A stretch of 64,000 nt of DNA, from the IMG/VR virus record IMGVR_UViG_3300007177_000114; one strand, 5' to 3'. Numbering within the stretch: position 1 is the stretch's first letter; the number at the start of each line of letters is the position of its first letter. Under the pieces are notes generated by a model. It saw only the letters and a list, made by a program, of their open reading frames with translations. It searched no databases and was not told where the DNA came from. The translations under genes and the position numbers were made by a program. This document shows positions 1 to 64,000 of the stretch, one piece after another. This stretch comes from a virus. Its lineage: Duplodnaviria; Heunggongvirae; Uroviricota; Caudoviricetes.

Positions 1-1
1 T

Positions 2-175
2 TCTCGCAAGATGCTTGAAGTAGAACTAGCGGATTGTGTTATCCGTATTTTTGATCTTGCAGGACGTGAAGGTCTTGATGTTGGTGGCGCAATTGCTGAA
101 AAACATGACTACAATGCAAAGCGTGCTGATCACAAACCAGAAAATCGTGCTGCAGTAGGTGGCAAATCCTTCTAA
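2..175 (+). CDS. MazG-like nucleoside triphosphate pyrophosphohydrolase, C-terminal fragment (5' end outside the window)
   Basis: Frame-2 ORF open from the window edge to TAA at 173-175; C-terminal peptide ...AIAEKHDYNAKRADHKPENRAAVGGKSF resembles MazG-family C-termini. Confidence 0.45.
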   Translation, partial: SRKMLEVELADCVIRIFDLAGREGLDVGGAIAEKHDYNAKRADHKPENRAAVGGKSF

Positions 176-186
176 TTGAGGTGATT

Positions 187-486
187 ATGGAAATCAACGA
201 TACATCAAAAGATTATGAAGATTTAATTGGGTTTAAAGCAAAAGAAACTACACCTGTAAGCCTTGCAGAATTTCTTGGTGAAGAAGTTGATTCCAAACCA
301 AAAATTAAACCAAAACCAATAGATAAAGATTTTCCAGAAGATTGGCAAAATTTATTTGTCAATTTTCGATCTGAAGAAGATTATATCAATTTTATGAAAT
401 TAATTGATTATATTCCAGATCCAAAAACATCAGTTTTTGTATATACAAAAGAAAAGCAAAACGGCCTTCTTGATTTTATGGAATAA
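187..486 (+). CDS. hypothetical protein
   Basis: ATG at 187 preceded by GAGGTGA; 100-aa ORF from the track. Confidence 0.5.
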   Translation: MEINDTSKDYEDLIGFKAKETTPVSLAEFLGEEVDSKPKIKPKPIDKDFPEDWQNLFVNFRSEEDYINFMKLIDYIPDPKTSVFVYTKEKQNGLLDFME

Positions 487-490
487 TAAA

Positions 491-754
491 ATGTTAGTTG
501 CAACTACAATTGAAGAACTTCAAAATGAATGGCGTAATCCTTATCTACAATGGTATGCGGGCGGCATGCCAGCATTTAACACAAATGATATTTCTCCTTA
601 TAAGCAAATCAAACTTAAGTTTAAAACCTTAGAAGATAGACAAGCATTTGCAGAACTTACAGGATATTCATTGACAGAAAAAACAAATGTGATATGGTAT
701 CCAGATAAGGGTAGGGAGAAAAATATTATGAATAGGATTGTTGAAGATGAATGA
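491..754 (+). CDS. hypothetical protein
   Basis: ATG at 491 immediately after the upstream stop; same frame as track ORF 404..754. Confidence 0.45.
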   Translation: MLVATTIEELQNEWRNPYLQWYAGGMPAFNTNDISPYKQIKLKFKTLEDRQAFAELTGYSLTEKTNVIWYPDKGREKNIMNRIVEDE

Positions 755-1691
755 TGTGTTCAGTACACGTTATCCACTTTATATTATTTCTAAAGGTCGG
801 TGGGAATCACGCTATACTTCTAAAGCTCTAGAACGTATGGGTGTACCGTATTATATTGCGATCGAACCTCAAGAATATGAACAGTATGCTTCCGTTATTG
901 ATCCAAAAAAAGTTCTGACACTGCCTTTTTCTAATCATGGCAAAGGTTCAGGACCAGCCCGTAATTGGTGCTGGGAACATTCGCAGGCTAATGGATTCAA
1001 GCGTCACTGGCTTTTAGATGATAATATTTACGAATTTTGGAGATTCCATAATAATAAACGTTATAGAATCGAACGTGGTTCAGCATGCTTTAGATCAGTA
1101 GAAGATTTTGTTGATCGGTTTGAGAATGTGGCACTAGCAGGACTTCAATATAAGTTTTTCTGTGTGGATGATTATCCATATCCACCATACATTTTAAATA
1201 CTCGTATTATGTCTTGTTTTCTTATTGATAATGCTTGTCCACATAAATGGCGTGGTCGGTACAATGAGGACGTAGATCTTTCAATCCGTGTTCTGAAGGA
1301 TGGTCTGTGCACAATGCTTTTCTATTCTTTTCTGTGTGGTAAAGCAAGAACTGGCACTATTAAAGGTGGAAATACTTCAGAAATTTATAATAACTACCAA
1401 GAAGATGCATCACTAAAAAAGTCACAAATGTTGATGGAAATGCATCCTGATGTAGTGACTTTACAGGAAAGATATGGTAGAATACACCATCATGTTGATC
1501 TAGAAGCTATTGTGAATAAACATGGTCAACCTGCTCGACAAAATATGCCAATTCTCAAACAAGATGTAAAGATCTTCAATAAAATTGATAACTACGGAAT
1601 GAAACTAATTCGTGAGTTTGGCACAGATCAGGCTTATGAAGATAAAGAATACTCTATTGAGAAATATCCTTCAGGAAGGAAAAATTTTTAA
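747..1691 (+). CDS. hypothetical protein, possibly glycosyltransferase-like (DxD-type motifs HWLLDDN, NEDVDLS)
   Basis: First ATG of track ORF 738..1691; stop overlaps the next start (TAATG). Confidence 0.5.
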   Translation: MNDVFSTRYPLYIISKGRWESRYTSKALERMGVPYYIAIEPQEYEQYASVIDPKKVLTLPFSNHGKGSGPARNWCWEHSQANGFKRHWLLDDNIYEFWRFHNNKRYRIERGSACFRSVEDFVDRFENVALAGLQYKFFCVDDYPYPPYILNTRIMSCFLIDNACPHKWRGRYNEDVDLSIRVLKDGLCTMLFYSFLCGKARTGTIKGGNTSEIYNNYQEDASLKKSQMLMEMHPDVVTLQERYGRIHHHVDLEAIVNKHGQPARQNMPILKQDVKIFNKIDNYGMKLIREFGTDQAYEDKEYSIEKYPSGRKNF

Positions 1692-2650
1692 TGTCACGGA
1701 TCTTTATTACCGGTATTGCTGGTTTTATTGGCTTTCATCTAGCTCAAAAACTACGTGAAGCAGGACACGAAGTAACCGGTTTGGATAATTTCAACAATTA
1801 TTATGATGTGAAACTGAAGCACGATCGTCACAATATTCTACATAAAAAGAACATTCATGTTTATTATGGCGATTTACTAAATAAAAACTTTATTAAAAAT
1901 ATACTAAATGTGGAAAAACCAGAACTGGTAATCCATCTTGCAGCATATGCTGGTGTGCGCCATTCATATGATCATGCAATGGATTATATCCAAAATAATA
2001 TTGTGGGAACACAAACTCTTATTGAGGTTCTAGAAGAACTGAATATCAATAAAGCAATTTATGCCTCTACTTCATGTGTTATGGCTGGTAATTCTCTACC
2101 ATGGAAAGAAGATGAACCAACAGGCCATCAGTTAAATCCATATGGATATACTAAGCGCACAAACGAATGTCAGTTTAAAACTTCAAAGATTAAACAAAAT
2201 ATCGGACTTCGTTTCTTCACAGTTTATGGTCCTTATGGGCGTCCAGATATGGCACTTTTTCAATTTGCAGAAGCTGCTGTAAACGGCAAGACAATTGATG
2301 TATATAACTATGGTGATATGAAACGTGATTTCACTTACGTAGATGATATTGTGAATGGTATTGAAATTCTTATGAAGCATATTCTAAATACAGACAACGA
2401 ACAAGCAGAAATCTATAATATCGGTCGTGGTCAACAAGTACCGCTCATGGATTTTATTTCAGAAATTGAAAAAAATATGGGTCGAGAAATTCAAAAAAAT
2501 CTAGTACCTAGACACCCAGCCGATACCCTAGAAACTTGGTCGGACACCACAAAACTCCAAACACTTGGATGGAAACCAATGGTATCAATTGGTACTGGTG
2601 TTTCTAGATTTTGTGAATGGTACAAAAATTATTATGGAATTAATTCATGA
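1691..2650 (+). CDS. NAD-dependent nucleotide-sugar epimerase/dehydratase (UDP-glucuronate 4-epimerase-like)
   Basis: N-terminal Rossmann motif ITGIAGFIGFHL, catalytic YGYTK (YxxxK), 319 aa; translationally coupled to its neighbours. Confidence 0.75.
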   Translation: MSRIFITGIAGFIGFHLAQKLREAGHEVTGLDNFNNYYDVKLKHDRHNILHKKNIHVYYGDLLNKNFIKNILNVEKPELVIHLAAYAGVRHSYDHAMDYIQNNIVGTQTLIEVLEELNINKAIYASTSCVMAGNSLPWKEDEPTGHQLNPYGYTKRTNECQFKTSKIKQNIGLRFFTVYGPYGRPDMALFQFAEAAVNGKTIDVYNYGDMKRDFTYVDDIVNGIEILMKHILNTDNEQAEIYNIGRGQQVPLMDFISEIEKNMGREIQKNLVPRHPADTLETWSDTTKLQTLGWKPMVSIGTGVSRFCEWYKNYYGINS

Positions 2651-3477
2651 AATTAAATATTGCTATCGTTGGTCATGGTTTTGTAGGGAAAGCTGTAGAT
2701 TATGGCTTTCCCTCACAGAACTGTGATAAGTATATTGTGGATCCAAAACATGGTATGGACATTACAGCACTTCCACAAAATATGGATTATATTTTTGTTT
2801 GTGTTCCTACACCCATGGGTGATGATGGATCAATTGATTCTAATATTATTGAATCCGTAGTATCTTATCTACTTACAAATAATAATGGTGTCATTATTAT
2901 TAAATCCACTATAACACCAGAAATCTTAAAAAAGTTTGCAAATTCTAGAGTTGTTTACAACCCAGAATTTCTTACTGAAAAAAGTGCTAATGAAGATTTT
3001 GTAAATCCGTTTATGCATATTTTTGGTGGTCATCCACTTTATACGCAAAGGGTTGAAGAACTATATAAGTACTATAGTATTTGCAAGCCATGCCCAACTT
3101 ATCATATGTCGACAATTGAAGCAAGTTTTGTAAAGTATGGAATTAATTCGTTCCTTGCTACAAAAGTATTGTGGTTTAATCAATTATATGATATAATTCA
3201 AAAAGAAAATGCAAACTACGGTAAAATTATTAGTGCCATAACCACAGATTCTAGAGTAGGCAGATCACATACAACTGTTCCGGGATTTGACGGTAAACGT
3301 GGATATGGCGGGTCTTGTTTTCCAAAAGACACTCTTGCATTTGTAAAATATGCAAAGACATTGAAAAATGACTTTTCAGTGCTTGAAAAGGTGATACTTG
3401 AAAATAATAAGTATCGCAGTAAATACAAAAAAGATCAACGTGAAGTGGAACAAAATATTAGTTATGACACAAAATAA
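2647..3477 (+). CDS. UDP-glucose/GDP-mannose 6-dehydrogenase family protein, short form (276 aa)
   Basis: N-terminal IAIVGHGFVGKAV NAD-binding motif and catalytic-cysteine motif GGSCFPKDT; the C-terminal UDP-binding domain appears absent. Confidence 0.6.
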   Translation: MKLNIAIVGHGFVGKAVDYGFPSQNCDKYIVDPKHGMDITALPQNMDYIFVCVPTPMGDDGSIDSNIIESVVSYLLTNNNGVIIIKSTITPEILKKFANSRVVYNPEFLTEKSANEDFVNPFMHIFGGHPLYTQRVEELYKYYSICKPCPTYHMSTIEASFVKYGINSFLATKVLWFNQLYDIIQKENANYGKIISAITTDSRVGRSHTTVPGFDGKRGYGGSCFPKDTLAFVKYAKTLKNDFSVLEKVILENNKYRSKYKKDQREVEQNISYDTK

Positions 3478-3925
3478 TTGGGATAAAAAATATTTGAAAC
3501 TTGCTAAAGAAGTTTCAACATGGTCTAAAGATCCATCCAGTAAAATTGGTGCAGTTGCAGTAGGCAATCATGGTCAAATTTTAGCAACTGGATATAATGG
3601 GTTTCCTCGTAAAATTCAAGATTCAGAAGAACGTCTTAAAGATCGAGAAATCAAATATGCTTACACAATCCATGGCGAGATGAATTGCATATATAATGCA
3701 AGTCTTACTGGTGTAAGTTTAAACAAAGCAAATCTTTATGTATTCGGATTACCAGTTTGTTCGGAGTGTGCCAAAGGTGTAGTCCAAGTAGGTATTAAAA
3801 AAGTATTTGCCTGCCATCCTGTTATTATTAATACAAAATGGCAAGAATCAAATTATTTGAGCCAAATAATTTTTAAAGAAGCAGGTGTTGAATATAATAC
3901 TATTATTAATGATGGAGAACTATAA
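3464..3925 (+). CDS. cd: dCMP deaminase
   Basis: Zinc-binding motifs HGEMNCI and PVCSECAK typical of dCMP/CMP deaminases; internal ATG at 3464 overlaps the upstream stop. Confidence 0.75.
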   Translation: MTQNNWDKKYLKLAKEVSTWSKDPSSKIGAVAVGNHGQILATGYNGFPRKIQDSEERLKDREIKYAYTIHGEMNCIYNASLTGVSLNKANLYVFGLPVCSECAKGVVQVGIKKVFACHPVIINTKWQESNYLSQIIFKEAGVEYNTIINDGEL

Positions 3926-3927
3926 TT

Positions 3928-4287
3928 ATGAATGATGAAACACCATATTTTAATCCAGACCCACTAGACACTTCCGAATATACACTAAGAAATTATCAGT
4001 CTTATAATAAGCCAAATATTAAGTATAAATATTCTGAGGATGAAATTATTGAAGACTTCTCCGAATATGTAAATCATACATATGGTGAGCATTATAAAGC
4101 CAAAGATGAAATTGAATGCTTTGATGCTTGGATTGCTTTAGGTACTGCATCTGGTACATTCCGAGATACCGCCATGAAATATCTATGGCGATACGGTAAG
4201 AAAAACGGTAATAATAAAGATGATTTAATGAAAGCCATGCATTATATCATGTTACTACTTCACAATGATTTTTATAAAAAGGATTGA
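3928..4287 (+). CDS. hypothetical protein
   Basis: 119-aa ORF, tightly packed in the operon. Confidence 0.5.
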   Translation: MNDETPYFNPDPLDTSEYTLRNYQSYNKPNIKYKYSEDEIIEDFSEYVNHTYGEHYKAKDEIECFDAWIALGTASGTFRDTAMKYLWRYGKKNGNNKDDLMKAMHYIMLLLHNDFYKKD

Positions 4288-4291
4288 ATGA

Positions 4292-5140
4292 ATGGAAATT
4301 AGAATTGATATGGATGTCCTCAGACAGAGGAAATTATTTGTTGCCACGCCCATGTATGGTGGCCAATGCGCTGGTATGTTCACCAAATCAGTAGCAGACT
4401 TAGCAGCAATTTGTTCTGCAAATGGGCTTGATCTTAGATCATATTTTCTCTTTAATGAATCTCTTATCACTAGAGCTAGAAACTATTGTGTTGATGAGTT
4501 TATGCGTTCAGACTGCACACACATGATGTTTATTGACTCTGATATTGGTTTCGACCCCCGTGATATTATTGCCATGATGGCTCTTCAGTCTGATGAATCG
4601 GAATATGATGTTCTTGCAGGACCATATCCAAAGAAGACTATTTCTTGGGAAAAGATCAAGATGGCAGTCGATAAGGGTATTGCAGATGAAGATCCAACAG
4701 TTTTAGATAAATTTGTTGGTGATTATGTTTTCAATCCAAAAGCAAATACTACTCAGGTACGAATTGATGAGCCTGTAGAAGTTTCTGAAGTCGGCACCGG
4801 TTTTATGATGACTCGTCGTTCTGCTTTTGAAAAGTTTGCAAAGGCATTCCCTGAATATTCTTATAAGCCAGACCATATTCGCACTGAACATTTTGATGGT
4901 TCAAGGGAAATTATGCAGTACTTCCAGGCAGAAATTGACCCTGTATCAAAACGTTATCTATCAGAAGATTATTGGTTCTGTCAAAAGCTTATGGCCGTAG
5001 GTGGTAAGATTTGGTACTGCCCATGGATGAAACTTCAGCATGTTGGTAGTTATATTTTTGGTGGTTCACTTGCCGATCTAGCATCTATTGGTGCACCTGC
5101 TACTGCTGATCCTGCTCAACTCCGTAAAGGAAAGAAATAA
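4292..5140 (+). CDS. putative glycosyltransferase-like protein (DxD motif FIDSDIGF)
   Basis: 282-aa ORF; motifs FNESLITRARN, DSD and SEDYWFCQKL suggest a GT-A-like fold; no confident family assignment. Confidence 0.45.
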   Translation: MEIRIDMDVLRQRKLFVATPMYGGQCAGMFTKSVADLAAICSANGLDLRSYFLFNESLITRARNYCVDEFMRSDCTHMMFIDSDIGFDPRDIIAMMALQSDESEYDVLAGPYPKKTISWEKIKMAVDKGIADEDPTVLDKFVGDYVFNPKANTTQVRIDEPVEVSEVGTGFMMTRRSAFEKFAKAFPEYSYKPDHIRTEHFDGSREIMQYFQAEIDPVSKRYLSEDYWFCQKLMAVGGKIWYCPWMKLQHVGSYIFGGSLADLASIGAPATADPAQLRKGKK

Positions 5141-5141
5141 T

Positions 5142-5738
5142 ATGAATAAAGTTTTTATTTTACTTGATCGCTCTGGTTCAATGGCCTCTATGTGGAAAGA
5201 GGCCATTGATGGGATTAATTCTTATGTGAAAAATCTTGAAAATACTGAAATAATGGTTGCGGCTTTTGACACCGGCGATTATATGGTTTTAAGAAATTGT
5301 TCTAGAAAGAATTGGGATCCAATTGGGTACAAAGAAATTGAACCACGTGGTGGAACACCTCTTCTTGATGCAGCAGGTAGAATCATGTGGTCAATGCACG
5401 ACTCTAAAGCCAAGAGAGCAATTTTAGTTGTTGTTACAGATGGTCATGAAAATTCATCAACAAAGTTTAAGGCTTCTGAAATCAAGGATATGACTAAGAA
5501 GTTGACAACAGATATGAATTATGATATAGTCTTTTTAGGTGCCAATTTCGACAAGATTGGTGATGTTGCCCACCAAAACTTTGGGTGGTCAGATCAATCA
5601 AGAATGGTACAAACCTCAGCTAGAGGTTTCGGTGGCACCATGGTTGGTTTAAGTGCTAAAACTTCTAGTTACTTTACTAGCGGTGTCAAAGCTCAAGCAC
5701 TCTACGATCAAAATGAACTAGATCAAGCAAAATCCTAA
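5142..5738 (+). CDS. von Willebrand factor type A (vWA) domain protein
   Basis: MIDAS motif LLDRSGSM near the N-terminus plus TDGHEN; ATG at 5142 downstream of GGAAAGAAA. Confidence 0.5.
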   Translation: MNKVFILLDRSGSMASMWKEAIDGINSYVKNLENTEIMVAAFDTGDYMVLRNCSRKNWDPIGYKEIEPRGGTPLLDAAGRIMWSMHDSKAKRAILVVVTDGHENSSTKFKASEIKDMTKKLTTDMNYDIVFLGANFDKIGDVAHQNFGWSDQSRMVQTSARGFGGTMVGLSAKTSSYFTSGVKAQALYDQNELDQAKS

Positions 5739-5757
5739 CAGGAGAACGTAATATATC

Positions 5758-6411
5758 ATGAAACTAAGTGCTCGTACTCTACATCTACTTAAGAATTTTA
5801 GTACAATCAATCCCTCCATTGTTCTAAAACCAGGAGGGGTTGCGGCAACAATCTCTCCTAATAAAACTATTCTTGCTCGTGCATCTATCAGTGATGAAAT
5901 TCCAAATGTTGTAGCAATCTACAATTTAAGTCGATTTATTTCAACACTTTCACTATTTGAAAATCCTGACCTGGATTTTGGTGATAAGTCGGTTCGTATT
6001 TCAGATGGCAACCGCAGTGTAATTTATCATTATGCTGATGCATCAATTATTATGGTGCCACCTGAAAAACAAATTAAACTCCCATCAAATGATGCTGAAT
6101 GCTTTATTACAAATAAGGATTTTCAGAATATCACAAAGGCTCTAAGTGTTTTAGGTCTACCAGAAATTGCTATCGTTGGTGATGGTGAAAATATTTCACT
6201 TGAAGCTATTGACACCAAGAATCCAACTGCTGATACTTTCAGTATTGTTGTAGGTCAGTCTTCCAATGTTTTCCGTGCTATTTTCAAATCAGAAAATCTG
6301 AAGATTATGGACGGTGACTATACTGTAACTATTTCTTCAAAGGGAATCTCTCAGTTTGTAGGTACTGAGGTTTCTTACTGGATTGCTGTCGAGTCTACAT
6401 CTACTTTTTAA
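5758..6411 (+). CDS. 45: sliding clamp (T4 gp45-like)
   Basis: N-terminus MKLSARTLHLLKNFSTINPSIVLKPGG aligns with T4 gp45 MKLSKDTTALLKNFATINSGIMLKSG; 217 aa. Confidence 0.8.
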   Translation: MKLSARTLHLLKNFSTINPSIVLKPGGVAATISPNKTILARASISDEIPNVVAIYNLSRFISTLSLFENPDLDFGDKSVRISDGNRSVIYHYADASIIMVPPEKQIKLPSNDAECFITNKDFQNITKALSVLGLPEIAIVGDGENISLEAIDTKNPTADTFSIVVGQSSNVFRAIFKSENLKIMDGDYTVTISSKGISQFVGTEVSYWIAVESTSTF

Positions 6412-6418
6412 TTTTGTC

Positions 6419-6460
6419 GCATCCAATTAATAGTTTACTATAGTTGGATGCTTTTATTAT
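6419..6460 (+). terminator. rho-independent terminator after gene 45
   Basis: GCATCCAA...TTGGATGC stem followed by TTTTATTAT. Confidence 0.5.
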
Positions 6461-6471
6461 GGAGATTGTGA

Positions 6472-7410
6472 ATGCTTGAACATACACTATGGGTGGAAAA
6501 GTATCGACCAAAAAAGGTGGCTGATACTATTCTACCTTGTGATCTTAAATCAATCTTTCAGGGGTTTGTTAATGCTGGCAACATTAACAATATGACTTTA
6601 GCAGGTGGTGCTGGTGTTGGTAAAACAACAATTGCACGTGCAATGCTTGAGGAACTTGGTTGTGATTATATTATCATCAACGGTTCTATGAACGGTAATA
6701 TTGATACACTTCGCAATGAAATTCTTCAATTTGCTTCATCTGTTTCTCTTATGGGTGGTAGGAAGTATGTCATCCTTGATGAGGCAGATTATCTGAATCC
6801 AAATTCTACTCAGCCGGCTCTTCGTAATTTTATGGAAGAGTTTTCCAAGAATTGTGGGTTTATTCTTACATGTAATTTTAAAGATCGAATTATTAAACCA
6901 CTTCATTCTCGAGCACCAATTATTGAGTTTCGCATCCCAAAGAAAGAGATGCCAAAACTTGCCACGCAGTTTATGAAGCGTGTTGAAATGATTCTTGCTG
7001 CTGAGAATATAACTTATGATAAACAGGCAGTTGCTGAAGTTATCCAGAAGTTCTTCCCTGACTGGCGTAGAATCCTCAATGAACTACAAACATATTCTGT
7101 CAACGGGAAAATTGATTCTGGTATTTTTAGTTCTTTTACCGCTTCTACAGTTAAGGAAGTTATTGGTCATTGCAAGACTAAAAACCTAGAAGGTATTCGT
7201 AAGTGGATCCATGATAATTCTGATTCCGATTCAACTTCGATTTTTAGAGCTGTCTATGATAACTCTAGTGAACTATTCACAAAGCGTTCCATTCCTGCTC
7301 TAATTCTTAAGATTGCAGAATATCAGTACAAGGCGGCATTTGTTGCTGATGCTGAAATTAATCTTATGGCTTTCTTTGTTGAAGTTTGTATGGAGTGTGA
7401 ATTTGTATGA
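6472..7410 (+). CDS. 44: clamp loader large subunit (T4 gp44-like, RFC/AAA+)
   Basis: Walker A GGAGVGKTT, SRC-like region, 312 aa; position after gene 45 as in T4. Confidence 0.85.
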   Translation: MLEHTLWVEKYRPKKVADTILPCDLKSIFQGFVNAGNINNMTLAGGAGVGKTTIARAMLEELGCDYIIINGSMNGNIDTLRNEILQFASSVSLMGGRKYVILDEADYLNPNSTQPALRNFMEEFSKNCGFILTCNFKDRIIKPLHSRAPIIEFRIPKKEMPKLATQFMKRVEMILAAENITYDKQAVAEVIQKFFPDWRRILNELQTYSVNGKIDSGIFSSFTASTVKEVIGHCKTKNLEGIRKWIHDNSDSDSTSIFRAVYDNSSELFTKRSIPALILKIAEYQYKAAFVADAEINLMAFFVEVCMECEFV

Positions 7411-7880
7411 CTAAAACATCAACATTATTCGGTGTTGTAGAACATAGAGAAGAACCAACTGAAAAATCCACATTCAATGTGTGGAATTTCATTGGTGATA
7501 TTTCTAAAGACAAGCAGTATCTTCTAGATGATGATACTGTACGTCTATATGAACCATGGATTGTAAATAAATCATTTATGGCTCATCCGGATACTCTTGT
7601 ATTTGCAGAACAAGCCAATAGACTACACCATCTTGATAAAAAGATGCAGCATGATTTTATGTTCTATTCTGTTGAAGCACGAGCAAAAAGATTTAAACCT
7701 TGGCTGAAAAAGACGGAAGCAGAAAAGAAAGAACTGAAACTGCTACAAGATATTTCCAAAATTATAGGTTTAAATTTACAAAGAACAAAACAATTTTGGA
7801 AAATTTTGAATCCAGATCAACGCAAAGAGTTTATTGGTCGATATATTAACCCAGATTCTAAGAATGATAAAAGATCATAA
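7407..7880 (+). CDS. 62: clamp loader small subunit (gp62-like)
   Basis: Translationally coupled to gene 44 (ATGA overlap), 157 aa, position identical to T4 gene 62; weak similarity. Confidence 0.55.
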   Translation: MTKTSTLFGVVEHREEPTEKSTFNVWNFIGDISKDKQYLLDDDTVRLYEPWIVNKSFMAHPDTLVFAEQANRLHHLDKKMQHDFMFYSVEARAKRFKPWLKKTEAEKKELKLLQDISKIIGLNLQRTKQFWKILNPDQRKEFIGRYINPDSKNDKRS

Positions 7881-7918
7881 TAAAATAAATACAAAGTCTT
7901 TTATCGTGAGGTATAACC

Positions 7919-8314
7919 ATGACTATTCTAAATACATTTTTGGAGGTAAAACTAGCTGAAGAAGAAGACTTCTTAAAAGTTAAGGAGACTTTGACTCGAA
8001 TGGGTGTTGCCTCAAAGAAGGATAAAATCTTATATCAGTCCTGCCACATACTACACAAGCAGGGCCGATACTATGTTGTGCATTTTAAAGAACTTTTTGC
8101 TTTGGATGGTAAACCAACTAATTTTACAGATGAAGATCGCTCTAGAAGAAATACAATAGTTAGCCTTTTAGAGGAATGGAATTTAGTAAAAATTATGAAT
8201 AAAAAATTACTTGAAGATAAAATTCCACTAAATCAAGTGAAGATTATATCATTTAAGGAAAAAGATTCATGGCAATTAACCAGCAAATATAGTGTAGGCA
8301 AAAAGAAATTTTAA
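7919..8314 (+). CDS. regA: translational repressor RegA
   Basis: EEDFLKVKETLTRMGVASKKDKILYQSCHILHKQGRYYVVHFKE is nearly identical to T4 RegA PEDFLKVKETLTRMGIANNKDKVLYQSCHILQKKGLYYIVHFKE. Confidence 0.85.
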   Translation: MTILNTFLEVKLAEEEDFLKVKETLTRMGVASKKDKILYQSCHILHKQGRYYVVHFKELFALDGKPTNFTDEDRSRRNTIVSLLEEWNLVKIMNKKLLEDKIPLNQVKIISFKEKDSWQLTSKYSVGKKKF

Positions 8315-8329
8315 CGAAAGTAATATATT

Positions 8330-8668
8330 ATGTTTGGATGGTTTAAAAAGAAACCAAAACAATTAGGGGAAAAAGAACTCGAGCTGATTGCCCAAATTCT
8401 TTTTCCCCCACTTGAGACTAGAACTGATAAAGACGGAAATATCTATCAGATAGATAAATCAGTTGATACTAATTTAGAATCCGTCCTGTATGAACTGCAG
8501 GACGGAAACAATGATAGGATGTCCCATGACTCTTTGCATAGTGTCATAGGACGTCTTATTGAAGTGCGTAAAATTTTGGATGTCTATCCTGAATTAAACA
8601 AAAAGACAAAATATATAATTGTTGATGATGCTTCTTATAAGAAGTCTGCTACTGATTTTATAGAATAG
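8330..8668 (+). CDS. hypothetical protein
   Basis: 112-aa ORF. Confidence 0.45.
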   Translation: MFGWFKKKPKQLGEKELELIAQILFPPLETRTDKDGNIYQIDKSVDTNLESVLYELQDGNNDRMSHDSLHSVIGRLIEVRKILDVYPELNKKTKYIIVDDASYKKSATDFIE

Positions 8669-9053
8669 CATAACCATCATCAGTTGAATAAACTACATTT
8701 TTAATGTTGAAATTAACAATGGCTCGCATACAACCCGGGCAGGGCTTGGCAAGACCATTCTTTTCAAGCCCATTTACCTTCTTGCTACGATAGATATAAA
8801 GTGTACTGCGCTTCAAATCATCAACGCTAGTGCACTTCAAAGCATTCTTAATGGCATCAATTTCTGCATGAAGAAAAATGCATTCCTCATTCTTGCCAAA
8901 CTTGGCTTGAAAGGGATGACTTTTCCTCTTATTAAAGCCAAATGAGAGGATATTATTCTTGAGAACTATACACGAAGATACCCTGGCGCCTGCCACCTTT
9001 TCAATGGAAGTGGCAAGCTTAGCCAGGGTATTCAAGTAATGATCGTGCTTCAT
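8658..9053 (-). CDS. cytidine/deoxycytidylate deaminase-family zinc-binding protein
   Basis: Motifs HAEIDAI and PCPGCMRAI (H-x-E ... PCxxC); driven by a minus-strand copy of the conserved early promoter. Confidence 0.6.
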   Translation of the reverse strand: MKHDHYLNTLAKLATSIEKVAGARVSSCIVLKNNILSFGFNKRKSHPFQAKFGKNEECIFLHAEIDAIKNALKCTSVDDLKRSTLYIYRSKKVNGLEKNGLAKPCPGCMRAIVNFNIKNVVYSTDDGYAIL

Positions 9054-9058
9054 AATAT

Positions 9059-9088
9059 CCTTATAACCCTATCCGGGATTAAAGTCAA
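9059..9088 (-). promoter_or_regulatory. conserved early promoter (TTGACT-N17-TATAAG), minus strand
   Basis: Reverse complement reads TTGACTTTAATCCCGGATAGGGTTATAAGG, followed by the ATG of the deaminase-like gene. Confidence 0.5.
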
Positions 9089-9262
9089 TCAAAACAGCCG
9101 ATCTTCTCACGTCGGCGAAGGGCTTCAGATACGAGCTGACCGAGCATGCCAATTTTATACTCTTGGTCGTTCATCACACGATTAAAGAGCTTTTGCTCAG
9201 AATCAGTCAACGTATGGTAAATAATATTGATGACTAGCTGATCATTTTCATCGTTCATGATT
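9089..9262 (-). CDS. hypothetical small protein (58 aa)
   Basis: Minus-strand ORF MNDENDQLVINIIYHTLTDSEQ..., with AGGTAGGTAA upstream; too short for the ORF track. Confidence 0.3.
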
Positions 9263-9270
9263 ACCTACCT

Positions 9271-9480
9271 TTAATTCTTATGCTTAGCGGCACAGGCCTG
9301 TGCCCATTCGATATTCTCTTGAATATTCTTTTCAAGAGCAATCTTTTGCTTCTTAGTGAGCTTGATATCCGGATTTTGCATCAGATCGCCGATTAGACCT
9401 TTCAGCCATCCGATGGCATAGTCCGAGCCAACGTCACACCTGAGAATATCGGTCAGTTCGTCGAGACGGTCACGGATCAT
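9271..9480 (-). CDS. hypothetical protein
   Basis: Start set at the ATG following the conserved leader (MIRDRL...); track ORF 9271..9501. Confidence 0.45.
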   Translation of the reverse strand: MIRDRLDELTDILRCDVGSDYAIGWLKGLIGDLMQNPDIKLTKKQKIALEKNIQENIEWAQACAAKHKN

Positions 9481-9507
9481 GTTTTGTCCCTCATTCATCA
9501 TAGTGTC

Positions 9508-9536
9508 TTTATACCACCTGGTTGGATTAAAGTCAA
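9508..9536 (-). promoter_or_regulatory. conserved early promoter, minus strand
   Basis: Reverse complement reads TTGACTTTAATCCAACCAGGTGGTATAAAG. Confidence 0.5.
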
Positions 9537-9905
9537 CCCAAGGAAATCAATGGGTTAGCGCTAAGTGGTTGATTTAATTACATAATATTTTTACAAAAAA
9601 ATTTAGCTAAACTTATCAATGGGTTAATTAGATCATCGTTTAAGTCGTGCTAGGTAGGCTTGGATGGGTTATCATACCGCTGAGGTGGCTTAGACTGCCG
9701 AGAACTGTCGTGAGCATCTAACCCATTGATATCATTGACTTTTATAAAACAGCTAACCTATTGAAAAGATTAGGTTTTATGCATATCCCTCATGGAACTG
9801 ATGTCGTCAGCTTACCGTTGGTGCAAAAAAGTTCAAAAAAGTTTTATAATCTTTTCAATGGGTTATGCCCATACTGATGCTAACCCATTGATATGTCACG
9901 GTTGA
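9536..9905. repeat. iteron/operator-like region A: multiple TCAATGGGTTA motifs in both orientations, including 26-bp palindromes
   Basis: Motif copies near 9550, 9617, 9662, 9723, 9752, 9852 and 9876; region is homologous to 26478..26880 and 42587..42950. Confidence 0.6.
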
Positions 9906-9930
9906 CTTTTAAACCAGGTTGCGGTATAAA
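9902..9930 (+). promoter_or_regulatory. conserved early promoter (TTGACTTTTAAACCAGGTTGCGGTATAAAG)
   Basis: -35 TTGACT at 9902-9907, 17-bp spacer, -10 TATAAA at 9925-9930; conserved leader GACTATGGACAAGGGATCAAACATG. Confidence 0.55.
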
Positions 9931-9954
9931 GAGACTATGGACAAGGGATCAAAC

Positions 9955-10179
9955 ATGACCGACTCTAGCGTTACGATCATTGAGTCTTACTGTGAATTTA
10001 ATGATCGGGTTACGGAAAATTTTTATGAAAATTTCACCCCAGATGATTGGTCTTACATCATCATTGCTGAGGATAAGGATGTTGCAATTAAGACTGCTGA
10101 AATGCTGCACCCTAGGGCAATTGATGTTGAGATTGCAAAGATCGGTGAAGAATTTTGGGTGGTAACTTACCATAGCTGA
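9955..10179 (+). CDS. hypothetical protein
   Basis: ATG at 9955 (MTDSSV...) preceded by AAGGGA; the MRYKETM prefix in the track is translated promoter sequence. Confidence 0.5.
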   Translation: MTDSSVTIIESYCEFNDRVTENFYENFTPDDWSYIIIAEDKDVAIKTAEMLHPRAIDVEIAKIGEEFWVVTYHS

Positions 10180-10188
10180 TTTTTCCCA

Positions 10189-10216
10189 TTGACATTTATC
10201 CTAGCCTGTGTATAAT
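10189..10216 (+). promoter_or_regulatory. sigma70-like promoter TTGACA-N16-TATAAT with conserved 28-nt leader (copy 1)
   Basis: TTGACATTTATCCTAGCCTGTGTATAATGGTTAGTGACCAAATAATGATGGTATAGG; a second copy lies at 28584..28640. Confidence 0.5.
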
Positions 10217-10347
10217 GGTTAGTGACCAAATAATGATGGTATAGGTAATGACTCGACAAGGTGATGCTAATGCCCGTTGGCTCCTGCTCCATGTACTGGT
10301 GGCAGGTCTGTTTGCCTTTACCATGGTTCTGATCGGAGGTATCTGAT

Positions 10348-10617
10348 ATGGCTAGGAAAACGTTTAACGTTGTAGAATTTAAGGAGCTGGTAAACAGCAC
10401 TCTTGCAAGTACACCTGAAGATGCAGTACAGTATAGACATGGTGTTATTGCTTGTCTAGAGTTTATTTTGCATGATACTGGCAATTATAAGGGATTTCGG
10501 TATCTCACTGCGGCTGAAGTGCCATATGGATTGCCGGGTATCAATGGACCGATTGAAGATCTTTCCTATGAAGAAAGGTTTGCAAACACCGACTCCACCA
10601 GGCGTGCATACAAATAA
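10348..10617 (+). CDS. hypothetical protein
   Basis: 89-aa ORF with GGAGGTATCTGATATG RBS. Confidence 0.5.
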   Translation: MARKTFNVVEFKELVNSTLASTPEDAVQYRHGVIACLEFILHDTGNYKGFRYLTAAEVPYGLPGINGPIEDLSYEERFANTDSTRRAYK

Positions 10618-10620
10618 ATG

Positions 10621-10648
10621 TTGACTTTATAAAGATACCTAATATAAA
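10621..10648 (+). promoter_or_regulatory. early promoter TTGACT-N16-TATAAA
   Basis: TTGACTTTATAAAGATACCTAATATAAAG upstream of the 10675 ORF. Confidence 0.4.
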
Positions 10649-10674
10649 GATCTTATACAAACAAGGAGACTAAA

Positions 10675-10851
10675 ATGCGCTATATCACTTATCAGATTGA
10701 AGATGCCAGGTCTTGGCTTGATATCGGTTCTGCAGAGGAAGGTACCTCTACTTCTGCTATGCTGTTTGAACTGCGTAATCTTAAGAATCGTTATCCAGAT
10801 CGTCGAGTTCGTTGCATTGATCCGGATGGTCGACTTCTAGATATGATGTAA
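10675..10851 (+). CDS. hypothetical small protein (58 aa)
   Basis: AAGGAG RBS 7 nt upstream of ATG; MRYITYQIEDARSWLDIG...; not in the track (under 60 aa). Confidence 0.4.
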   Translation: MRYITYQIEDARSWLDIGSAEEGTSTSAMLFELRNLKNRYPDRRVRCIDPDGRLLDMM

Positions 10852-11047
10852 TGTATAATTACACTTATAATAAATGTAGAATTCTACCTGCTAAACATGC
10901 ATGGGACATAATTTTAGAACATCAATGTTCTAGTTTACGACATGATATTTGTAGACGTACACATCTAGAGCTAGATATAATATATCAGTGCATTGATATT
11001 ATCAATGATGAGGATATAGAATAAATATCCGAAAAAGGATATTTTTT

Positions 11048-11758
11048 ATGCTTACATTCAGAGAATTTATAAATGAAGACTTAGAAAAAGTTGGCGATCA
11101 ACTTGGATCAAATCCTGGTGGTGTTTATAAGAACAAAAAGACTGGTGAAAAACACTATGTCAAGTTCTATAAAAATGGCGACCAGGCTAAATCTGAAGCA
11201 TTGACTGCCAAAATACATGAACACATGGGTATTCATACTCTTAAGCCAGAGTATAAGAATATTGATGGAAAACATGCTGTAGTCACTGGTTGGAATGATA
11301 AACTAGAAAAAATGAAACCCCATCACTTTGAGGGGTTGACAAAAGATCAACAAAATGATATAGGTAAGATGTATCATGCAGCAATTCTCACTAAGAATTG
11401 GGATATTGTTGGTCTAGATCATGATAATATTGAACGACATAAAGAAACTGGTAAACTACATTCAGTAGATGCTGGTGGTACATTTAACTTTAGAGCCCAG
11501 GGTGGGCATAAAGATTACGGTTCTGATATAGATGAAAAACATTCACTAATCTCTAGACCAGGAGAAGCTTCAACTCACGTTTTTTCTCATGTCTTTAAGC
11601 AGAATCCCGAGGCTAAAAAGCATGGATTAGATATAGTCAGAAAGATTGATATGAACCACGTAAAGGGTCTATTTAAATCTTCTGGCCTTCATAATCATGA
11701 AGAACTATATAATAATTTTGCTAAGCGTAGGGAAAAGCTATTGAAAGATGAGGATTAA
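11048..11758 (+). CDS. hypothetical protein with atypical kinase-like motifs
   Basis: 236 aa; LDHDNIERH ... KLHSVDAGG resembles catalytic-loop and DxG motifs of atypical kinase folds; tentative. Confidence 0.5.
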   Translation: MLTFREFINEDLEKVGDQLGSNPGGVYKNKKTGEKHYVKFYKNGDQAKSEALTAKIHEHMGIHTLKPEYKNIDGKHAVVTGWNDKLEKMKPHHFEGLTKDQQNDIGKMYHAAILTKNWDIVGLDHDNIERHKETGKLHSVDAGGTFNFRAQGGHKDYGSDIDEKHSLISRPGEASTHVFSHVFKQNPEAKKHGLDIVRKIDMNHVKGLFKSSGLHNHEELYNNFAKRREKLLKDED

Positions 11759-12063
11759 TGTGGATTTGTTTTAATGATGGATTTGTTTCTGTAGTTAAAG
11801 ATAAGCTTAATATAGACGATTTGGTTATTAGAGCTAGACGTAAAGAGATTTTGGAAAGACTTTTTCCAGATCGAGAAATTACCGTTCTTGGGGTTGCAGA
11901 TTATAAGTATAGGACTTACTGCAGTAAAGAAGAATGGTCAAACATTTTGGTTGACAGAGTTTCGGATATAGAGTATACTAACTTTAAGGATTCCACAACC
12001 GATCACGACTTACATGATTTATATGGTGAGATGTGGATGCTTCATTATCAATATCAACGCTAA
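11758..12063 (+). CDS. hypothetical protein
   Basis: ATGTGG start overlaps the upstream stop; 101 aa. Confidence 0.5.
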   Translation: MWICFNDGFVSVVKDKLNIDDLVIRARRKEILERLFPDREITVLGVADYKYRTYCSKEEWSNILVDRVSDIEYTNFKDSTTDHDLHDLYGEMWMLHYQYQR

Positions 12064-12126
12064 GATCAAAAAAATGTGTTGACAAACAAACTTTTTGGTT
12101 TAAAATGTTCAAATAATGATGAAGGA

Positions 12127-12348
12127 ATGATAAATATGGCTACTGAATCCAAAATTAATATGCTTTTTCGGGCTTTACTTGATCGTTCGGAGTCTTTGAC
12201 TGCACGACAAATTGCTGCTCGATATAGGATTTCCAATCCTTATGATCTAATTTATCGCCTTCGTAATGAAGGGATTAAAATTGAACGGCTAAAAACGACA
12301 AATAGTCGTGGTAAAATTGTATATCGCTATTCTTGGGGTGGAGTTTAA
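12127..12348 (+). CDS. small helix-turn-helix DNA-binding protein
   Basis: AAGGAA RBS; SLTARQIAARYRISNPYDLIYRLRNEGIKIE looks like an HTH/winged-helix; driven by TTGACA-N17-TAAAAT at 12084. Confidence 0.5.
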   Translation: MINMATESKINMLFRALLDRSESLTARQIAARYRISNPYDLIYRLRNEGIKIERLKTTNSRGKIVYRYSWGGV

Positions 12349-12395
12349 ACTCCACTTTCTTGATCTTTTATAATTGAATATGTAAAAAAGTTTAT

Positions 12396-12468
12396 GGGTG
12401 ATGGTAGCTAAGTGACTAGCTATTCACTAGCCGAAAGTAGGTATGCTAAGACTTCCTACCACCCATAA
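12396..12468 (+). other. tRNA-like structured element, unresolved
   Basis: GGGTGAT...ATCACCCA ends could form an acceptor-like helix and there is a GTAGG/CCTAC stem, but I could not obtain a canonical cloverleaf. Confidence 0.2.
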
Positions 12469-12471
12469 TAT

Positions 12472-12543
12472 GGACCGGTAGCTCAGAGGCAGAGCAGGTG
12501 GCTCTTAACCATCAGGTCGAGATTTCGAAATTCTCTCGGTCCT
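12472..12543 (+). tRNA. tRNA-Lys(CTT)
   Basis: Manual cloverleaf: acceptor GGACCGG/TCGGTCC, D arm GCTC-AGAGGCA-GAGC, anticodon loop CTCTTAA, T arm GAGAT-TTCGAAA-TTCTC. Confidence 0.7.
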
Positions 12544-12553
12544 CATAAGCACC

Positions 12554-12611
12554 TCGATTATATAAATAGCAATGACAATAAGACTATTATATAATCGAGG
12601 GTTAGCACAAC
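12554..12611 (+). promoter_or_regulatory. RBS-occluding hairpin containing a T4-type late promoter box (TATAAATA at 12561-12568) upstream of the GIY-YIG gene
   Basis: CCTCGATTATATAA...TTATATAATCGAGG inverted repeat; the GAGG Shine-Dalgarno lies in the 3' arm; conserved with 21855..21913. Confidence 0.55.
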
Positions 12612-13154
12612 ATGTACTATACTATTTATAAAATTACTAATAAACTTAACGGCAACTTTTATATCGGTAAACATAAGACCAAGAATCTAGATGATGGTTA
12701 TATGGGGTCCGGTAAACTTATTAGGGCAGCCATAAATAAATATGGTATTGAAAATTTTGAGAAAGAAATACTTGAAATTTTTGATACTGAAGAAGAAATG
12801 AATGAAGCCGAAAAAAGATATGTTGTTCTAGGTGAAGGAAGTTATAATCTTTGCCCTGGTGGGCAAGGTGGTTGGGGTTATATTAACCAAAATAATTTGG
12901 GTGGTACTTTAGGTAAAAAACACTCCAATGAAACTAAAACTAAAATAGCTTTATCTGTTAAAAATATTATGTTAAACGAAAGAAGATATGAATTAACTTC
13001 CTGGTGTTTAAAAAATGGGAATGGAATGTTAGGTAAAAAACATTCCCACGAAACTAAGGCTAAAATGTCAGGACCACGTGGAAAATATAACGTTAACAAA
13101 GCTGGTATTAAACGTGGTCCATATAAAAAGAAAAATATAGAATATTCCTCGTGA
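12612..13154 (+). CDS. GIY-YIG homing endonuclease (Seg-like)
   Basis: N-terminal YYTIYKITNKLNGNFYIGKH (GIY-YIG motif); paralog at 21914..22567; the stop lies inside the 5' end of the downstream tRNA. Confidence 0.8.
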   Translation: MYYTIYKITNKLNGNFYIGKHKTKNLDDGYMGSGKLIRAAINKYGIENFEKEILEIFDTEEEMNEAEKRYVVLGEGSYNLCPGGQGGWGYINQNNLGGTLGKKHSNETKTKIALSVKNIMLNERRYELTSWCLKNGNGMLGKKHSHETKAKMSGPRGKYNVNKAGIKRGPYKKKNIEYSS

Positions 13155-13222
13155 TCCGAGCAAGCGAACGGACCCGGCTGTTAACCGGAGTTTGCCAGGG
13201 GCGGTACCTGGACGAGGAGCCA
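13146..13222 (+). tRNA. tRNA-Asn(GTT), noncanonical T-loop
   Basis: Acceptor TCCTCGT/ACGAGGA with G discriminator and encoded CCA; D arm TCCG...CGGA; anticodon loop CTGTTAA; T arm CCAGG-GGCGGTA-CCTGG (no TTC). Confidence 0.5.
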
Positions 13223-13324
13223 ATTAAAGAACGGCGCAACTTAGTCTACCCGATTAATTGCCGGATATAGTAGGGTAGAGTCCTTCGATGGTAAGCTGGC
13301 TTTGTCCCGTTCTTTAACTCACAT

Positions 13325-13401
13325 GCTCCCTTAACCCAACGGGTAGAGGTAGGAGACTTAAAATCTCTTCAGTATCAGTTCGAATCTGATAGGGAGTACC
13401 A
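13325..13401 (+). tRNA. tRNA with anticodon TAA (Leu-type) but class-I length; D arm irregular
   Basis: Acceptor GCTCCCT/AGGGAGT (G-U first pair), anticodon arm GGAGA-CTTAAAA-TCTCT, T arm ATCAG-TTCGAAT-CTGAT, A discriminator, CCA encoded. Confidence 0.4.
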
Positions 13402-13570
13402 CTTTGGATCAGTAGCGTATAGGTCAGGCAAGTGCTACCACCGGGCTTTTAATCCGGCCGCAAGGGGAGCGTTACCTCACTGATCCTCCACTAAAGACAA
13501 GCGTAGAATGCAAATGAGTAGAGGATGACACTCATTATTGCCGTGCGATACGGCTAGTCTTATACTTTAA

Positions 13571-13646
13571 TGACCTGTAGCTCAATTGGGAGAGCACAGT
13601 CCTGATAAGACTGAAGTAGTTGGATCGAAACCAACCAGGTCAACCA
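13571..13646 (+). tRNA. tRNA-Ile(GAT)
   Basis: Acceptor TGACCTG/CAGGTCA, D arm GCTC-AATTGGGA-GAGC, anticodon arm CAGTC-CTGATAA-GACTG, T arm GTTGG-ATCGAAA-CCAAC, CCA encoded. Confidence 0.75.
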
Positions 13647-13649
13647 TTT

Positions 13650-13727
13650 GCGGTAGTCTTCTAATTGGCTTAGGAACCCTGATTTTCACTCAGGCCAATG
13701 CGGGTTCGAGTCCCGTCTACCGCACCA
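13650..13727 (+). tRNA. tRNA-Glu(TTC)
   Basis: Acceptor GCGGTAG/CTACCGC, anticodon arm CCTGA-TTTTCAC-TCAGG, T arm GCGGG-TTCGAGT-CCCGT, CCA encoded. Confidence 0.6.
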
Positions 13728-13733
13728 AGTTTT

Positions 13734-13809
13734 GCTGAGTTAGCACAATTGGTAGTGCAATCGCCTTGTAAGCGATAGGTTGGGGATTCGATTTCCTCAC
13801 TCAGCACCA
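13734..13809 (+). tRNA. tRNA-Thr(TGT)
   Basis: Acceptor GCTGAGT/ACTCAGC, D arm GCAC-AATTGGTA-GTGC, anticodon arm ATCGC-CTTGTAA-GCGAT, T arm GGGGA-TTCGATT-TCCTC, CCA. Confidence 0.75.
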
Positions 13810-13862
13810 AATAGAGGTTGACAAACCTTTCGATTAGTGATATAAAATTATATAATTTCTAT

Positions 13863-13958
13863 GGTCCTGTAGCTCAATGGTAAGAGCGGAGAGCTTATAC
13901 CTCTCGTATGCACTAGATTGGTGCGCGGTTGGCGGTTCGAGTCCGTCCAGGACTACCA
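13863..13958 (+). tRNA. class-II (long variable arm) tRNA; anticodon reads TAT; identity unclear
   Basis: Acceptor GGTCCTG/CAGGACT, D arm GCTC-AATGGTAA-GAGC, anticodon arm GAGAG-CTTATAC-CTCTC, about 25-nt extra arm with GCAC/GTGC stem, T arm GGCGG-TTCGAGT-CCGTC, CCA. Confidence 0.45.
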
Positions 13959-13971
13959 AAATTTAAATAAT

Positions 13972-14047
13972 GCTCTTGTAGTCTAACCGGAAAGGCAACA
14001 GTCTTCTAAACTGTCCTATGGTGGTTCGAGTCCGCCCAAGAGCACCA
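13972..14047 (+). tRNA. tRNA-Arg(TCT)
   Basis: Acceptor GCTCTTG/CAAGAGC, anticodon arm ACAGT-CTTCTAA-ACTGT, T arm GGTGG-TTCGAGT-CCGCC, CCA. Confidence 0.75.
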
Positions 14048-14178
14048 CTTTCAAGTACTAGTCAGAGTAAATAGGGCACCTGACTTCAAGATGACTGCTG
14101 GTATAACCGTTAAATCCCACCTATGGGAAGTAGGGCTCTGGTACTTGATTATCCTATAATTAGAAAGGAATATATATT

Positions 14179-14739
14179 ATGTCCTTCAACGTTCATGATT
14201 CATATAAGGATCTGAGTGTAGAAGAATTGAAAAAGCTATCGGATACAACTCGACTCCCATATTCAATTTGTCTGCTTAATTTAGATCATGATCTAAATAT
14301 TGGGAATTGTATTCGTACAGCTCATATTTTTGGTGCTCAAAAGGTTTTTATCTTTGGTAAGCGTCGATATGATTTGAGATCAACAGTTGGTGCTAATCAT
14401 TATACTAATATCATCAAGCATGATTTTGCAGAACTCACAAGTGATGAAGTTATCGTTGCTGAATTTGAAAAGATGATTCGTGAAAATGATCTGCAACCAC
14501 TTCTAGTTGATAAGACAGAAAAATCTGTTGATATAAATGGTATGTTTGATTATTATGATTATACAAGGAACGGATATCCATGCTTGGTTTTCGGGAATGA
14601 AAATTCCGGAATCCCAACATGCTTGACGGATAAATATCCTTGCTTTCATATTCGTCAACGTGGAGTAATTCGTTCACTAAATGTTGCATCTGCTGCTGCA
14701 GTTGCAATGTACGAATTCTCTAAATATATAGAAGAATAA
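14179..14739 (+). CDS. SpoU/TrmH-family RNA 2'-O-methyltransferase
   Basis: Motifs NIGNCIRTAHIFG, VFGNENSGIP and SLNVASAAAVAMYEF (SPOUT class); embedded in the tRNA cluster. Confidence 0.7.
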   Translation: MSFNVHDSYKDLSVEELKKLSDTTRLPYSICLLNLDHDLNIGNCIRTAHIFGAQKVFIFGKRRYDLRSTVGANHYTNIIKHDFAELTSDEVIVAEFEKMIRENDLQPLLVDKTEKSVDINGMFDYYDYTRNGYPCLVFGNENSGIPTCLTDKYPCFHIRQRGVIRSLNVASAAAVAMYEFSKYIEE

Positions 14740-14813
14740 GCGGAATTGGCGTAAAGGTAGCGTCTTTGGCTTCCACCCAAAAGGCACGAGTTCGAATCTC
14801 GTATTCCGCACCA
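14740..14813 (+). tRNA. tRNA-Gly(TCC)
   Basis: Acceptor GCGGAAT/ATTCCGC, anticodon arm TTTGG-CTTCCAC-CCAAA, T arm ACGAG-TTCGAAT-CTCGT, CCA. Confidence 0.65.
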
Positions 14814-14814
14814 C

Positions 14815-15147
14815 TGACAAGTACATCGTGAGGTGCTAGTTATCGGGCAAATTTGAACAAACGATAACCTACCACATAATATCAGCTGTAAAAGTGGATA
14901 GCGATGTACTTAAGAGACCCGATCTCTATCTGTATAGCAATTGGTGGCTTGACTTGGTCAGTCAAGATATTGTGGGCTAACCACCTACAGCCAAGTATAT
15001 TGGTTTAGATCGGTATTGATTGATTCTTAGGCTCGTGTGCGGGGCAGCTGCAGTAAACGACCTGCTAACCTTGTGGATCCAAGAAGATTTAGACGGCTCG
15101 AGCTCCGGCTAAAGTGAGGAACATAGCAAACCTAAGAATCATACAGT
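14815..15147 (+). ncRNA. ORF-free structured region (candidate stable RNA), about 330 nt
   Basis: Long-range complement AGTACATCG (14826) / CGATGTACT (14908); nested hairpins CTTGACT-TGGTC-AGTCAAG, GGTGG...CCACC, GCAGCTGC and GCTCGAGC; no canonical tRNA fold. Confidence 0.3.
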
Positions 15148-15148
15148 T

Positions 15149-15223
15149 GCAGGGTAGAGGAGTCCGGTCGTCCTCGCCTGGTTCATACCCAGGAAATCGT
15201 GGGTTCAAATCCCGCCTCTGCTA
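15149..15223 (+). tRNA. tRNA-Met(CAT), possibly initiator-like (mismatched first pair)
   Basis: Anticodon arm CCTGG-TTCATAC-CCAGG, D arm GAGG...CCTC, T arm GTGGG-TTCAAAT-CCCGC, acceptor GCAGGG/CTCTGC with an unpaired first position; no CCA. Confidence 0.5.
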
Positions 15224-15224
15224 C

Positions 15225-15296
15225 GCCTTCGGATCAAGTGGTCTCGGTCGTCTCATAAGCGACTAGATTGTGGAGCGTTACCACACGAAGGCACCA
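15225..15296 (+). tRNA. tRNA with anticodon CAT (Met or Ile2), atypical T-loop
   Basis: Perfect acceptor GCCTTCG/CGAAGGC plus A and CCA; anticodon arm GTCGT-CTCATAA-GCGAC; T arm TGTGG-AGCGTTA-CCACA; short D arm. Confidence 0.5.
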
Positions 15297-15321
15297 ATTT
15301 GTTTATCTAGGATAATATAAT

Positions 15322-16017
15322 ATGAGTGTGGTTAGATTTTTTTTAGACGACTTGTTTACAACAGATAGTTCAGAATATGATATTTTACACAGAGCTGTTT
15401 TGCAGTGTAAAAATACACCTGGTGCTATAGTTGAAATAGGTACTAGAATGGGTGGTTCTGCCAGAATTATCATCGACAGTTTAGTACATAATTCTGATAC
15501 AGATAGGTCAATGTTCTGTATTGACCCTTATGGAAATATTGAGTATATTAGCACAAATTTTAATATAACTCAACACTATCCAGGCACACCAGTTTCAGGT
15601 GATCCTACTTCTAAAGATATAACTCAACCCATTAGACTTGACTATTCTAATGAAATGAGGAATAAAATTATTCCTTCACTGTATTATTATGCCTTTAGCA
15701 AAGGTATTAATTTTACTTTCTTTTGTATGGAAGACAGTGAATTTTTTAATAGATTTAGTGATGGTGTTCCCGTCTATAATCAGTTTAAAAAGTTAGAAAA
15801 TCAATATGCATTTGTTTTCTTTGACGGCCCTCATCACAATGAGGCAGTTAAATTAGAAACTAAATTCTTTGTAGAAAGATCCACTATCGGTACTGTTTTT
15901 GTTGCAGATGATATTTGGATGTATAATCATAATTTATTTGAAAAAATAATTTTTGAACACGGTTTTACAGTCCTTGAAAAAGGAAATATTAAAGCTTCTT
16001 ATAAGAAAACATCTTAA
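15322..16017 (+). CDS. class I SAM-dependent methyltransferase
   Basis: Motif I VEIGTRMGGSA; 231 aa; AGGATAATATAATATG upstream. Confidence 0.6.
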   Translation: MSVVRFFLDDLFTTDSSEYDILHRAVLQCKNTPGAIVEIGTRMGGSARIIIDSLVHNSDTDRSMFCIDPYGNIEYISTNFNITQHYPGTPVSGDPTSKDITQPIRLDYSNEMRNKIIPSLYYYAFSKGINFTFFCMEDSEFFNRFSDGVPVYNQFKKLENQYAFVFFDGPHHNEAVKLETKFFVERSTIGTVFVADDIWMYNHNLFEKIIFEHGFTVLEKGNIKASYKKTS

Positions 16018-16027
16018 GGTTTAAATT

Positions 16028-16660
16028 ATGCTTGAAACATGTTGCGATTTAATGGTAGAGGCCTATGAAAAAGGTCTAATGACTTCTAGAGATGGAAATG
16101 TATCCCTTAGATACAAGGGTCAAGATTATTTCTATCTTTCACCGACTGATATGCGAAAACAAACACTAAAACCTGATCAATTTAAAAAGTTATCAACTTC
16201 GTTAAAAGAAGATAGATCGCCAATTGTTTTACCTTATACTAATATTTCTTTTGGTTTAAAACCTTCTGGTGAATTTCCGTTACATTATATGCTTCAACGA
16301 ATTATTCCTACTGATTGGGAAACTCGAGTTGTAATGCATACACATTCAACCTATACAGTTGCAGCAATGCATGCTGGTTTAGAACTACATAGACTTAAAG
16401 ATCATTTTCCAGAAATTGCAAGATATACTAAAGTTGCTAAAAGCACAAATGATGTGCCGCCTATTTCATGGGATTTAGCTGAAGCCTGTATGGAAAACAT
16501 GAAATTGGATATGCACACAGGTGAAACTGAATTCAATATCGTGGGTATTAAAGGTCATGGTGTTGTATCAGTAGATAAGACTCCTTGGAGAGCTTATGAA
16601 CATATAGAGAGATTAGAACATATTTGCAAGATTATTTTGATCTCAGGTAAAGGAATTTAA
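16028..16660 (+). CDS. class II aldolase/adducin-family protein (MtnB/FucA-like)
   Basis: RDGNVSLRYKG and zinc-binding MHTHSTYTVAAMH motifs; 210 aa. Confidence 0.55.
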   Translation: MLETCCDLMVEAYEKGLMTSRDGNVSLRYKGQDYFYLSPTDMRKQTLKPDQFKKLSTSLKEDRSPIVLPYTNISFGLKPSGEFPLHYMLQRIIPTDWETRVVMHTHSTYTVAAMHAGLELHRLKDHFPEIARYTKVAKSTNDVPPISWDLAEACMENMKLDMHTGETEFNIVGIKGHGVVSVDKTPWRAYEHIERLEHICKIILISGKGI

Positions 16661-16694
16661 TTGACAGTATAAATATACTGTGATATATTATCCA

Positions 16695-16745
16695 AATAAT
16701 GGGGAGGCTGCTCCGACGGTGGTGGGGCGGCGGTCTGAAAACCGT
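16695..16745 (+). pseudogene. truncated tRNA-like 5' fragment (acceptor, D arm and Phe-type anticodon arm; no T arm)
   Basis: GGGGAGGCTGCTCC...GCGGT-CTGAAAA-ACCGT then directly the late-promoter/hairpin of the HNH gene; looks like a tRNA gene disrupted by insertion. Confidence 0.25.
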
Positions 16746-16749
16746 TTTA

Positions 16750-16774
16750 TATAAATACTCCTATAATAAGGAGT
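16750..16774 (+). promoter_or_regulatory. late promoter box TATAAATA plus RBS-sequestering hairpin CTCCT-ATAATA-AGGAG
   Basis: TATAAATA at 16750-16757; the AAGGAG Shine-Dalgarno of the HNH gene forms the 3' arm of the hairpin. Confidence 0.5.
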
Positions 16775-16781
16775 GTTACAT

Positions 16782-17222
16782 ATGGAACAAAAACATAATA
16801 TTGATGATTCTGTGTATATTGAAGCCTACTATAGGTTAAAAACTATCGGTAAAATAGCTCATGAATTGGGCGTACCTGACGTAACAGTATGGAGAAGATG
16901 TAAAAAACTTGGTTTAAGTTTTAAAAATGGTGGGCAAAATAAAGATAAAAGAAGAAATCAAACCAAATTTCTTCTTGAAGATATATTAAATGGATTACAC
17001 CCACAATATCCAACTGTTAAACTTAAAAATAGACTTATTAAAGAAAATAAAATAGAATATAAATGTTCTTTATGTTCCATAAAAGAATGGAATTCGAAAG
17101 AATTAACACTTCATCTAGATCATATAGATGGTAATCCAAAAAATCACAATCTAAATAATTTAAGATTGTTATGTCCTAATTGTCATTCTCAAACTGATAC
17201 ATGGTGTGGTAAAAATAAATAA
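16782..17222 (+). CDS. HNH homing endonuclease
   Basis: C-terminal HLDHIDGNPKNHNLNNLRLLCPNCHSQ (HNH with zinc-ribbon cysteines); ATG at 16782 after AAGGAG. Confidence 0.7.
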   Translation: MEQKHNIDDSVYIEAYYRLKTIGKIAHELGVPDVTVWRRCKKLGLSFKNGGQNKDKRRNQTKFLLEDILNGLHPQYPTVKLKNRLIKENKIEYKCSLCSIKEWNSKELTLHLDHIDGNPKNHNLNNLRLLCPNCHSQTDTWCGKNK

Positions 17223-17223
17223 A

Positions 17224-17315
17224 GGGAGCTGTTCTCTGCGGGTGACTGTAAATCACTTGCCTCAAACAATTGCAGAGTGGTCGGCGGTTAGGTTCAATTC
17301 CTTCAGTTCCCACCA
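17224..17315 (+). other. tRNA-like element: acceptor-like ends, encoded CCA, Tyr-type anticodon hairpin GGTGA-CTGTAAA-TCACT, but degenerate D and T arms
   Basis: Acceptor GGGAGCT/AGTTCCC plus A plus CCA; long-range helix CTCTGC/GCAGAG; T stem only 3 bp. Confidence 0.3.
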
Positions 17316-17375
17316 ATTTAATACTAGACAATGCTATTCTAGTATAGTTAAATATAATTTGAAAAGGTAAATAAA

Positions 17376-17885
17376 ATGAAGACAGTTATTATGGCTACAA
17401 TTATGGCTCTAGGTCTAACTTCTGTTGCGGTTGCCCAGAGTAAAGATACATCTGATCGTGGTTTTTTCCTAGGTGGTCATGTCGGTTCTTTTACCGGTAG
17501 TCAAGACCAAGTTACCATTGGCCTAAATGGTGGATATCAGGTAAATCGTTTCCTCCGTGCCGAACTTACCGCTGAAAATGCATGGAAGCAAAAGACTGGA
17601 TCTGGCACAATGGTATTTGCAAATGTAATACCGCAGTATCGAATTCCAGGAACTACTCTGACACCATATGCAGTTGCAGGTGTTGGTTATGCATTTGATT
17701 CTCTTGGTTCAGTCAAGAATGGTGTTGCTTCACCGGTTTATAATCTAGGTCTTGGAACTCGTGTAGCAATTACGGATCGAATTGATGCTGATCTACGTTG
17801 GCGTAATGTTCGTTCCATGAATACTTCTAATGCCCGTGTACGAGATGATAATATCTTTACTGTGGGTGGGTCTTATAAGTTCTAA
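17376..17885 (+). CDS. outer-membrane beta-barrel protein (OmpA-N/OmpW-like) with signal peptide
   Basis: Signal peptide MKTVIMATIMALGLTSVAVAQ, alternating amphipathic strands, C-terminal GGSYKF aromatic terminus typical of OMPs. Confidence 0.6.
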   Translation: MKTVIMATIMALGLTSVAVAQSKDTSDRGFFLGGHVGSFTGSQDQVTIGLNGGYQVNRFLRAELTAENAWKQKTGSGTMVFANVIPQYRIPGTTLTPYAVAGVGYAFDSLGSVKNGVASPVYNLGLGTRVAITDRIDADLRWRNVRSMNTSNARVRDDNIFTVGGSYKF

Positions 17886-17966
17886 ATAAATATGGGGACG
17901 TGGGATAAACACCCGACAATCCATGTCTTAATGTGAGAAGTGGTAATCTCTCCCACAATATTTTAT

Positions 17967-18042
17967 GGTGACTAGAGTCAGCAAGTGTGGACGGTGGTCT
18001 GTGAAACCATCTAGACGGGAGCAATACCCGTTAGTCACCCCA
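17967..18042 (+). tRNA. tRNA-His(GTG) with extra 5' G(-1)
   Basis: G-1 opposite C73; acceptor GTGACTA/TAGTCAC; anticodon arm GTGGT-CTGTGAA-ACCAT; T arm ACGGG-AGCAATA-CCCGT (atypical loop); CCA encoded. Confidence 0.65.
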
Positions 18043-18129
18043 ATATATACCGGTCCTCGTTTGACCGTCCCGATGATAAGAACAAAGGTCTTTAATATTG
18101 TCGCCGGTATGCTATATTGTTTATAATAC

Positions 18130-18223
18130 GGAAGGTGAACCGGACAGGCGTGCCGGACCGGTCTTGAAAACCGTGGGAACCCTTAAACAAGGTTTGGACT
18201 TCGAGTGTGCCCGCCTTCCGCCA
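18130..18223 (+). tRNA. tRNA-Ser(TGA), class II, imperfect T stem
   Basis: Acceptor GGAAGGT/GCCTTCC plus G plus CCA; D arm CCGG...CCGG; anticodon loop CTTGAAA; variable-arm hairpin with CTTAAAC loop; T loop TTCGAGT. Confidence 0.5.
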
Positions 18224-18240
18224 ATTTTTTTGGATCTATA

Positions 18241-18417
18241 ATGGAAGATATTGAAAAACATATTGACACAAAAGAATTTAATGAATTATTTTGGCAATGG
18301 TTTGATGATCTCCCGATAGATAGACAACGACAGTTTAATTACTACAAATACGATGTAGCCAAAATGAATTTTTATAATACAGAATATCGTTTTAGACTCC
18401 GTGGCTCGAATGTTTAG
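18241..18417 (+). CDS. hypothetical small protein
   Basis: ATG at 18241 (MEDIEKHIDTKEF...) within track ORF 18205..18417. Confidence 0.35.
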   Translation: MEDIEKHIDTKEFNELFWQWFDDLPIDRQRQFNYYKYDVAKMNFYNTEYRFRLRGSNV

Positions 18418-18440
18418 GCAGAGGACTGTTTGGTAAAAAT

Positions 18441-18477
18441 CGAACCTATATAAATAAAAATAAATTATATAGGTTCG
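18441..18477 (+). promoter_or_regulatory. hairpin with late promoter box TATAAATA upstream of the HNH gene
   Basis: CGAACCTATATAAATAAAAATAAATTATATAGGTTCG inverted repeat; TATAAATA at 18449-18456. Confidence 0.5.
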
Positions 18478-18482
18478 ATTAA

Positions 18483-19178
18483 ATGAAAACATGTCCTTTT
18501 TGTTCTAATACCCATAATAAGCCAGGTATATTTTGTTCTAGATCGTGTGCTAACAGTAGAGGCCCTAGATCTGAAAGTTTTAAACTAAAGGTTAGACAAA
18601 AACTTTTAGGTAAAAAACTTTCAGTTGAACATCTTAATAGTTTACCAAGGGGTGATAACCATTTTAAACGAAAAAATAAAAATATACAAAGTTTAAAACC
18701 GTTATATGATGAATGTGAATTTTGTAAATCTACATTTATAAATAAAAAAACTTCAAAGTTTTGTACAAAAAAATGTTGGATGTTACATAACGAATCTTTA
18801 AGAACAGCTTGGGAAGCATATAAAATTAAGTGTAAATTTACATTTAATGTATATGATTACCCAAATTGGTTTAATACATCAATAATTGATGAGTATGGTT
18901 GGTATAGTGCCTCTAATAAAGGTAATAATTTAAATGGTGTGAGTCGTGATCATATGATATCTGTAAGATACGGATTTGAAAATAATATTGATCCAAAAAT
19001 AATATCACATCCTGCTAATTGCAGTCTTGTTAGACATAAAGATAATCAAACTAAAAGAACTAAATGTTCTTTAACATTAGAAGAATTATACAAAAATATT
19101 AAAATGTTTGAGTCTCATTGGCAGAATGGCTATGTATCCGGCTGCAACCCGGAGGATCTGGGTTCGATTCCTAGATGA
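18483..19178 (+). CDS. HNH homing endonuclease with N-terminal zinc-finger-like region
   Basis: CPFCSN...CSRSCANS and GVSRDHMISVRYGF...NCSLVRHKDNQTKRT (HNH); its 3' end runs through the tRNA-Cys gene. Confidence 0.65.
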   Translation: MKTCPFCSNTHNKPGIFCSRSCANSRGPRSESFKLKVRQKLLGKKLSVEHLNSLPRGDNHFKRKNKNIQSLKPLYDECEFCKSTFINKKTSKFCTKKCWMLHNESLRTAWEAYKIKCKFTFNVYDYPNWFNTSIIDEYGWYSASNKGNNLNGVSRDHMISVRYGFENNIDPKIISHPANCSLVRHKDNQTKRTKCSLTLEELYKNIKMFESHWQNGYVSGCNPEDLGSIPR

Positions 19179-19186
19179 GACTCCAC
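19113..19186 (+). tRNA. tRNA-Cys(GCA)
   Basis: Acceptor GTCTCAT/ATGAGAC, anticodon arm TCCGG-CTGCAAC-CCGGA, T arm CTGGG-TTCGATT-CCTAG, T discriminator, CCA encoded. Confidence 0.65.
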
Positions 19187-19224
19187 TTTTTATCTCGGTT
19201 AGAGTCCGGGCGGAGTCTCCAATT

Positions 19225-19644
19225 ATGAAATATATACTTACACTACTATTTGCACTTGTATCTTTTAATGCACTAGCAAATCCGTATCAATATAGAGTTA
19301 TTAGAGTTATAGATGGTGATACAGTAGAATTTGATGCACCATTTCTTCCTGTGGAATTAAAACAGGTCTTAAAACTAAGACTTGTTGATATAGATACACC
19401 AGAGAAAGGTAGTCTAGCTAAATGTCAACAAGAGGTTGTTAAAGCCCAAGCGGCTACCGACTTTACTAAAAGAATGGTTGGTTTTGCTACTAGACATGAA
19501 ATTGTGCTAGATAAATGGGATAAATACGGCGGCAGAGTTCTTGGTGATCTTATTCTTGATGGTAAGAGTCTTAAGAAGATGCTAATAGATGCCGGTTATG
19601 CTGTCCCATATGACGGTGGTAAAAAATCTAGCTGGTGCAAATAA
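19225..19644 (+). CDS. secreted staphylococcal-nuclease (SNase/thermonuclease)-like protein
   Basis: Signal peptide MKYILTLLFALVSFNALA; SNase motifs IRVIDGDT and RLVDIDTPE; GGAG RBS. Confidence 0.75.
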   Translation: MKYILTLLFALVSFNALANPYQYRVIRVIDGDTVEFDAPFLPVELKQVLKLRLVDIDTPEKGSLAKCQQEVVKAQAATDFTKRMVGFATRHEIVLDKWDKYGGRVLGDLILDGKSLKKMLIDAGYAVPYDGGKKSSWCK

Positions 19645-19704
19645 TTGGTTGACAAACCTGCTAAGTGTGGTATAAATATCTTATACTGATTGAGAGGAAG
19701 TTAG

Positions 19705-19860
19705 ATGTCTGACAGTTATTCCATTCAAATGCTTAAAGCTTCTGCTTTTGACCATGAATTGAGAAATGTCATTGACTTGCTGCCAGTAGATCAACAAGAC
19801 GAAGAAGTTCTAATTGTAAAAAATTATTTACTCAAGCGAGTAAAAGAACTTAAGAATTAA
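19705..19860 (+). CDS. hypothetical small protein (51 aa)
   Basis: GAGAGGAAG RBS; TTGACA-N17-TATAAAT promoter at 19650-19679 containing a TATAAATA box. Confidence 0.35.
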   Translation: MSDSYSIQMLKASAFDHELRNVIDLLPVDQQDEEVLIVKNYLLKRVKELKN

Positions 19861-19935
19861 CCGGGTGTAGCTCAGAGGAAGAGCGCTAGTTTTGGGAACT
19901 AGAGGCCGAGATTTCGATACTCTCCATCCGGACCA
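19861..19935 (+). tRNA. tRNA-Pro(TGG)
   Basis: Acceptor CCGGGTG/CATCCGG, D arm GCTC-AGAGGAA-GAGC, anticodon arm CTAGT-TTTGGGA-ACTAG, T arm GAGAT-TTCGATA-CTCTC, CCA. Confidence 0.7.
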
Positions 19936-19940
19936 TTAAT

Positions 19941-20015
19941 GCCAGTGTAGCTCAGAGGCAGAGCAATCCCTTTACACGGGAAAGGTCGGGGTTTCAATAT
20001 CCTCCACTGGTACCA
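19941..20015 (+). tRNA. tRNA-Val(TAC)
   Basis: Acceptor GCCAGTG/CACTGGT, D arm GCTC-AGAGGCA-GAGC, anticodon loop TTTACAC, T loop TTCAATA, CCA. Confidence 0.6.
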
Positions 20016-20032
20016 TATTATGTGAGAAAGTT

Positions 20033-20218
20033 ATGGCAAAAACAGTAGAGATTATTCTATGTAGAACTTGCAAAGGTTCTGGACAAACTTCTTATGATGA
20101 ATGTATTGATTATCATAAAAGAGAATATGATACGATCTATAAAACTTGCTATGTCTGCAAAGGTTCTGGTAGACTTAAACAAACGACAACTGTTGAAATT
20201 GAACCATATTACAATTAA
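20033..20218 (+). CDS. small zinc-ribbon protein (two CxxCxGSG motifs)
   Basis: CRTCKGSGQT ... CYVCKGSGRL; 61 aa. Confidence 0.45.
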   Translation: MAKTVEIILCRTCKGSGQTSYDECIDYHKREYDTIYKTCYVCKGSGRLKQTTTVEIEPYYN

Positions 20219-20222
20219 TTAA

Positions 20223-20298
20223 TGCCGCTTTAGTGTAGATGGTCTGCACGTAAGACTGAAAATCTTGAAGTTGGGGATCGTTACCCCGAGGCGGTACC
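20223..20298 (+). tRNA. tRNA-Phe(GAA)
   Basis: Acceptor GCCGCTT/AGGCGGT, D arm GTGT...GCAC, anticodon arm TAAGA-CTGAAAA-TCTTG, T arm TGGGG-ATCGTTA-CCCCG, CCA. Confidence 0.6.
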
Positions 20299-20314
20299 AA
20301 ATTAGGAAAATCTG

Positions 20315-20500
20315 ATGCAAAATTATCCTGAAGATCCCATTGAAACTATCCGTCGTGCTCGTGAACGAATCTATTGGGAAGCTCAAGATAATGGCGGCCG
20401 CTATACGGATCAACATCATAGTCTGATGCGTGATCCGGTTAAGATGATTGAAGATCAGAAGCTCCGAGACTACTACTACGAAAATGATTATTGGCGATAA
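20315..20500 (+). CDS. hypothetical small protein
   Basis: 61-aa ORF between tRNAs. Confidence 0.35.
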   Translation: MQNYPEDPIETIRRARERIYWEAQDNGGRYTDQHHSLMRDPVKMIEDQKLRDYYYENDYWR

Positions 20501-20501
20501 T

Positions 20502-20576
20502 AGCTCCTTAGCATAATGGCAGTGCAACAGACTTTGAATCTGTAAAGTCCAAGTTCGACTCTTGGAGGGGCTTCCA
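20502..20576 (+). tRNA. tRNA-Gln(TTG)
   Basis: Acceptor AGCTCCT/AGGGGCT, anticodon arm ACAGA-CTTTGAA-TCTGT, T arm CCAAG-TTCGACT-CTTGG, CCA. Confidence 0.7.
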
Positions 20577-20585
20577 ATATTTAAT

Positions 20586-20660
20586 AGGGAAATCATCTAA
20601 CGGCTAAGATCTCAGACTCTGACTCTGATTATACTGGTTCAAATCCAGTTTTCCCTTCCA
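20586..20660 (+). tRNA. tRNA-Gln(CTG)
   Basis: Acceptor AGGGAAA/TTTCCCT, D arm ATCT...AGAT, anticodon arm TCAGA-CTCTGAC-TCTGA, T arm ACTGG-TTCAAAT-CCAGT, CCA. Confidence 0.7.
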
Positions 20661-20664
20661 TTCT

Positions 20665-20739
20665 GCGGATATAATTCAAAGGTAGAATATTTCGTTGCCA
20701 ACGAAATTGTTACCGGTTCGAATCCGGTTATCCGTTCCA
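20665..20739 (+). tRNA. tRNA-Gly(GCC)
   Basis: Acceptor GCGGATA/TATCCGT, D arm ATTC...GAAT, anticodon arm TTTCG-TTGCCAA-CGAAA, T arm ACCGG-TTCGAAT-CCGGT, CCA. Confidence 0.75.
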
Positions 20740-20746
20740 GTCTATG

Positions 20747-20826
20747 CTCCCATAACCACCGATAATACGAATATCGAGTAAGGTAAATGGATGAAAATGC
20801 GGGTTCGAATCCTGCTGGGAGCTCCA
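20747..20826 (+). tRNA. atypical tRNA-like gene (anticodon hairpin reads ACG; no recognisable D arm)
   Basis: Perfect acceptor GCTCCCA/TGGGAGC plus T plus CCA; T arm GCGGG-TTCGAAT-CCTGC; hairpin CGATA-ATACGAA-TATCG; 22 extra nt before the T arm. Confidence 0.35.
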
Positions 20827-20930
20827 CTTTGATAGACAAAAGAACTGCGTCGGTTGTTCTAGACCCTTATGTCCCGTTGCGCAACGTGGGAAGTGATTAA
20901 GTAGAAAGAACTGTCTGTCAAAACTGTTAT

Positions 20931-21008
20931 GCTCGTGTAGCCCAATTGGTAAGAGGCACTAGCCTTAGAAGCTAGGTGTTGCTAGTTCGAATCTAGTCAC
21001 GAGTACCA
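20931..21008 (+). tRNA. tRNA with anticodon TAG (Leu-type codon CUA) but class-I architecture
   Basis: Acceptor GCTCGTG/CACGAGT, anticodon arm CTAGC-CTTAGAA-GCTAG, 5-nt variable region, T arm GCTAG-TTCGAAT-CTAGT, A discriminator, CCA. Confidence 0.55.
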
Positions 21009-21113
21009 ACTTAACCGCAAGCCTGAGTTGGCCACGGGTCGTTTCTTGATAACGTCAACTATATCGGCTCTTAACCGAAGAATATCGTTGACTAATTGGG
21101 CGGTTAACATATC

Positions 21114-21189
21114 GGATCTTTAGCTCAGTTAGTAGAGCATCTGCTCGACACGCAGAAGGTCACTGGGGCGGGACCAGTAAGATCCACCA
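21114..21189 (+). tRNA. tRNA with anticodon loop TCGACAC (GAC, Val-type) and noncanonical T-loop GGCGGGA
   Basis: Perfect acceptor GGATCTT/AAGATCC plus A plus CCA; D arm GCTC-AGTTAGTA-GAGC; T stem ACTGG/CCAGT. Confidence 0.5.
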
Positions 21190-21206
21190 TTTGAGGATGT
21201 ATTATA

Positions 21207-21440
21207 ATGAAAATCATGACGGAAACTGATCTTCAGCTGATACAAAGATGTGATAGACGAGATTGTTGCATTTTTTCTTACGATACAAATCCTCCTTCTT
21301 TTTCTTGTTACGCATCGGAATGCAACAAAGAAAAGAATAGAACCTTAAAATTGTTGAAGTCTAGGAAAGTCTACGACGAAAATAAGAAATACTTCTTTGT
21401 TGGACCTTACTATACTTACGACGAAAATAAAATAGACTAA
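21207..21440 (+). CDS. hypothetical small cysteine-rich protein
   Basis: 77-aa ORF with GAGGATG RBS. Confidence 0.45.
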   Translation: MKIMTETDLQLIQRCDRRDCCIFSYDTNPPSFSCYASECNKEKNRTLKLLKSRKVYDENKKYFFVGPYYTYDENKID

Positions 21441-21442
21441 AT

Positions 21443-21518
21443 GGGGTGTGGGCATGGGTACCCGGATTTCCCTTGCACGGAGATAGCCTGATCGGTTCGA
21501 GTCCGATACATTCCACCA
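21443..21518 (+). tRNA. tRNA, probably Ala(TGC) (G3-U70 present); D and variable regions irregular
   Basis: Acceptor GGGGTGT/ACATTCC with G3-T70, anticodon arm TTTCC-CTTGCAC-GGAGA, T arm ATCGG-TTCGAGT-CCGAT, CCA. Confidence 0.45.
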
Positions 21519-21524
21519 ATATAA

Positions 21525-21600
21525 GGGTCTGTAGCTCAATCGGGAGAGCAATGGCTTGTCAAGCCATAGGTAGCGGGATCAAAACCCGTCAGACTCGCCA
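21525..21600 (+). tRNA. tRNA-Asp(GTC)
   Basis: Acceptor GGGTCTG/CAGACTC, D arm GCTC-AATCGGGA-GAGC, anticodon arm ATGGC-TTGTCAA-GCCAT, T arm GCGGG-ATCAAAA-CCCGT, G discriminator, CCA. Confidence 0.7.
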
Positions 21601-21755
21601 AACTTTTACATTGCATCAAGAACCTTAAGAAGTCATGACTCTTAAGATATTGAAAGCATATTTTCTAGAAATATGTGAGCTTTGAGCCCCGGTAACAAGG
21701 GATGGGTAGAATCGAACTGTGTTATAATACCCAATGTAATGTAAATTAATTTAAT

Positions 21756-21845
21756 GGAATACTAACCGGACAGGTGATGCCGGTCACGCCTGGAAAGCGT
21801 TGAGGACCTAGAAATAGGTTTGTGTTTCGAATATACAGTATTCCG
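21756..21845 (+). tRNA. tRNA-Ser(GGA), class II
   Basis: Acceptor GGAATAC/GTATTCC, D arm ACCG...CGGT, anticodon loop CTGGAAA, variable-arm hairpin ACCT-AGAAAT-AGGT, T arm TGTGT-TTCGAAT-ATACA; no CCA. Confidence 0.6.
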
Positions 21846-21854
21846 CATAAGCAC

Positions 21855-21913
21855 CTCCGTTGTATAAATAGCAATGTCAATAAGACTATTCTACAACGGA
21901 GGGTTAGCGCAAC
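21855..21913 (+). promoter_or_regulatory. RBS-occluding hairpin with late promoter box TATAAATA (21863-21870) upstream of the second GIY-YIG gene
   Basis: CCTCCGTTGTA...TACAACGGAGG stem with compensatory changes relative to 12554..12600; loop AATAGCAATGTCAATAAGACTATT conserved. Confidence 0.55.
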
Positions 21914-22567
21914 ATGCACTATACTATTTATAAAATTACTAATAAGATTAACGGTAACTTTTATATCGGCAAACATAAGACCAAAAATTTAGATGATGGT
22001 TATATGGGTTCTGGTAAACTTATAAAAGCAGCCATAAAAAAATATGGTAAAGAAAATTTTACAAAAGAAATACTTGAATTTTTTGATACTGAAGAAGAAA
22101 TGAATGAAGCCGAAAAAAGATATGTTGTTTTAGGTGAAGGTAGTTATAATATATGTCCCGGTGGCCAAGGTGGTTGGGGTTATATTAATAATAGCGGATT
22201 AAATTGGACCCCAGAAAAAAATAAAAGAATAAGTGGGTTTAAAAACTTTACCCTTGAACAAAGAAGATACTATGCTGTAGTTAATAAATCTCATTTATAT
22301 ATTGAAAAATACCGTGAAAATGTTAAATTAGGATTAGCTAATCCACCAAAAAGACATAGACCTATGTCGGAAGAACATAGAAATAAAATTGGAAAAGCAA
22401 ATTCTATTAAGCAAAAAGGATCATTAAATTCCCAATTTGGAATAAGATTTAAGTGGATGAACAAAAATAATATAAATAAAAAAGTTCCTTTACAAGAAAC
22501 TAATGATTATTTAAGTAATGATTGGGTTTTTGGTAGATCTAAATCCAATTCAACTATGCTGATATAG
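21914..22567 (+). CDS. GIY-YIG homing endonuclease (Seg-like), paralog of 12612..13154
   Basis: HYTIYKITNKINGNFYIGKH; N-terminal 100 aa about 85% identical to the first copy; stop inside the next tRNA. Confidence 0.8.
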   Translation: MHYTIYKITNKINGNFYIGKHKTKNLDDGYMGSGKLIKAAIKKYGKENFTKEILEFFDTEEEMNEAEKRYVVLGEGSYNICPGGQGGWGYINNSGLNWTPEKNKRISGFKNFTLEQRRYYAVVNKSHLYIEKYRENVKLGLANPPKRHRPMSEEHRNKIGKANSIKQKGSLNSQFGIRFKWMNKNNINKKVPLQETNDYLSNDWVFGRSKSNSTMLI

Positions 22568-22634
22568 AACAGTTGGAAGTTTCGCATTCTTGGTAAGAAT
22601 GAGGTCGCTAGTTCGATTCTAGCTATCAGCACCA
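22558..22634 (+). tRNA. tRNA-Thr(GGT)
   Basis: Acceptor GCTGATA/TATCAGC, anticodon arm CATTC-TTGGTAA-GAATG, T arm GCTAG-TTCGATT-CTAGC, CCA. Confidence 0.7.
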
Positions 22635-22635
22635 T

Positions 22636-22712
22636 GCATCTATAGGCCAATTGGTAGAGTCAATGGTTTGAGAGACCATACAGTGCTGGTTCGAATCCAG
22701 TTAGATGCACCA
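22636..22712 (+). tRNA. tRNA with anticodon GAG (Leu-type codon CUC) but class-I architecture
   Basis: Acceptor GCATCTA/TAGATGC perfect, anticodon arm ATGGT-TTGAGAG-ACCAT, 5-nt variable region, T arm GCTGG-TTCGAAT-CCAGT, A discriminator, CCA. Confidence 0.55.
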
Positions 22713-22717
22713 ATAAT

Positions 22718-22808
22718 GGAGAGTAAACCGGGCAGGCGTACCGGACTTCCCTGCTAAGGAATGTGGGCCCTTAAACGGCTTTGTCTTCGACTGACATGCT
22801 CTCCGCCA
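22718..22808 (+). tRNA. tRNA-Ser(GCT), class II
   Basis: Acceptor GGAGAGT/GCTCTCC plus G plus CCA; D arm CCGG...CCGG; anticodon loop CTGCTAA; variable arm with CTTAAAC loop; T arm TGTC-TTCGACT-GACA. Confidence 0.55.
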
Positions 22809-22919
22809 CTAGTTCATGATATAAACTACACTTGCACAACGGTAAGTCTTTTAATGTCGACTATAAAAGAACCCAGCAAGGAAGATAAGGTTTAACAGGC
22901 GAGTTGCCGTCATGAACGT

Positions 22920-23531
22920 TTATAATAAAAACAAGCAAAGTGCTAATGCTACTACAACACCTACAAATATTTCCGCCCATTCTTCGTGTTGATATACTCT
23001 ACTATCGGTAAAACATGATACAAAATTTGGGATTATTGGAAATTTGTGTAACGGTAGTTTCTCTGCTAAAGCATAAGAACTTGCAAATAATAGACTGAAT
23101 ACAGGTAGTAAAACTATCAAATATGGATTAATCAATATTGTAGTTGCTATAAAGAACGGTAAAAATAAAATAAAACCACAAAACGAGAGTCCGGTAAAAT
23201 CCCAGGCTCTCGTATGCTTTATGAGCTTAAACATCTTAGGGAAGAAGTCAATCCATGATGGTGATGCAGGAATTACATGTCTTCCCATTCCCATATATGG
23301 ACCCCAACCAGATAGAATTAAACCTAATACCAAAGCAATAGTTAAAATAGGAAATATCAACCATTCACCGACTAGAAGTGCTACACTAGCACCAAGAAAA
23401 GACATGGTGAGTAATCTAGTAACATTAGTTCCTACATTAAGTTTTAAAAATGTTTTTAATGCACCACCTCTTAATCTCCATACTAATGGTGTAATTAAAA
23501 GAATATAAATAATCGACAAAAATGTTAACAT
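22920..23531 (-). CDS. polytopic integral membrane protein
   Basis: 203 aa with at least 5 hydrophobic spans. Confidence 0.55.
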   Translation of the reverse strand: MLTFLSIIYILLITPLVWRLRGGALKTFLKLNVGTNVTRLLTMSFLGASVALLVGEWLIFPILTIALVLGLILSGWGPYMGMGRHVIPASPSWIDFFPKMFKLIKHTRAWDFTGLSFCGFILFLPFFIATTILINPYLIVLLPVFSLLFASSYALAEKLPLHKFPIIPNFVSCFTDSRVYQHEEWAEIFVGVVVALALCLFLL

Positions 23532-23576
23532 CCATCAACTCCATAAAATTTGATGATATATTTAGGAATTAATGAT

Positions 23577-23927
23577 ATGATGACTTTGGGTAAACATCTT
23601 ATCTTAGAATTATGGGGAGCTCAAGGCTCCCTTCCCTTTTGGCAGATGGATGAAGCTGCCGAAGTACTTAAAAGAGCAGCTATTGATGCTGGTGCTACAG
23701 TTTTATCTGAAAGATGGCATCACTTTGGCGATGGTTGTGGATATACTGGAGTTGTGGTTCTATCAGAAAGTCATATATCCGTTCACACCTGGCCAGAGCA
23801 CGGTTATGCAGCACTTGATATATTTGTTTGCGGTCATGCAGATCCCATGCTTGCTATTCCTGCTATAGAAAAGTTTTATAGACCGACCGAAAAAACTATA
23901 ACTCTTCTAGAAAGAGGCAAAAAATAA
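23577..23927 (+). CDS. speD: S-adenosylmethionine decarboxylase proenzyme (SpeD, class 1)
   Basis: Motif VLSESHISVHTWPEHGYAALDIFVCG (processing serine and ExH); AGGA RBS before ATG 23577. Confidence 0.75.
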   Translation: MMTLGKHLILELWGAQGSLPFWQMDEAAEVLKRAAIDAGATVLSERWHHFGDGCGYTGVVVLSESHISVHTWPEHGYAALDIFVCGHADPMLAIPAIEKFYRPTEKTITLLERGKK

Positions 23928-23952
23928 AGGGGCATTTCTGCCCCTTTTTAGT
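23927..23952 (+). terminator. rho-independent terminator
   Basis: AAAGGGGCA-TTTC-TGCCCCTTTTT. Confidence 0.6.
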
Positions 23953-24138
23953 AAGTATTAAGTCAATCCTAAGAATATAATTCATCGTAAACCAAATCGA
24001 CAATACGAAAAGTAGTATTTGTTTCATAAAAATATAAATATATGTTATTATACAATTCAATTTTAATTCTAGGTTTTGCTATATCATAAACGTGATGCTC
24101 TGTATCTACAAGGATATCAGTGAAAACAGTTTCCATCT

Positions 24139-24321
24139 TCAATCTTTATGCCAACGTTGTGGATTATCATCCCAATCAGGTTGGCGCCACTGACCATTGA
24201 TCCATATATAATTGGAACCAGGCTTCTTAGGCCTTGGTTCGTGTTTAATCCATGATTGCGGGTTATCCGGTTGATCGTCATAGTCCGAACTGTCGTAAGA
24301 GTCGTCTTTCCAGCGGTCCAT
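24139..24321 (-). CDS. hypothetical small acidic protein
   Basis: 60-aa ORF, first of three co-oriented minus-strand ORFs. Confidence 0.4.
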   Translation of the reverse strand: MDRWKDDSYDSSDYDDQPDNPQSWIKHEPRPKKPGSNYIWINGQWRQPDWDDNPQRWHKD

Positions 24322-24322
24322 A

Positions 24323-24586
24323 TTAACTCCTATAATTCATTACATATTCAATGGCTTCTTCAATTGAATATGTTTCACCAGACCAATCGTTGTTGATTTT
24401 TCCTTTATGAACTCGAAATAGTTCACATAAAATCTTTTTTTGTTCTGGTGTATCACGCTGTGTCATTGCACTAGCACTAGAACCCAATTCTAGATATTGC
24501 TTAAGCAATTTTTGTGCTTCTGGGTTACTAGCAACATTCCAACCCTTTAAAGTACCCCACTTGAGTAGAATATAATCGGTATTCAT
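24323..24586 (-). CDS. hypothetical protein
   Basis: 87-aa ORF; stop/start juxtaposed with its neighbours. Confidence 0.45.
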   Translation of the reverse strand: MNTDYILLKWGTLKGWNVASNPEAQKLLKQYLELGSSASAMTQRDTPEQKKILCELFRVHKGKINNDWSGETYSIEEAIEYVMNYRS

Positions 24587-24597
24587 TAGCTTATCTC

Positions 24598-24837
24598 CTA
24601 ATAGTCTCGAGGTGGGTTTTGTTTCGCATCAACTAGCACTGGTGCTTCTGCGTAAATATAATAATCCGGTACAGTGGTCTCATTATTTCTGGCATTCTCG
24701 GCTCGGTAGTAAGCCTGTGCTTCCTCAAAAGTTTTAAAATCACGGTCTAGAAAAGGCTTGCGACCCCAACCACGTTCACTTTCCCAAAGAGTAACTCGAT
24801 ATCTTGCAATCATTGTTTTATTCTTTTCTAACGCCAA
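24598..24837 (-). CDS. hypothetical protein
   Basis: 79-aa ORF. Confidence 0.45.
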   Translation of the reverse strand: MALEKNKTMIARYRVTLWESERGWGRKPFLDRDFKTFEEAQAYYRAENARNNETTVPDYYIYAEAPVLVDAKQNPPRDY

Positions 24838-24875
24838 ATAGGATAATCGTCATTATAGCAGGATTTGGTTGGCTG

Positions 24876-25301
24876 TCAAGTGTCAAGGCTTTCAAAAAAT
24901 GCAACCAATGCTGTTTCCTCCAGGATGGGTTCAAAGCGAAGGCGCTGAGCTGTCTGATTGGCATGTCGCAGCCACCTCTGATGATCATGACCGCTCCAGT
25001 CGTGGATGCCCTTCTCGATCTCGTAGTGCCAAAGGCATCCATCGGTATGATTCCACCTGCACAACCGCTGGTGCATGGCTATGGCCAGGTGGTGAGTGGG
25101 AGTGCTGGTGTCCAGCTCACGCTTGGCAGTTTTCAAAAGTTCCCGCCTCTGTTTGAGCTGTCGTTCCATCTCAGCCAGTTGGGTTTCCTCTCGGAGGATA
25201 TCGCTCACGCTGCTGGGAACAGGCCCATTCACTTTGCTCATCTCACTGTCCTCTCTGTTTTGTAGGCCCATTATAGCAGGAAAAACAAGGCTGTCAACCA
25301 C
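24876..25301 (-). CDS. hypothetical protein in a GC-rich (about 52% GC) patch; coiled-coil N-terminus, His/Cys-rich C-terminus
   Basis: Longest of several mutually overlapping ORFs in 24804..25311; co-oriented with downstream minus-strand genes; true start may be the internal ATG (MSKVNG...) near 25241. Confidence 0.4.
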   Translation of the reverse strand: MVDSLVFPAIMGLQNREDSEMSKVNGPVPSSVSDILREETQLAEMERQLKQRRELLKTAKRELDTSTPTHHLAIAMHQRLCRWNHTDGCLWHYEIEKGIHDWSGHDHQRWLRHANQTAQRLRFEPILEETALVAFFESLDT

Positions 25302-25499
25302 TTATTGGTAACTCATGATCCAAAGGCTATAGACACAGGCTGCACCGTAAATATAGAGCACCACACGTTTCCAGCTCCACTTTCCAATGGAAGTGAATAA
25401 AGTGTACCATGTGTAGAGGCCGGTCGCCAAAAGAACCAATTCAGGTAGAAAAAAACTCAACTCGATTACCTGGTTCATTTAAGGTTCTCCGAATAGTTT

Positions 25500-25817
25500 T
25501 TACGTAATCACGCTTTTTCCATACTTCTTGGCCAGGCGTATGTAATCCGCACGCTCCTGCTTTTCCGTCCGTGCAGCCATCTGCTCTTCATTGGCGATGC
25601 GCTTTGCCATCTCTGCATCAGTCTCCAGGCGCTTTATCATAAGGGCAAGATAGGTATTGTCGCTATATTTATGTTGACGGATAGCAAACTGGGCATCGCC
25701 ACCAACATTCTTACGATACTTCTGCAGACGTTTGATGGCTTCGTCAAGGGTGTTATACTCAAAGTCAATGCTGGTGTATTCAACCTCGATCATCTTGCGT
25801 TCACGGTTCACAATCAT
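25500..25817 (-). CDS. hypothetical protein
   Basis: 105-aa ORF, GC-richer than the phage average. Confidence 0.4.
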   Translation of the reverse strand: MIVNRERKMIEVEYTSIDFEYNTLDEAIKRLQKYRKNVGGDAQFAIRQHKYSDNTYLALMIKRLETDAEMAKRIANEEQMAARTEKQERADYIRLAKKYGKSVIT

Positions 25818-25831
25818 GTTCTGTTTCTTTC

Positions 25832-26044
25832 TTAACCGCGGTTCTTGCGGAGATAGACGTAGAGGGCGCCAGTGTATTCATTACACTTGACTGACAGAAG
25901 AACACCAAAATCCTTTGCTTCACGATACAGCTGAGAGAAAAAATCATCTTCATTTTGATGGATCTGAATATAGTAAAAGATATTAGTCCTTGACTTACCA
26001 GAAACCTCAAGTTCATCCCAAATGTCGTCGGTGTAGAAGGTCAT
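25832..26044 (-). CDS. hypothetical protein
   Basis: Start at the ATG after the conserved leader (MTFYTDD...); driven by the promoter at 26069..26097. Confidence 0.45.
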   Translation of the reverse strand: MTFYTDDIWDELEVSGKSRTNIFYYIQIHQNEDDFFSQLYREAKDFGVLLSVKCNEYTGALYVYLRKNRG

Positions 26045-26068
26045 ATTCTGTTCCTTATTCATAGTGAG

Positions 26069-26097
26069 AGTATATCCTATTCCGATTTTAAAGTCAA
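26069..26097 (-). promoter_or_regulatory. conserved early promoter, minus strand (TTGACT-N17-TATACT)
   Basis: Reverse complement TTGACTTTAAAATCGGAATAGGATATACT. Confidence 0.45.
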
Positions 26098-26105
26098 CAC
26101 CTAAA

Positions 26106-26429
26106 TTAGTCGCAATTGAGCGTCACGTGCAGGTCGTGGCCGTCCAGCTTGGCATTCCAACCGTCAACGATGAAGCCCGGGGAGCAGCCGCATCCGCAAC
26201 CAGCCTTCTGGCTCCACTTGATGCTCAGCTTGGATCGGTCGATCTCGAGCTTGTCCAGCGCCTTGAAAGCACCCTCACGGAACAGACCAATCGGACGGCT
26301 ACGGCGGTTGGTGAGATTGTCAAACAGCGTCTCACCCTCAGGCCAGATGTAGATGCGGGTCTTGATCTTATATCCGTTGCGCCGAGGGTTGGCCATGGGG
26401 ATCAGTCGAGTCTCAGTGATGTTCAGCAT
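26106..26429 (-). CDS. hypothetical protein
   Basis: Start MLNITE after the conserved leader; 107 aa. Confidence 0.5.
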   Translation of the reverse strand: MLNITETRLIPMANPRRNGYKIKTRIYIWPEGETLFDNLTNRRSRPIGLFREGAFKALDKLEIDRSKLSIKWSQKAGCGCGCSPGFIVDGWNAKLDGHDLHVTLNCD

Positions 26430-26453
26430 ATCAGCTTCCTTGTTCATAGTCAC

Positions 26454-26482
26454 TTTATACCGCAACCTGGTTTAAAAGTCAA
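26454..26482 (-). promoter_or_regulatory. conserved early promoter, minus strand
   Basis: Reverse complement TTGACTTTTAAACCAGGTTGCGGTATAAAG, identical to the plus-strand copy at 26874. Confidence 0.55.
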
Positions 26483-26880
26483 CCGTGACAAATCAATAGG
26501 TTAGTCTGGTCTGGTGGCTAACCTATTGAAAAGATTATCAAAAAATTTTTTCGCTTATCCAAAAAAAATTTCAAAAAAGTTTGAGTGTCCAGGTTACCAG
26601 GCGCTCATAGAACCATAAAATGAATGATATCAATGGGTTAGCTCTATCCACAAAGTCAATGATATCAATGGGTTAGGCTAAGAGAACGGCTCACATCGTG
26701 CTAAATCTGCTTGAATGGGTATACCATAGGCCTAACCTCAAGCTAGAACGGCATCCATGCTAACATATTGATATCATTTAACTTGCATTTTTTTCAAAAA
26801 AATGCAAGTGGTCAAACTGAATCATATCAATGGGTTATGGATCACGGTTAGCTAACCCATTGATTTCCTTAGGTTGACTT
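26478..26880. repeat. iteron/operator-like region B
   Basis: TCAATAGGTTA-N15-TAACCTATTGA and TCAATGGGTTA-N15-TAACCCATTGA inverted pairs plus further single motif copies; flanked by divergent conserved promoters. Confidence 0.6.
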
Positions 26881-26902
26881 TTAAACCAGGTTGCGGTATA
26901 AA
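26874..26902 (+). promoter_or_regulatory. conserved early promoter
   Basis: TTGACTTTTAAACCAGGTTGCGGTATAAAG plus leader TGACTATGAACGAGGTGACAAACATG. Confidence 0.55.
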
Positions 26903-26926
26903 GTGACTATGAACGAGGTGACAAAC

Positions 26927-27088
26927 ATGACCGATGATAAAGCTTTCCGAATCCGTCAGGCCCTCAAGGAGACAACTTATCTCCTTAACAAGGAGCTGGA
27001 GTATCCGGTCGGGTTGCAGAAGGCTGATATGGTCGCCTTTTATCGTCGGCATATTGCTACCCTGACCGCCCGGCTCAAAAATCTGTAA
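26927..27088 (+). CDS. hypothetical small protein
   Basis: ATG 26927 (MTDDKAFRIRQ...) after the conserved leader RBS. Confidence 0.45.
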   Translation: MTDDKAFRIRQALKETTYLLNKELEYPVGLQKADMVAFYRRHIATLTARLKNL

Positions 27089-27096
27089 GATACGTA

Positions 27097-27125
27097 TTGA
27101 CTTTAATTCCAAGTTGAGTTATAAG
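27097..27125 (+). promoter_or_regulatory. conserved early promoter (TTGACT-N17-TATAAG)
   Basis: TTGACTTTAATTCCAAGTTGAGTTATAAG. Confidence 0.5.
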
Positions 27126-27149
27126 ATGACTATGAACAAGGAAGTAAAA

Positions 27150-27437
27150 ATGAACATCAACGAAATCTGTGCCGCTATCCTCAAGATGGATAACCTCGAG
27201 GACGTCCGTAATCTTTCTCAGCGCCTTAATGCAACAATTAAGGCACGCTATGCTGAACTCCAGCGTCACAAGGCCTATACCCTTGGTGTGGGCATGCGAG
27301 TCGAGTTCAATGACAAGCGTGGTAACATTGTCACCGGCAAGATTACCAAGATTAACACCAAGACCGTGGAAGTTTTTGCCGATCGCTCTGGTGTTAAGTG
27401 GAGGGTGACGCCTTCTCTTCTCCGTGAAGCGGCCTAG
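27150..27437 (+). CDS. hypothetical protein
   Basis: ATG 27150 (MNINEICAAILK...); 95 aa. Confidence 0.5.
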   Translation: MNINEICAAILKMDNLEDVRNLSQRLNATIKARYAELQRHKAYTLGVGMRVEFNDKRGNIVTGKITKINTKTVEVFADRSGVKWRVTPSLLREAA

Positions 27438-27439
27438 GG

Positions 27440-27468
27440 TTGACTTTAATTCCAAGTTAAGTTATAAG
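27440..27468 (+). promoter_or_regulatory. conserved early promoter
   Basis: TTGACTTTAATTCCAAGTTAAGTTATAAG, near-identical to 27097. Confidence 0.5.
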
Positions 27469-27492
27469 ATAATTATGAACAAGGAAGTGAGA

Positions 27493-27876
27493 ATGACCAG
27501 GGAAACCATCAAGCAGCGCCGTGAGCGTGAACGACAGGAACAAGAAGCGTTGGAACAAAAGTTCCAGGCTGAAAAGCCTATTCGTCTGCTTCATGCAATG
27601 GCTCGAGCTGAAAGTCTGGGTGTAAAGGCTTCGGTCTATTACCGATATGACGATGTATTGTACTATGAATTTGATTTCACCCGGATTAATCTACCCAATT
27701 CTCTTGATATCATTTGTGATCCGTATGAAGAGTTAAGTTCTTGGACTATGGATAGCATTGAAAATCAACTATATAAGGTTCATGAAAAACAGAATCGAGC
27801 TGGATATCTTAAAAATCTTAGAGTAGAACTTCTTGCTCGACTGTCACAAGACGAACGTGAAGCACTAGGATTTTAA
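27493..27876 (+). CDS. hypothetical protein
   Basis: ATG 27493 (MTRETIKQRRERE...). Confidence 0.5.
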   Translation: MTRETIKQRRERERQEQEALEQKFQAEKPIRLLHAMARAESLGVKASVYYRYDDVLYYEFDFTRINLPNSLDIICDPYEELSSWTMDSIENQLYKVHEKQNRAGYLKNLRVELLARLSQDEREALGF

Positions 27877-27883
27877 AGATTAT

Positions 27884-28053
27884 GATGGCAGATTACAAGA
27901 TAAATGATGGCGAAGTCTTAATCGGTGACTTCGATAACTTGCAAGCGAATGGTGAATATTGGCGACCAATTCGTGATGAAGAAAAGATCGAGGTCATGCT
28001 ACAGATGATTATTGATCTTCATGTCAAGTTCAACCGTCTCAAGGACATTTAAG
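27884..28053 (+). CDS. hypothetical small protein (56 aa)
   Basis: MMADYKINDGEVLIGDF...; ends at TAA 28051-28053 just before ATG 28054. Confidence 0.35.
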
Positions 28054-28578
28054 ATGAACGAACGTTTCCGTAAGACTCTCGTCCTCGCTCTTCGCTCCGA
28101 TACCGGAGAAAATGAAGCTGCAGCTGCGTTCAGCGCCCTCCGAAGGATGGCTTCTAACGGAAGCGTCTCAGAGCTTCTAAATGAAAAGCCTACCCAAGTT
28201 AAAGAGAAAGTGGTATATAAAGATAAGGTAATCTATATGCCGAAGTCTTATACCCATTCGTTGACTTATACTACGGTAATTAAAGCAACTTATCTTCAAG
28301 ACTATATTAACACGGTTTTCACAGCTGCTGTGAAAAATGACATGTGTGTGCATCTCATTTCACTTGAAGGATCTTCTGATAATAAGATTACTTCACCAAC
28401 AATGCTTAAATTTAAAGTTCTTGGGTATGAACTACAGATTAAGGAATTTTCTAAATTTCTTGATAAAATTGAAAAAGAAATGAAAGAAAAATCTGGTGGT
28501 GCTCCTGACATTAAAAATAATTTCAGTAAAAAGAAGCCAAATCTGTTAGTGCGTATTTTTAATGCCATCTTCGATTAA
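28054..28578 (+). CDS. hypothetical protein
   Basis: ATG 28054 (MNERFRKTLVLAL...) inside track ORF 28012..28578. Confidence 0.5.
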   Translation: MNERFRKTLVLALRSDTGENEAAAAFSALRRMASNGSVSELLNEKPTQVKEKVVYKDKVIYMPKSYTHSLTYTTVIKATYLQDYINTVFTAAVKNDMCVHLISLEGSSDNKITSPTMLKFKVLGYELQIKEFSKFLDKIEKEMKEKSGGAPDIKNNFSKKKPNLLVRIFNAIFD

Positions 28579-28583
28579 ATGTG

Positions 28584-28611
28584 TTGACATTTATCTTTTC
28601 ATTGGTATAAT
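28584..28611 (+). promoter_or_regulatory. sigma70-like promoter with conserved leader (copy 2 of 10189..10245)
   Basis: TTGACATTTATCTTTTCATTGGTATAATGGTTAGTGACCAAATGATGATGGTATAGG. Confidence 0.5.
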
Positions 28612-28648
28612 GGTTAGTGACCAAATGATGATGGTATAGGAATTTAAA

Positions 28649-28864
28649 ATGCCAATGAAATCTATAAATTATAGACTTAGATTTATAATTATCAGAAATG
28701 TGATGCATGAACTTCAATCTAAAGTTGATATGCAACTAATTTATTTTATACAAGATAAAACTAGATTTAATACTCCTATGAGATTTAGTTTAGAGTCACA
28801 GATACGTAGAGATGAAATTCTACCTATAAAATATGAAAATGATATCAGAGATTATAGAGAATAA
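28649..28864 (+). CDS. hypothetical small protein, paralogous to the next ORF
   Basis: SINYRLRFIIIRN... resembles SVNYELKNNHELRFIFYKS... in 28868..29056. Confidence 0.35.
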   Translation: MPMKSINYRLRFIIIRNVMHELQSKVDMQLIYFIQDKTRFNTPMRFSLESQIRRDEILPIKYENDIRDYRE

Positions 28865-28867
28865 TCT

Positions 28868-29056
28868 ATGCAATCTGTAAATTATGAATTGAAAAATAAT
28901 CATGAATTAAGATTTATATTTTATAAATCCAGGCAGTGTATAGATGAGAATTTGAAAAAACGGTTGACACATGACATAAAATTGTATATATATAAAAATA
29001 TCGATGAATACATTAGTATAGTCTTCAATGAAGTTTATGATAAGGATCAAAAATAA
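28868..29056 (+). CDS. hypothetical small protein (tandem paralog)
   Basis: See previous entry. Confidence 0.35.
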   Translation: MQSVNYELKNNHELRFIFYKSRQCIDENLKKRLTHDIKLYIYKNIDEYISIVFNEVYDKDQK

Positions 29057-29478
29057 TGAGTGATTTTAAGACATTTACCGGACAGACACTTAAGTGGACT
29101 GCAATCGGTGGGGTTTGTCTGGCAATTGTAGGTGGTGGTATCTTTGCACTAAATGCTGTTATGCGACCAATGCAAACCATTGGTGGTGTTATGGATCGTA
29201 CATTTAATGCAGATAATGTAATCGCTAAATATGAGTGGTTTCATGATGCCCATGGTCAGTATCAATCTCGAGTAAATCAGATTACAGCGACCAAGCGTAT
29301 GTTTGCCGATGAAAAAGATACTGCGGAACGTTCTCGACTTCGTATTGAACTTGCCGCACAACAGCAGTCTTGTCGTGATCTTGTGACCCGTTATAATGCT
29401 AATTCGACAAAGACCAATGTCTCAATTTTCCAGGGACGTGAAGCGCCTTCTTCTCTTAACATTCAGACATGTGAGTAA
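29056..29478 (+). CDS. membrane-anchored protein (N-terminal TM helix)
   Basis: LKWTAIGGVCLAIVGGGIFALNAV hydrophobic segment; 140 aa. Confidence 0.5.
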   Translation: MSDFKTFTGQTLKWTAIGGVCLAIVGGGIFALNAVMRPMQTIGGVMDRTFNADNVIAKYEWFHDAHGQYQSRVNQITATKRMFADEKDTAERSRLRIELAAQQQSCRDLVTRYNANSTKTNVSIFQGREAPSSLNIQTCE

Positions 29479-29484
29479 TATATA

Positions 29485-30012
29485 ATGAACAAGAATTTTG
29501 TTATTCTTCCAGTTGCCGCTCTGCTTCTAGCGGGTTGTCTACCAGATAATAAGTCTACACAACCACAAGTGAAGAACACTCAAGCTGAACTAGCACAACG
29601 TGCTGCTAATTCAATTCAGTTCACTGATAATGCTGAAATTGAAAATATCAAGAATCGAGTGGAACTTACCAGTAAGCCTGGTCTTCTAGGTTATGTGGTT
29701 CTTTTCAATGAATCTGGTCAGCCTATTATGTATGAAGGTGTTCGAGGTAAGATTACTTCTGGTTCTAAGCGTCTAACTCCTGCCGATCGTACTCAACAGA
29801 TCAGCACCGGTGGTACTAATGGTGGTCAACATTCTGTAGTTCGTCAGGCACCTTCTGATGAAGGAACATACGGTACTTCCAATCCGTATATTTTCTACTG
29901 GAATATTGATGGTGTCTATCGACAGTGGAGTGGCCACTACCTCTATTCAACCCAGCCAATGCGCCTTACAATTCAGCCGCTGGTCGTGAATATTGAGGAA
30001 AAGAAGCAATAA
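29485..30012 (+). CDS. lipoprotein
   Basis: Signal peptide with lipobox LLLAGC. Confidence 0.55.
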   Translation: MNKNFVILPVAALLLAGCLPDNKSTQPQVKNTQAELAQRAANSIQFTDNAEIENIKNRVELTSKPGLLGYVVLFNESGQPIMYEGVRGKITSGSKRLTPADRTQQISTGGTNGGQHSVVRQAPSDEGTYGTSNPYIFYWNIDGVYRQWSGHYLYSTQPMRLTIQPLVVNIEEKKQ

Positions 30013-30464
30013 TGAGTTATACCATTTCAATTGGTTGTGATCACGCTGGGCTTGAATTAGCCCAGCAAATCTCAGTATGGCTTTTTGATGCTGGACACAA
30101 GATTTATACTTTCTTTCCAGCACCAAATACTCGAGTTGATTATCCAGATTATGCTTATAAAACATGTTCATCTATAACTCTGGGTTCACATGGTTCAAGT
30201 CGGGGAATTTTAGTTTGCGGATCCGGTGTTGGTATGGCTATAGCCGCAAATCGACATAGTGGGATTCGATGTGTAAATACAAATGATCCAAATATTGCTA
30301 AGATTGCACGAGAACACAATGATGTAAATACTCTTGCACTTGGCGCTCGTTTTGTCACCGATAAAGAAGAAATCTGGAAGTGTATCACAACATTTCTAGA
30401 TACTAAATACGAAGGTGGTCGACACGAACAACGAGTTATGAAACTATTTGGAGTTTTTCCATGA
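30012..30464 (+). CDS. rpiB: ribose-5-phosphate isomerase B (RpiB/LacAB family)
   Basis: SIGCDHAG N-terminus and ILVCGSGVGMAIAANR motif; 150 aa. Confidence 0.7.
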   Translation: MSYTISIGCDHAGLELAQQISVWLFDAGHKIYTFFPAPNTRVDYPDYAYKTCSSITLGSHGSSRGILVCGSGVGMAIAANRHSGIRCVNTNDPNIAKIAREHNDVNTLALGARFVTDKEEIWKCITTFLDTKYEGGRHEQRVMKLFGVFP

Positions 30465-31426
30465 AATTCGTAATTACAGGACTTACAGCAGTTCTTTTAG
30501 CAACTTCTGCGCATGCTCAATCTTTAAATGGTGCTGGTGCTACATTTCCAGCACCACTTTATACAAAATGGGCAGAATTATCTAATAAAGATGGATTTAC
30601 AGTTAATTACCAAGCAGTAGGTTCAGGTGCTGGTCAAAATCAAATCATTAATCGCACAGTCGATTTTGGCGCTTCAGATGCACCACTTTCTAAACAACGC
30701 TTGATGGATAATAATCTAATTCAAATTCCAACAGTGCTTGGATCAGTTGTGGTTATTATTAATCTTCCTGGGATCGAGACTAATAAACTTCGTATTTCTG
30801 GACGAAATTTAGTCGACATTTATTCCGGTAAAATTACAAAATGGAATGATTCACGGATTGTTGCTGATAATCCAGATATCAAATTACCTAATATTGCAAT
30901 TGCACCAGTTTATAGAGCCGATGGTTCTGGAACAACATTTGTCTTTGTATCTTATTTACATTCACAAGATAAAAACTTTAGTGCTCCAGCCACATCTATT
31001 AAATGGTCAATTGGAACTGGCGCTCGTGGGAATGACGGTGTGGCTGCTTCAGTAAAAAGAACCGTCGGATCAGTCGGTTACGTAGAGAGTGTTTTTGCTA
31101 AGAACGGTAATATCCCTAAAGCTGTTCTCATGAGTGGGACAGGCAAATGGATTGTTTCCGGTAGCGCTTCATATTCAGCATCAGCAAATAAGATCGAATG
31201 GTCCGAAACTAACGAAGGATCCGCTATCAATCTTCCTTGTGATGAATGCTATCCTATTGTATCTGCAACTTATATTCTTATCCCAGCTGAATCTAAAAGA
31301 TTGAACGATGTTGTTTCTTGGGTAAATTGGGTATATAAAAATGGCAATGCAGCTGCAATTTCCCTTGACTATATTCCACTTTCGGATTATACTAAGGGTA
31401 GGGTAATTCAACAATTTAATAAGTAA
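30461..31426 (+). CDS. pstS: phosphate ABC transporter substrate-binding protein PstS
   Basis: Signal peptide then GAGATFPAPLYTKWAE, the PstS hallmark; 321 aa. Confidence 0.8.
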   Translation: MKFVITGLTAVLLATSAHAQSLNGAGATFPAPLYTKWAELSNKDGFTVNYQAVGSGAGQNQIINRTVDFGASDAPLSKQRLMDNNLIQIPTVLGSVVVIINLPGIETNKLRISGRNLVDIYSGKITKWNDSRIVADNPDIKLPNIAIAPVYRADGSGTTFVFVSYLHSQDKNFSAPATSIKWSIGTGARGNDGVAASVKRTVGSVGYVESVFAKNGNIPKAVLMSGTGKWIVSGSASYSASANKIEWSETNEGSAINLPCDECYPIVSATYILIPAESKRLNDVVSWVNWVYKNGNAAAISLDYIPLSDYTKGRVIQQFNK

Positions 31427-31428
31427 AT

Positions 31429-31505
31429 GCGCCTGTAGCTTAGCGGTCCAAAGCTGTCGGCTCATAACCGACTGATCCTCCGTTCAAATCGGAGCGGGCG
31501 CACCA
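31429..31505 (+). tRNA. tRNA-Met(CAT)
   Basis: Acceptor GCGCCTG/CGGGCGC, D arm GCTT...AAGC, anticodon arm GTCGG-CTCATAA-CCGAC, T arm CTCCG-TTCAAAT-CGGAG, CCA. Confidence 0.75.
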
Positions 31506-31528
31506 ATTTTAAAAATGAAGGAAATGAA

Positions 31529-32566
31529 ATGAACGATCGTCTAGAGAATCCCGAAGTTCTTATTGGAATTGCAAAGAAGTATGCGCTTCGAGCGGGTGTT
31601 GCAGTAGTAGCACTAATGGCTGTAAATTCCACTTACTTTGTAGTTGATCCGACCGAAAGAGCTGGTGTTCGTGTATGGGGTACTGTTACAACTAAAGAAC
31701 CGGTGCAACCAGGGCTACACTTTAAGATTCCTTTTATCAGCTCGGTTGATAGAATTACAGTCAGCCAACAAAAAGTTCACGTACAGCCTTTTACTGTCAA
31801 TACTGTTGATAATCAGCTTATCACTCTTGACATTAATATTCTATATCGTACTCCAGATAGTGCTGTCTTTAAAAATCTTTATGAGATCGGCAAGACAGGA
31901 TCTGATGATCTAGGCCCACAGATGGTTTCTGTTATTCGTGACCGTGTAAGTCGTATCATTGCAAGTAAGAATACAATCACGATCTCTGCAAACCGTGAAG
32001 CTATTCAGAATGAAATTACCAATCAGGTGCATGAAGAGTTAGAGCAACTATTTGGCATCGACATGGAAAGTTTTCAGATCTCTGAAATTAAATTTAGCCC
32101 AGCATTTATGGCTTCCAATGAAGCTGCTGTTCGTAGCAAAAATGATGCTGTTGCCGAAGAAAATAAGAAGCGAGTCATTGAATTCCAGCAGCAGCAACAG
32201 GTTCTGATTGCAGAAGGACAGGCTAAAGTTCGAACTACGGAAGCAGATGCTGCAGCAAAGGCAATGTTTATTGCTGCGGAAGGTCAGGCTAAGTCTCAAC
32301 TAGCTCAAGCCCGTGCTGCAGCAGAAGCTGCTGTTATTGCTGCTGAGTCTCAAAAGAAAGCAATGACACTTACTGGTGAAGGTGAAGCTGCTCGACTAAA
32401 GGCAGTTGTTGATTCTTTTGGTGGGGCTTCAAATTATCTTGAAAGTCTTCGCATCAATGCTTCTTCAAAGTGGAATGGATCAGTTCCGAGCACTGTCATG
32501 AGCATGGGTGGAACTTCTACACCGTTTATGTTTAACATGCCGATGCCAGGAGGTACCAATAAGTAA
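31529..32566 (+). CDS. SPFH/band-7 (prohibitin/HflKC-like) domain protein
   Basis: N-terminal TM segment then a band-7-like region; Ala/Glu/Gln-rich coiled-coil C-terminus; 345 aa. Confidence 0.6.
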   Translation: MNDRLENPEVLIGIAKKYALRAGVAVVALMAVNSTYFVVDPTERAGVRVWGTVTTKEPVQPGLHFKIPFISSVDRITVSQQKVHVQPFTVNTVDNQLITLDINILYRTPDSAVFKNLYEIGKTGSDDLGPQMVSVIRDRVSRIIASKNTITISANREAIQNEITNQVHEELEQLFGIDMESFQISEIKFSPAFMASNEAAVRSKNDAVAEENKKRVIEFQQQQQVLIAEGQAKVRTTEADAAAKAMFIAAEGQAKSQLAQARAAAEAAVIAAESQKKAMTLTGEGEAARLKAVVDSFGGASNYLESLRINASSKWNGSVPSTVMSMGGTSTPFMFNMPMPGGTNK

Positions 32567-32793
32567 TGCTCTTAAAGGACTTTATAGCGCAACTTCAGGA
32601 AATATATGATAATGCAGTAGCTGATCCTGAGTATTATAAAATGATGGGTGAACCTGCAATTTATGTAGATACATTTGATGAAGCTGGTGGATATCGCTAT
32701 GTATATAGCGGTTATTCACCAAATATTCGGATAGATTTTGATCCATCAAGTGGAGATTATGTAATTTGTGCTTTTGGTGGTTCACTTGAATAA
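32566..32793 (+). CDS. hypothetical protein
   Basis: 75-aa ORF, ATG overlapping the upstream TAA. Confidence 0.45.
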   Translation: MLLKDFIAQLQEIYDNAVADPEYYKMMGEPAIYVDTFDEAGGYRYVYSGYSPNIRIDFDPSSGDYVICAFGGSLE

Positions 32794-33061
32794 TACAAGT
32801 GCTATATTTAAAGCCAAAAAAGAAGTTCTAGAACAAAAATATAAAGATATTGTTCTAGAACTTCTAAATCTCTCAAAAGAATGTCCACATTTGGATTTAA
32901 CATATAAATATGATGGTAGTTCAGGTAACTGGGATAGATCTGCAGACATTTATTATATTGATTGGAAATGTCAAGATTGTGGTAAATCCTGGGTGACTAG
33001 TCAAGATGATTCGTGGGATCTTACGACTAAAGTTTATCCACATGCTAAACAAATCAAATAA
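32768..33061 (+). CDS. hypothetical protein with CxxC pair
   Basis: WKCQDCGKSW; 97 aa. Confidence 0.45.
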   Translation: MLLVVHLNNTSAIFKAKKEVLEQKYKDIVLELLNLSKECPHLDLTYKYDGSSGNWDRSADIYYIDWKCQDCGKSWVTSQDDSWDLTTKVYPHAKQIK

Positions 33062-33063
33062 AA

Positions 33064-33140
33064 GCCCGTATAGCCCAACTGGCAGAGGTAGTGGTCTCAA
33101 AAATCATTCAGTGTCGGTTCAAATCCGACTACGGGTACCA
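33064..33140 (+). tRNA. tRNA with anticodon CAA (Leu-type) in a class-I frame; D arm unresolved
   Basis: Acceptor GCCCGTA/TACGGGT, anticodon arm GTGGT-CTCAAAA-ATCAT (two G-U), T arm GTCGG-TTCAAAT-CCGAC, A discriminator, CCA. Confidence 0.45.
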
Positions 33141-33149
33141 AAATAATGG

Positions 33150-33177
33150 TTGACAAAGACTAAATCGGATATATAAT
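33150..33177 (+). promoter_or_regulatory. promoter TTGACA-N16-TATAAT with conserved leader (copy 1)
   Basis: GGTTGACAAAGACTAAATCGGATATATAATCCACTATATAATGAATGAGGG; second copy at 33432. Confidence 0.5.
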
Positions 33178-33206
33178 CCACTATATAATGAATGAGGGTT
33201 TAAATA

Positions 33207-33428
33207 ATGTCTGATCTTAAGTTTTGCAAGAACTGCAAGTATGTGACTCCTGATCCATGGAGCTATATTCCCTTTGTAGGAAAAAGCTTTGATAAGTTTG
33301 CAAAATGTTCTCATCCGCAATTTGTAGAGGTTAATCTTGTTACCGGTGAATCTACAATTAGCAGATATTGTGCTACTGCAAGAATATTTGATTGTGGTGA
33401 AAAAGCTAAGTACTTTGAACCAAAATAA
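33207..33428 (+). CDS. hypothetical small cysteine-rich protein
   Basis: CKNCKY ... CSHP ... YCATARIFDCGEK; 73 aa. Confidence 0.45.
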   Translation: MSDLKFCKNCKYVTPDPWSYIPFVGKSFDKFAKCSHPQFVEVNLVTGESTISRYCATARIFDCGEKAKYFEPK

Positions 33429-33431
33429 CGG

Positions 33432-33460
33432 TTGACAGATACTAAATTTTAGATTATAAT
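33432..33460 (+). promoter_or_regulatory. promoter TTGACA-N17-TATAAT with conserved leader (copy 2)
   Basis: GGTTGACAGATACTAAATTTTAGATTATAATCCACTATATAATGAATGAGGTG. Confidence 0.5.
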
Positions 33461-33486
33461 CCACTATATAATGAATGAGGTGTAAA

Positions 33487-33846
33487 ATGGGTAATCGAAT
33501 TTCTGCTTTTCATGCTATTCCTTTTTCCAATAGTATTGGTCAAACAATTCTTCCTGGCGAAAAAATTATTTTTGCTGCAACTGCATGGAAAAATACTCGC
33601 ATTAAACAGGGTACATTTGATGGTGTAAATAAGGACTCTAAAGATCAGATTACATCTGTTCGAGTTTCTTATCCAATCAATAATTATGTTCATAATGGCA
33701 AATATGAACCGACTGTGCGTCAGCGCTATAATTATCAGACTCGTCGATATGAAGATTATACATATGATCGCCCTCTTTATGATATTGTTCCGGGTATCGG
33801 TCGTTCAACACTTCCTCTCAAGCGAGTCTTTAAGATTGCCGAATAA
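33487..33846 (+). CDS. hypothetical protein
   Basis: ATG 33487 (MGNRISAFHA...); 119 aa. Confidence 0.45.
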   Translation: MGNRISAFHAIPFSNSIGQTILPGEKIIFAATAWKNTRIKQGTFDGVNKDSKDQITSVRVSYPINNYVHNGKYEPTVRQRYNYQTRRYEDYTYDRPLYDIVPGIGRSTLPLKRVFKIAE

Positions 33847-33923
33847 GTAAAATTAAGGATTGGTTGCAGCAATAAAAAAGTTTTTTATTGGAAAAAAACA
33901 AACCACGCCAATCCGTTTAATAT

Positions 33924-33998
33924 GCAGATGTGATGTAATGGTTAGCAAAACGATCTCTAAAATCGTGTGTCAGGGTTCAATTCCCTGCATCTGCACCA
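33924..33998 (+). tRNA. amber-suppressor-type tRNA (anticodon CTA, reads UAG)
   Basis: Perfect acceptor GCAGATG/CATCTGC plus A plus CCA; D arm TGT-AATGGTTA-GCA; anticodon arm ACGAT-CTCTAAA-ATCGT (perfect 5 bp, U33, A37); T arm CAGGG-TTCAATT-CCCTG. Confidence 0.65.
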
Positions 33999-34127
33999 CT
34001 CCTTGATAAGGATATCAATATGATTATAATTTCGTTAAAAGAAACGTAGCAAGAATCCATTCGTGGTCCTCCCGTGGATTTATTATGAACTTTAACTACA
34101 GTGAAAATAAAACACAGGAGAACTAAA

Positions 34128-34778
34128 ATGAATGAAAATATCACTGCTGCATGGAAGCAGCTAGCTAATAAAAAATCAATTCAAAACTATGATGTAGCAG
34201 CATACTGTATCATCAAAGCTATCTTTGCTAAGTCTAACGAGAAACTTGAAGTAGCTAAAGCACTTCTTCTTAAATCATTCTCACCGATTGCTAAAGAATC
34301 TAAACTTAATAATGGTCACACAGAGTGGCAAGCACTAGCTAGTGCTATGGTTTGGATCTTTAGATCCTCACTTTATTCTGAACTCACAGAAGATGAAAAA
34401 GTTCAGTTTGATGATCTAACTAAGAAGCTCTTGAAAGAAGAATGGCAAGATAAGACTTATGCTTACATTCTGGTAAGAAAAGACCTACCACCAATTCAAC
34501 AGGTGGTGCAAGCCGCTCATGTGGCAATGGTTTTAGGTCAACAAGTTCCTAAACACAAAGCTGATGCTAGAAAGCAACATTTCTGTGTATTGGCTCTTGA
34601 AGATAATGAAGACCTTCTTAAGGAAATGGCTAAAGCTACTAGACTTAAGATTCCATTTGCTCGATTCTTTGAATCTGATATTAATCAGTATACCGCAATG
34701 GCTTATTATCCAATGAGAAAGTCATATGCTCAAAGAAAAAGACTTTTTGATGGAAGAAACCTATTGACAATATGCTAA
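34128..34778 (+). CDS. hypothetical protein
   Basis: AGGAG RBS then ATG 34128 (MNENITAAWKQL...). Confidence 0.5.
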   Translation: MNENITAAWKQLANKKSIQNYDVAAYCIIKAIFAKSNEKLEVAKALLLKSFSPIAKESKLNNGHTEWQALASAMVWIFRSSLYSELTEDEKVQFDDLTKKLLKEEWQDKTYAYILVRKDLPPIQQVVQAAHVAMVLGQQVPKHKADARKQHFCVLALEDNEDLLKEMAKATRLKIPFARFFESDINQYTAMAYYPMRKSYAQRKRLFDGRNLLTIC

Positions 34779-34792
34779 ATATGGTGTATTAT
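34764..34792 (+). promoter_or_regulatory. sigma70-like promoter TTGACA-N17-TATTAT in front of the Y-RNA-like array
   Basis: TTGACAATATGCTAAATATGGTGTATTAT; no intervening terminator before the 35582 gene. Confidence 0.45.
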
Positions 34793-34814
34793 ACCCTTAT
34801 AAATTAAAGAATAA

Positions 34815-34866
34815 GGGTTGGGTTCAGCATACAAAAGCTTTTTGAAACAGCAACCAAGTCCAACCC
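34815..34866 (+). ncRNA. Y-RNA-like unit 1 (terminal stem GGGTTGG/CCAACCC enclosing the GTTCAGCA...AACAGCAA motif)
   Basis: 7-bp inverted repeat flanking a 38-nt insert carrying the TTCAGCA/CAGCAA motif. Confidence 0.3.
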
Positions 34867-34877
34867 GTCTACTTTTT

Positions 34878-34939
34878 AGATTCGTTTCAGCAAATAAAAA
34901 GCAATGGACTGTTAATCCAAAACTGCAAAAAGCGAATCT
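34878..34939 (+). ncRNA. Y-RNA-like unit 2 (stem AGATTCG/CGAATCT, motif TTTCAGCAA)
   Basis: 7-bp terminal stem; conserved TTTCAGCAA directly 3' of the 5' stem strand; A-rich tract before the 3' stem strand. Confidence 0.35.
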
Positions 34940-34959
34940 GATTACTAATTTACGATTAA

Positions 34960-35058
34960 AGGATGGTTTCAGCAAACCATTATAGTAGCTCAATGGATGA
35001 GCAAGTGTCATCAAAACACTCGGTGTAGGTTCGAATCCTACCTAAAAAACACCATCCT
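34960..35058 (+). ncRNA. Y-RNA-like unit 3 with embedded tRNA-like domain (D arm, TCA anticodon-like hairpin, T arm GTAGG-TTCGAAT-CCTAC)
   Basis: Stem AGGATGG/CCATCCT; TTTCAGCAA motif; internal GCTC-AATGGAT-GAGC, AGTGT-CATCAAA-ACACT and a canonical T arm; no acceptor pairing of its own. Confidence 0.45.
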
Positions 35059-35072
35059 GATTTCTTACTAAT

Positions 35073-35171
35073 GGAATAAGTTCCGCAACATAAAATCTTC
35101 TTTTTGCACAAGGACCGTGAACGTTCGATTCGTTCGATGCCGAGGCTGGTGCCAGGAAAGGCTATTATTCC
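35073..35171 (+). ncRNA. Y-RNA-like unit 4 (stem GGAATAA/TTATTCC, motif GTTCCGCAA, T-arm-like GAACG-TTCGATT-CGTTC)
   Basis: 7-bp terminal stem; variant motif TTCCGCAA; internal T-arm mimic. Confidence 0.4.
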
Positions 35172-35184
35172 GATAACCAATTTA

Positions 35185-35311
35185 GAGTGACCTTTCAGCA
35201 ACCCAGTCAGATCTCTATAGAGATCATTCAGGAACAGCTAATAGATCTTCGGATGCTATTTGGCACCCAGGCTTTCGAATTTACCTGGTAAAAACAAAGA
35301 AGAAGTCACTC
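35185..35311 (+). ncRNA. Y-RNA-like unit 5 (stem GAGTGAC/GTCACTC, motif CTTTCAGCAA, T-arm-like CCAGG-CTTTCGAATTTA-CCTGG)
   Basis: 7-bp terminal stem; palindrome GATCTCTATAGAGATC; TTCGAAT-containing hairpin. Confidence 0.4.
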
Positions 35312-35329
35312 TGTTAACCCCTTAATTTA

Positions 35330-35448
35330 AGGATGCTTTCAGCAAATTGTCATTTGACAATGTTGGTTCAACTCCAACTTTCGCAACTTTGCGAAATCGC
35401 CTAATGGTAGGGCAATCGTTTTGTAAACGATGTTAAAAAAGGCATCCT
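35330..35448 (+). ncRNA. Y-RNA-like unit 6 (stem AGGATGC/GCATCCT, motif TTTCAGCAA, T-arm-like GTTGG-TTCAACT-CCAAC plus D-like and anticodon-like hairpins)
   Basis: 7-bp terminal stem; internal hairpins TTGTCA/TGACAA, TTTCGCAA/TTGCGAAA, ATCGT-TTTGTAA-ACGAT. Confidence 0.45.
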
Positions 35449-35461
35449 GTCTACTAAAAGT

Positions 35462-35562
35462 AGATTAACTTCCGCAAAAAAATAATCTCCAGTCACTTTT
35501 TTGTGACACTAAAAACCCATAAGTCGGGGTCAGGTTTGATATCCTGAATGACTTGTTAATCT
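35462..35562 (+). ncRNA. Y-RNA-like unit 7 (stem AGATTAAC/GTTAATCT, motif TTCCGCAA, T-arm-like TCAGG-TTTGATA-TCCTGA)
   Basis: 8-bp terminal stem ending 19 nt before the RBS of the Ro60-like gene. Confidence 0.4.
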
Positions 35563-35581
35563 GTAATGAAAGGAATATATT

Positions 35582-37012
35582 ATGAACGCTTTTGCTAAGG
35601 CTGCTCTAAACCAGACCGCTCGTACCACAAACGGTATGAAGGCTCTAAAGACTTCAACTAATCCATGTGTTGATCTTTTCTATAAGATCGGTGCCTCACG
35701 TGGTAAGAATATCATCCCAGATTTTGTTGCTGCTTATACTCATAATAAGGAAGTAGCAGGTCGTATTGCTCTCTGGGCTCGTGATGTTCGTGGTGGTGCA
35801 GGTGAACGTGAAATCTTCCGTTCTATCCTAACCTATCTTTCCGAACACGATCCAAATATGGCTTCTCGACTTGTACTCCGTACTCCTGAACTAGGTCGTT
35901 GGGATGACGTATTTGCAACAACCGGTGAAGCTCGAGTTACTGCCGTCGGTATGATCCGTCGTGCTCTAGCTACTCGTGATGGTCTTGCCGCAAAGTGGAT
36001 GCCACGTAAGGGCCCGGTTGCAATTGAACTTCGTAATGCTCTTGGTTTTACACCAAAGCAGTACCGTAAGACACTAGTAAATCTCTCAAATGTTGTTGAG
36101 AGTCAGATGTGTGCCAAGGATTGGGATAACATCAATTTCAATCATGTGCCATCTGTTGCTTCTGCTCGATACAAGAAGGCATTCAATCGCAACACTCCAA
36201 AGTACAAGGAATGGACTTCTAAGCTTGTCAGCACTGATCCAAAGGTCCGTGAGGAAGTAAAGATCAATGCTGGTGCTGTATATCCATACGATGTACTAAA
36301 GGGTAAGATCAATCACTATGGTTCTAGTTCCTACTCTCGTGCAGAACTCAATGCAGTTCTAGCTCAATGGGAAGCACTACCAAACTACATGAATGGGACT
36401 AACGTTCTTCCTCTGGTCGACGTTTCAGGATCCATGACATGTTCTGTTGGTGGATCCACCAAGACCGGTCTATCTTGTCTTGATGTTGCTGTTTCTCTTG
36501 GTCTGTACTGCGCAGACAAGAACACCGGTGATTTTAAGGACATGTTCCTTACTTTCTCTGGTTCTCCTGAACTTCTTACTCTTCGTGGTAATATTCTTCA
36601 GAAGATTGATCAGATGGTCAAGTCTAATTGGGCTATGAACACAAACATTGTTGCTGCAATGGACAAAATCCTTCGTACTGCAATTAATGGTAATGTTCCT
36701 CAAGAAGATATGCCAAAGATGCTGCTCATTCTTTCCGATATGCAGTTTGATCAATGCGCTCGTTTTGACCACTCTGCACTCGAGTCATTCCGTCACCAGT
36801 TCACAAAGGCTGGTTATGAAATGCCAAAGATCGTTTTCTGGAATCTTAACTCTCATGATAACGTGCCAGTTAAGGAGAATGAAAACGGAGTAGCTCTTGT
36901 TTCTGGCTTCAGCCCTTCTATTCTGAAGTCTGTTCTTTCTGCCGATCTAGAACAATTTACACCAGAAGCTATGATGATGAAGACTATCATGTCTGATCGT
37001 TACGGTTTCTAA
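35582..37012 (+). CDS. Ro60/TROVE-like protein with C-terminal vWA domain (MIDAS DVSGSM)
   Basis: 476 aa; AAGGAATATATTATG RBS; vWA MIDAS motif LVDVSGSMTCSVGGS near residue 283 and a following LILSDMQFD; N-terminal alpha-repeat region; immediately downstream of the stem-flanked tRNA-mimic RNA array. Confidence 0.5.
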   Translation: MNAFAKAALNQTARTTNGMKALKTSTNPCVDLFYKIGASRGKNIIPDFVAAYTHNKEVAGRIALWARDVRGGAGEREIFRSILTYLSEHDPNMASRLVLRTPELGRWDDVFATTGEARVTAVGMIRRALATRDGLAAKWMPRKGPVAIELRNALGFTPKQYRKTLVNLSNVVESQMCAKDWDNINFNHVPSVASARYKKAFNRNTPKYKEWTSKLVSTDPKVREEVKINAGAVYPYDVLKGKINHYGSSSYSRAELNAVLAQWEALPNYMNGTNVLPLVDVSGSMTCSVGGSTKTGLSCLDVAVSLGLYCADKNTGDFKDMFLTFSGSPELLTLRGNILQKIDQMVKSNWAMNTNIVAAMDKILRTAINGNVPQEDMPKMLLILSDMQFDQCARFDHSALESFRHQFTKAGYEMPKIVFWNLNSHDNVPVKENENGVALVSGFSPSILKSVLSADLEQFTPEAMMMKTIMSDRYGF

Positions 37013-37195
37013 TGAATTCGGTTCTAATCGTTCTTATGCTGGTCGGCGGAGTCCCACAAGGCTCCCCGATCAAGCTAGAGAGCACTGACTCATGTAAAGA
37101 TGAGATAAATACAGTTAATCATATGAATACTGTCTTTAAAAGACATAATTCAGAGATTGAATATAAAATTGTAGAGTGTAAGAATTCTTAGACTT

Positions 37196-37276
37196 AAGTT
37201 GGTATGGTGTAACGGACAAGCACGACGGCCTCCAAACCCGTTAGTCCAGGTTCAAATCCTGGTACCTTCGCCACTT
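37196..37276 (+). other. tRNA-like element (T arm CCAGG-TTCAAAT-CCTGG plus encoded CCA) with unresolved acceptor and D arm
   Basis: TACCTTC-G-CCA 3' end but no matching 5' strand found; internal stem TAACGG/CCGTTA. Confidence 0.25.
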
Positions 37277-37342
37277 TTCCCTTGACTTTACCAAATAATT
37301 GGTATATAATTACATATAATCTGTTTCTTAGGAGTTAAGAAC

Positions 37343-38338
37343 ATGACTAAATTAGGCGTATTTATCGGGCGTTTTCAGCCCCTTCACGAAGGTCACATTG
37401 AAGCCATTTCAAATGCTTGCAAACAAGTGGACCTTCTTCTTGTCCTAATCGGATCGGCTAATCAGTGCCGCAGTGTAAAGAATCCGTGGACATATGATGA
37501 ACGACTCGAGATGTTTAAAGAAAAACTTGTTCTCGTTGATCGACGTATTGAAATTCTCCCCTTAAATGATTATCAGTATTCTGCTACGCAATGGATGGCA
37601 GATGTTCGTGCAAGCGTTGAGTATATCCAGGAAAAACACAAGATTACATCAGCACCAATTCTTTTTGGTCACATGAAAGAAGGTAATGATTATCTGAATT
37701 GGTTTCCTGATTGGAAATTTAAAAATATTTCCGCTAAGTATAAGATCAATGCCACGACTGTTCGACAAAATATGATCATGCAAAATGATCCAAAATTCCC
37801 TGCAACAGTTCTCCAAGATTGGCATTTCTATAATAAAGAACAAGAACTGTTTAAGAATTATCCATTCCCGGAAACTCTTAATTTCAATTGTTCTGATGCA
37901 ATTCTAGAATGTCAAGGTCATGTACTTTTAATTCAACGTAAGTTTGCACCAGGTGCTGGCTGTTGGGCTTTACCGGGAGGATTTAGAAACAACAAGGAAA
38001 CATTTCTAGATTGTGCCATTCGTGAACTACAAGAAGAAACAAATGTTCGAGTCCCAGAAAAAGTACTACGTGGATCAATTGTAAAGACACAATTATTTGA
38101 TTCACCTACTCGTTCCTTTGGTCTTCTACGAAATACATTTGCTGTCTATATGCGAATCAATCCAAATCTGGATTATTCTCTTCCTCGAGCAAATGGTGCT
38201 GATGATGCGGCTACATGTAAGTGGGTGCCTCTCACTGATGCTCTTAACTTATATGAACTTTATGATGACCATGCTGCAATCATTTCTACTATGACAGGTG
38301 TTATGCCGATGCCTGCTTTTACAAAACTTAAAAGATAA
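37343..38338 (+). CDS. natV: bifunctional NMN adenylyltransferase / Nudix ADP-ribose pyrophosphatase (NadM/NatV-like)
   Basis: N-terminal GVFIGRFQPLHEGH (HxGH nucleotidyltransferase) and C-terminal Nudix box AIRELQEETN; 331 aa; promoter TTGACT-N15-TATATAAT at 37273. Confidence 0.8.
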   Translation: MTKLGVFIGRFQPLHEGHIEAISNACKQVDLLLVLIGSANQCRSVKNPWTYDERLEMFKEKLVLVDRRIEILPLNDYQYSATQWMADVRASVEYIQEKHKITSAPILFGHMKEGNDYLNWFPDWKFKNISAKYKINATTVRQNMIMQNDPKFPATVLQDWHFYNKEQELFKNYPFPETLNFNCSDAILECQGHVLLIQRKFAPGAGCWALPGGFRNNKETFLDCAIRELQEETNVRVPEKVLRGSIVKTQLFDSPTRSFGLLRNTFAVYMRINPNLDYSLPRANGADDAATCKWVPLTDALNLYELYDDHAAIISTMTGVMPMPAFTKLKR

Positions 38339-38350
38339 GGAGTTTATCTT

Positions 38351-39736
38351 ATGAATATTCTTAAAAATATCCTGCTGAATGTTGATAGCTACAAACTCTC
38401 AATGTTTGAGCAATACCCAGAAGGGACTGAAATTGTCCACAGCTACATTGAATCCCGTGGTGGTGAACATGCTGAGACACTATTCTTTGGTCTACAGGGC
38501 TTCATCAAGGATTATCTTCTAAAGCCAGTCACCATGGAAGATATTAATATTGCAGAAGAAATTCTTCAAGCCCATGGTGAACCGTTTAATCGTGCCGGTT
38601 GGGAATACATTGTAAACAAACACGGTGGTAAATTACCAGTTCATATCTGTGCAGTACCAGAAGGTACCGTTGTTCCTGTTAGCAATGTTCTTGTAACTAT
38701 TGAAAATACAGATAAGAATTGTTTCTGGTTAACTACACATCTTGAAACAGCTTTACTTCGAGCAATTTGGTACCCTACAACTGTAGCAACTAACAGCAAA
38801 GCCATCAAGAATCTAATTAAAGAATTCCTTGAAAAGAATGGTGATCCTGCTGGTCTAGGTTTTAAATTACATGACTTTGGTGCTCGTGGTGTATCTAGTC
38901 AAGAATCCGCTGGGATTGGTGGTGCTGCCCATCTAATTAATTTCATGGGTACCGATACCATTGCTGGTATTCTTTGGGCTCGTGAACATTATAATGCTGG
39001 TGTTGCTGGTTTCTCTATTCCTGCAGCAGAGCATAGCACTATTACAAGTTGGGGTCGTCCTCATGAAGTAAAAGCATATGAAAATATGCTGAATAAATTT
39101 GCAAAGCCTGGATCCATTCTTGCTGTTGTAAGTGATAGCTATGATGTATTCAATGCAGCAGAAAATCTCTGGGGTGGTGAACTAAAGCAAAAAGTACTTG
39201 ACTCTGGTGCTACTCTGGTAATTCGGCCCGACTCTGGCCATCCAGTACATGTAAACTGTAAACTTGTAGAAATTCTAGATAATAAATTTGGTTCTACAAT
39301 CAATAACAAAGGATTTCGTGTTCTGAATAATGTGCGTTTGATTCAGGGTGATGGTGTTAATTTTGATACTGTCAAAAAGATTCTTACCGCATTCCATAAT
39401 GATGGATACTCTGCTGATAATATTGCCTTTGGTATGGGTGGTGCTCTTCTACAGCATGTCAATCGAGACACACAGAAGTTTGCTATGAAATGCTCTGCTG
39501 TGCGTGTTGGTCAGCATGATTGGAGAAAGGTTCTTAAAGATCCTATTACCGACTCTGGTAAGAAAAGTAAGGCAGGTCTACTTGAACTTTGGCGCAAAGA
39601 TAAAAACTTTGCTACTTCTGAAACTGCTCCTGAACTACTCAATGGTTGGGAACGTGGACTAGAAACCGTCTACCTAAATGGTGAACTAATCCGTGATATG
39701 ACCTTTGAGGAAATCAGGAATAATTCAAATGCCTAA
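38351..39736 (+). CDS. nadV: nicotinamide phosphoribosyltransferase (NadV/NAMPT)
   Basis: 461 aa, NAMPT-family length and motifs (GTDTIAG, DSYD); adjacent to natV, as in KVP40-like phages. Confidence 0.8.
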   Translation: MNILKNILLNVDSYKLSMFEQYPEGTEIVHSYIESRGGEHAETLFFGLQGFIKDYLLKPVTMEDINIAEEILQAHGEPFNRAGWEYIVNKHGGKLPVHICAVPEGTVVPVSNVLVTIENTDKNCFWLTTHLETALLRAIWYPTTVATNSKAIKNLIKEFLEKNGDPAGLGFKLHDFGARGVSSQESAGIGGAAHLINFMGTDTIAGILWAREHYNAGVAGFSIPAAEHSTITSWGRPHEVKAYENMLNKFAKPGSILAVVSDSYDVFNAAENLWGGELKQKVLDSGATLVIRPDSGHPVHVNCKLVEILDNKFGSTINNKGFRVLNNVRLIQGDGVNFDTVKKILTAFHNDGYSADNIAFGMGGALLQHVNRDTQKFAMKCSAVRVGQHDWRKVLKDPITDSGKKSKAGLLELWRKDKNFATSETAPELLNGWERGLETVYLNGELIRDMTFEEIRNNSNA

Positions 39737-39763
39737 CAAAAGGGGAGCCATATGGCTCCCCTT
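39737..39763. terminator. bidirectional rho-independent terminator
   Basis: AAAAGGGGAGCCATATGGCTCCCCTT palindrome between convergent genes. Confidence 0.6.
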
Positions 39764-39766
39764 ACT

Positions 39767-40039
39767 TTATGGCTCATATCCCATACGAAGTAAATCATGA
39801 ACATATAATAAAGCGGTTTCTTTAGCTGATTCCAAAGAAAAGTGCATTCCTTTAGAGTTTACGGCTTTATTTTTCCACATTATGAAATAAACTCCATAAT
39901 TTGGCTGATAAGCAATTGATACCTCGGTAGTATATAAATTTAATATACCTGGCGCAGTTACAATCCATTCTGGTTCAAGATCAAAATCCAATTTTTTCTC
40001 CATACAAAAAACCCTTGTGCATGTATTTATTATGCACAA
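39767..40039 (-). CDS. hypothetical protein
   Basis: 90-aa ORF. Confidence 0.45.
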   Translation of the reverse strand: MCIINTCTRVFCMEKKLDFDLEPEWIVTAPGILNLYTTEVSIAYQPNYGVYFIMWKNKAVNSKGMHFSLESAKETALLYVHDLLRMGYEP

Positions 40040-40056
40040 GGGTTTTATTTTATAAA

Positions 40057-40329
40057 CTATTCAGATAGAGTTCTATAACTGATAGTTACATTTTCACCAA
40101 ACTCATCAAAGATTTGTTTTCGTAGGATATTTCTTGCATTTTCAACCATAACACCACTTTCTCTTGTGTCATATACTGTAAGAGTTCTTGTTCCACAGTT
40201 CTTAAGAACTTTAGCTTCTAGCGTGTACTTCTTGAACTTGCTTAAATCTTTCTTTTTTCGAAGTTCTGTGAAGTAACCATATGGCTTGTTGTTCCAAATA
40301 TCCTCTAGTTCTTCTCGTGTAAAAGTCAT
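40057..40329 (-). CDS. hypothetical protein
   Basis: 90-aa ORF. Confidence 0.45.
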   Translation of the reverse strand: MTFTREELEDIWNNKPYGYFTELRKKKDLSKFKKYTLEAKVLKNCGTRTLTVYDTRESGVMVENARNILRKQIFDEFGENVTISYRTLSE

Positions 40330-40733
40330 GAAGCCTCCAAAATATGCTTACAAGAACGCCTAAATCCAAATCCAGGGCAAGTGCAGTTCTTGATCTTGCC
40401 GTTGATAGTCACAGTATATACATTACCTTTAGAGCCATTTACTTTAAAAGTCTTTTTTGTTGATATTTCAATAATTGGCTCTTGTGCTTTATCATCAATA
40501 GACACAACTTGGTGCCTAGGGATAATCCTCATACGAGAGGGAATATTGGCTGTAATGCAAATAGAGTCTTTTTCCACCCACGAAGGAGTAGGAAGAAGAT
40601 CGCCATAAAAGGTATTATATTGTTCGACGTGAAAAAAGCACAAATGCTTCTTATCCCACATTGGATTTTTAGCTACAATTTTCATCACAGCACCAAAAAT
40701 ACAAAAATTAGAAAAGCAAAAACCAAAATCCAA
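40326..40733 (-). CDS. SWIM zinc-finger protein
   Basis: C-terminal CTCPGFGFRRSCKH (CxC...CxH SWIM motif); the true start may be the internal MKIVAKN at 40685. Confidence 0.4.
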   Translation of the reverse strand: MDFGFCFSNFCIFGAVMKIVAKNPMWDKKHLCFFHVEQYNTFYGDLLPTPSWVEKDSICITANIPSRMRIIPRHQVVSIDDKAQEPIIEISTKKTFKVNGSKGNVYTVTINGKIKNCTCPGFGFRRSCKHILEAS

Positions 40734-40742
40734 GTAATTATA

Positions 40743-41081
40743 TCATTGATATCCAATTGCATTTTGATTCATTCTCCATATAAGTTTTGCTGCCATTTTG
40801 GCGATACATACTCCTGTCATTAAAGACCATCCTTCTTGTGCTTCTGTAAGGATTTGATCATCAATTAGAGGCTTGAGATTATATACAATTCTATCCCAGC
40901 TTCGGATATCAATATCATTGAAATTTTCATCTTCAGAGTTAATGATATTGATGTGCCCAATTCTGTTATCTACATATTGTAGTACTTCGTCCGTGATAAA
41001 TTGGCCATAGTACTCATCAAAAGAGCATCGACTATAAAGATAATCCCTACGTGTATACATTATACTGGCTCTAGTTCCCAA
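40743..41081 (-). CDS. hypothetical protein
   Basis: 112-aa ORF. Confidence 0.45.
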   Translation of the reverse strand: MGTRASIMYTRRDYLYSRCSFDEYYGQFITDEVLQYVDNRIGHINIINSEDENFNDIDIRSWDRIVYNLKPLIDDQILTEAQEGWSLMTGVCIAKMAAKLIWRMNQNAIGYQ

Positions 41082-41311
41082 CGTGAAGATATAACTTGTT
41101 CCGGATTAATCCACCGCATATCGGCATTTGGATCATTTTTAGGAATAATAAGAAGCTTGGTTGTATCAATGAAATGAGACTTTACAATCCATTCCTCACC
41201 GAAACGTTTGATAGCACCTTTTTCGGTGTTTCTGGTAGGTTTCCACTTAACGATCTTAATTGACATTTTTAACTCCACTCGGTTCGGTAATCTCGAACGT
41301 GTACCATCCAT
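41060..41311 (-). CDS. hypothetical protein
   Basis: 83-aa ORF overlapping its neighbours by short distances. Confidence 0.4.
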   Translation of the reverse strand: MDGTRSRLPNRVELKMSIKIVKWKPTRNTEKGAIKRFGEEWIVKSHFIDTTKLLIIPKNDPNADMRWINPEQVISSRWELEPV

Positions 41312-41639
41312 CCCAATTCTTTTTTGGCTTCGGCATGGATGGGTCGGTGTAACCGTACTTAGTCATGAGCATCTTAGCGAAGCGGTGGCAGCTCGGCACA
41401 TCGTAGCTCGAAAATGATACACGCCGAACACCAGGCGGCACTACAACCGGGGTCTTACGTTCCTCGAGCATTTCCGGAACCATATTCTTGGTGCTGTTAA
41501 AGAACGGACCCTTTGCAGGTTCAGTCTTAGCCACCACCGGCTTTGGAGTCTTAGAAGCCTTGAAGTGCACCGGTTCATCCGGCACATAAGCGTCATTCTT
41601 GGGCTTGTTCTTAGAACCTTTGGGACGGCCACGAGGCAT
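41256..41639 (-). CDS. basic DNA-binding-like protein (AT-hook-like PRGRPKGSK N-terminus)
   Basis: 127 aa, GC-richer codon usage. Confidence 0.45.
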   Translation of the reverse strand: MPRGRPKGSKNKPKNDAYVPDEPVHFKASKTPKPVVAKTEPAKGPFFNSTKNMVPEMLEERKTPVVVPPGVRRVSFSSYDVPSCHRFAKMLMTKYGYTDPSMPKPKKNWDGWYTFEITEPSGVKNVN

Positions 41640-41791
41640 ATGATATCTCCTGATTACTTTGGAATTATACCAAACTTACAAAAAAAGTCAAGGGTTCTTT
41701 CGGCACCTTGACTCCTTTTCTTGTGTAGGCCTTCTTGTTCTTAACGACTCTCTTATGATACCGAGGGTCAATTAAGACCCTAGCAACAGGG

Positions 41792-42256
41792 TTACGTTTT
41801 ATCGGCTTTCTTTTTTGCATTTTCCTTATACTCCATGAATCGGATATACAGACCTAATTCACGTCCATATGCCTCAATTTCCCACGGCAAATCCCAATAG
41901 TCCGTGGTATGTGTATTTACCATTACGCCACGAAATTTGGTCACGTGAGGCTTGCGTTCGTAATGACGGCTTTCACCGGTAGCATACTGCTTGACATGAA
42001 CCATCTCGTGTGCAAGCGACGTCAGCACTTCCTTGTCCGTGCCGTTGGGGTTGATCTGCAGAACAAACTCACGGGGGCGAGTCAGTTCGTCAATGGGATT
42101 GCAGAGTCCATCCACACCATCATCCTTGAAAATGACCTTGACAGTCAGATGCTTGACCAACTGTCGGTTCATAAGGGTGTTGGCATAGAACTGCACTGCA
42201 TCGTGGATGAGCGTCCGAGAGATCGTTTTCGGGCACTTGTAAACCGAAACCAGCAT
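41792..42256 (-). CDS. SprT-like zinc metalloprotease-domain protein
   Basis: HEMVHVKQY (HExxH) motif; 154 aa. Confidence 0.45.
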   Translation of the reverse strand: MLVSVYKCPKTISRTLIHDAVQFYANTLMNRQLVKHLTVKVIFKDDGVDGLCNPIDELTRPREFVLQINPNGTDKEVLTSLAHEMVHVKQYATGESRHYERKPHVTKFRGVMVNTHTTDYWDLPWEIEAYGRELGLYIRFMEYKENAKKKADKT

Positions 42257-42307
42257 GATTACCTCATAACGTGATACTTGTGGTTATATCCCAATCTGAG
42301 ATTAAAG

Positions 42308-42532
42308 TCAATCGGTAATTTCACGCTTGGAGATGCGCTGCCACTTCTTCCGAGGCTTGCGCCCGGCGCTACCGTCGTAATAGCCATCCTCGTCAAACGA
42401 CGTGCGCCCACCCAGATGCGACAGATTGGTCTTCCGCCTGGACCGCTTCGACATCTTGTCTGCCGAGCTGTGGTAGCGCCCATCCGAGGCGATCGTCACG
42501 TTCATCTTATCCATAGTCCCACCAAAAGTCAT
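42308..42532 (-). CDS. hypothetical basic protein
   Basis: Start at the ATG after the conserved leader (MTFGGTMDKM...). Confidence 0.45.
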   Translation of the reverse strand: MTFGGTMDKMNVTIASDGRYHSSADKMSKRSRRKTNLSHLGGRTSFDEDGYYDGSAGRKPRKKWQRISKREITD

Positions 42533-42559
42533 CTTAGTTACCTCATTCATCATAGTGTC

Positions 42560-42588
42560 TTTATACCACCTGGTCGGATTAAAGTCAA
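42560..42588 (-). promoter_or_regulatory. conserved early promoter, minus strand
   Basis: Reverse complement TTGACTTTAATCCGACCAGGTGGTATAAAG. Confidence 0.5.
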
Positions 42589-42950
42589 CCCAAGGAAATC
42601 AATACGTTAGCCTTAACCCATTGAAAAGATTATAAAAACTTTTTTGAACTTTTTTGCATGGGTTTGGCGAGCAGCAGGAGCTCGACATCATTAAGACGGT
42701 AAAACTTAATCTTTTCAATAGGTTAGCATATCCTCAGAATGTAAGGAAATCAATGGGTTAGGCTATAAGAACGGCTCTCGGCAGTCTAAGTCACCTAAGC
42801 GGTATGATAACCCTCTTAGAACCGCTTAGACTGCCGAGAGCCCGGCATAGATGCTAACCCATTGAAAAGATTATATACTGAAAAAAAGTTCAAAAAATAT
42901 TTTCAATCATATCAATCACTTAGCGCTAACCCATTGATATCATTAGGTTG
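42587..42950. repeat. iteron/operator-like region C
   Basis: TCAATACGTTA-GCCT-TAACCCATTGA, TCAATCACTTA-GCGC-TAACCCATTGA and further TCAATGGGTTA / TAACCCATTGA copies; hairpin CTCGGCAGTCTAAG...CTTAGACTGCCGAG; shares the 17-nt prefix AACCCAAGGAAATCAAT with region A. Confidence 0.6.
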
Positions 42951-42976
42951 ACTTTTAAATTAGGTTGAGGTATAAA
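42948..42976 (+). promoter_or_regulatory. conserved early promoter
   Basis: TTGACTTTTAAATTAGGTTGAGGTATAAAG plus leader GACTATGAACAAGGTGACAAACATG. Confidence 0.55.
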
Positions 42977-43000
42977 GAGACTATGAACAAGGTGACAAAC

Positions 43001-43237
43001 ATGACCGACTCCACCGACCGCCTCCTCGGCTGCATCCGTATCTCGCCCGAGGGTGAGTACCACCCCGGCAAGTACACCATCGAGACGTTCGGCTACTGGA
43101 ACCAGGATGAACCGTCCTGGGGCATGCCGGCATGGGACGAGCGTGGGTGGTCTGAGTTTGCCACCCACTTCGACTCTTATGCCATGGCCGAGAAGGCTAT
43201 TGCGGATTCGTGGTGGAATCCGGATTGGATCGCCTAA
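43001..43237 (+). CDS. hypothetical protein
   Basis: ATG 43001 (MTDSTDRLLGCIRISPEGEY...). Confidence 0.5.
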   Translation: MTDSTDRLLGCIRISPEGEYHPGKYTIETFGYWNQDEPSWGMPAWDERGWSEFATHFDSYAMAEKAIADSWWNPDWIA

Positions 43238-43245
43238 AACTTCTG

Positions 43246-43274
43246 TTGACTTTAATCTCAGCTGATGGTATAAA
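43246..43274 (+). promoter_or_regulatory. conserved early promoter
   Basis: TTGACTTTAATCTCAGCTGATGGTATAAAG. Confidence 0.5.
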
Positions 43275-43301
43275 GAGACTATGATGAATGAGGGAACTAA
43301 G

Positions 43302-43508
43302 ATGATCAAGGCCACTCCTGCAATGATCCGGTTTATCAAGATGCTTCCGGCCGACCAGCGGATCACGGCGGCTCTTCGTGCCGAAAACGTCTATGCTGCT
43401 GCCCTGGCACAGCTGACCAAGTTCGACGACTTCAGCCATGAGCAAAACGTTGCCATGGCATTTGAGGCCGCTGAGGCCGAACTGGCTTATATGGCCAACC
43501 AATCTTAA
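43302..43508 (+). CDS. hypothetical protein
   Basis: ATG 43302 (MIKATPAMIRFIK...). Confidence 0.5.
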   Translation: MIKATPAMIRFIKMLPADQRITAALRAENVYAAALAQLTKFDDFSHEQNVAMAFEAAEAELAYMANQS

Positions 43509-43518
43509 GGTAACACAT

Positions 43519-43716
43519 ATGTTAAAAACTCTTTCTCTCTTGGCTGCTTCAGTAGCCCTTGCTGGTTGCGTTGCAGTGCCCGTGGATCAAGTCTACGTAG
43601 CACCCACCCCAGTTTACGTGTCACCACCTGTAATCTATTCCCCACCGGTTTATATGCCCTACTATAGGCACCATTATAGACCTCGTGTATATCGTCACGG
43701 TTCTTGGATTTATTAA
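43519..43716 (+). CDS. small lipoprotein, Tyr/Pro-rich
   Basis: TAAGGTAA RBS; signal peptide plus lipobox LAGC; PVYVSPPVIYSPPVYMPYYRHHYRPRVYRH. Confidence 0.5.
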   Translation: MLKTLSLLAASVALAGCVAVPVDQVYVAPTPVYVSPPVIYSPPVYMPYYRHHYRPRVYRHGSWIY

Positions 43717-43718
43717 AC

Positions 43719-43895
43719 GTGCTTAAAGTTGAAGTTCCTCTAACACATGAGGCAGAAATTGCATGGATTATTTGTAATAATAAAGTGCGTAATAAATTAG
43801 GGAAGTATATAGAACAGAAACTTGTCTTAAATACTGAATTTATAGATGAATTACAAACACCCATTATACTTGAGTACAATGAACTCAATGCGTAA
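43719..43895 (+). CDS. hypothetical small protein (GTG start)
   Basis: No ATG in frame; overlaps the next candidate ORF. Confidence 0.25.
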   Translation: MLKVEVPLTHEAEIAWIICNNKVRNKLGKYIEQKLVLNTEFIDELQTPIILEYNELNA

Positions 43896-44082
43896 AAGTT
43901 TTTATCTTAAAGATAATGTCTGGGACTCAATGTATGATATCGTCGATTTCAGAGTAAGATTAGGCATACAAAATAAAATTTCTAAAATTGTAAGACACCA
44001 AACGGAAGATATTATAACATTCGAGGTTAAACAAACAATCAGTGACTATTTACGTGAACCAGGTTATAGTATACAACGTTAA
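43879..44082 (+). CDS. hypothetical small protein
   Basis: Internal ATG of track ORF 43846..44082, chosen to minimise overlap. Confidence 0.3.
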   Translation: MNSMRKSFYLKDNVWDSMYDIVDFRVRLGIQNKISKIVRHQTEDIITFEVKQTISDYLREPGYSIQR

Positions 44083-44245
44083 AGAAAAACCATGGACTAG
44101 TGCATATAATAAGACATGGGAATGGCGTAAAGATGCATATGGTAGTAGAAAAATTGTTGCTACCATTATGGCACGTACTGGGATAAATGACCTGATTGTA
44201 GTCTTATATGATGCCTTTAAGGATCTAGATAATGCAACTTCTTAA
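44042..44245 (+). CDS. hypothetical small protein (GTG start)
   Basis: Track ORF; 41-nt overlap with the previous candidate. Confidence 0.3.
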   Translation: MTIYVNQVIVYNVKEKPWTSAYNKTWEWRKDAYGSRKIVATIMARTGINDLIVVLYDAFKDLDNATS

Positions 44246-44266
44246 TTTATTTGTGGTTGGTGTATA

Positions 44267-44461
44267 ATGGAATGTAACTGTGAGAAGCAGGGTGTTTCTC
44301 GTACTACGGCCTTTCACAACAGCAGTGGACGAGGAAAAGGCAAGTCGTTTTGTTGCTACAACTGTGACTCGTGGTTCAGTCATCGTAAAACTGATGACAA
44401 GCATAAGAAGCGCCAGAAGGTTCGACGTGTGAAGCCCTCTCACCGGGATTGGCAAGAGTGA
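44267..44461 (+). CDS. small basic cysteine-rich (zinc-binding-like) protein
   Basis: CNCEK ... CCYNCDSWFSH; 64 aa. Confidence 0.45.
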   Translation: MECNCEKQGVSRTTAFHNSSGRGKGKSFCCYNCDSWFSHRKTDDKHKKRQKVRRVKPSHRDWQE

Positions 44462-44841
44462 TGCAACTCCTTAAACCATATATCAATAATGTTGGTTCAA
44501 CTAAATCCAAACCAAGTGCTAAGCAATTGCAAGCCAAAGCAGAGCATGAGGCTTGGCTTAAGCGTAATGGTGTGCATCCGAATCAACTGAAGCACAAACC
44601 TAAGACCAAAAATGCTTTGCCCTCTTATAAGACAGAGAAGGTTCAACTCTCAAATACTATTATGGATGGTGGCCGTGATAAATCCATCATGTCTAATCTC
44701 TACAAGGAATCGGCCGCAGTTCAGCGTATGATCCTTGATAAGGCTAAGCGTACTGAGATAGCCTATAATAAAGGTGGTCTTGTTTACGTGACTGATGATA
44801 TGGATATTAAAACAATGGGCAGTAGGAGCCGACGGCCGTGA
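44449..44841 (+). CDS. hypothetical protein
   Basis: 130-aa ORF translationally coupled to the next gene. Confidence 0.5.
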   Translation: MARVMQLLKPYINNVGSTKSKPSAKQLQAKAEHEAWLKRNGVHPNQLKHKPKTKNALPSYKTEKVQLSNTIMDGGRDKSIMSNLYKESAAVQRMILDKAKRTEIAYNKGGLVYVTDDMDIKTMGSRSRRP

Positions 44842-45350
44842 GTACTATTTTTCTTATTAGTGATACCCATTTTGGGCATGCTAATATCATCAACTTTCTA
44901 AATGAGGATGGGACTCGTGTTCGACCTCACTGGAATAACGTTGATGATATGGATGAGGATATGATCAATCGTTGGAATCATATCGTAAGTCCTAATGATA
45001 AGGTGTATCATCTTGGTGATGTGGTGATGAACCGTCGTTATCTAAAACTGGTCGAGCGACTGAATGGTAAAAAGGAATTAGTTCTAGGCAATCATGATAT
45101 TTTTGACACTACGGATTTCTTAAAATACTTCAAGCGTGTTCATGGGTCTGTGAAGTTTGATAATTTAATTCTTACACACATTCCTATTCACCCCAATCAA
45201 CTTGAACGCTGGACTCTAGGAAACGTCCACGGCCACGTTCATTGTAAATCTCTTGATGATCCACGTTACAAGAATGTCTCTGTGGAAGTTATTGACTATA
45301 CACCTATTTCTATGGAAGAAATTTTAAAAGAAATGCGTGAAAAATCATAA
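44838..45350 (+). CDS. calcineurin-like metallophosphoesterase (Ser/Thr phosphatase-like)
   Basis: Motifs DTHFGH, GDVV and GNHD; 170 aa. Confidence 0.7.
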   Translation: MSTIFLISDTHFGHANIINFLNEDGTRVRPHWNNVDDMDEDMINRWNHIVSPNDKVYHLGDVVMNRRYLKLVERLNGKKELVLGNHDIFDTTDFLKYFKRVHGSVKFDNLILTHIPIHPNQLERWTLGNVHGHVHCKSLDDPRYKNVSVEVIDYTPISMEEILKEMREKS

Positions 45351-45425
45351 AATTTCAATAAATAAATATTGACTTTTTCTCAAAGTCGTGTATAATTCCT
45401 ATTGAGGATAAAAGGAGATATTGAT

Positions 45426-45617
45426 ATGGCTACCGCAAAAAAGAACCAGTTTATTGTAACCTTTACCCATAGGGTTACCGACACTGCATCGCCGGATTAT
45501 GGTTATGCGGTTGAAAAGACTCTGGAATTCAAGTCATTTGATGCGGCGCATATGTTTATCCGAAGCCTCACAAATGTAAATCTAATCGGCAAGCCTGTTA
45601 TTGAGGAGATCAATTGA
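45426..45617 (+). CDS. hypothetical small protein
   Basis: AAGGAG RBS; promoter TTGACT-N16-TATAAT at 45370-45398. Confidence 0.45.
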   Translation: MATAKKNQFIVTFTHRVTDTASPDYGYAVEKTLEFKSFDAAHMFIRSLTNVNLIGKPVIEEIN

Positions 45618-45728
45618 TATGAGCAAGATGAAGATGATTACCCGGTATGACACTGCAACACACACTTGGATTCTGGGATACTACAATAATTGGCGTTGGA
45701 TTACTGTTGCATCTTGGAAGGATGCCGC

Positions 45729-46013
45729 TTAATCTTCTGAACTAGTTTCGGTGGCCATTTTAGCTTTTTCAAGAAAGGCTTTAATGGCCACCAAACTGTT
45801 TTTACATTCTAGATTATTAGAATGAAGTTGAATTAACAGTTTAGCAACTTGTATATCTGTGAGTGTTTCCGGATTTGGAAATAAAGTAATTACAGGGCAT
45901 CTATACATCTGAACATCTGGTAGTACTACTATCTGTTTTTGTGTAGTGATAAATTGTGTTGGTTCAGAACCACAAGCACACAAAACTAACAGTACAGGTA
46001 CTAAGTACTTCAT
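45729..46013 (-). CDS. lipoprotein
   Basis: Signal peptide MKYLVPVLLVLCACGSEP (lipobox). Confidence 0.5.
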   Translation of the reverse strand: MKYLVPVLLVLCACGSEPTQFITTQKQIVVLPDVQMYRCPVITLFPNPETLTDIQVAKLLIQLHSNNLECKNSLVAIKAFLEKAKMATETSSED

Positions 46014-46384
46014 TTGGATTCTCCAGATCTAGCTAATTGTTCTATTGTCTTTTTAAGAATAGCTGATGCAGGTCTATCGCTGCTTTTAGCATCAGCTGAA
46101 TTTAAATATGAAGATACAGAATCAAGTTTTCTAGTGATCTTTTGATTTTCAATCAATAAATCTTGTGCAGCTTCTTGTTGTGCTTTGGTTATTAATTCTT
46201 GATTTTTTAGAAATTCTTGTTGATCTTTAAGACTTTGTTCCATCTGTCGTTGATTGAATTCTAAAAGAGCTTGGCGTTCAACGTCTCGTTTCCATAGATA
46301 ATATAAACCGATAGTTGATCCAAATAAAGTTACACCAATAAATATGTATATTATTAGTTTACTTCCGCTGAATAATTCCCACAT
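46010..46384 (-). CDS. membrane-anchored coiled-coil protein
   Basis: N-terminal TM helix LIIYIFIGVTLFGSTIGLYYLW then a Q/E-rich coiled coil. Confidence 0.5.
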   Translation of the reverse strand: MWELFSGSKLIIYIFIGVTLFGSTIGLYYLWKRDVERQALLEFNQRQMEQSLKDQQEFLKNQELITKAQQEAAQDLLIENQKITRKLDSVSSYLNSADAKSSDRPASAILKKTIEQLARSGESK

Positions 46385-46439
46385 ATTTTTTTCCTTAAGG
46401 ATTTCTAGAATGTATATTTTAGAGGAAGACTTTGTAAAG

Positions 46440-46601
46440 ATGGCTTCTGAAGATTTTGAATATGGAGATGCATATGAGCACCTATTGGCTGTAGGTAAAG
46501 AATTTAAAGATGCCGGTTTGACACCAATCTATATTTATGATCCAGACGAAAATAGCGTCTATGTAACAACAAAAGAAAAAAGTGAGAATACTTTTCACTG
46601 A
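46440..46601 (+). CDS. hypothetical small protein
   Basis: Internal ATG (MASEDFEYGDAYEH...) of track ORF 46344..46601. Confidence 0.3.
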   Translation: MASEDFEYGDAYEHLLAVGKEFKDAGLTPIYIYDPDENSVYVTTKEKSENTFH

Positions 46602-46696
46602 CCGTTGACAAATTTGCATTTTGGTGTATAAATATAAATGGGATTGCCTAATGGGATCCCATTTATATTAACCTTGCTTTTAGGAGGTAACTCACA

Positions 46697-47146
46697 ATGA
46701 ATATGAAAACATATAATTTTAACACAAATAATCTAGATCGTTATATTGTAGGTCTAGATAATGTAATGAAGAAGATGGCTGAAGGCGCTTCTATTATGGC
46801 TAATACAGCATTAACTAGTTTTCCACCGTATAATATTAAGAAAATCGAAGATAACAAGTATGTAATTGAGATGGCTGTTGCTGGATTTGGCAAGCAAGAT
46901 CTAGAAATTACACTTGAAGATAGCAAGCTCTTGATTAAGGGAAATACAACATCCTCAACTGAAGATACAGAAAAGTCACAATATCTTTATCAAGGAATTG
47001 CTGCACGACCATTTACTCGAGCATTTACACTTGCAGATAATGTTGAAATAAATAATGCCGAACTTGTCAATGGAATGCTTCGTGTGTGGCTAGATTGTTT
47101 AGTGCCACAACCTAATGTCAAGAAGATTGACGTAATCGAAAAATAA
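46697..47146 (+). CDS. small heat-shock protein (Hsp20/alpha-crystallin family)
   Basis: IEMAVAGFGKQDLEITLEDSKLLIKG ... alpha-crystallin domain; TAGGAGGTAA RBS; sigma70-like promoter plus TATAAATA box at 46605-46635. Confidence 0.7.
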   Translation: MNMKTYNFNTNNLDRYIVGLDNVMKKMAEGASIMANTALTSFPPYNIKKIEDNKYVIEMAVAGFGKQDLEITLEDSKLLIKGNTTSSTEDTEKSQYLYQGIAARPFTRAFTLADNVEINNAELVNGMLRVWLDCLVPQPNVKKIDVIEK

Positions 47147-47163
47147 ACTAAAAGAGAATACAA

Positions 47164-47340
47164 ATGTTTAAAACTTTCTGGAGTCGCCTGAAAAAGCGAC
47201 TCCTTGCTTTTGATGCATATCACAGTGCATACAATGATTTAAATCGTCTTTCAGATAGAAACTTGGCTGATATCGGTATCACACGAAGTGATATTGATTT
47301 ATATGCTACTAGAGCTTATTATAAAGCTAAAGAGGGATAA
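47164..47340 (+). CDS. DUF1127-like small protein
   Basis: DLNRLSDRNLADIGITRSDIDLY matches the RLSDRELxDIGLxRxDI signature of DUF1127 proteins; the 5' region contains the Hsp20 terminator hairpin. Confidence 0.4.
   Translation: MFKTFWSRLKKRLLAFDAYHSAYNDLNRLSDRNLADIGITRSDIDLYATRAYYKAKEG
47180..47212 (+). terminator. rho-independent terminator after the Hsp20 gene
   Basis: GGAGTCGC-CTGAAAAA-GCGACTCC then TTGCTTTTG. Confidence 0.5.
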
Positions 47341-47476
47341 TATGTTACATAAATTACTTGAGCTATTAGCGATTTATGTTGAATCGCTAAATAACAAGCC
47401 AGTCAAGGACAACCGTGAGGCAAAATCTCTAAGACGAGAGATTGAATGCAAACAAACACCGCATATACTCTAAATA

Positions 47477-47503
47477 TTGGGGCAGAAATGCCCCTTTATT
47501 TTT
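47477..47503 (+). terminator. rho-independent terminator
   Basis: GGGGCA-GAAA-TGCCCC then TTTATTTTT. Confidence 0.6.
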
Positions 47504-47514
47504 AGGAGAAAATT

Positions 47515-48126
47515 ATGATTACATTAAATTTATTGCAGCGTTTATTTCCAAGAACTAAAATCACAATATTGGAATCTTATATTAAACCGCTAAACGATGT
47601 CTGTGGAAATTATGCAATTAATACCAATGAAAGAATTGCAATGTTTTTGGCTCAAATAGGACATGAGTCTGGTGGTCTAAGTGTTATTGAAGAAAATCTA
47701 AATTATAGAGCAGAACGTCTAGGCGTAGTCTTTCCAAAATATTTTAGAGATGTAAATGTTGCAGATTATGCAAATAAACCAGAAAAAATTGCTAATAGAG
47801 TCTATGCAAATAGAATGGGTAACGGCCCTGAATCATCTGGTGATGGTTTTAAATTTCGTGGCCGTGGATTAATCCAACTTACAGGCAAAAGCAATTACAA
47901 TTCTTTTGCATCTGACATGAAAATGTCACTCGATCAAACAATTAAGTATCTTTCCACTCCCATGGGTGCAACTATGTCTGCTGGGTGGTTTTGGGATAAG
48001 AATAATCTAAATCAGTGGGCTGATAACTCAGATGTTTTAACTGTTACCAGAAAGATCAATGGCGGCACTAATGGATTGGAAGAAAGAAATCATCTGTTTA
48101 AGCAAGCCTTAGCCATTTTGAATTGA
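47515..48126 (+). CDS. glycoside hydrolase family 19 (chitinase-like) endolysin
   Basis: FLAQIGHESGGL and FRGRGLIQLTGKSNY GH19 signature motifs; AGGAGAAAATTATG RBS. Confidence 0.75.
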   Translation: MITLNLLQRLFPRTKITILESYIKPLNDVCGNYAINTNERIAMFLAQIGHESGGLSVIEENLNYRAERLGVVFPKYFRDVNVADYANKPEKIANRVYANRMGNGPESSGDGFKFRGRGLIQLTGKSNYNSFASDMKMSLDQTIKYLSTPMGATMSAGWFWDKNNLNQWADNSDVLTVTRKINGGTNGLEERNHLFKQALAILN

Positions 48127-48178
48127 CAGTTCTACTAAATGATGGTATTATTAATCCTGGTATTCTAGGAGAATTTCT

Positions 48179-64000: not shown

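Follow-up and report, generated by a model that had tools for sequence, protein, structure and literature searches.

The same promoter with the same 5′ leader recurs many times in a 64,000-nucleotide stretch of viral DNA, referred to here as the window. What are these copies, and why are they so alike? The window comes from an uncultured T4-type phage; its family-B gp43 polymerase is at most 49% identical to that of any cultured phage, and its gene order gp45-gp44-gp62-RegA is that of T4. The cassette genes occupy three GC-rich hyperplastic islands that lie between regA and gene 43. A preliminary description had regarded the leader as a shared post-transcriptional control element. The explanation that I consider probable is a joint one: T4-early-type cassettes resembling the PeSL mobile regulatory cassettes, an upstream ATG (ATG1) at the predicted +1, recombination at the copies, and large dyad-symmetric modules.

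Thirteen copies of an early-type promoter

A profile built from the copies was run over the 64-kb window using nhmmer, and exactly 13 matches were found (E 3.4e-17 to 5.3e-6), the next match having an E-value of 1.5. When up to one mismatch was allowed, TTGACTTTWAA occurred at 19 sites versus 7.7 expected, and none of 100 shuffles reached 19. The 12 sites listed in the preliminary description are all present with the same coordinates and strands; its estimate of about 13 copies agrees with the profile, although the copy at 42283-42311(-) is missing from its list. All 13 copies have a TTGACT -35, a 16-17 bp spacer, a TAxxxx -10, and an ORF directly 3′. A typical cassette consists of an extended -35 TTGACTTT, a 17-bp spacer, and a -10 of TATAA(A/G), followed by a fixed A-N-T-ATG-A, a purine-rich Shine-Dalgarno (SD) sequence, and usually a second in-frame ATG (ATG2). 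The view that the copies are sigma70-type (T4 "early"-type) promoters, each aimed at an ORF, is supported, while their activity and early timing are predictions from sequence. The ORF list also has TTG- or GTG-started ORFs that read through the spacer and the -10 (MRYKETM..., MRYKVTM..., and MSYKMTM...), and such prefixes are artefacts, as had been suggested.

The cargo consists of small ORFan genes of compositionally foreign character: GC3 is 0.54 for cargo genes versus 0.23 for backbone genes (p=5e-7). The proteins encoded downstream show no relationship to one another, and no function was assigned to the cargo proteins by searches against Pfam and PHROG.

Six copies form the outward ends of three conserved divergent modules of about 370 bp, each having six or seven copies of a 12/13-mer. 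Module A (9537..9901) is a 365-bp dyad-symmetric divergent intergenic region with six CTAACCCATTGAT copies, A/T tracts, and a central partial palindrome. Its left end is copy 2 (9478..9536, minus strand; E 2.7e-14), which has a -35 at 9536-9531, a -10 at 9513-9508, ATG1 at 9501-9499, an SD of GAGGG, and an in-frame second ATG at 9480-9478, and which heads the ORF 9271-9501. Its right end is copy 3 (9902..9957, plus strand; E 9.9e-17), with a -35 at 9902-9907, a -10 at 9925-9930, ATG1 at 9937-9939, and ATG2 at 9955-9957, heading an ORF that runs to 10179. Module B (26483..26873; 391 bp) has seven 13-mer copies including a tandem pair at 26629 and 26664, 35 bp apart. It is bounded by copy 6 (26427..26482, minus strand; ATG1 26447-26445, ATG2 26429-26427; ORF 26106-26447; E 3.4e-17) on the left and copy 7 (26874..26929, plus strand; ATG1 26909-26911, ATG2 26927-26929; ORF to 27088; E 3.9e-17) on the right. 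Module C (42589..42947; 359 bp) has six 13-mer copies, two of them in tandem at 42714 and 42749, and a central palindrome with a 17-bp stem, GCTCTCGGCAGTCTAAG...CTTAGACTGCCGAGAGC (fold -63.7 kcal/mol). Copy 11 (42530..42588, minus strand; ATG1 42553-42551, in-frame SD-led ATG 42532-42530; ORF 42308-42553; E 3.3e-15) lies at its left end and copy 12 (42948..43003, plus strand; ATG1 42983-42985, ATG2 43001-43003; ORF to 43237; E 2.3e-16) at its right end.

Outside the modules, copy 5 (26042..26097, minus strand; E 9.9e-13) has a -35 at 26097-26092, a -10 TATACT at 26074-26069, ATG1 at 26062-26060, and ATG2 at 26044-26042, and heads the ORF 25832-26062. On the plus strand, tandem copies are found at 27097..27152 (copy 8; ATG1 27132-27134, ATG2 27150-27152; ORF to 27437; E 1.6e-14), 27440..27495 (copy 9; ATG1 27475-27477, ATG2 27493-27495; ORF to 27876; E 3.7e-13), and 43246..43304 (copy 13; ATG1 43281-43283, in-frame SD-led ATG 43302-43304; ORF to 43508; E 2.5e-15). 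Two copies, 4 and 10, are atypical. Copy 4 (10621..10677, plus strand; E 5.3e-6), a divergent member, has a 16-bp spacer, a -10 TATAAA at 10643-10648, an SD of AAGGAG, and an ATG at 10675-10677, and lacks the upstream ATG. Copy 10 (42254..42311, minus strand; E 8.9e-10), the one absent from the earlier list, has a -35 at 42311-42306, a -10 TATAAC at 42288-42283, a separate mini-ORF ATGAGGTAA at 42267-42259, and a main ATG at 42256-42254 that heads a 154-aa ORF (41792-42256). Copy 1 (9051..9088, minus strand; E 3.4e-12) has a -35 TTGACT at 9088-9083 and a -10 TATAAG at 9065-9060, with neither a second ATG nor a separate leader; its conserved ATG (9053-9051) is the start codon, and the only one, of a 131-aa protein of the cytidine/dCMP-deaminase family (8658-9053, minus strand; PF00383, 7e-13).

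An ATG at the predicted transcription start

Of the 13 window copies, 11 place ATG1 exactly 6 nt past the -10 hexamer, as do all module-proximal copies of the relatives. ATG1 had been described as out of frame; it is in frame in all ten window copies that have both ATGs, at a distance of 18 nt (seven copies) or 21 nt (three copies) with no stop between. The peptide MNKVTNM, given in the same description, already shows an in-frame ATG1. Two window copies lack ATG1, as do about half of those in more distant relatives, and in about 10 of 47 copies ATG1 starts only a short upstream ORF. In-frame spacing was not clearly favoured once tallied as indel events instead of copies.

Is ATG1 used as a start codon? 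The SD-led ATGs, previously taken as the real starts, are plausible in 10-11 copies; however, ATG1 is the only start codon in at least three clearly real genes, namely the window deaminase, its orthologue in L100, and a conserved 41-aa protein in L149. The L100 deaminase has TATAACcaaagtATG and no SD. The 41-aa protein is acidic, and its L151 orthologue has ATG1, an SD, and ATG2; across 22 codons the two genes differ by 10 synonymous and 0 non-synonymous changes. As for the window deaminase copy, its -10 region TATAAGGA could serve as an SD on a read-through transcript, and this case alone is not decisive. The cassette ORF 43001-43237 keeps an in-frame leader peptide in 7/7 database homologues, with several leader variants. 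Since ATG1 is at the expected +1 and is the sole start of real genes, the MNKxxxM and MMNExxxM peptides, dismissed earlier together with the TTG/GTG artefacts as fake N-termini, may be real.

Transcription is predicted to begin at the A of ATG1, on the basis of the usual distance from -10 to start. Because ATG1 sits 6 nt past the -10 hexamer, the mRNAs would carry a 5′-terminal AUG. This AUG would be a leaderless start, alone in some cassettes and alongside the SD-led ATG in most. The sole-start genes suggest leaderless or dual-mode translation, and E. coli mRNAs having both a 5′-terminal AUG and an SD-led start can work both ways (PMC4965119).

Exchange of cassettes at the copies

In three independent comparisons with related genomes, breakpoints fall within promoter copies. 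In L007, whose polymerase is 96% identical, homology ends at window position 42986, within ATG1 of copy 42948+, and restarts exactly at 43246, the -35 of copy 13. Between these points, the window has one ORF, while L007 has two unrelated ORFs and an extra promoter copy. In L002, homology restarts at the same position 43246; this genome lacks the window cassette 42986-43245, its single promoter is a hybrid of copies 42948+ and 43246+, and a second cassette (window 42322-42528) is replaced by two others. L022 has about 230 bp of other sequence where the window has two cassettes (26919-27436). Judged by these comparisons, the copies mark the points where related phages exchanged genes. Breakpoints at repeats are also expected from ordinary homologous recombination without any dedicated "mobility". 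Neither the cassette swaps nor the three large dyad-symmetric modules had been mentioned in the preliminary description.

Copies also resemble one another within a genome. Copy 42588- is 96% identical to its paralogue 9536- versus 88% to its orthologue L007 1985-, and in L010 and L015 both arms of one module share genome-specific variants. [quoted passage not shown] Such recombination and homogenisation, together with the functional promoter and ribosome-binding parts, would account for most of the conservation.

Conservation of the leader and the spacer

In the preliminary description, the conservation of the leader was said to far exceed the needs of a promoter. This is true but incomplete: the information content is 1.00 bit per position for leader positions +4 to +12 versus 0.91 bit for the 17-bp spacer, which is thus about equally conserved. 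Positions A(-3), T(-1), and A(+4) hardly vary and, with the ATG, match the -35 and -10 hexamers in conservation; around ATG2, conservation is poor (0.38 bit). A folding comparison of the leaders found no conserved RNA secondary structure. Since the whole cassette including the spacer is conserved, and paralogues are often closer than orthologues, much of the conservation is, on this reading of the sequences, a reflection of common descent and homogenisation of recombination cassettes and not of selection on a leader element.

Could the copies be nothing but recent duplicates that have not yet diverged, ATG1 being a functionless passenger and the cassette boundaries coincidental? The similar conservation of spacer and leader, the closeness of paralogues, and the lack of a clear in-frame preference among counted events would fit. 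I consider it very improbable, however: relatives with diverged spacers and a polymerase identity of only 77% still have the promoter family, the ATG1 geometry, and the modules, the bases around ATG1 are as constrained as the promoter hexamers, genes under purifying selection begin solely at ATG1, and the breakpoints recur inside copies in independent comparisons. It is also unlikely that the leader serves as a linear operator to which a post-transcriptional regulator binds, much as the preliminary description proposed. The most likely regulator would be the RegA translational repressor of the phage itself; by binding the unstructured start region with its AUG, RegA would silence all cassette genes jointly after the early period. 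A RegA homologue is encoded at 7919-8314 (PF01818, E 1e-45), about 750 bp from island A, and T4 RegA represses about 30 early mRNAs via unstructured A+U-rich AUG-containing sites, such as AAAUUAUGAUU of gene 44 (PMC3014915). In the leaders here, neither the near-invariant A-N-U-AUG-A nor the A-rich run that precedes ATG2 is structured. In contrast to these fixed leaders with a G-rich SD, the operators of T4 RegA lack a strong consensus, are rich in A+U, and have a poly(A) tract on the 5′ side (PMC3014915). Moreover, the surroundings of ATG2 vary, nothing would lie 5′ of the AUG to be bound if transcription starts at ATG1, and the equal conservation of the untranscribed spacer means that leader conservation alone needs no RNA-level function.

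Function of the divergent modules

At each of the three sites, the modules stay in place in relatives while the cassettes on either side change, and the 35-bp spacing of tandem 12/13-mers is strictly conserved in all eight modules examined. They are probably protein-bound control regions for the divergent promoters, with the 12/13-mers as putative binding sites. Is the binder the host IHF, bending the module and setting the activity of both promoters? I regard this as a tentative possibility. IHF has a footprint of about 35 bp, which is also the distance between the tandem 12/13-mers. The repeat ATCAATGGGTTA fits the published consensus WATCAANNNNTTR (PMC9452768, PMC10380432). As with IHF sites in phage control regions, the module sites lie beside promoters and have an AT-rich 5′ flank; the window has 24 exact matches to the consensus versus 8.7 expected, and 15 of them lie within the 1.1 kb that the modules occupy. 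No IHF/HU homologue was found in the window using approximate query sequences, which makes a host factor plausible. However, the four "N" positions (TGGG) equal the IHF-critical ones in conservation, suggesting another or additional reader; about 40% of sites have T in place of the critical A of WATCAA; and one repeated word fitting a 16-bit consensus is a post hoc observation. That the modules are replication origins of the T4 oriE kind, the promoter copies being conserved as origin components, seems rather unlikely. Clustered 12-13-nt repeats, A/T tracts, and early promoters at transcriptional divergence would then serve to prime replication or open the DNA. The 12-nt iterons of T4 oriE are evenly spaced, this origin needs an early promoter, and active T4 origins sit at transcription strand switches (Kreuzer and Brister 2010, PMC3016281). 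The layout is alike here: every module lies exactly at a strand switch, with six or seven repeats that include the conserved 35-bp tandem spacing, A/T tracts, a central palindrome, and syntenic conservation. In contrast to oriE, the repeats are mostly inverted and dyad-arranged, not direct, and three near-identical modules occur in 64 kb. An initiator gene is not consistently found beside the modules, the seven tandem promoter copies that lie elsewhere would be left unexplained, and even in T4 the iterons have no proven role (PMC3016281).

Comparison with known systems

The copies match the known pattern of PeSLs, which are promoter, SD, and ATG elements in hyperplastic regions with crossovers between the -10 and the ATG (Arbiol et al. 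2010, PMC2839356; Comeau et al. 2014, PMC4122927). In both, near-consensus sigma70 early promoters with a 3′ SD and ATG are repeated, flank ORFans in hyperplastic clusters, and occur where close relatives differ by insertion, deletion, or replacement, with crossovers between -35/-10 and ATG. In contrast, the tandem copies here have no upstream terminator stem-loop as in the PeSL definition (fold z near 0), and a hairpin is found only at module-proximal copies, formed by inverted 13-mers without a T-run. The fixed ATG at the predicted +1 and the dyad-symmetric 12/13-mer modules, to which six copies belong, go beyond PeSLs. These features, the strong GC enrichment of the cargo relative to the backbone, and the lack of a stem-loop are not described in the PeSL studies cited here (PMC2839356, PMC4122927).

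ATG1 resembles the 5′ AUG of the 5′-uAUG mRNAs of E. coli (Beck, Fleming and Janssen 2016, PMC4965119) and of leaderless mRNAs such as lambda cI, in that the predicted 5′ end has an AUG, with an SD-led start farther downstream. In 5′-uAUG mRNAs, 70S ribosomes can bind the 5′ AUG, and both leaderless and leadered use occur (PMC4965119). In contrast to those mRNAs, the predicted 5′ AUG here belongs to a portable module repeated on many genes of one phage, and it mostly shares the reading frame of the main start, which would add an N-terminal extension instead of a separate uORF.

Identity of the phage and position of the islands

The copies of the promoter and leader are grouped in three islands of raised G+C, at approximately 8.7-11.0 (A), 24.6-27.9 (B), and 41.3-43.7 kb (C). 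All of them lie between regA and gene 43. In T4 relatives, regA is located immediately upstream of gene 43 (PMC3014915). In the window, the two genes are approximately 40 kb apart, and the gap holds the three islands, 28 tRNA genes, and metabolic genes.

The gene 43 product is a family-B DNA polymerase of the gp43 type (48179-50689), whose top matches are the gp43 proteins of T4-like cyanophages at 48-49% identity or less; none of the cultured phages has a polymerase more than 49% identical to it. The T4 core order gp45-gp44-gp62-RegA is unbroken at 5758-8314, comprising the sliding clamp gp45 (5758-6411), the clamp loader gp44 (6472-7410), gp62 (7407-7880), and RegA (7919-8314; PF01818, E 1e-45). 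A DnaB-type helicase is also encoded. At the DNA level, no match to cultured phages was found by megablast with island B or by sensitive blastn with module C (42589-42947). Thus, judging from the polymerase, the T4 gene order, and the lack of a cultured DNA match, the window is an uncultured T4-type myovirus.

Two of the tRNA genes (33924-33998 and 34979-35050) have the stop-reading anticodons CTA (amber) and TCA (opal), which ARAGORN labels as Pyl and SeC, and both score well as tRNAs in Rfam (59 and 50 bits, respectively). Since the large genes of the window are intact under the standard code, any recoding would affect genes elsewhere. The tRNA-Ile(TAT) gene at 13863-13958 is 96 nt long according to ARAGORN, about 20 nt longer than its neighbors, and may contain an intron or an insertion. 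Pfam matches were obtained for NAMPT/NAPRTase (38351-39736) and for DUF6267 with a cytidylyltransferase (55083-57212). An S-adenosylmethionine-decarboxylase-like ORF (23550-23927) and an Hsp20-like ORF (46697-47146) were recognized by eye only.

Thirteen copies and their genes

All 12 promoter sites listed in the preliminary description were found at the same coordinates and strands, and a 13th copy was found at 42283-42311(-). A profile made from the copies gave exactly 13 matches (E 3.4e-17 to 5.3e-6) and no other below E=1. The -35 hexamer is TTGACT in all 13 copies (each named by its first -35 base and strand), the spacer is 16-17 bp in length (17 bp in 12 of the 13), and the -10 is TATAAA, TATAAG, TATACT, or TATAAC. 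An ORF starts 0-32 nt from the -10 in every copy, and a Shine-Dalgarno (SD) sequence, AAGG or GAGG, lies 6-9 nt upstream of an ATG in 11-12 of the 13. As had been proposed, TTG and GTG starts inside the promoter do lengthen several of the listed ORFs, giving the peptides MRYKETM..., MRYKVTM..., and MSYKMTM.... The further statement that the upstream ATG is out of frame turned out to be wrong. This codon (hereafter ATG1) is in frame with the downstream SD-led ATG (ATG2), with no intervening stop codon, at a distance of 18 nt in seven copies and 21 nt in three copies. Copy 9088- has ATG1 only, as the start codon of a cytidine/dCMP-deaminase-family gene (PF00383); copy 10621+ has no ATG1 and a canonical AAGGAG; and copy 42311- has a separate ATGAGGTAA mini-ORF.

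The proteins encoded downstream of the copies have no mutual similarity, and no Pfam or PHROG function was found for the downstream ORFs. Since the cassette proteins are unrelated, gene duplication was ruled out as the origin of their common N-terminal peptides. The mean third-position GC is 0.54 in the cassette ORFs versus 0.23 in 22 backbone genes (Mann-Whitney p=5e-7), and this GC-rich composition indicates real horizontal import of the cargo. In summary, a single regulatory cassette is attached to many foreign-looking genes. One cassette protein of 154 aa (41792-42256, minus strand) carries the motif HEMVH, matches SprT-like proteins weakly (E 0.005), and is kept behind varying leaders in three related IMG/VR sequences (L020, L158, and L002). 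A strong hairpin of the terminator type, AAAGGGGCAGAAATGCCCCTTT with a T-run (23926-23947, minus strand), lies where the leftward gene array of island B has its far end, and may mark the point at which transcription of the array stops against the rightward backbone.

Early-type promoters (TTGACA, 16-17 bp, TATAAT) also exist in the backbone, and none of them has an ATG 6 nt past the -10. Three of these (33150-33215, 33432-33500, and 51035-51100) have leaders reading ACTATA-TA-ATGAATGAGG or similar, with an upstream ATG that is out of frame. Because they share the ACTAT...ATGAATGAGG words with the cassette leader, offset by a few bases, the leader motif is more widespread in the phage than the 13-copy family. 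A second promoter-plus-leader repeat occurs at 10189-10260 and 28584-28655, with a perfect TTGACA, 16 bp, and TG-TATAAT followed by GGTTAGTGACCAAAT(A/G)ATGATGGTATAGG; akin leaders lie behind promoters at L010 6249, L015 6340, and L012 688 in related sequences. A search of IMG/VR with the exact pattern of the 13-copy promoter gave one match, in an unrelated AT-rich contig, which was judged to be due to chance.

ATG1 as a putative start codon

In 11 of the 13 copies, the first base of ATG1 lies 7 nt beyond the last base of the -10. In the standard geometry of sigma70 promoters, the transcription start site is expected at this distance, with a pyrimidine at -1 and a purine at +1. Thus, the mRNAs are predicted to begin with the AUG of ATG1. 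Both the transcription start and leaderless initiation at ATG1 are putative, and the following comparisons bear on the use of this codon.

In the window, ATG1 (9053) is the start codon of the deaminase gene. The orthologue of this gene in the related sequence L100, 98% identical, is preceded by another promoter variant with the same geometry and without any SD (TATAAC caaagt ATG; TATAACcaaagtATG), and three other relatives (L101-L103) have the gene without a promoter of its own. A cassette of L149 has a 41-codon ORF beginning at ATG1, with no SD or second ATG and with the other frames closed, while its orthologue in L151 has the usual ATG1-GAGG-ATG2 leader. Comparison of the two genes over 22 codons gave 10 synonymous changes and none that was non-synonymous. 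By this pattern of substitution, the L149 ORF is a real gene under purifying selection, from which the SD route has been lost. An AUG start without an upstream SD was thus found for real genes, namely the deaminase genes of the window and L100 and the L149 gene. For the window deaminase copy, TATAAGGA could serve as an SD on read-through RNA. In addition, copy 2354+ of L007, the closest relative, has a hydrophobic 36-codon ORF starting directly at ATG1. The in-frame leader peptide of the cassette protein at 43001-43237 is kept in all seven database homologues, in the variants MNKVTNM, MNKGYDM, MMKETNM, MNEELIM, and MNKGMTDM. It is known that E. coli mRNAs with a 5'-terminal AUG before an SD-led start bind 70S ribosomes and work both ways (PMC4965119).

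Two window copies have no ATG1, nor do about half of the tandem copies in the more distant relatives, and several of the latter have a canonical AAGGAG, as does 10621+. In about 10 of 47 copies, ATG1 opens only an upstream ORF of 3-12 codons (26 codons in one), which usually stops beside the main ATG. ATG1 is in frame in 38 of 49 copies. When the indels were counted as independent events, there were approximately 4-5 in-frame versus 8-9 frame-shifting events, with no clear excess, and therefore selection for the in-frame arrangement is not claimed.

Conservation of the leader and control at the RNA level

The leader had been regarded as conserved beyond the needs of a promoter. Information content was computed from 39 distinct copies in the window and related sequences. 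It was 1.92 bits per position in the -35, 0.91 in the 17-bp spacer, 1.57 in the -10, 1.12 in the six bases from the -10 to ATG1, 1.00 from +4 to +12, and 0.38 from +13 to +21. Taken as a whole, the leader thus does not exceed the untranscribed spacer in conservation, and most of the excess is therefore a property of the entire cassette. A short piece around ATG1 is the exception: A(-3), T(-1), ATG, and A(+4) reach the invariance of the promoter hexamers, where the ATG was a selection criterion for the 39-copy set and its flanking bases were not.

A shared post-transcriptional element had also been suggested. As a structured RNA it found no support, since RNAalifold gave no consensus pairs among 11 leaders and a Rfam scan of the whole window at gathering thresholds returned tRNAs only. 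A minor possibility is that the leader is a linear operator, e.g., for RegA, which is encoded 750 bp away. The leaders are unstructured and contain an AUG, as a RegA operator should, yet their A+U content is not high. ATG1 has no A tract on its 5' side, and ATG2 is preceded by an A-rich run in only some of the copies.

Three dyad-symmetric modules

Six of the 13 copies form the outward-facing ends of three divergent intergenic modules of approximately 370 bp, at 9537-9901 (A), 26483-26873 (B), and 42589-42947 (C). Since the modules align with one another in both orientations, each of them is a large imperfect palindrome. The repeat CTAACCCATTGAT has 6-7 copies per module, one of which lies 9 bp upstream of each -35; allowing two mismatches or fewer, it occurs 22 times in the window (19 in the modules) versus 2.1 expected. 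Besides a tandem repeat pair, every module contains A/T tracts (e.g., AAAAAAGTTCAAAAAAGTTTT) and, at its center, a palindrome. The spacing of the tandem pair is strictly 35 bp in all eight modules examined, and the architecture is held at all three homologous positions in the relatives, even with different flanking cassettes. A search for the tandem 12-mer pattern gave 17 stretches in IMG/VR and no match among 185,579 bacterial and archaeal genomes, and thus no hint of the host. The words resembling DnaA boxes that were noticed by eye in module B are single and imperfect.

Module C has a strong central palindrome (-63.7 kcal/mol), as does L010 (-56.5 kcal/mol). Because these two sequences differ and the palindrome is weak in the other six modules, a conserved RNA or DNA structure was rejected; it looks like variable homogenization of the arms rather than a selected fold.

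Exchange of cassettes among relatives

The IMG/VR relatives, whose polymerases are 77-96% identical to that of the window, have the same promoter family at homologous places. Homology with L007 runs from window position 41008 to 42986, where it ends inside the ATG1 of copy 42948+, and restarts at 43246, the first -35 base of the next copy. Between these points, the window has one ORF, and L007 has two unrelated ORFs and an additional promoter copy. L002 lacks the window cassette at 42986-43245, and its single promoter is a hybrid, with an upstream half like 42948+ and a leader and gene like 43246+. L002 also has two other cassettes in place of 42322-42528. In L022, the two window cassettes at 26919-27436 are swapped for approximately 230 bp of other sequence between promoter copies. 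The homologue of island A is absent beside the 11048 gene in L019, a relative of 162 kb.

Copy 42588- is 96% identical to its paralogue 9536- and 88% identical to its L007 orthologue. Moreover, genome-specific variants are common to both promoters of one module in L010 (TAGGATCTGACTATGAAT) and L015 (TATATTCTGATTATG). These patterns fit homogenization of the copies within a genome. In the right promoter of module B in L022 (5037-5130), an 18-nt leader, ATGAACAAGGGAATGACG, is perfectly doubled in tandem and in frame, which looks like slippage or unequal crossover inside the cassette.

A possible joint reading

Taken together, the cassette transcript may start exactly on an AUG and be translated in two ways, and the modules may serve a double purpose, perhaps including that of oriE-like origins. 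This combination is offered tentatively, as a reading that falls somewhat short of being probable. One mRNA would then be open to two routes, leaderless initiation by 70S ribosomes at the 5' AUG and SD-led initiation 18-21 nt downstream in the same frame. Such dual initiation would keep expression robust to the state of the host or to a translation apparatus altered by the phage. The modules, as early control regions and possibly origins, would seed cassette arrays on both sides.

If true, this reading would extend the shuffling known from the promoter-early stem-loops (PeSLs), the mobile regulatory cassettes of T4-type phages, to an uncultured, deep-branching lineage of the T4 superfamily. 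The exchanged unit could be a complete plug-in module (promoter, transcription start, start codon, and SD), and any foreign gene, once captured, would be expressed immediately. A start codon kept at the predicted +1, together with genes that depend on it alone, would clearly exemplify systematic initiation of the leaderless or dual-mode type in a T4-type phage. For annotation, starts at TTG or GTG inside the promoter should be avoided, and ATG1 should be weighed along with ATG2.

Comparison with IHF sites, T4 oriE, and PeSLs

The complementary strand of the module repeat, (A/T)ATCAATGGGTTA, fits the published IHF consensus WATCAANNNNTTR (PMC9452768, PMC10380432). Exact WATCAANNNNTTR matches number 24 in the window versus 8.7 expected, and 15 of them are inside the three modules. 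Unlike the IHF consensus, in which NNNN is free, the repeat is constrained at these positions (1.0-1.8 bits) to the same degree as elsewhere, and among 110 sites, the critical A of WATCAA is kept in 55 and replaced by T in 40. A tblastn search of the window for IHF/HU/TF1-like genes gave nothing below E=0.9.

In T4, oriE contains 12-nt iterons, requires an early promoter, and is located where transcription switches strands (PMC3016281). Repeats, promoters, and transcriptional divergence are all present in the modules, but the module repeats are mostly inverted, whereas those of oriE are evenly spaced direct repeats. The modules are candidate origins or candidate control regions for the early promoters.

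PeSLs are strong early promoters with an SD and ATG at the 3' end, and are clustered in hyperplastic regions. They cause ORFans to be inserted, deleted, or replaced, and the crossovers have been mapped to the interval from the -10 to the ATG (PMC2839356, PMC4122927). The copies resemble them in having, by sequence, a strong sigma70-like early promoter (-35, 16-17 bp, -10; activity predicted) and, at the 3' terminus, an SD and a start codon. The hyperplastic location, the flanking ORFans, and the indel and replacement junctions inside the copies (window versus L007, L002, and L022) are also shared. In contrast to PeSLs, the tandem copies lack a terminator stem-loop: no significant upstream hairpin was found for the seven of them (z from -0.5 to +1.8). 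Among the six module-proximal copies, three show a hairpin that is built from inverted 13-mers (z from -3.0 to -3.5) and has no T-run. Further differences from PeSLs as described are that the start codon is fixed at the predicted +1 and able to act alone, that six copies belong to three conserved dyad-symmetric, repeat-laden modules, and that the cargo is GC-rich. The activity and timing of the promoters, the recombination mechanism of the cassettes, and the ligand of the 12/13-mer are inferred. The best explanation is that the copies are PeSL-like portable early expression cassettes, serving as recombination joints for foreign ORFan genes.

Follow-up and report, generated by a model that had tools for sequence, protein, structure and literature searches.

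Paralogous non-coding modules with a repeated 12-bp site between divergent early promoters of an uncultivated freshwater T4-like phage

The 64-kb window, the whole stretch of DNA analyzed here, belongs to an uncultivated freshwater T4-like phage and contains three related non-coding modules of ~360-400 bp, each set between divergent early promoters. What repeats within the modules is an asymmetric site of 12 bp, found alone, as tandem copies or as inverted copies. We suggest, with about an even chance of being right, that the regions are paralogues of one cis-regulatory hub specific to the clade, a multi-site platform for a single architectural DNA-binding protein that controls both early promoters. 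The sites are present in all modules, are conserved in relatives, keep particular spacings and positions relative to the promoters, and lie in DNA that carries no transcript or RNA signature. From these features we infer that a protein binds, which proteins are candidates, and that its effect could be positive or negative.

The modules occupy positions 9537-9901 (module 1), 26483-26873 (module 2) and 42589-42947 (module 3), in hyperplastic DNA located between regA and gene 43 (DNA polymerase). The original prediction of three mutually similar regions of ~360-400 bp is borne out by self-BLAST, which identifies them as paralogues: similarity between regions is limited to the intergenic module and ~60 bp of promoter and leader, and the genes flanking the three modules are mutually unrelated. 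Module 1 is an imperfect large palindrome and module 3 a near end-to-end fold-back palindrome; an alignment of region 1 to reverse-complemented region 3 runs from end to end, with 69% identity. DNA fold z values are -5.1, -8.2 and -12.4 for modules 1, 2 and 3. Identity among the paralogues is 69-86% and their flanks are unique, so that they are diverged paralogues, and assembly duplication of one locus is excluded. The surroundings are GC-richer, as predicted: GC is 0.39-0.40 around module 1 (9-11 kb) and 0.43-0.47 around modules 2 and 3 (25-28 and 41-44 kb), versus ~0.33-0.38 elsewhere in a genome of only 36% GC. The first small genes on either side of module 1 (9271-9501 on the minus strand, with a start probably at 9480, and 9955-10179 on the plus strand) are ORFans; the corresponding first genes lie at 26106-26447 (minus) and 26927-27088 (plus) for module 2, and at 42308-42553 (minus) and 43001-43237 (plus) for module 3. 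Near-identical contigs reveal no further module within 10 kb past either end of the window.

The phage is represented by metagenome contigs alone, and its exact proteins are found only in JGI/ENA/Logan data. Module 1 and its surroundings have no match among 50,697 phage records (megablast and blastn), and the best polymerase match among named phages is 48% (pelagi- and cyanomyophages). The only hint at the host is a weak one: the nearest relatives of the phage PstS are alphaproteobacterial, at ~50% identity. The relatives of an outer-membrane beta-barrel protein are phage contigs only.

Allowing for at most one mismatch, TCAATGGGTTA has 17 matches in the 64 kb, all of them within 9547-9891, 26493-26863 and 42614-42937 (6, 6 and 5 per region), whereas 1.82 are expected by chance and none of 100 shuffles gave more than 6. 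The motif thus exceeds background frequency, which, together with its conservation in relatives and the exclusion of duplicated assembly, leaves the original prediction standing on these points. With the addition of degenerate copies in which either TCAA-N4-TTA or ATGGGT is intact, the regions hold 8, 8 and 7-8 copies, in line with the 6-8 first counted. The consensus of the site is TCAATGGGTTAG and its extended form CCTAATCWTWTCAATGGGTTAGG, with 7-8 copies per module. TCAA-N4-TTA occurs 116 times within modules, in 43 cases with a centre other than TGGG, while just 7 of the 80 copies of TGGGTTA in modules lack TCAA; a constraint of this kind is shaped like the consensus of integration host factor (IHF). 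The N4 positions read TGGG in 73 of the 116 sites (63%) and TAGG in 13, and G follows TTA in 74 of 88 cases (84%). TTTCAAT takes the place of WATCAAT in about one third of sites. The 5' flank is A/T-rich, with W at positions -1 to -3 in ~90% of unique sites and AA common at -6/-7 and -11/-12. Consensus scans for DnaA, CtrA, NtcA, CRP and Fis showed no enrichment; CTWAG was the only enriched motif in the consensus scans, at fivefold. A scan of 185,579 bacterial species genomes returned no match to the inverted pair with a 15-nt spacer (N15) and one match to a perfect pair with a 4-nt spacer (N4), located on a Nitrospirae MAG contig among unrelated genes.

In module 1, an imperfect head-to-head N4 pair (TCAATGGGTTA-GCGC-TAAGTGGTTGA, 9547-9572), 10 bp from the left -35, is followed by a single site TCAATGGGTTA (9616-9626, plus strand) and a degenerate site TGGATGGGTTA (9661-9671, plus) inside the conserved centre GGATGGGTTATCATACC, an element that is also central in the modules of relatives. 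Two tandem sites 35 bp apart, start to start, come next on the minus strand (9719-9729 and 9754-9764), then phased A6 tracts (AAAAAAGTTCAAAAAA, 9825-9840) and a head-to-head N15 pair with perfect arms (9855-9891), 10 bp from the right -35. In module 2, an N15 pair with the variant TCAATAGGTTA in both arms (26493-26529) precedes phased A/T tracts (26540-26578), a tandem pair 35 bp apart (26630-26675, plus), the central quasi-palindrome GAATGGGTATACCAT (26712-26727), a variant site TCAATATGTTA (26761-26771, minus) with a full IHF core TATCAATATGTTA at 26761-26773, a perfect 29-bp A/T-rich palindrome (26781-26809) and another N15 pair, with perfect arms (26827-26863) and 10 bp from the right -35. 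Module 3 has imperfect N4 pairs near both ends: TCAATACGTTA-GCCT-TAACCCATTGA at 42599-42624, and TCAATCACTTA-GCGC-TAACCCATTGA at 42912-42937, the latter kept as such in orthologues. Between them are phased A5/T6/T6 tracts (42634-42655), a tandem pair 35 bp apart (42715-42760, plus), a central dyad with 16-bp arms CTCTCGGCAGTCTAAG / CTTAGACTGCCGAGAG (42775-42840), a single site (42855-42865, minus) and phased A7/A6 tracts (42881-42897). Relatives keep the symmetry of the dyad, with different arm sequences.

The inverted pairs had been described as perfect 26-bp palindromes typical of a dimeric HTH repressor, a description that is not supported. All N4 pairs are imperfect, one arm always being degenerate (TCAACCACTTA, TCAATACGTTA, TCAATCACTTA); the perfect-armed pairs are the N15 ones, which span 37 bp. 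Spacer sequences between paired sites are unconserved. Start-to-start distances across distinct modules (those <97% identical, drawn from the window and from IMG/VR and JGI/ENA contigs) fall into a few classes: head-to-head at 26 bp (n=14) and 15 bp (n=6), tandem at 35 bp (n=17), and 100-105 bp (n=14). The 20 distinct modules contain 14 head-to-head N15 pairs, and the window has three.

All six divergent conserved promoters predicted to bound the modules were located, at 9508-9536 (minus) and 9902-9930 (plus), 26454-26482 (minus) and 26874-26902 (plus), and 42560-42588 (minus) and 42948-42976 (plus). They are of the early type TTGACT-N17-TATAAA. The form first proposed, TTGACTTT-N17-TATAAAG, misplaces the spacer, which is N15 after TTGACTTT: TTGACT-N17-TATAAA corresponds to TTGACTTT-N15-TATAAAG. 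The window has 14 matches against 1.2 expected, and 11 of the 14 belong to cassettes around modules; the promoter scanner demands T at the last -10 position and therefore misses true promoters. The cassettes are 80-90% identical over ~60 bp, including a leader with a conserved Shine-Dalgarno sequence and start codon. The distance from the nearest site to TTGAC (-35) is 10-11 bp in 30 cases, and 21 bp on both sides in the subclade L071. The two values differ by one helical turn, implying that coupling to RNA polymerase takes place from one particular helical face. The same cassette also occurs elsewhere without any site, and L025 and L033 have no left promoter-proximal site, so the sites are dispensable for promoter function as such.

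Lake-metagenome contigs of the same T4-like clade contain at least 20 distinct versions of the module. In the orthologous alignment, 63% of site columns are invariant, versus 21% of other module columns. Syntenic orthologues were found for module 1 (L001, L009 and L015) and module 2 (L010), and those of module 3 (L016/L022, L017, L025, L030 and L033) precede the DNA polymerase gene by ~5 kb. Phased A-tracts are retained in relatives despite sequence drift. In a genome of this base composition, the phased A/T tracts can be read equally well as an A/T-rich unwinding element beside an origin or as curved upstream DNA.

At the sequence level the site core matches the consensus for IHF, WATCAANNNNTTR (PMC9452768, PMC10380432), a match that the original prediction overlooked. 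The three modules hold 15 of the 24 window matches to WATCAANNNNTTR (shuffle mean 7), and departures from it in the other sites are confined to position 2 (T in place of A) and the N positions. The match makes a host IHF-type protein a leading candidate binder. IHF, however, should leave the N positions essentially unconstrained, and the conservation of both TGGG and the 3' G exceeds the requirements of IHF. The overlapping N4 pairs also count against it, as IHF-sized footprints could not fit on both sites. Neither the window nor 472 kb of related loci yielded HU/IHF genes in tblastn searches with E. coli HupA, IhfA and IhfB queries. A phage-encoded candidate is a conserved 70-aa winged-helix protein (Pfam HTH_39; 12136-12348, plus strand) encoded in the early operon that runs rightward from module 1. 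Apart from homing endonucleases, a Pfam search of nearly all window ORFs gave no other DNA-binding candidate; a PDB sequence search with this protein found nothing, and a PHROGs search of the flanking genes was uninformative.

The arrangement is consistent with the following course of events. The ~360-400 bp of presumably untranscribed DNA separates back-to-back sigma-70-type early promoters that lead divergent arrays of small, GC-richer accessory genes. Within this large imperfect palindrome of 7-8 asymmetric sites, phased A-tracts and a central dyad, several copies of one sequence-specific DNA-bending (architectural) protein may fill the sites, and the strict spacings (N15, N4, tandem 35 bp and ~100-105 bp) would fold the intergenic DNA into a higher-order complex. 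With the promoter-proximal site always presented on one helical face, at a distance of 10-11 or 21 bp from the -35, such a complex could contact the UP-element/-35 zone of both promoters and set their joint activity, as a boost or a timed switch. The binder would be a host IHF-type protein or a phage early protein such as the winged-helix protein. Pelagi- and cyanomyophages are without alt/mod/asiA/motA (PMC7029224) and so need another device for early control. More widely, AsiA, MotA, Alt and Mod are absent from T4-like phages that are not T-even. These families have no Pfam match in the window either.

The original prediction of a regulatory hub or a replication-origin-like element named the right pair of hypotheses, and the evidence leans to the former. 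If the modules were early replication origins, the repeats would bind an initiator or architectural protein, and negative supercoiling, driven by strong divergent transcription into the spacer, would open the A/T tracts or extrude the palindrome for the replisome to load. We find this unlikely, although several features suit it: dispersed copies in one genome recall the five origins of T4, where oriE has iterons of 12 nt and, like oriF and oriG, lies at a point of transcriptional divergence (PMC3016281); IHF-type sites are frequent in origins (PMC10380432); and the modules combine A/T-rich phased tracts with strong dyad symmetry (z = -5 to -12). Cumulative GC skew dips at the modules, exactly at the points of transcriptional divergence, but the dip results from short minus-strand gene clusters. 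No initiator or Rep-like gene adjoins any module, the neighbours being ORFans that differ from module to module; the flanking genes have no Rep, O or DnaA-like match in Pfam or PHROGs, and no DnaA boxes were found. The sites are in mixed orientation, tandem only as 35-bp pairs, and form no direct iteron array. The promoters face away from the A/T tracts, which misfits the oriF/oriG design of T4 (promoter, downstream unwinding element, R-loop), and an origin has no need of a fixed, helically phased gap to the -35. A combined "enhanceosome/origin", in which IHF-type bends and supercoiling between the divergent promoters fold and open a 400-bp palindrome, firing the early accessory arrays and giving multi-copy origins while the repeated cassettes dock foreign genes, seems to us less probable again.

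Still more doubtful is the idea that the modules mainly serve recombination and the shuffling of accessory-gene cassettes, or are what is left of a palindromic mobile element, with repeats that have no protein-binding role themselves. The ~60-bp promoter-leader cassettes flank ORFans on both sides of the modules and recur nearby, the GC-richer flanks suggest foreign origin, and genes next to the modules are reshuffled among them in relatives: L002/L014, for instance, place a homologue of the left gene of module 1 beside homologues of the left genes of module 2. Exchange mediated by promoter early stem-loops (PeSLs) is documented in T4-type phages (PMC2839356, PMC4122927). Metagenome contigs also frequently terminate at the modules; assemblies of these phages break there because of the repeated motif. 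Homology alone leaves the invariant 12-bp islands, exact spacings and helical phasing relative to the -35 unexplained, and the modules remain stable and in synteny among relatives whose polymerases are 77-96% identical. The module ends are inverted repeats, as in a mobile element, but there was no sign of a transposase, of target-site duplication or of presence/absence polymorphism, and the relatives covering the locus show no empty sites or duplications, the modules being syntenic in all. Very improbable, finally, is a structured non-coding RNA or an action solely through a DNA cruciform. Fold energies lie well beyond shuffled controls, and the central dyad shows a few apparently compensatory changes. 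The predicted pairing, however, is mostly between inverted motif copies, covariation contributes unfavourably (+2.6 kcal/mol), and co-evolution of the arms is expected in a large inverted repeat from gene conversion alone. No internal promoter or terminator is consistent across modules. Rfam returned only three sub-threshold microRNA-precursor matches in the dyad of module 3 (22.3-23.7 bits versus gathering thresholds of 54-88); otherwise, at gathering and E-value thresholds, there are only tRNAs elsewhere in the window.

The regulatory hub favored here is a sharply defined, directly testable cis-element: a 12-bp site with fixed spacings in at least three copies per genome. If host IHF binds it, a T4-type phage recruits a host nucleoid protein for islands of accessory genes; if a phage protein binds it, that protein is a new early regulator. 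In lake metagenomes, the motif is a practical marker of the phage clade and of hyperplastic regions.

Among known systems, the Fis sites upstream of rrnB P1 form an upstream activating region, an array of sites for a nucleoid protein. The modules likewise place helically phased sites of a putative bending protein and curved A-tract DNA upstream of strong sigma-70 promoters, but with another motif, a divergent palindromic layout and a phage context. The footprint of IHF in the IHF-H' complex is ~35 bp, and the tandem spacing of 35 bp in the modules is close to one such footprint. IHF sites are known from regulatory DNA and origins in phages and bacteria. The core of the module sites (A/T-ATCAA-TGGG-TTA) fits the IHF consensus exactly, their variants change mainly at N positions and their 5' flank is A/T-rich; they differ in that they are far denser (7-8 sites per 400 bp) than in known IHF regions, have TGGG and the next G extra-conserved, and in about one third of cases carry T rather than A at position 2.

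The claim that T4 has nothing like these modules goes too far, given the 12-nt iterons of oriE, origins at transcriptional divergence (PMC3016281) and PeSLs (PMC2839356, PMC4122927). With PeSLs the modules share ~60-bp promoter cassettes with Shine-Dalgarno and start-codon leaders, ORFans and a hyperplastic region (PMC2839356, PMC4122927). Four of the six innermost promoters have, immediately upstream, an 11-bp stem (-14 to -16 kcal/mol) formed by an N15 pair. A PeSL, however, is a single unit located between tandem genes, and its terminator stem has G/C runs; the N15 stems have no G/C runs or T-tails and no transcription entering from upstream, and other cassettes have no stems. The 360-400-bp multi-site divergent spacer has no counterpart in the PeSL descriptions of PMC2839356 and PMC4122927. 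T4 oriE resembles the modules in its repeated motif of ~12 nt, kept in relatives and located near early promoters at a switch of transcription strand (PMC3016281). The oriE iterons are confined to one locus, where they repeat directly and at even intervals, with their own function unproven (PMC3016281), in contrast to the mixed orientation, at least three paralogous palindromic modules and non-syntenic positions found here.

A parallel in spacing is the p4/p6 intergenic switch between the divergent promoters of phi29, where p4 targets AACTTTTT-15 bp-AAAATGTT, the binding of small phage proteins is cooperative, a DNA hairpin controls both promoters and A-tracts aid recognition (PMC3100819, PMC1904284). 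Both systems have inverted repeats with an exact 15-bp spacer between divergent promoters. The site sequence is unrelated to that of p4 (PMC1904284), and the window ORFs include no Pfam family of p4 or p6. The promoters of phi29 are early versus late, whereas here both are of the same early type, and the phage studied here carries at least three copies of its module per genome, with the site also used singly and in tandem.

The motif TCAATGGGTTA has 17 matches in the window at up to one mismatch, and all of them lie within 9547-9891, 26493-26863 and 42614-42937, whereas dinucleotide shuffles contain 1.8 on average and 6 at most. The motif clusters of the original prediction are therefore real. 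They occupy three non-coding spacers between divergent promoters (modules 1, 2 and 3; 9537-9901, 26483-26873 and 42589-42947), with 7-8 sites each once degenerate copies are included. The proposed homology of the three regions also holds: in self-BLAST, module 1 aligns from end to end with module 3 in inverted orientation, at 69% identity. Similarity among modules is limited to the spacer and ~60 bp of promoter and leader, and the genes flanking modules 1 and 3 are unrelated to each other, which identifies the modules as old paralogues. The same identity and unrelated flanks rule out an assembly duplication of one locus. The pattern TTGACT-N17-TATAAA has 14 matches in the window against 1.2 expected, three divergent pairs among them; the conserved promoters are thus genuine repeats, but the predicted form TTGACTTT-N17-TATAAAG has a spacer two too long and should read N15. 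The surroundings are GC-richer, as had been noticed (0.43-0.47 for modules 2 and 3 and ~0.40 for module 1, versus ~0.33-0.38 elsewhere). On either side of the modules, one small ORFan after another is preceded by an additional ~60-bp promoter-SD-start cassette (9060-9088 and 42283-42311 on the minus strand; 27097-27125, 27440-27468 and 43246-43274 on the plus strand). These cassettes resemble PeSLs, and in several of them the -35/-10 spacer contains a short palindrome.

To find relatives, IMG/VR and JGI metagenomes were scanned for exact patterns, and contigs were also retrieved by way of the polymerase and looked up by exact protein. Dozens of lake-metagenome contigs were recovered, and all contigs long enough to judge belong to the same T4-like clade (20-35 genes in common with the window, or T4 RNase H); 20 distinct modules were left after removal of near-duplicates. 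Syntenic orthologues were found for module 1 (contigs L001, L009 and L015), module 2 (L010) and module 3 (L016/L022, L017, L025, L030 and L033), the last ~5 kb upstream of the polymerase gene. A further module type is present on a contig with T4 RNase H (L003/L004), whose source sample also gave a contig encoding a protein identical to a window protein; more than three modules are thus probable in the full genome. Near-identical contigs cover the 10 kb past each window end, where core T4 genes are present and modules are absent. Alignment of six module-3 orthologues, with polymerases 77-96% identical to that of the window, shows invariance at 63% of columns in the 12-bp sites, compared to 21% in the other spacer and 22% in the promoters. 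Conservation of the motif in related genomes is thereby confirmed, and the alignment reads as a clear phylogenetic footprint. The perfect arrangement TCAATGGGTTA-N4-TAACCCATTGA has a single match in the 185,579 bacterial species genomes scanned, at 2868-2920 of a Nitrospirae MAG contig (VBOM01000203.1), with an estimated chance expectation of ~0.03-0.07 for 22 specified bases. TTAGGTTGA follows six bases further on, like in the promoter-proximal sites of the phage. On the opposite strand, the match adjoins what resembles the 5' portion of a tRNA gene, although ARAGORN calls no tRNA, and is surrounded by unrelated GC-rich genes.

The conserved unit is asymmetric (TCAATGGGTTAG), and many copies carry a conserved 5' extension, CCTAATC-WTW-TCAATGGGTTAGG. 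Across the 20 distinct modules the sites recur at set distances: head-to-head pairs with a 15-nt spacer (N15; 26 bp start to start, 14 cases), tandem pairs at exactly 35 bp (17 cases), head-to-head pairs with a 4-nt spacer (N4; 15 bp start to start, six cases) and inter-site distances of 100-105 bp (14 cases). The N15 and N4 distances differ by 11 bp, or one helical turn. Both kinds of pairs had been described as perfect 26-bp palindromes. All three N4 pairs are instead imperfect, one arm always being TCAAYCACTTA or TCAATACGTTA; the N15 pairs do have perfect arms, but span 37 bp and do not conserve the spacer sequence. In 30 cases 10-11 bp separate the innermost site from the -35 hexamer; the gap is 21 bp on both sides, as read from the sequence, in a subclade (L071/L072) with promoters drifted to TTGACT/TTGCTA-N17-TAAGAT, so that the sites stay on the same helical face. 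Between the sites are phased A5-8 tracts at intervals of 10-12 bp, and the phasing is retained in relatives despite sequence drift. At the module centre is a quasi-palindrome resembling the motif, GGATGGGTAT(A/C)CCATC or GGATGGGTTATCATACC, with CTAAG/CTTAG repeats on either side; the modules are fivefold enriched in CTWAG (7.35 per kb versus 1.5 per kb in the window). These repeats, which concentrate around the central dyad (e.g. 42780-42840, and 5370-5440 in the module 3 orthologue L025), could represent half of the main motif (TTAG) or be bound by a second protein. Each whole spacer forms a large imperfect palindrome, with single-strand DNA fold z-scores of -12.4, -8.2 and -5.1 for modules 3, 2 and 1. 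Relatives keep the symmetry of the central dyad while the arm sequences differ, a pattern consistent with selection for symmetry as well as with concerted arm evolution. Module 2 also contains a perfect 29-bp A/T-rich palindrome at 26781-26809 (ACTTGCATTTTTTTCAAAAAAATGCAAGT), absent from modules 1 and 3.

The window is part of a 161-kb metagenome contig from a distant T4-like myovirus. Its exact proteins are matched only in JGI/ENA/Logan data, a nucleotide search against 50,697 phage records gave no match, and no deposited phage polymerase exceeds 48% identity to its family-B polymerase, cyanomyoviruses being nearest. The gp45 clamp (5758-6411), gp44/62 clamp loader (6472-7880) and regA (7919-8314) are followed by gp43 polymerase only at 48179-50689, with UvsX and a gp41-like helicase encoded beyond it. 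In T4, regA adjoins gene 43; here the interval is ~40 kb of hyperplastic DNA (8330-48178), and all three modules fall within it. It holds 28 tRNA genes, homing endonucleases (Seg-like GIY-YIG paralogues at 12612-13154 and 21914-22567; HNH at 16773-17222), many ORFans and auxiliary metabolic genes, namely those for PstS (30461-31426), RpiB (30012-30464), SpeD (23550-23927), Hsp20 (46697-47146), NMNAT-NUDIX (37343-38338) and NAMPT (38351-39736). The tRNA arrays (12472-37273) include two suppressor-type anticodons, CTA (reads UAG) and TCA (reads UGA), in genes at 33924-33998 and 34979-35050 (Rfam tRNA scores 59 and 50 bits); the long ORFs of the window read normally in code 11. Amid the tRNA genes, a 476-aa protein (35582-37012) has DUF7788 and DUF2828 domains, the latter presumably TROVE/Ro60-like. 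A gene cluster at 738-3925 and 8658-9053 suggests DNA hypermodification: it includes a TET-associated glycosyltransferase (TAGT; 738-1691), an NAD-dependent epimerase (1691-2650), a UDP-glucose dehydrogenase (2647-3477), two dCMP deaminases and a DUF3310 protein, and no TET/JBP gene was seen in the window. Just past the right end, a near-identical relative (L067, 15337-18841) has its ribonucleotide reductase large subunit split by an intein and a GIY-YIG endonuclease gene.

The sites are selected as such: they keep exact mutual distances and one helical face towards the -35 hexamers on either side, in DNA that should be untranscribed. The simplest account, which we regard as evenly balanced, is that each module serves as a platform on which a single sequence-specific bending protein occupies several sites and controls both early promoters. 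This protein would fold the ~400-bp spacer, aided by intrinsically curved A-tracts, and, positioned at about -51 (-62 in the L071 subclade), would act on RNA polymerase at the innermost early promoter of each side. Its effect may be activating or repressing. Helical phase kept across a 10-to-21-bp change is typical of activators contacting the alpha C-terminal domain; an IHF-sized footprint in these orientations would reach the -35, which suggests shut-off by occlusion. Other copies of the same promoter cassette have no sites, so the module would modulate, not create, promoter activity.

If such a platform exists, the binder has nearly an even chance of being phage-encoded, while a host IHF-type protein is a possible but less probable candidate, and another host factor is unlikely. 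With one or two flanking bases the motif becomes A/T-ATCAA-TGGG-TTA, an exact match to the IHF consensus WATCAANNNNTTR (PMC9452768, PMC10380432). Of 24 consensus matches in the window, 15 lie inside the modules (shuffle mean 7). TCAA-N4-TTA occurs 116 times in 8.8 kb of distinct modules versus ~3 estimated by chance; its centre is not TGGG in 43 of these, and only seven of 80 TGGGTTA copies lack TCAA. The constraint pattern is thus shaped like the IHF consensus, and the 5' flank is A/T-rich, as in IHF sites. The IHF footprint in the IHF-H' complex geometry is ~35 bp, equal to the tandem spacing. Both sites of N15 pairs could be occupied by IHF; those of N4 pairs would overlap, which would fit the one arm always being weakened. 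Against pure IHF, conservation across lineages extends to TGGG (63% of sites) and the next G (84%), roughly one site in three carries T at consensus position 2, and site density is unusually high. The sole host hint, a phage PstS nearest to alphaproteobacterial proteins (~50% identity), would be compatible with an IHF-bearing host. Neither the window nor 472 kb of related loci yielded a gene of the HU/IHF family. The window has a single further DNA-binding candidate, a 70-aa winged-helix protein (Pfam HTH_39, E = 9e-7) whose gene belongs to the rightward early operon, 2.2 kb downstream from module 1. Its helix-turn-helix stretch LTARQIAARYRVSNPYDLIYRLRNEG is nearly invariant among homologues 57-77% identical overall. 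Modules are present in four of five retrieved loci with a homologue; the fifth (L070) starts ~110 bp upstream of the gene, where a module could not show. This co-occurrence is confounded by shared ancestry, and the HTH_39 protein is a lead as candidate binder.

That the modules are replication origins is doubtful, even if this role and a regulatory one are compatible. The dispersed multi-copy layout, A/T tracts and palindromy favour it, and strong divergent transcription would push negative supercoiling into the spacer, as in the twin-domain model. T4 offers precedents in the 12-nt iterons of oriE and in the location of oriE, oriF and oriG at transcriptional divergence (PMC3016281). However, no initiator-like gene adjoins the modules, whose first genes on either side differ from one to the next, the promoters are directed away from the A/T tracts, unlike in T4 R-loop origins, and the coupling of sites to the -35 would be left unexplained. 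The modules contain no DnaA boxes, and no enrichment of CtrA, NtcA, CRP or Fis motifs.

Recombination or gene-shuffling hubs are improbable: shuffling is plausible for PeSL-like cassettes (PMC2839356, PMC4122927) and neighbouring genes are shuffled among relatives, but neither the footprints nor the spacings are accounted for. No empty sites or target duplications indicate mobility. A structured RNA or pure cruciform is very improbable, since the modules match no Rfam family, apart from sub-threshold microRNA-hairpin matches in the module-3 dyad, and have no consistent predicted internal promoter or terminator.

The element is well defined and directly testable, and it bears on early-transcription timing and replication start sites in non-T-even T4-like phages, which lack AsiA, MotA, Alt and Mod (PMC7029224). 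DNA similarity revealed no counterpart among the 50,697 phage records, and nothing equivalent is described in the cited papers on PeSLs and T4 origins (PMC2839356, PMC4122927, PMC3016281). The closest mechanistic analogue known to us is the p4/p6 control region of phi29, where proteins bind cooperatively to inverted repeats 15 bp apart between divergent promoters and bend the DNA into a hairpin (PMC3100819, PMC1904284). Since homologues of p4 and p6 are absent here, the resemblance would be one of function and not of class membership. The promoter-leader cassettes behave like the PeSLs of T4-type phages (PMC2839356, PMC4122927). Binding-site arrays between divergent promoters, IHF sites, iterons and PeSL cassettes are already known kinds of elements; particular here is a palindromic, multi-copy hub of 360-400 bp with an IHF-consensus 12-mer at quantised spacings, conserved across an uncultivated T4-like clade.

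Follow-up and report, generated by a model that had tools for sequence, protein, structure and literature searches.

[quoted passage not shown] In the three I-Tev genes, read-through RNA made in the early and middle periods keeps its ribosome-binding site sequestered, and a late promoter is positioned such that the inhibitory arm is absent from late transcripts (PMC2988022). Aeh1 mobE, a free-standing HNH gene expressed late, also has a hairpin that sequesters its ribosome-binding site (PMC2988022). The same logic holds for e, soc, 39, 25 and 26 of T4, late genes that also lie on long transcripts of the early or middle period and are silenced by pairing of their ribosome-binding sites; these are ordinary phage genes and not mobile endonucleases (PMC2988022).

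Here we analyze a 64,000-nucleotide stretch of viral DNA (IMG/VR record IMGVR_UViG_3300007177_000114; hereafter the window). We consider it likely that four homing-endonuclease cassettes in its early-transcribed tRNA cluster are kept silent until late infection by T4-type control, which makes them a well-supported new example of control known from T4 and not a new mechanism. In this model, early RNA polymerase would read through the cassettes and produce the tRNAs. On these long early RNAs, each leader would fold into a 16-18-bp hairpin that buries the Shine-Dalgarno (SD) sequence and, in one gene (HNH1), the AUG as well, blocking ribosomes. Late in infection, a gp55-type polymerase would initiate at the motif TATAAATA in the 5′ arm, and the resulting transcript would begin in the apical loop and lack the 5′ arm, leaving the ribosome-binding site open for synthesis of the nuclease. 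A likely second brake would be RNase P, which, by cutting where the downstream tRNA begins, would deprive three of the ORFs of their stop codons; clipping of this kind has been proposed for T4 segB (PMC2330249). We infer promoter activity, transcript 5′ ends and translation timing from the sequence.

Results and discussion

Judged from its gene content, the window is from a distant T4-like phage: it encodes a T4-like replication module (gp43, UvsX, gp41, gp45, gp44/62 and RegA), and its polymerase is 48% identical to the best database match. The nucleases in its tRNA cluster are encoded by a pair of SegB-like GIY-YIG genes, an HNH gene and a member of a large unannotated family; these genes, their leader elements, and the promoter and tRNA features of the two HNH-type cassettes are on the plus strand. 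GIY1 (12612-13154) and GIY2 (21914-22567) both score above the Pfam cut-offs for GIY-YIG and SegE_GIY-YIG and match phrog_314 “homing endonuclease” (6e-48 and 3e-42, respectively), with an additional match to NUMOD3 (Pfam) in GIY1. The two share 63% identity, with a nearly identical catalytic half and divergence past residue ~95, in agreement with an initial annotation of this DNA that had called them paralogous GIY-YIG genes. The same annotation had proposed two HNH genes. That assignment holds for HNH1 (16782-17222), which matches phrog_10822 “HNH endonuclease” (4e-33) and contains the motif HLDH...N...CPNCH, with a Pfam HNH score of 20.6 bits, slightly below the 21.4 cut-off. The second gene, ORF18483 (18483-19178), belongs to an unannotated family that is probably HNH-like, and we treat it as a probable HNH-like endonuclease gene.

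GIY1 and GIY2 closely parallel T4 segB. They are homologous to it (~47% identity between GIY1 and T-even SegB/SegD-type genes) and share with it the location in a tRNA cluster, a leader hairpin (about -19 to -24 kcal/mol) over the ribosome-binding site with an xATAAATA motif in its 5′ arm, and an ORF that runs up to or into the following tRNA gene, which allows the mRNA to be clipped as the tRNA matures (PMC2330249). When we re-folded the T4 segB leader, we obtained -19.4 kcal/mol with CATAAATA in the 5′ arm, whereas the window phage has the exact consensus TATAAATA. The segB hairpin covers the AUG in addition to the SD, whereas those of GIY1 and GIY2 cover the SD only, and the window phage, a distant relative of T4, has two paralogous copies that differ in their C-terminal halves. 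Genes of the I-TevI type lie within self-splicing group I introns, unlike the window nucleases, at which Rfam detected no intron family and which leave no room for a ribozyme core. Aeh1 mobE differs in location, lying in the ribonucleotide reductase gene region and not among tRNA genes; the CTAAATA-type late motif of Aeh1 (PMC1524935) is the variant found upstream of several HNH1 relatives.

We confirmed by folding and shuffle controls that a hairpin precedes each of the four genes and that its 3′ arm contains the SD, both as initially annotated, except that the HNH1 hairpin is larger than the reported 16759-16774 and pairs the AUG too. The GIY1 hairpin (12552-12600; 5′ arm 12552-12569, loop 12570-12583, 3′ arm 12584-12600) folds at -19.9 kcal/mol (z -5.1), and its paralogous counterpart in GIY2 (21854-21902) at -24.3 kcal/mol (z -5.3). 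The HNH1 hairpin (16744-16788), which includes three U.G pairs, folds at -17.7 kcal/mol (z -5.9), and that of ORF18483 (18438-18480), with 16 perfect pairs, at -18.9 kcal/mol (z -7.1). None of 200 shuffles equaled any of the four. The SD is GAGGG at the 3′ end of the stem in GIY1 (12597-12601, 10 nt 5′ of the ATG), GGAGGG in the 3′ arm in GIY2 (21898-21903), AAGGAG in the inner 3′ arm in HNH1 (16768-16773), and AGG within the conserved AGGTTCGATT 3′ arm in ORF18483 (18471-18473, 9 nt 5′ of the ATG). The SD-AUG spacer of the GIY genes is long (10-11 nt), a point against the model, although gp45 and gp62 of the same phage use 13 and 11 nt, respectively.

No T-run lies 3′ of the hairpins, indicating that they are not terminators. 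Their stems, nearly perfect duplexes of 16-18 bp, could instead have their main role in RNA processing or stability, for example as RNase III-type cut sites that part a tRNA precursor from the nuclease mRNA. Each hairpin does lie directly ahead of the nuclease ORF, with a tRNA, a tRNA half or a small ORF on its other side, and transcripts of the T4 tRNA cluster are heavily processed (PMC2330249). We think such a primary role quite unlikely, since each family has the SD at the end of the 3′ arm and the promoter motif in the 5′ arm, neither of which pure processing would need; processing and occlusion of the ribosome-binding site could also coexist.

The occlusion model predicts a difference in accessibility between read-through and late RNA. 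In read-through RNA, the SD-bearing 3′-arm segment is wholly paired in three genes (P(unpaired) 0.00), as is the HNH1 AUG. The predicted late RNAs of the four genes fold at merely -3 to -9 kcal/mol, and for three of them P(unpaired) of the SD is 0.6-0.8; in GIY1, the 3′-arm segment changes from 0.00 on read-through RNA to ~0.77 in RNA begun 5-8 nt past the motif. SD accessibility in HNH1 rises little (0.21 to 0.35), and the argument for this gene rests on the energy difference between its -17.7 kcal/mol stem and the -3.7 kcal/mol fold that takes its place in the predicted late RNA. The ribosome-binding site is also more open in truncated RNA of relatives (35/39, 11/11 and 7/7), a comparison that has no matched control and in which any truncation itself removes pairing partners.

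An exact TATAAATA is present in all four hairpins, in the 5′ arm or at the arm/loop edge, bearing out the earlier report of a T4-type late-promoter motif in each. The T4 late-promoter consensus spans positions -13 to -6, and following the T4 rule we set +1 as the sixth base past the motif (PMC1524935). The predicted start falls in the apical loop in 4/4 leaders: the motif in the GIY1 5′ arm (12561-12568) places +1 at 12574, that of GIY2 (21863-21870) at 21876, that in the HNH1 5′ arm (16750-16757) at 16763, the first loop base, and that at the arm/loop edge in ORF18483 (18449-18456) at 18462. The window contains 18 copies of TATAAATA versus 7.4 ± 2.6 expected, 16 of them on the coding strand. 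Among the 84 strongest 60-nt folds of the window, only the GIY1, GIY2 and ORF18483 hairpins include the motif. It lies within 70 nt upstream of 9 of the 95 plus-strand ORFs, four of which are these nuclease genes, and no further ORF in the tRNA cluster (12000-23000) pairs it with a stable SD-covering hairpin. The assignment of TATAAATA as a putative late promoter of this phage draws on two sources, knowledge of the T4 family and this enrichment; among the window ORFs scanned we identified the gp45 clamp and its loader, and neither gp55 nor gp33.

The hairpins might alternatively be constitutive translational dampers that hold a toxic nuclease low throughout infection, in which case TATAAATA would be just an AT-rich stretch of the stem with no promoter function. 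T4 segB was first viewed in this way: no promoter had been mapped nearby, and permanent restraint was proposed (PMC2330249). Chance TATA-like words are possible in AT-rich stems, and 7.4 copies of the motif are expected in the window. A later review, however, shows segB with a predicted late promoter (PMC2988022). In the GIY family, the TATAAATA columns are invariant in 15/15 leaders even though partner column 51 is broken in 6 sequences. Late-promoter-like motifs occur within 60 nt upstream in 45/53 distinct GIY relatives, 12/15 HNH1 relatives and 7/7 ORF18483 relatives, that is, in 80-100% versus 2-5% of control windows (3.1%, 1.8% and 4.9%, respectively). Together with the placement of +1 in every loop, these data make permanent damping unlikely and favor late initiation within the hairpin.

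The stems of GIY1 and GIY2 differ by three double compensatory changes and one broken pair, in line with the compensation initially noted; the two loops, described at that time as identical, differ at one base (A vs T). In relatives drawn from metagenomes, the structure persists by compensatory substitution. Across the GIY family, 15 leaders are 92.9% paired versus 28-58% in slid controls, with double changes at 7/17 pairs and a covariation score of 0.327 versus 0.114 (0/500 shuffles as high); in the lower stems, pairing is kept and sequence is not. In the ORF18483 family, 8 leaders are 89% paired versus 25-46% in slid controls, with 3 double changes. By these statistics, the hairpin structure is maintained by covariation in two independent families. 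Structure prediction and covariation statistics had been suggested as a check in the initial annotation, and the stable folds and covariation found here agree with its proposal.

Inverted repeats of this kind could also act at the DNA level, as nuclease-bound operators for autorepression or as recombination or cruciform sites, with RNA pairing incidental. I-TevI represses its own late promoter via an operator resembling its homing site (PMC2988022). The GIY loop GCAATNNCAATAAGACTAT is kept in the four leaders found by protein similarity (proteins 49-67% identical to GIY1), the ORF18483 family retains AGGTTCGATT, a tRNA T-arm-like word, and G.U pairs are absent from the GIY stems, so that in this family the structure might be one of the DNA. 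On the other hand, double changes at so many GIY pairs fit a folded strand better than a sequence-specific protein site, and two properties of the ORF18483 and HNH1 leaders point to RNA. First, one pair in the ORF18483 family is U.G more often than any other type. Second, in L120, L128, L130 and window HNH1 the plus strand gives the more stable RNA fold, by 3.5-7.4 kcal/mol (5.4 kcal/mol for the window HNH1 leader alone). We consider a primarily DNA-level role very unlikely; an operator could be layered on the conserved GIY loop. The I-TevI/seg-type strategy, as first proposed for these genes, is supported at the sequence level by accessibility, covariation, motif invariance and published precedent, and every prediction that this model makes at that level agrees with what we find.

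The nuclease genes had been described as lying between tRNA genes, a picture that requires revision in two respects: three of the ORFs end within the next tRNA or tRNA-like gene, and the HNH-type cassettes lie inside disrupted tRNA genes. The GIY1 stop TGA is inside a tRNA-like sequence (13146-13222), the GIY2 stop TAG is 8-10 nt into tRNA-Thr (22558-22634), and the final 22 codons of ORF18483 are tRNA-Cys sequence. Counting against the model, a terminator-like site (12335-12358) upstream of GIY1 precedes tRNA-Lys, and a scan found no clear early promoter between this site and GIY1.

Judged by alignment to L009, a syntenic relative that lacks HNH1 and ORF18483 and in which both target tRNA genes are intact, both HNH-type cassettes are inside a disrupted resident tRNA gene (Tyr and Cys, respectively), and each brings an intact tRNA of matching identity as a replacement. 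Fungal mitochondrial atp6 with its ORF360-type element is a known case of a homing-endonuclease insertion that supplies a new copy of part of its target gene, and a comparable replacement-copy logic underlies synthetic “cleave and rescue” drives. The two HNH-type cassettes, and only these, appear to share this arrangement: in each, the resident tRNA gene has been disrupted and the nuclease is accompanied by an intact gene of matching identity. On this reading, the nuclease would cut a tRNA gene of the resident type, and the copy that it carries would be resistant.

At the HNH1 cassette, a scan identified a sigma-70-type early promoter (16661-16689; TTGACA-17-TATATT with a TG extension, 11/12 matches) that is conserved in L009, where the intact tRNA-Tyr comes next. 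As this is the tRNA-Tyr promoter in the relative without HNH1, transcription from it has to pass through HNH1 before arriving at the tRNA. The 5′ half of the resident tRNA-Tyr (16701-16745), from acceptor to anticodon arm with anticodon T35 deleted, aligns to the intact gene (L009:4674-4762) and is severed by the cassette. Behind HNH1 lies an intact type-II tRNA (17224-17315) with the CTGTAAA loop of tRNA-Tyr, detected only at a relaxed ARAGORN threshold and labeled SeC; a tRNA-Tyr is directly 3′ of the gene in 5/15 HNH1 relatives scanned (L095, L101, L102, L110 and L113).

At the ORF18483 cassette, the 5′ half of the resident tRNA-Cys (18395-18428) aligns to the intact gene (L009:5731-5806), ends at G34 of the anticodon GCA, and doubles as coding sequence for the C-terminus of ORF 18241-18417. 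The cassette carries an intact tRNA-Cys(GCA) (19112-19185; ARAGORN and Rfam), and a tRNA-Cys overlaps the ORF end in 7/7 loci of the family examined. Immediately downstream is the 3′ remnant of the resident gene (19186-19221, positions about 41-76), whose acceptor strand CGGAGTC complements 18395-18401 and provides the GGAG for a gene at 19225.

A distant T4-like phage with four nuclease genes in its tRNA cluster

The window derives from a distant T4-like phage. Its gp43-type DNA polymerase (phrog_262) is at best 48% identical to database entries, these being marine and cyanophage polymerases, and the window also encodes UvsX, a gp41-type helicase, the gp45 clamp, the gp44/62 loader, RegA and NadV. 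A megablast search of 50,697 phage records returned no close relative of the region at the DNA level, with matches confined to short tRNA or HNH fragments. The tRNA cluster spans 12400-22800 on the plus strand and holds 23 standard tRNA calls, together with further atypical tRNAs called only at a relaxed threshold.

Two plus-strand genes in this cluster, GIY1 (12612-13154) and GIY2 (21914-22567), encode SegB-like GIY-YIG endonucleases. Both proteins carry an N-terminal GIY-YIG catalytic domain (PF01541, 26.9 and 25.9 bits; cut-off 22.6), match PF19835 (SegE_GIY-YIG; 26.3 and 25.8 bits; cut-off 25) and match phrog_314. They are paralogues with nearly identical catalytic domains that diverge past residue ~95; NUMOD3, a type of C-terminal DNA-binding module, scores 30.4 bits in GIY1, and Pfam detected no NUMOD-type module in GIY2. 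GIY1 is ~47% identical to T-even SegB/SegD-type genes, and the GIY-YIG genes occur patchily among syntenic relatives, as would fit site-specific cleavage and preferential inheritance in mixed infection.

The plus-strand gene HNH1 (16782-17222) matches phrog_10822 'HNH endonuclease' (4e-33) and its protein contains the motif HLDH...N...CPNCH; its Pfam HNH score of 20.6 bits lies below the cut-off of 21.4. The fourth gene, ORF18483 (18483-19178), has no sequence match in Pfam or PDB; it falls in a protein family that has at least 655 members and an invariant DH...N...N. Its predicted structure is confident (pLDDT 88), with HNH/His-Me-finger nucleases as top matches, below significance, and on this model the protein is probably HNH-like.

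Leader hairpins bury the ribosome-binding sites

The initial annotation had described a strong inverted repeat upstream of each nuclease gene, and all four are present close to where it placed them: 12552-12600 (GIY1), 21854-21902 (GIY2), 16744-16788 (HNH1) and 18438-18480 (ORF18483). The folds span -17.7 to -24.3 kcal/mol, with z-scores of -5.1, -5.3, -5.9 and -7.1, respectively, and none of 200 shuffles equalled them. For HNH1 the annotated extent was too small, as the structure is larger and pairs the AUG as well. None of the hairpins is followed by a T-run, so we ruled out a reading of them as terminators.

The 3' arms end in GAGGG, GGAGGG, AAGGAG and AGG, and the spacers from Shine-Dalgarno sequence (SD) to ATG are about 8-10 nt, inside the 5-13 nt range seen in confident genes of the same phage. 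In the read-through RNA, the long early transcript that crosses the leader, the SD-bearing arm has an unpaired probability of 0.00 in three genes, and the AUG has an unpaired probability of 0.00 in HNH1. Accessibility over a fixed window (-16 to -5, all 95 ORFs) did not set the GIY genes apart, because their SD lies further upstream; the joint criterion of a stable hairpin plus the late-promoter motif TATAAATA does.

Predicted late transcripts start inside the hairpins

The window contains 18 copies of TATAAATA where 7.4 +/- 2.6 would be expected, and 16 of the copies lie on the coding strand. The exact 8-mer lies in the 5' arm of all four leaders. The motif lies within 70 nt upstream of 9 of 95 plus-strand ORFs, four of these being the nuclease genes, and among the 84 strongest 60-nt folds just three contain it, all of them nuclease leader hairpins.

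In T4, the late consensus is found at -13 to -6 (PMC1524935), and a late promoter requires no -35 element (PMC2988020). By the T4 rule, with +1 at the sixth base after the motif, transcription is predicted to start at 12574 (GIY1), 21876 (GIY2), 16763 (HNH1) and 18462 (ORF18483), in all four cases within the apical loop just beyond the 5' arm, as read at the sequence level. RNAs beginning at these positions have weak predicted folds, of -3 to -9 kcal/mol. In three genes the unpaired probability of the SD-bearing arm rises from 0.00 to 0.6-0.8 in the predicted late RNA, and in HNH1 the main change is loss of the -17.7 kcal/mol stem. T4-type late promoters depend on gp55, gp33 and the gp45 clamp. 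The window encodes gp45, gp44, gp62 and regA; its scanned ORFs yielded neither gp55 nor gp33, both of which knowledge of the T4 family leads one to expect (PMC2988020).

Upstream of HNH1, 5' of the Tyr site, lies a conserved early promoter (16661-16689), which in the syntenic contig L009 serves as the tRNA-Tyr promoter; for HNH1, read-through is clear on this ground. The other three ORFs have no plus-strand terminator-like site immediately 5' of them, and the genes share one strand; from this layout, read-through transcription across the nuclease genes other than HNH1 is plausible. GIY1 has a terminator-like site further upstream (12335-12358), with no clear promoter between that site and the gene.

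Two further hairpins lie elsewhere in the window. One (46627-46669; -24.8 kcal/mol), 5' of ORF 46697-47146, carries TATAAATA in its 5' arm and an AGGAGG outside the stem, a layout similar to the unusual seg43(25) arrangement of Aeromonas phage 25. The other is a perfect 16-bp hairpin (32821-32866) within ORF 32768-33061, with TATAAATA at 32903, 37 nt downstream.

Compensatory change preserves the leader structures in two families

Between the GIY1 and GIY2 stems, three pairs show double changes that compensate each other and one pair is broken; the compensatory substitutions first noted in this pair are thus real, but the loops, taken then to be identical, differ at one base. Protein-guided and pattern-guided searches recovered 13 more distinct homologous GIY leaders. 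In the resulting alignment (n=15), 92.9% of cells are paired, compared with 28-58% with slid partners, double changes occur in 7 of 17 stem pairs, and none of 500 shuffles reached the covariation score. The covariation check that had been proposed therefore indicates that the GIY structure is kept by compensatory change. The TATAAATA columns are invariant even though six sequences have lost the pairing at one of these columns, which argues that the motif is retained for its own sake. A constitutive damper, with the promoter not working, is possible as an added layer but does not explain the full pattern.

Nine of the 15 GIY leaders were retrieved with a loop pattern, so loop conservation among them is by construction. 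The loop GCAATNNCAATAAGACTAT (12570-12587 and 21872-21889) is also conserved in sequence, more than a loop needs, in four leaders found by protein similarity (proteins 49-67% identical to GIY1), and may be bound by a protein or form the initial transcribed region. A 16-kb metagenome contig, L084 (Ga0315901_10004942), has at 1176-1260 a GIY leader hairpin that matches the one of GIY1 exactly, in a different tRNA order and after tRNA-Lys UUU, which is consistent with cassette movement between phages.

The ORF18483 family provided eight homologous leaders, in which 89% of positions are paired compared with 25-46% in slid controls; double changes occur in 3 of 16 pairs, and at one position U.G is seen more often than any other pair type. 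Compensatory change keeps the structure in this family as well. In relatives L120, L128 and L130 and in HNH1 of the window, the plus-strand RNA is more stable than the minus strand by 3.5-7.4 kcal/mol, which points to coding-strand RNA. A DNA-level operator is likewise possible as an added layer, but fails to explain the full pattern.

In 45/53 GIY, 12/15 HNH1 and 7/7 ORF18483 relatives, a late-promoter-like motif is present in the 60 nt that precede the gene, compared with 3.1%, 1.8% and 4.9% of the respective control windows. The ribosome-binding site is more open in the predicted late RNA in 35/39, 11/11 and 7/7 cases, in a comparison without a truncation-matched control.

The 3' arm in the ORF18483 family (18465-18480 and the homologues in L120-L130) always reads AGGTTCRAWT, a word shared with the tRNA T-arm/loop that also forms the core of the motif recognized by T4 SegB. 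This could be an operator or a homing-site mimic, or could simply reflect the combined constraint of SD and stem. The likeness of the ORF18483 leader to the tRNA-Cys T-arm ends at the generic GGTTCGATT core, so a role as homing-site mimic is speculative.

A known T4 arrangement in new members

A review of T4 mobile elements describes the same arrangement in I-TevI, I-TevII, I-TevIII, T4 segB and Aeh1 mobE, and likewise in late genes of T4, e and soc among them (PMC2988022). The T4 segB gene itself lies in a tRNA cluster, with a -20 kcal/mol hairpin covering its SD and AUG, and SegB recognizes a tRNA T-arm motif (PMC2330249); the association of SegB with tRNAs is reported to be widespread (PMC13096335). 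When re-folded, the T4 segB leader reached -19.4 kcal/mol; its 5' arm holds CATAAATA, and its layout is almost superimposable on that of the HNH1 leader.

The I-TevI / seg-type reading offered in the initial annotation is supported in silico by SD masking, by the predicted +1 in the loop and by covariation. These data support a model in which each nuclease leader would act as a switch composed of a hairpin and an internal late promoter. Since the arrangement is already published for T4 and Aeh1, we recognize here a known mechanism in new members; what is new is these further members and the comparative support, with tRNA-embedded cassettes as a side lead. The covariation in particular is comparative support absent from the original T4 work. 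On this model, the T4 manner of taming homing endonucleases, silencing in early read-through transcripts and release from a hairpin-buried late promoter, is not peculiar to coliphage T4, and selection would have kept the same design in three nuclease families that are unrelated to one another, in T4-like phages that are distant and uncultured. It also gives those who annotate metagenomic phage genomes a practical rule for late promoters and mobile nuclease genes.

HNH1 and ORF18483 cassettes lie within broken tRNA genes

The HNH1 and ORF18483 cassettes both lie within a broken resident tRNA gene (Tyr and Cys, respectively), each with an intact tRNA of the same identity. At the matching places L009, which lacks both nuclease genes, has an intact tRNA-Tyr (4674-4762) and an intact tRNA-Cys (5731-5806). 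The 5' half of the resident tRNA-Tyr (16701-16745) has one anticodon base deleted and then adjoins the HNH1 cassette, and the intact tRNA carried behind HNH1 (17224-17315) has a Tyr-type anticodon loop and differs from the resident. At the Cys site, G34 is the last base of the resident tRNA-Cys 5' half (18395-18428); next comes the cassette, whose own intact tRNA-Cys (19112-19185) is followed by the resident 3' remnant (19186-19221). A tRNA-Cys overlaps the ORF end at 7/7 ORF18483-family loci examined, and a tRNA-Tyr lies directly 3' of the gene in 5/15 HNH1 relatives scanned.

We considered whether these loci could be introns or split genes. No intron family was found in 11500-38000 at E <= 0.1, and the tRNA downstream of HNH1 is complete alone, with no matching 3' half present; HNH1 as a tRNA intron was thus rejected. 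The tRNA-Cys halves lie ~760 nt apart, of which 696 are ORF, leaving no room for an intron. Rejoining of the split tRNA-Cys as RNA was also rejected: resident positions 35-40 are absent, and in L120, L121 and L123, where the gene is split as well, the acceptor halves match and the junctions have decayed differently, a variation that indicates decay.

Three of the nuclease ORFs run into the tRNA or tRNA-like gene that follows and end within it: the GIY1 stop (13152-13154) within a tRNA-like sequence at 13146-13222, the GIY2 stop (22565-22567) within tRNA-Thr (22558-22634), and the 3' end of ORF18483 (19112-19178) within tRNA-Cys. The stops would therefore be lost if RNase P cleaved at the 5' end of the tRNA, the extra brake proposed for T4 segB, where tRNA processing separates the stop codon from the last sense codon (PMC2330249). 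A role of the hairpins as RNA-processing sites is possible as a further layer, one that again leaves the full pattern unexplained. In many ORF18483 homologues, the C-terminal tail is translated tRNA sequence.

We infer that the nuclease moves together with a tRNA that replaces the resident copy, which it breaks. As a tentative model, to which we give slightly less than an even chance, HNH1 and ORF18483 would form 'break and replace' cassettes. The nuclease would target the resident tRNA gene, in the anticodon loop for Cys and just past the anticodon arm for Tyr, and the cassette would insert there, bringing its late-switch leader and a tRNA of matching identity, intact but divergent, that rescues the loss. 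The leftover halves could act as portable homology arms, allowing homing into any phage with that tRNA, whatever its flanks, and conserved leader parts (the GIY loop; AGGTTCGATT in the ORF18483 family) could also be autorepression operators, as in I-TevI. With the replacement tRNA behind the nuclease, early transcription would have to cross the nuclease gene, and silencing would thus be needed. If true, this model could explain movement between phages with otherwise shuffled tRNA clusters, and the mosaicism of those clusters.

Atypical tRNAs and a second tRNA region

The atypical tRNA genes of the cluster, called by ARAGORN at a relaxed threshold, lie at 17224-17315 (SeC/Tyr-like), 17968-18042 (His), 18130-18223 (Ser-UGA) and 22718-22808 (Ser-GCU). 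Default ARAGORN misses them, Rfam mostly does too, and some have unusual T-loops when read by eye. The candidate at 13146-13222 reads as Asn-GUU by eye and is called by no tool. The tRNA-Ile(UAU) at 13863-13958 has a length of 96 nt, of which ~20 nt form an extra arm, and a tRNA-Ile(UAU) of odd length (90-95 nt) is found in many related contigs (L005, L008, L009, L017, L084, L096, L121 and L130).

In a second tRNA region, ARAGORN calls tRNAs with the stop-reading anticodons CUA (33924-33998, labelled Pyl) and UCA (34979-35050, labelled SeC); despite these calls, all three stop codons still terminate window ORFs normally. Between the tRNAs of this region lie five copies of a motif close to AAGGATGSTTTCAGCAA, at about 33855-33872, 34813-34829, 34958-34975, 35189-35201 and 35329-35345.

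What the first reader, a model, noticed from the sequence alone, without database searches (positions are those of the whole stretch)
33924..33998. Amber-suppressor tRNA (anticodon CUA) outside the main tRNA cluster
This is a canonical 75-nt cloverleaf: perfect 7-bp acceptor, A73, encoded CCA, a D loop with GG, a good T arm, and a perfect 5-bp anticodon stem. The anticodon loop is CTCTAAA, which places CUA at positions 34-36 and would decode UAG. No tRNA-Trp(CCA) was found elsewhere in the window, so this could be a Trp-derived (supU-like) suppressor. Long ORFs in the window are intact under the standard code, so global recoding is unlikely. A suppressor tRNA would fit programmed read-through of specific TAG-terminated genes or a counter-defence role.
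Basis: seen in the sequence. Interest (0 to 1): 0.75.

Follow-up and report, generated by a model that had tools for sequence, protein, structure and literature searches.

The report
Conserved phage amber-suppressor tRNA
A large T4-like virus of bacteria carries a genuine transfer RNA built to read the stop codon UAG, and its relatives have kept it beside the same enzyme gene, although none of their sampled genes needs UAG to be read as an amino acid; this is a known kind of oddity whose purpose is still unsolved.

Summary
ARAGORN and Rfam (59 bits) call a 75-nt tRNA at 33924-33998 (+) with anticodon CUA, A73 and an encoded CCA. It is not a sequencing error or pseudogene. Five further lineages of uncultivated T4-like phages keep a CUA tRNA next to the same gene. 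16 of 21 stem pairs show compensatory changes, while the anticodon loop CUCUAAA never varies. The tRNA body is closest to these phages' own tRNA-Trp(CCA). The phage uses the standard code. TAG ends about 9% of genes, no credible gene is interrupted by TAG, and read-through extensions are short. Flanking DNA and a sister clade's core head and tail genes are intact. The always-adjacent 216-aa gene has a Pth2 (peptidyl-tRNA hydrolase) fold. The second apparent suppressor (UCA, 34979-35050) is instead a tRNA mimic inside an array of Y-RNA-like modules upstream of a Ro60-like gene. Amber suppressors with no identifiable target genes are already described in large standard-code phages such as XacN1. 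This is a new member of a known kind, and its function is unresolved.

The parts
33924..33998 (+). tRNA with anticodon CUA (amber-suppressor type), A73, encoded CCA, 4-nt variable loop
   Evidence: ARAGORN; Rfam tRNA 59 bits; orthologues in five other lineages with 16/21 covarying pairs and an invariant anticodon loop
33432..33460 (+). consensus sigma-70-type promoter (TTGACA-17-TATAAT, 12/12), probably driving the upstream ORF and the tRNA (inferred)
   Evidence: the same TTGACA-N17-TATAAT is present in sister clade L002. No terminator-like site was predicted between it and the tRNA
33487..33846 (+). 119-aa ORF of unknown function directly upstream, syntenic in relatives; the true start is 33487, not 33475
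   Evidence: GAGGTG Shine-Dalgarno; the JGI call starts at the equivalent position; L002 has a TGA upstream of it
33857..33914 (+). hairpin module 'M0': 8-bp closing stem GGAUUGGU/GCCAAUCC followed by the motif UUGCAGCAA, ending 9 nt before the tRNA. It has the same architecture as the modules upstream of the Ro60-like gene
   Evidence: fold; motif scan; about 88% conserved in L002; replaced by an HNH gene in L146
34128..34778 (+). 216-aa protein: N-terminal helical domain plus a C-terminal Pth2-fold (peptidyl-tRNA hydrolase 2-like) domain. It is adjacent to the CUA tRNA in all six lineages that have the tRNA
   Evidence: Pfam PTH2 below threshold in 9/16 family members; AlphaFold2 pLDDT 88.6; the top 14 Foldseek PDB hits are all Pth2, TM 0.68-0.75; synteny
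37198..37273 (+). tRNA-Trp(CCA), G73: the closest paralogue type and likely evolutionary source of the CUA tRNA

Best explanation
This is a genuine phage-encoded elongator tRNA, most likely derived from a phage tRNA-Trp through a C35-to-U change. Selection has kept its anticodon loop as CUCUAAA. It is probably transcribed early from a host-type promoter, processed, charged by a host synthetase and used on the ribosome to decode UAG in competition with release factor 1. The amino acid is unknown: Trp or Gln by analogy with E. coli Su7, or Lys or Tyr given A73 and U35. The phage itself uses the standard code, so this is stop-codon suppression rather than code reassignment. TAG is the phage's rarest stop, and read-through of its own TAG-ending genes would add only 1-25 residues. 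The cost of suppression to the phage is therefore low. The benefit is inferred, not shown. It may be read-through of host or competitor UAG stops during takeover, or buffering of amber mutations (the 'pre-recoding' state proposed for standard-code relatives of recoded phages). The tRNA travels as a unit with a Pth2-fold protein that plausibly recycles peptidyl-tRNA, or acts on this tRNA's ester bond. Shown here: tRNA structure, anticodon, conservation, covariation, synteny, standard code, Pth2 fold. Inferred: expression, charging, decoding and biological role.
For: The tRNA calls and scores agree. Six lineages, whose neighbouring protein is only 47-74% identical, keep a CUA tRNA within about 140 nt of the same gene. 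In a hand-curated structural alignment, 120/126 stem cells pair and 16/21 pairs show compensatory changes, yet all 7 loop bases are invariant. In the three-sequence test, 9/21 pairs changed on both sides and 0/500 shuffles reached that value. Also in that test, 33 of 65 positions outside the loop vary and 0 of 7 inside it do (P about 0.007). The loop has U33 and A36-A37-A38. From my own knowledge, that is the loop of the E. coli supF and Su7 suppressors and the MiaA recognition motif. Trp is the nearest isotype. The standard code fits: 87.5% coding with stops TAA 80 / TGA 25 / TAG 14 (curated set 71/19/9). No credible TAG-interrupted gene was found. TAG extensions are 1-25 codons. Another 19 kb of the same phage and the sister clade's terminase, sheath, portal and capsid block are intact. 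A conserved consensus promoter lies upstream with no terminator before the tRNA. The neighbour has a Pth2 fold. Precedents exist: XacN1 has two CUA suppressors with no identifiable targets (PMC5852040), and a standard-code close relative of TGA-recoded phages carries a TGA suppressor tRNA (10.1101/2021.08.26.457843).
Against: There are no expression, aminoacylation or suppression data. A73 in 5 of 6 copies, together with U35, removes the two main bacterial TrpRS identity elements, so charging is uncertain. The 27:43 pair is mismatched in 3 of 6 copies, and the window copy has an A10.A25 mismatch. No signature of adaptation to suppression was detectable: backup stops after TAG are no closer than after TAA/TGA (p=0.25). 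Only about 83 kb of the roughly 161-kb genome, plus about 10 kb of a sister clade's late genes, could be inspected. Tail-fibre, baseplate and lysis genes were not seen. One clade with the Pth2-like gene (L008) has no CUA tRNA beside it.
Confidence: 0.6

Rival explanations
1. Partial code reassignment. The tRNA exists to decode in-frame TAG codons in a subset of phage genes that lie outside the DNA examined (for example tail-fibre, baseplate or lysis genes), as in crAss-like, Lak and other TAG-recoded phages, where recoding is concentrated in late genes.
For: Recoding in known phages is often confined to structural and lysis genes and can be missed in partial genomes (10.1101/2021.08.26.457843). 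The tRNA sits behind an early-type promoter, as that model predicts. In sister clade L002, three consecutive ORFs (1319-2293, minus strand) share one frame and each ends in TAG.
Against: No TAG-interrupted gene was found in 64 kb or in 19 kb of flanks. The sister clade's terminase, sheath, tube, portal, protease, scaffold and major capsid genes are full length, and 0/23 end in TAG. TAG is used as a real terminator for about 9% of genes. Making TAG a sense codon lengthens ORFs less than doing the same for TGA or TAA. Homologues of the first L002 ORF in Vibrio phages end at the same residue, so the three-ORF fusion is not supported.
Confidence: 0.12
2. A non-decoding role. The tRNA is a decoy or partner RNA rather than a translational adaptor. 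It might be a bait for a host anticodon nuclease or other tRNA-targeting defence, or a component of the neighbouring Ro60-like/Y-RNA-like system.
For: It lies in an island with a Ro60-like gene, an array of tRNA-mimic modules and NAD-salvage genes. A module of the same architecture (M0) directly precedes it. Y RNAs are known tRNA mimics encoded near Ro60 (PMC4201824).
Against: Unlike the mimic at 34979-35050, this RNA keeps a covarying 7-bp acceptor stem, U33, a 7-nt loop and, in 5 of 6 lineages, an encoded CCA. These are the features needed for charging and decoding. M0 is absent in L146, L150 and other relatives, yet the tRNA persists. No nuclease known to me targets a CUA anticodon.
Confidence: 0.1
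3. A neutral relic. This is a redundant tRNA-Trp copy whose anticodon mutated and which is drifting (a pseudogene), or the CUA is an assembly or sequencing error.
For: Phages with large tRNA sets often carry aberrant copies. The window copy has a D-stem mismatch. The L151 copy lacks CCA and has U56.
Against: Six lineages from independent metagenomes all have CUA. There is extensive compensatory change with an invariant loop. Between the two closest clades the tRNA is as conserved as tRNA-Leu(CAA) (84% against 83%) and more conserved than tRNA-Trp (70%).
Confidence: 0.04

Closest known systems
E. coli Su7 (supU) amber suppressor, tRNA-Trp with anticodon CUA
   Same: It has the same anticodon loop CUCUAAA, reached from a CUCCAAA Trp loop by a single C35-to-U change. 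The phage CUA tRNAs are closest to the phages' own Trp tRNAs. The loop identity to Su7 is from my own knowledge.
   Different: Su7 is a laboratory mutant of a cellular gene. This tRNA is a naturally fixed, separately encoded phage gene kept alongside an intact tRNA-Trp. It has A73 in 5 of 6 lineages instead of G73, and the inserted amino acid is unknown.
Suppressor tRNAs of stop-codon-recoded phages (crAss-like, Lak and the clades of Borges et al.; 10.1101/2021.08.26.457843)
   Same: Both are phage-encoded tRNA(CUA) genes in AT-rich genomes that prefer TAA. That work also reports a suppressor tRNA (for TGA) in a standard-code close relative of recoded phages.
   Different: No in-frame TAG was found in any gene inspected here, including a sister clade's core late genes. 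The lineage is an environmental T4-like myovirus, not a gut phage. The likely tRNA origin is Trp, not Gln.
Amber or opal suppressor tRNAs annotated in large standard-code lytic phages: Xanthomonas phage XacN1 (two CUA), Agrobacterium phage Atu_ph07 (UCA), Klebsiella phage phiKp24 (Sup-TTA), Pectobacterium phage CBB ('tRNA-Pyl' CTA)
   Same: Each is a large tRNA-rich myovirus with the standard code and a suppressor-type tRNA. For XacN1, in-silico read-through found no target genes. XacN1 and Atu_ph07 also encode peptidyl-tRNA hydrolase. The CBB tRNA shares the anticodon arm and T arm at 83% identity.
   Different: Here the suppressor is shown to be conserved with covariation across six diverged lineages and physically linked to a Pth2-fold gene. 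The cited papers report neither.
T4 psu amber suppressors (McClain 1970, as cited in PMC8386662)
   Same: A T4-type phage tRNA gene carrying a CUA anticodon that suppresses UAG.
   Different: Those are selected laboratory mutants of T4 tRNA genes. This is the wild-type state of a natural lineage.

Membership tests
Canonical elongator tRNA (Rfam RF00005) | Covariance-model score above the gathering threshold over the full model | tested here: met
   59.0 bits against 29, model positions 1-71
Canonical elongator tRNA (Rfam RF00005) | Cloverleaf helices maintained by compensatory substitutions in homologues | tested here: met
   16/21 pairs compensatory and 120/126 cells paired in six lineages; 0/500 shuffles reach the observed covariation
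Canonical elongator tRNA (Rfam RF00005) | Universal elements: U8-A14 (or a covarying pair), G18G19, U33, a purine at 37, T54-Psi55-C56, and a 3' CCA (encoded or added) | tested here: met
   All are present in the window copy. L146 and L150 have A8 with U14. CCA is encoded in 5 of 6 copies.
Amber suppressor tRNA | Anticodon 5'-CUA-3' at positions 34-36 of a 7-nt loop closed by a 5-bp stem | tested here: met
   the loop is invariant in six lineages
Amber suppressor tRNA | Is aminoacylated and inserts an amino acid at UAG in vivo | not testable with these tools
   Needs a reporter assay, acid-gel northern blot or mass spectrometry
tRNA-Pyl (ARAGORN's label) | Pyl-type architecture (3-nt variable loop, 6-bp anticodon stem, small D loop without G18G19; from my own knowledge) and pylS/pylBCD genes nearby | tested here: not met
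   This tRNA has a 4-nt variable loop, a 5-bp anticodon stem, an 8-nt D loop with G18G19 and a canonical T loop. No Pyl genes appeared among the neighbours scanned.
Stop-codon-recoded phage (TAG as sense, code 15-like) | Conserved genes interrupted by in-frame TAG; coding density rises when TAG is read as sense | tested here: not met
   Caveat: only about half of the genome plus a sister clade's late block could be inspected.
tRNA-Trp-derived suppressor (Su7-like) | Body sequence closest to tRNA-Trp of the same genomes | tested here: met
   Trp is the top hit for 4 of 6 copies. Mean best identity is 67.5% against 63% for the next isotype, a modest margin. A8A9/U14 is shared with the L149 tRNA-Trp.
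tRNA-Trp-derived suppressor (Su7-like) | Retains the bacterial TrpRS identity element G73 | tested here: not met
   A73 in five lineages and G73 only in L150; all Trp(CCA) tRNAs have G73
Pth2 peptidyl-tRNA hydrolase (the neighbouring gene 34128-34778) | Pth2 fold | tested here: met
   Foldseek against PDB: the top 14 hits are all Pth2, probability 1.00, target TM 0.68-0.75, for a model with pLDDT 88.6
Pth2 peptidyl-tRNA hydrolase (the neighbouring gene 34128-34778) | Passes the Pfam PF01981 gathering score; catalytic residues present | tested here: inconclusive
   18.5 bits against a cut-off of 23 for the window protein. 9/16 family members hit PTH2 below threshold, best E 4e-5. Neither an alignment profile nor an approximate C-terminal-domain sequence typed by hand matched any PDB Pth2 sequence. 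Catalytic residues were not mapped.

The most novel reading that the evidence does not exclude
The CUA tRNA and the Pth2-fold protein that is always beside it form one functional device for handling UAG. In one version, the tRNA captures ribosomes at UAG and the hydrolase releases or recycles the product, giving the phage termination or quality control independent of RF1. In the other, the pair enables decoding of in-frame TAG in late genes that could not be sampled, which would make this the first partly recoded T4-like phage.
Probability: 0.1. Interest if true: 0.8.

Novelty: new member of a known kind. Interest (0 to 1): 0.42.

Why it matters
Suppressor tRNAs in phages that use the standard code are repeatedly annotated but unexplained. 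This case adds evidence that such a tRNA is not an accident. It has been kept, with an unchanged anticodon loop, while the rest of the molecule and the surrounding genes diverged widely. It also stays physically linked to a Pth2-fold gene. That gives a concrete two-gene unit to clone and test. It is also a natural example relevant to the proposed route from standard code to stop-codon reassignment, in a phage group (environmental T4-likes) where recoding has not, to my knowledge, been described.

Tried and rejected
1. Near and distant DNA searches of the phage collection found no close relative of the region. The tRNA's best matches were an Aeromonas phage tRNA-Arg(TCT), 75% identical with an almost identical D arm, and the CBB 'tRNA-Pyl'. 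I rejected an Arg origin: the match looks like generic scaffold similarity and A20/C35 are absent.
2. E. coli genomes gave no match to the tRNA.
3. Exact and degenerate tRNA patterns found only the sister-clade contig in viral contigs and nothing in metagenome or genome contigs. One viral scan was wasted on a mis-counted pattern.
4. A loose scaffold pattern returned more than 120 hits. These are eukaryote-type tRNA-Gly(UCC), Gln and Glu genes that share the D arm, so they say nothing about ancestry.
5. The search for related loci with the 216-aa protein found nothing in viral contigs. Exact look-up of the Ro60-like protein failed.
6. A test for closer backup stops after TAG was not significant, p=0.25.
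7. The candidate TAG-containing ORF at 42984-43586 (minus strand) gives junk translations in a repeat-rich region.
8. An apparent stop inside the orthologue of the upstream ORF turned out to be a TGA upstream of the true start.
9. The three in-frame TAG-terminated ORFs in L002 were tested as a fusion protein. The large protein search returned nothing. Phage tblastn showed that homologues of ORF A end at the same residue. The fusion was rejected.
10. Sequence searches of the Pth2-like family against PDB sequences gave nothing. Only the fold comparison worked.
11. The amino-acid identity could not be resolved. The G1-C72/A73/U35/A36 combination fits several synthetases, and the host is unknown.

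Full report
THE OBSERVATION
ARAGORN finds 28 tRNA genes in the window, all on the + strand. One lies at exactly 33924-33998 with anticodon cta; the 'tRNA-Pyl' label only reflects the anticodon. Rfam's tRNA model scores it 59 bits against a threshold of 29, over the full model. The sequence reads GCAGAUG-UG-AUGU-AAUGGUUA-GCAA-A-ACGAU-CUCUAAA-AUCGU-GUGU-CAGGG-UUCAAUU-CCCUG-CAUCUGC-A-CCA. This gives a perfect 7-bp acceptor stem, A73, an encoded CCA, G18G19, a canonical T loop, a 5-bp anticodon stem and a 7-nt loop with U33 and C34-U35-A36.

WHAT THE GENOME IS
The window is the early and replication region of a T4-like myovirus. It encodes the gp45 clamp, the gp44 clamp loader, gp43 polymerase, UvsX and gp41 helicase. 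G+C is about 37%. No deposited phage is close: the polymerase is only about 48% identical to those of cyanophages and other T4-likes. The 17-kb JGI metagenome contig L001 encodes an identical copy of the 216-aa protein, with the same gene order and the same five tRNA calls as window 25.3-42.3 kb.

IS THE CUA REAL AND SELECTED?
I used the gene just downstream (216 aa) as a handle to collect relatives and fetched their contigs. A tRNA with anticodon CUA lies next to that gene in five further lineages:
- L002-L007 (74% protein identity)
- L146 (72%)
- L149 (48%)
- L151/L152 (47-49%)
- L150 (47%)
In the first four it sits about 130-140 nt upstream of the gene; in L150 it sits 27 nt downstream. Only the L008 clade lacks it.

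In a hand-curated structural alignment of the six tRNAs, 120 of 126 stem positions pair. 16 of 21 pairs show compensatory double changes. The loop CUCUAAA is identical in all six, the variable loop is always 4 nt, G1-C72 is invariant, and the discriminator is A in five and G in one. On the three closest sequences the formal count gives 9 of 21 pairs changed on both sides, and 0 of 500 shuffles reach that value; slid-register controls collapse. In those three sequences, 33 of 65 positions outside the loop vary and 0 of 7 inside it do, P about 0.007. Between the two nearest clades the tRNA is 84% identical. That compares with 83% for tRNA-Leu(CAA) and 70% for tRNA-Trp. This rules out sequencing error and drift and shows selection on the anticodon loop.

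ORIGIN AND IDENTITY
Among 61 other tRNAs collected from these phages, Trp tRNAs are the best match for four of the six CUA tRNAs. Mean best identity is 67.5%, against 63% for the next isotype. The L146 and L150 copies share the unusual A8-A9/U14 combination and the GUGU/GCAC D stem with the L149 tRNA-Trp. The Trp loop CUCCAAA becomes CUCUAAA by one change. From my own knowledge, that is the Su7 route in E. coli, and A36-A37-A38 is the MiaA determinant that makes UAG readers efficient. So 'Trp-derived' is moderately supported. Which amino acid is attached is not resolved. A73 and U35 remove the main bacterial TrpRS determinants. G1-C72, A73 and U35 would also suit LysRS or TyrRS, and C34-U35 would suit GlnRS. 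The host is unknown.

IS THE CODE CHANGED?
It is not, as far as could be seen.
- A greedy standard-code gene set covers 87.5% of the window, with stops TAA 80, TGA 25 and TAG 14. A curated set gives 71, 19 and 9.
- Treating TAG as sense lengthens ORFs less than treating TGA or TAA as sense.
- Only six places have 50 or more open codons on both sides of a TAG. All are antisense to, or out of frame with, real genes.
- TAG-terminated genes would gain 1-25 residues on read-through. That is no different from genes ending in TAA or TGA (p=0.25).
- A further 19 kb of the same phage is intact. It includes UvsY, UvsW, gp46/47 and ligase on one side, and ThyX and ribonucleotide reductase on the other.
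- Known recoded phages concentrate in-frame stops in late genes, so I reached a sister clade's late block through the tail-tube-like protein. Terminase, sheath (690 aa), tube, portal (572 aa), prohead protease, scaffold and major capsid protein (454 aa) are all full length. None of its 23 genes ends in TAG.
- One oddity remains. In L002, three consecutive ORFs share one frame and each ends in TAG. Homologues of the first ORF in Vibrio phages stop at the same residue, so a read-through fusion is not supported.

CONTEXT
A 12/12 consensus sigma-70 promoter at 33432-33460 is conserved in L002. It precedes the upstream ORF and the tRNA, with no predicted terminator between them. Early expression by host polymerase is therefore likely but inferred.

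The downstream 216-aa protein gives below-threshold Pfam PTH2 hits in 9 of 16 family members. Its AlphaFold2 model (pLDDT 88.6) matches only Pth2 peptidyl-tRNA hydrolases in the PDB: the top 14 hits have TM 0.68-0.75. The adjacency survives even where the wider gene order differs (L150). That suggests either a functional link or shared mobility. In L146 an HNH endonuclease gene is inserted directly upstream and overlaps the tRNA.

THE SECOND 'SUPPRESSOR'
ARAGORN's tRNA-SeC(tca) at 34979-35050 is not an opal suppressor. It lacks U33 (A in the window, C in L002 and L146). Its 'anticodon' varies between clades (AUC, CUC, AGU). Its acceptor stem is not maintained, and it has no CCA. Instead it is enclosed by a longer stem that covaries across four clades: GGAUGGU/ACCAUCC, GGAUGUU/AACAUCC and GGAUAGA/UCUAUCC.

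It is one of about seven tandem modules between the Pth2-like gene and a Ro60-like (TROVE) gene at 35582-37012. An eighth module lies just upstream of the CUA tRNA. Each module has a closing stem, then the motif UUYMGCAA, then hairpins that often resemble T or D arms. This matches the logic of Y RNAs. Those are tRNA mimics encoded beside Ro60 on the same strand, with a 5' CGAA-type motif (PMC4201824; PMC12135203). The motif here differs, however, and Rfam finds no Y RNA.

COMPARISON WITH WHAT IS KNOWN
Suppressor tRNAs in standard-code phages are documented but unexplained.
- XacN1 has two CUA tRNAs, and in-silico read-through found no targets.
- Atu_ph07 has a UCA tRNA.
- phiKp24 has a Sup-TTA tRNA.
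- CBB has an annotated 'tRNA-Pyl' CTA.
- Borges et al. report a TGA suppressor tRNA in a standard-code close relative of TGA-recoded phages and propose that acquisition precedes recoding.
The present tRNA is a new member of this kind. What is added here is evidence of long-term selection on the CUA loop, a probable Trp origin, and a conserved pairing with a Pth2-fold gene.

VERDICT
This is a real, conserved amber-suppressor-type tRNA in a standard-code T4-like phage. The most likely mechanism is ordinary UAG suppression in competition with RF1, at low cost to the phage. Its benefit is still unknown (confidence 0.6). Dedicated recoding of unsampled genes (0.12), a non-decoding role (0.1) and a relic (0.04) are the rivals. 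Interest is moderate.

Noticed in passing
window 34800-35580 (+), plus 33857-33914: There is a tandem array of about seven structured RNA modules upstream of the Ro60-like gene, plus one module just 5' of the CUA tRNA. Each has a 7-10 bp closing stem, the single-stranded motif UU(U/G/C)C(A/C)GCAA, and interior hairpins that often resemble tRNA T or D arms. The array is 80-89% identical to the sister clade, more conserved than the neighbouring proteins, and its closing stems covary. It is probably a Y-RNA-like (YrlA-like) array with a non-canonical Ro-binding motif. Rfam finds no Y RNA family here.
   Followed up: partly
window 34979-35050 (+): ARAGORN's 'tRNA-SeC (tca)' scores 50 bits in Rfam but is a tRNA mimic inside module M3. 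It has no U33, its 'anticodon' varies between clades, its acceptor stem is not conserved, and it has no CCA. It should not be counted as an opal suppressor. In L151 the same element is called 'tRNA-Tyr (gta)'.
   Followed up: yes
window 35582-37012 (+): A Ro60/TROVE-like protein (DUF2828 + DUF7788), 44-50% identical to homologues in Synechococcus, Cronobacter, Citrobacter and KVP40-like Vibrio phages, where some records annotate it as 'RNA-binding protein'.
   Followed up: partly
window 37343-39736 (+): Adjacent NMN adenylyltransferase-Nudix (NadR-like) and nicotinamide phosphoribosyltransferase genes form an NAD+ salvage pair. From my own knowledge, this is the type described as phage counter-defence against NAD-depleting immunity.
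   Followed up: no
window 13325-13401, 20931-21008, 22636-22712, 33064-33140 (+): All four tRNAs with Leu anticodons (UAA, UAG, GAG, CAA) are 77-78 nt class I molecules with a 5-nt variable loop instead of the long extra arm of bacterial tRNA-Leu. All have A73. The more distant relative L149 has normal 85-88-nt Leu tRNAs.
   Followed up: partly
window 13863-13958 (+): The tRNA with anticodon UAU (Ile) is 96 nt long, with an extra arm or insertion of about 25 nt after the anticodon stem. L149 has a 95-nt counterpart.
   Followed up: no
window 14179-14739 (+): A SpoU-family (TrmH/TrmL-like) RNA 2'-O-methyltransferase gene is embedded in the main tRNA cluster. Homing endonuclease genes (GIY-YIG at 12612-13154; a homing endonuclease at 21914-22567; a sub-threshold HNH hit at 16782-17222) are interspersed with the tRNAs.
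   Followed up: no
window 42260-43510: This G+C-rich stretch (about 46%) lacks convincing long ORFs. It contains a repeated element of about 60 nt in both orientations, seen as the recurring peptide '...LIHHSLFIP..IKVN' in several frames, and small paralogous ORFs starting MMNE(V/G)TKM.
   Followed up: no
L002 1319-2293 (-): Three consecutive small ORFs (102, 74 and 130 aa) lie in one reading frame. Each ends in TAG, with no other stop between them. These are three of the four TAG-terminated genes in that 20-kb locus. Homologues of the first ORF end at the same residue in Vibrio phages, so this is probably coincidence, but it is the only read-through candidate seen.
   Followed up: partly
L146 5291-5863: In this clade an HNH homing-endonuclease gene replaces module M0 and runs 41 nt into the CUA tRNA gene. 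The tRNA body there is very different from the window's (43% of positions differ), but the anticodon loop is the same.
   Followed up: partly
L016 14216-18841: Downstream of the window the same phage encodes a GatB/YqeY-domain protein and ThyX. Its ribonucleotide reductase large subunit is split by an intein-like segment and a free-standing GIY-YIG endonuclease gene.
   Followed up: no
L008 16733-16821: A distant relative carries an ARAGORN tRNA call with a 4-base anticodon (gagg), i.e. of frameshift-suppressor type.
   Followed up: no
window 34040-34085 (+): The leader between the CUA tRNA and the Pth2-like gene holds a strongly conserved element, ACGUAGCAAGAAUCCAUUCGUGGUCCUCC, with a hairpin. 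It is retained in L002 and L146 and could be regulatory.
   Followed up: no
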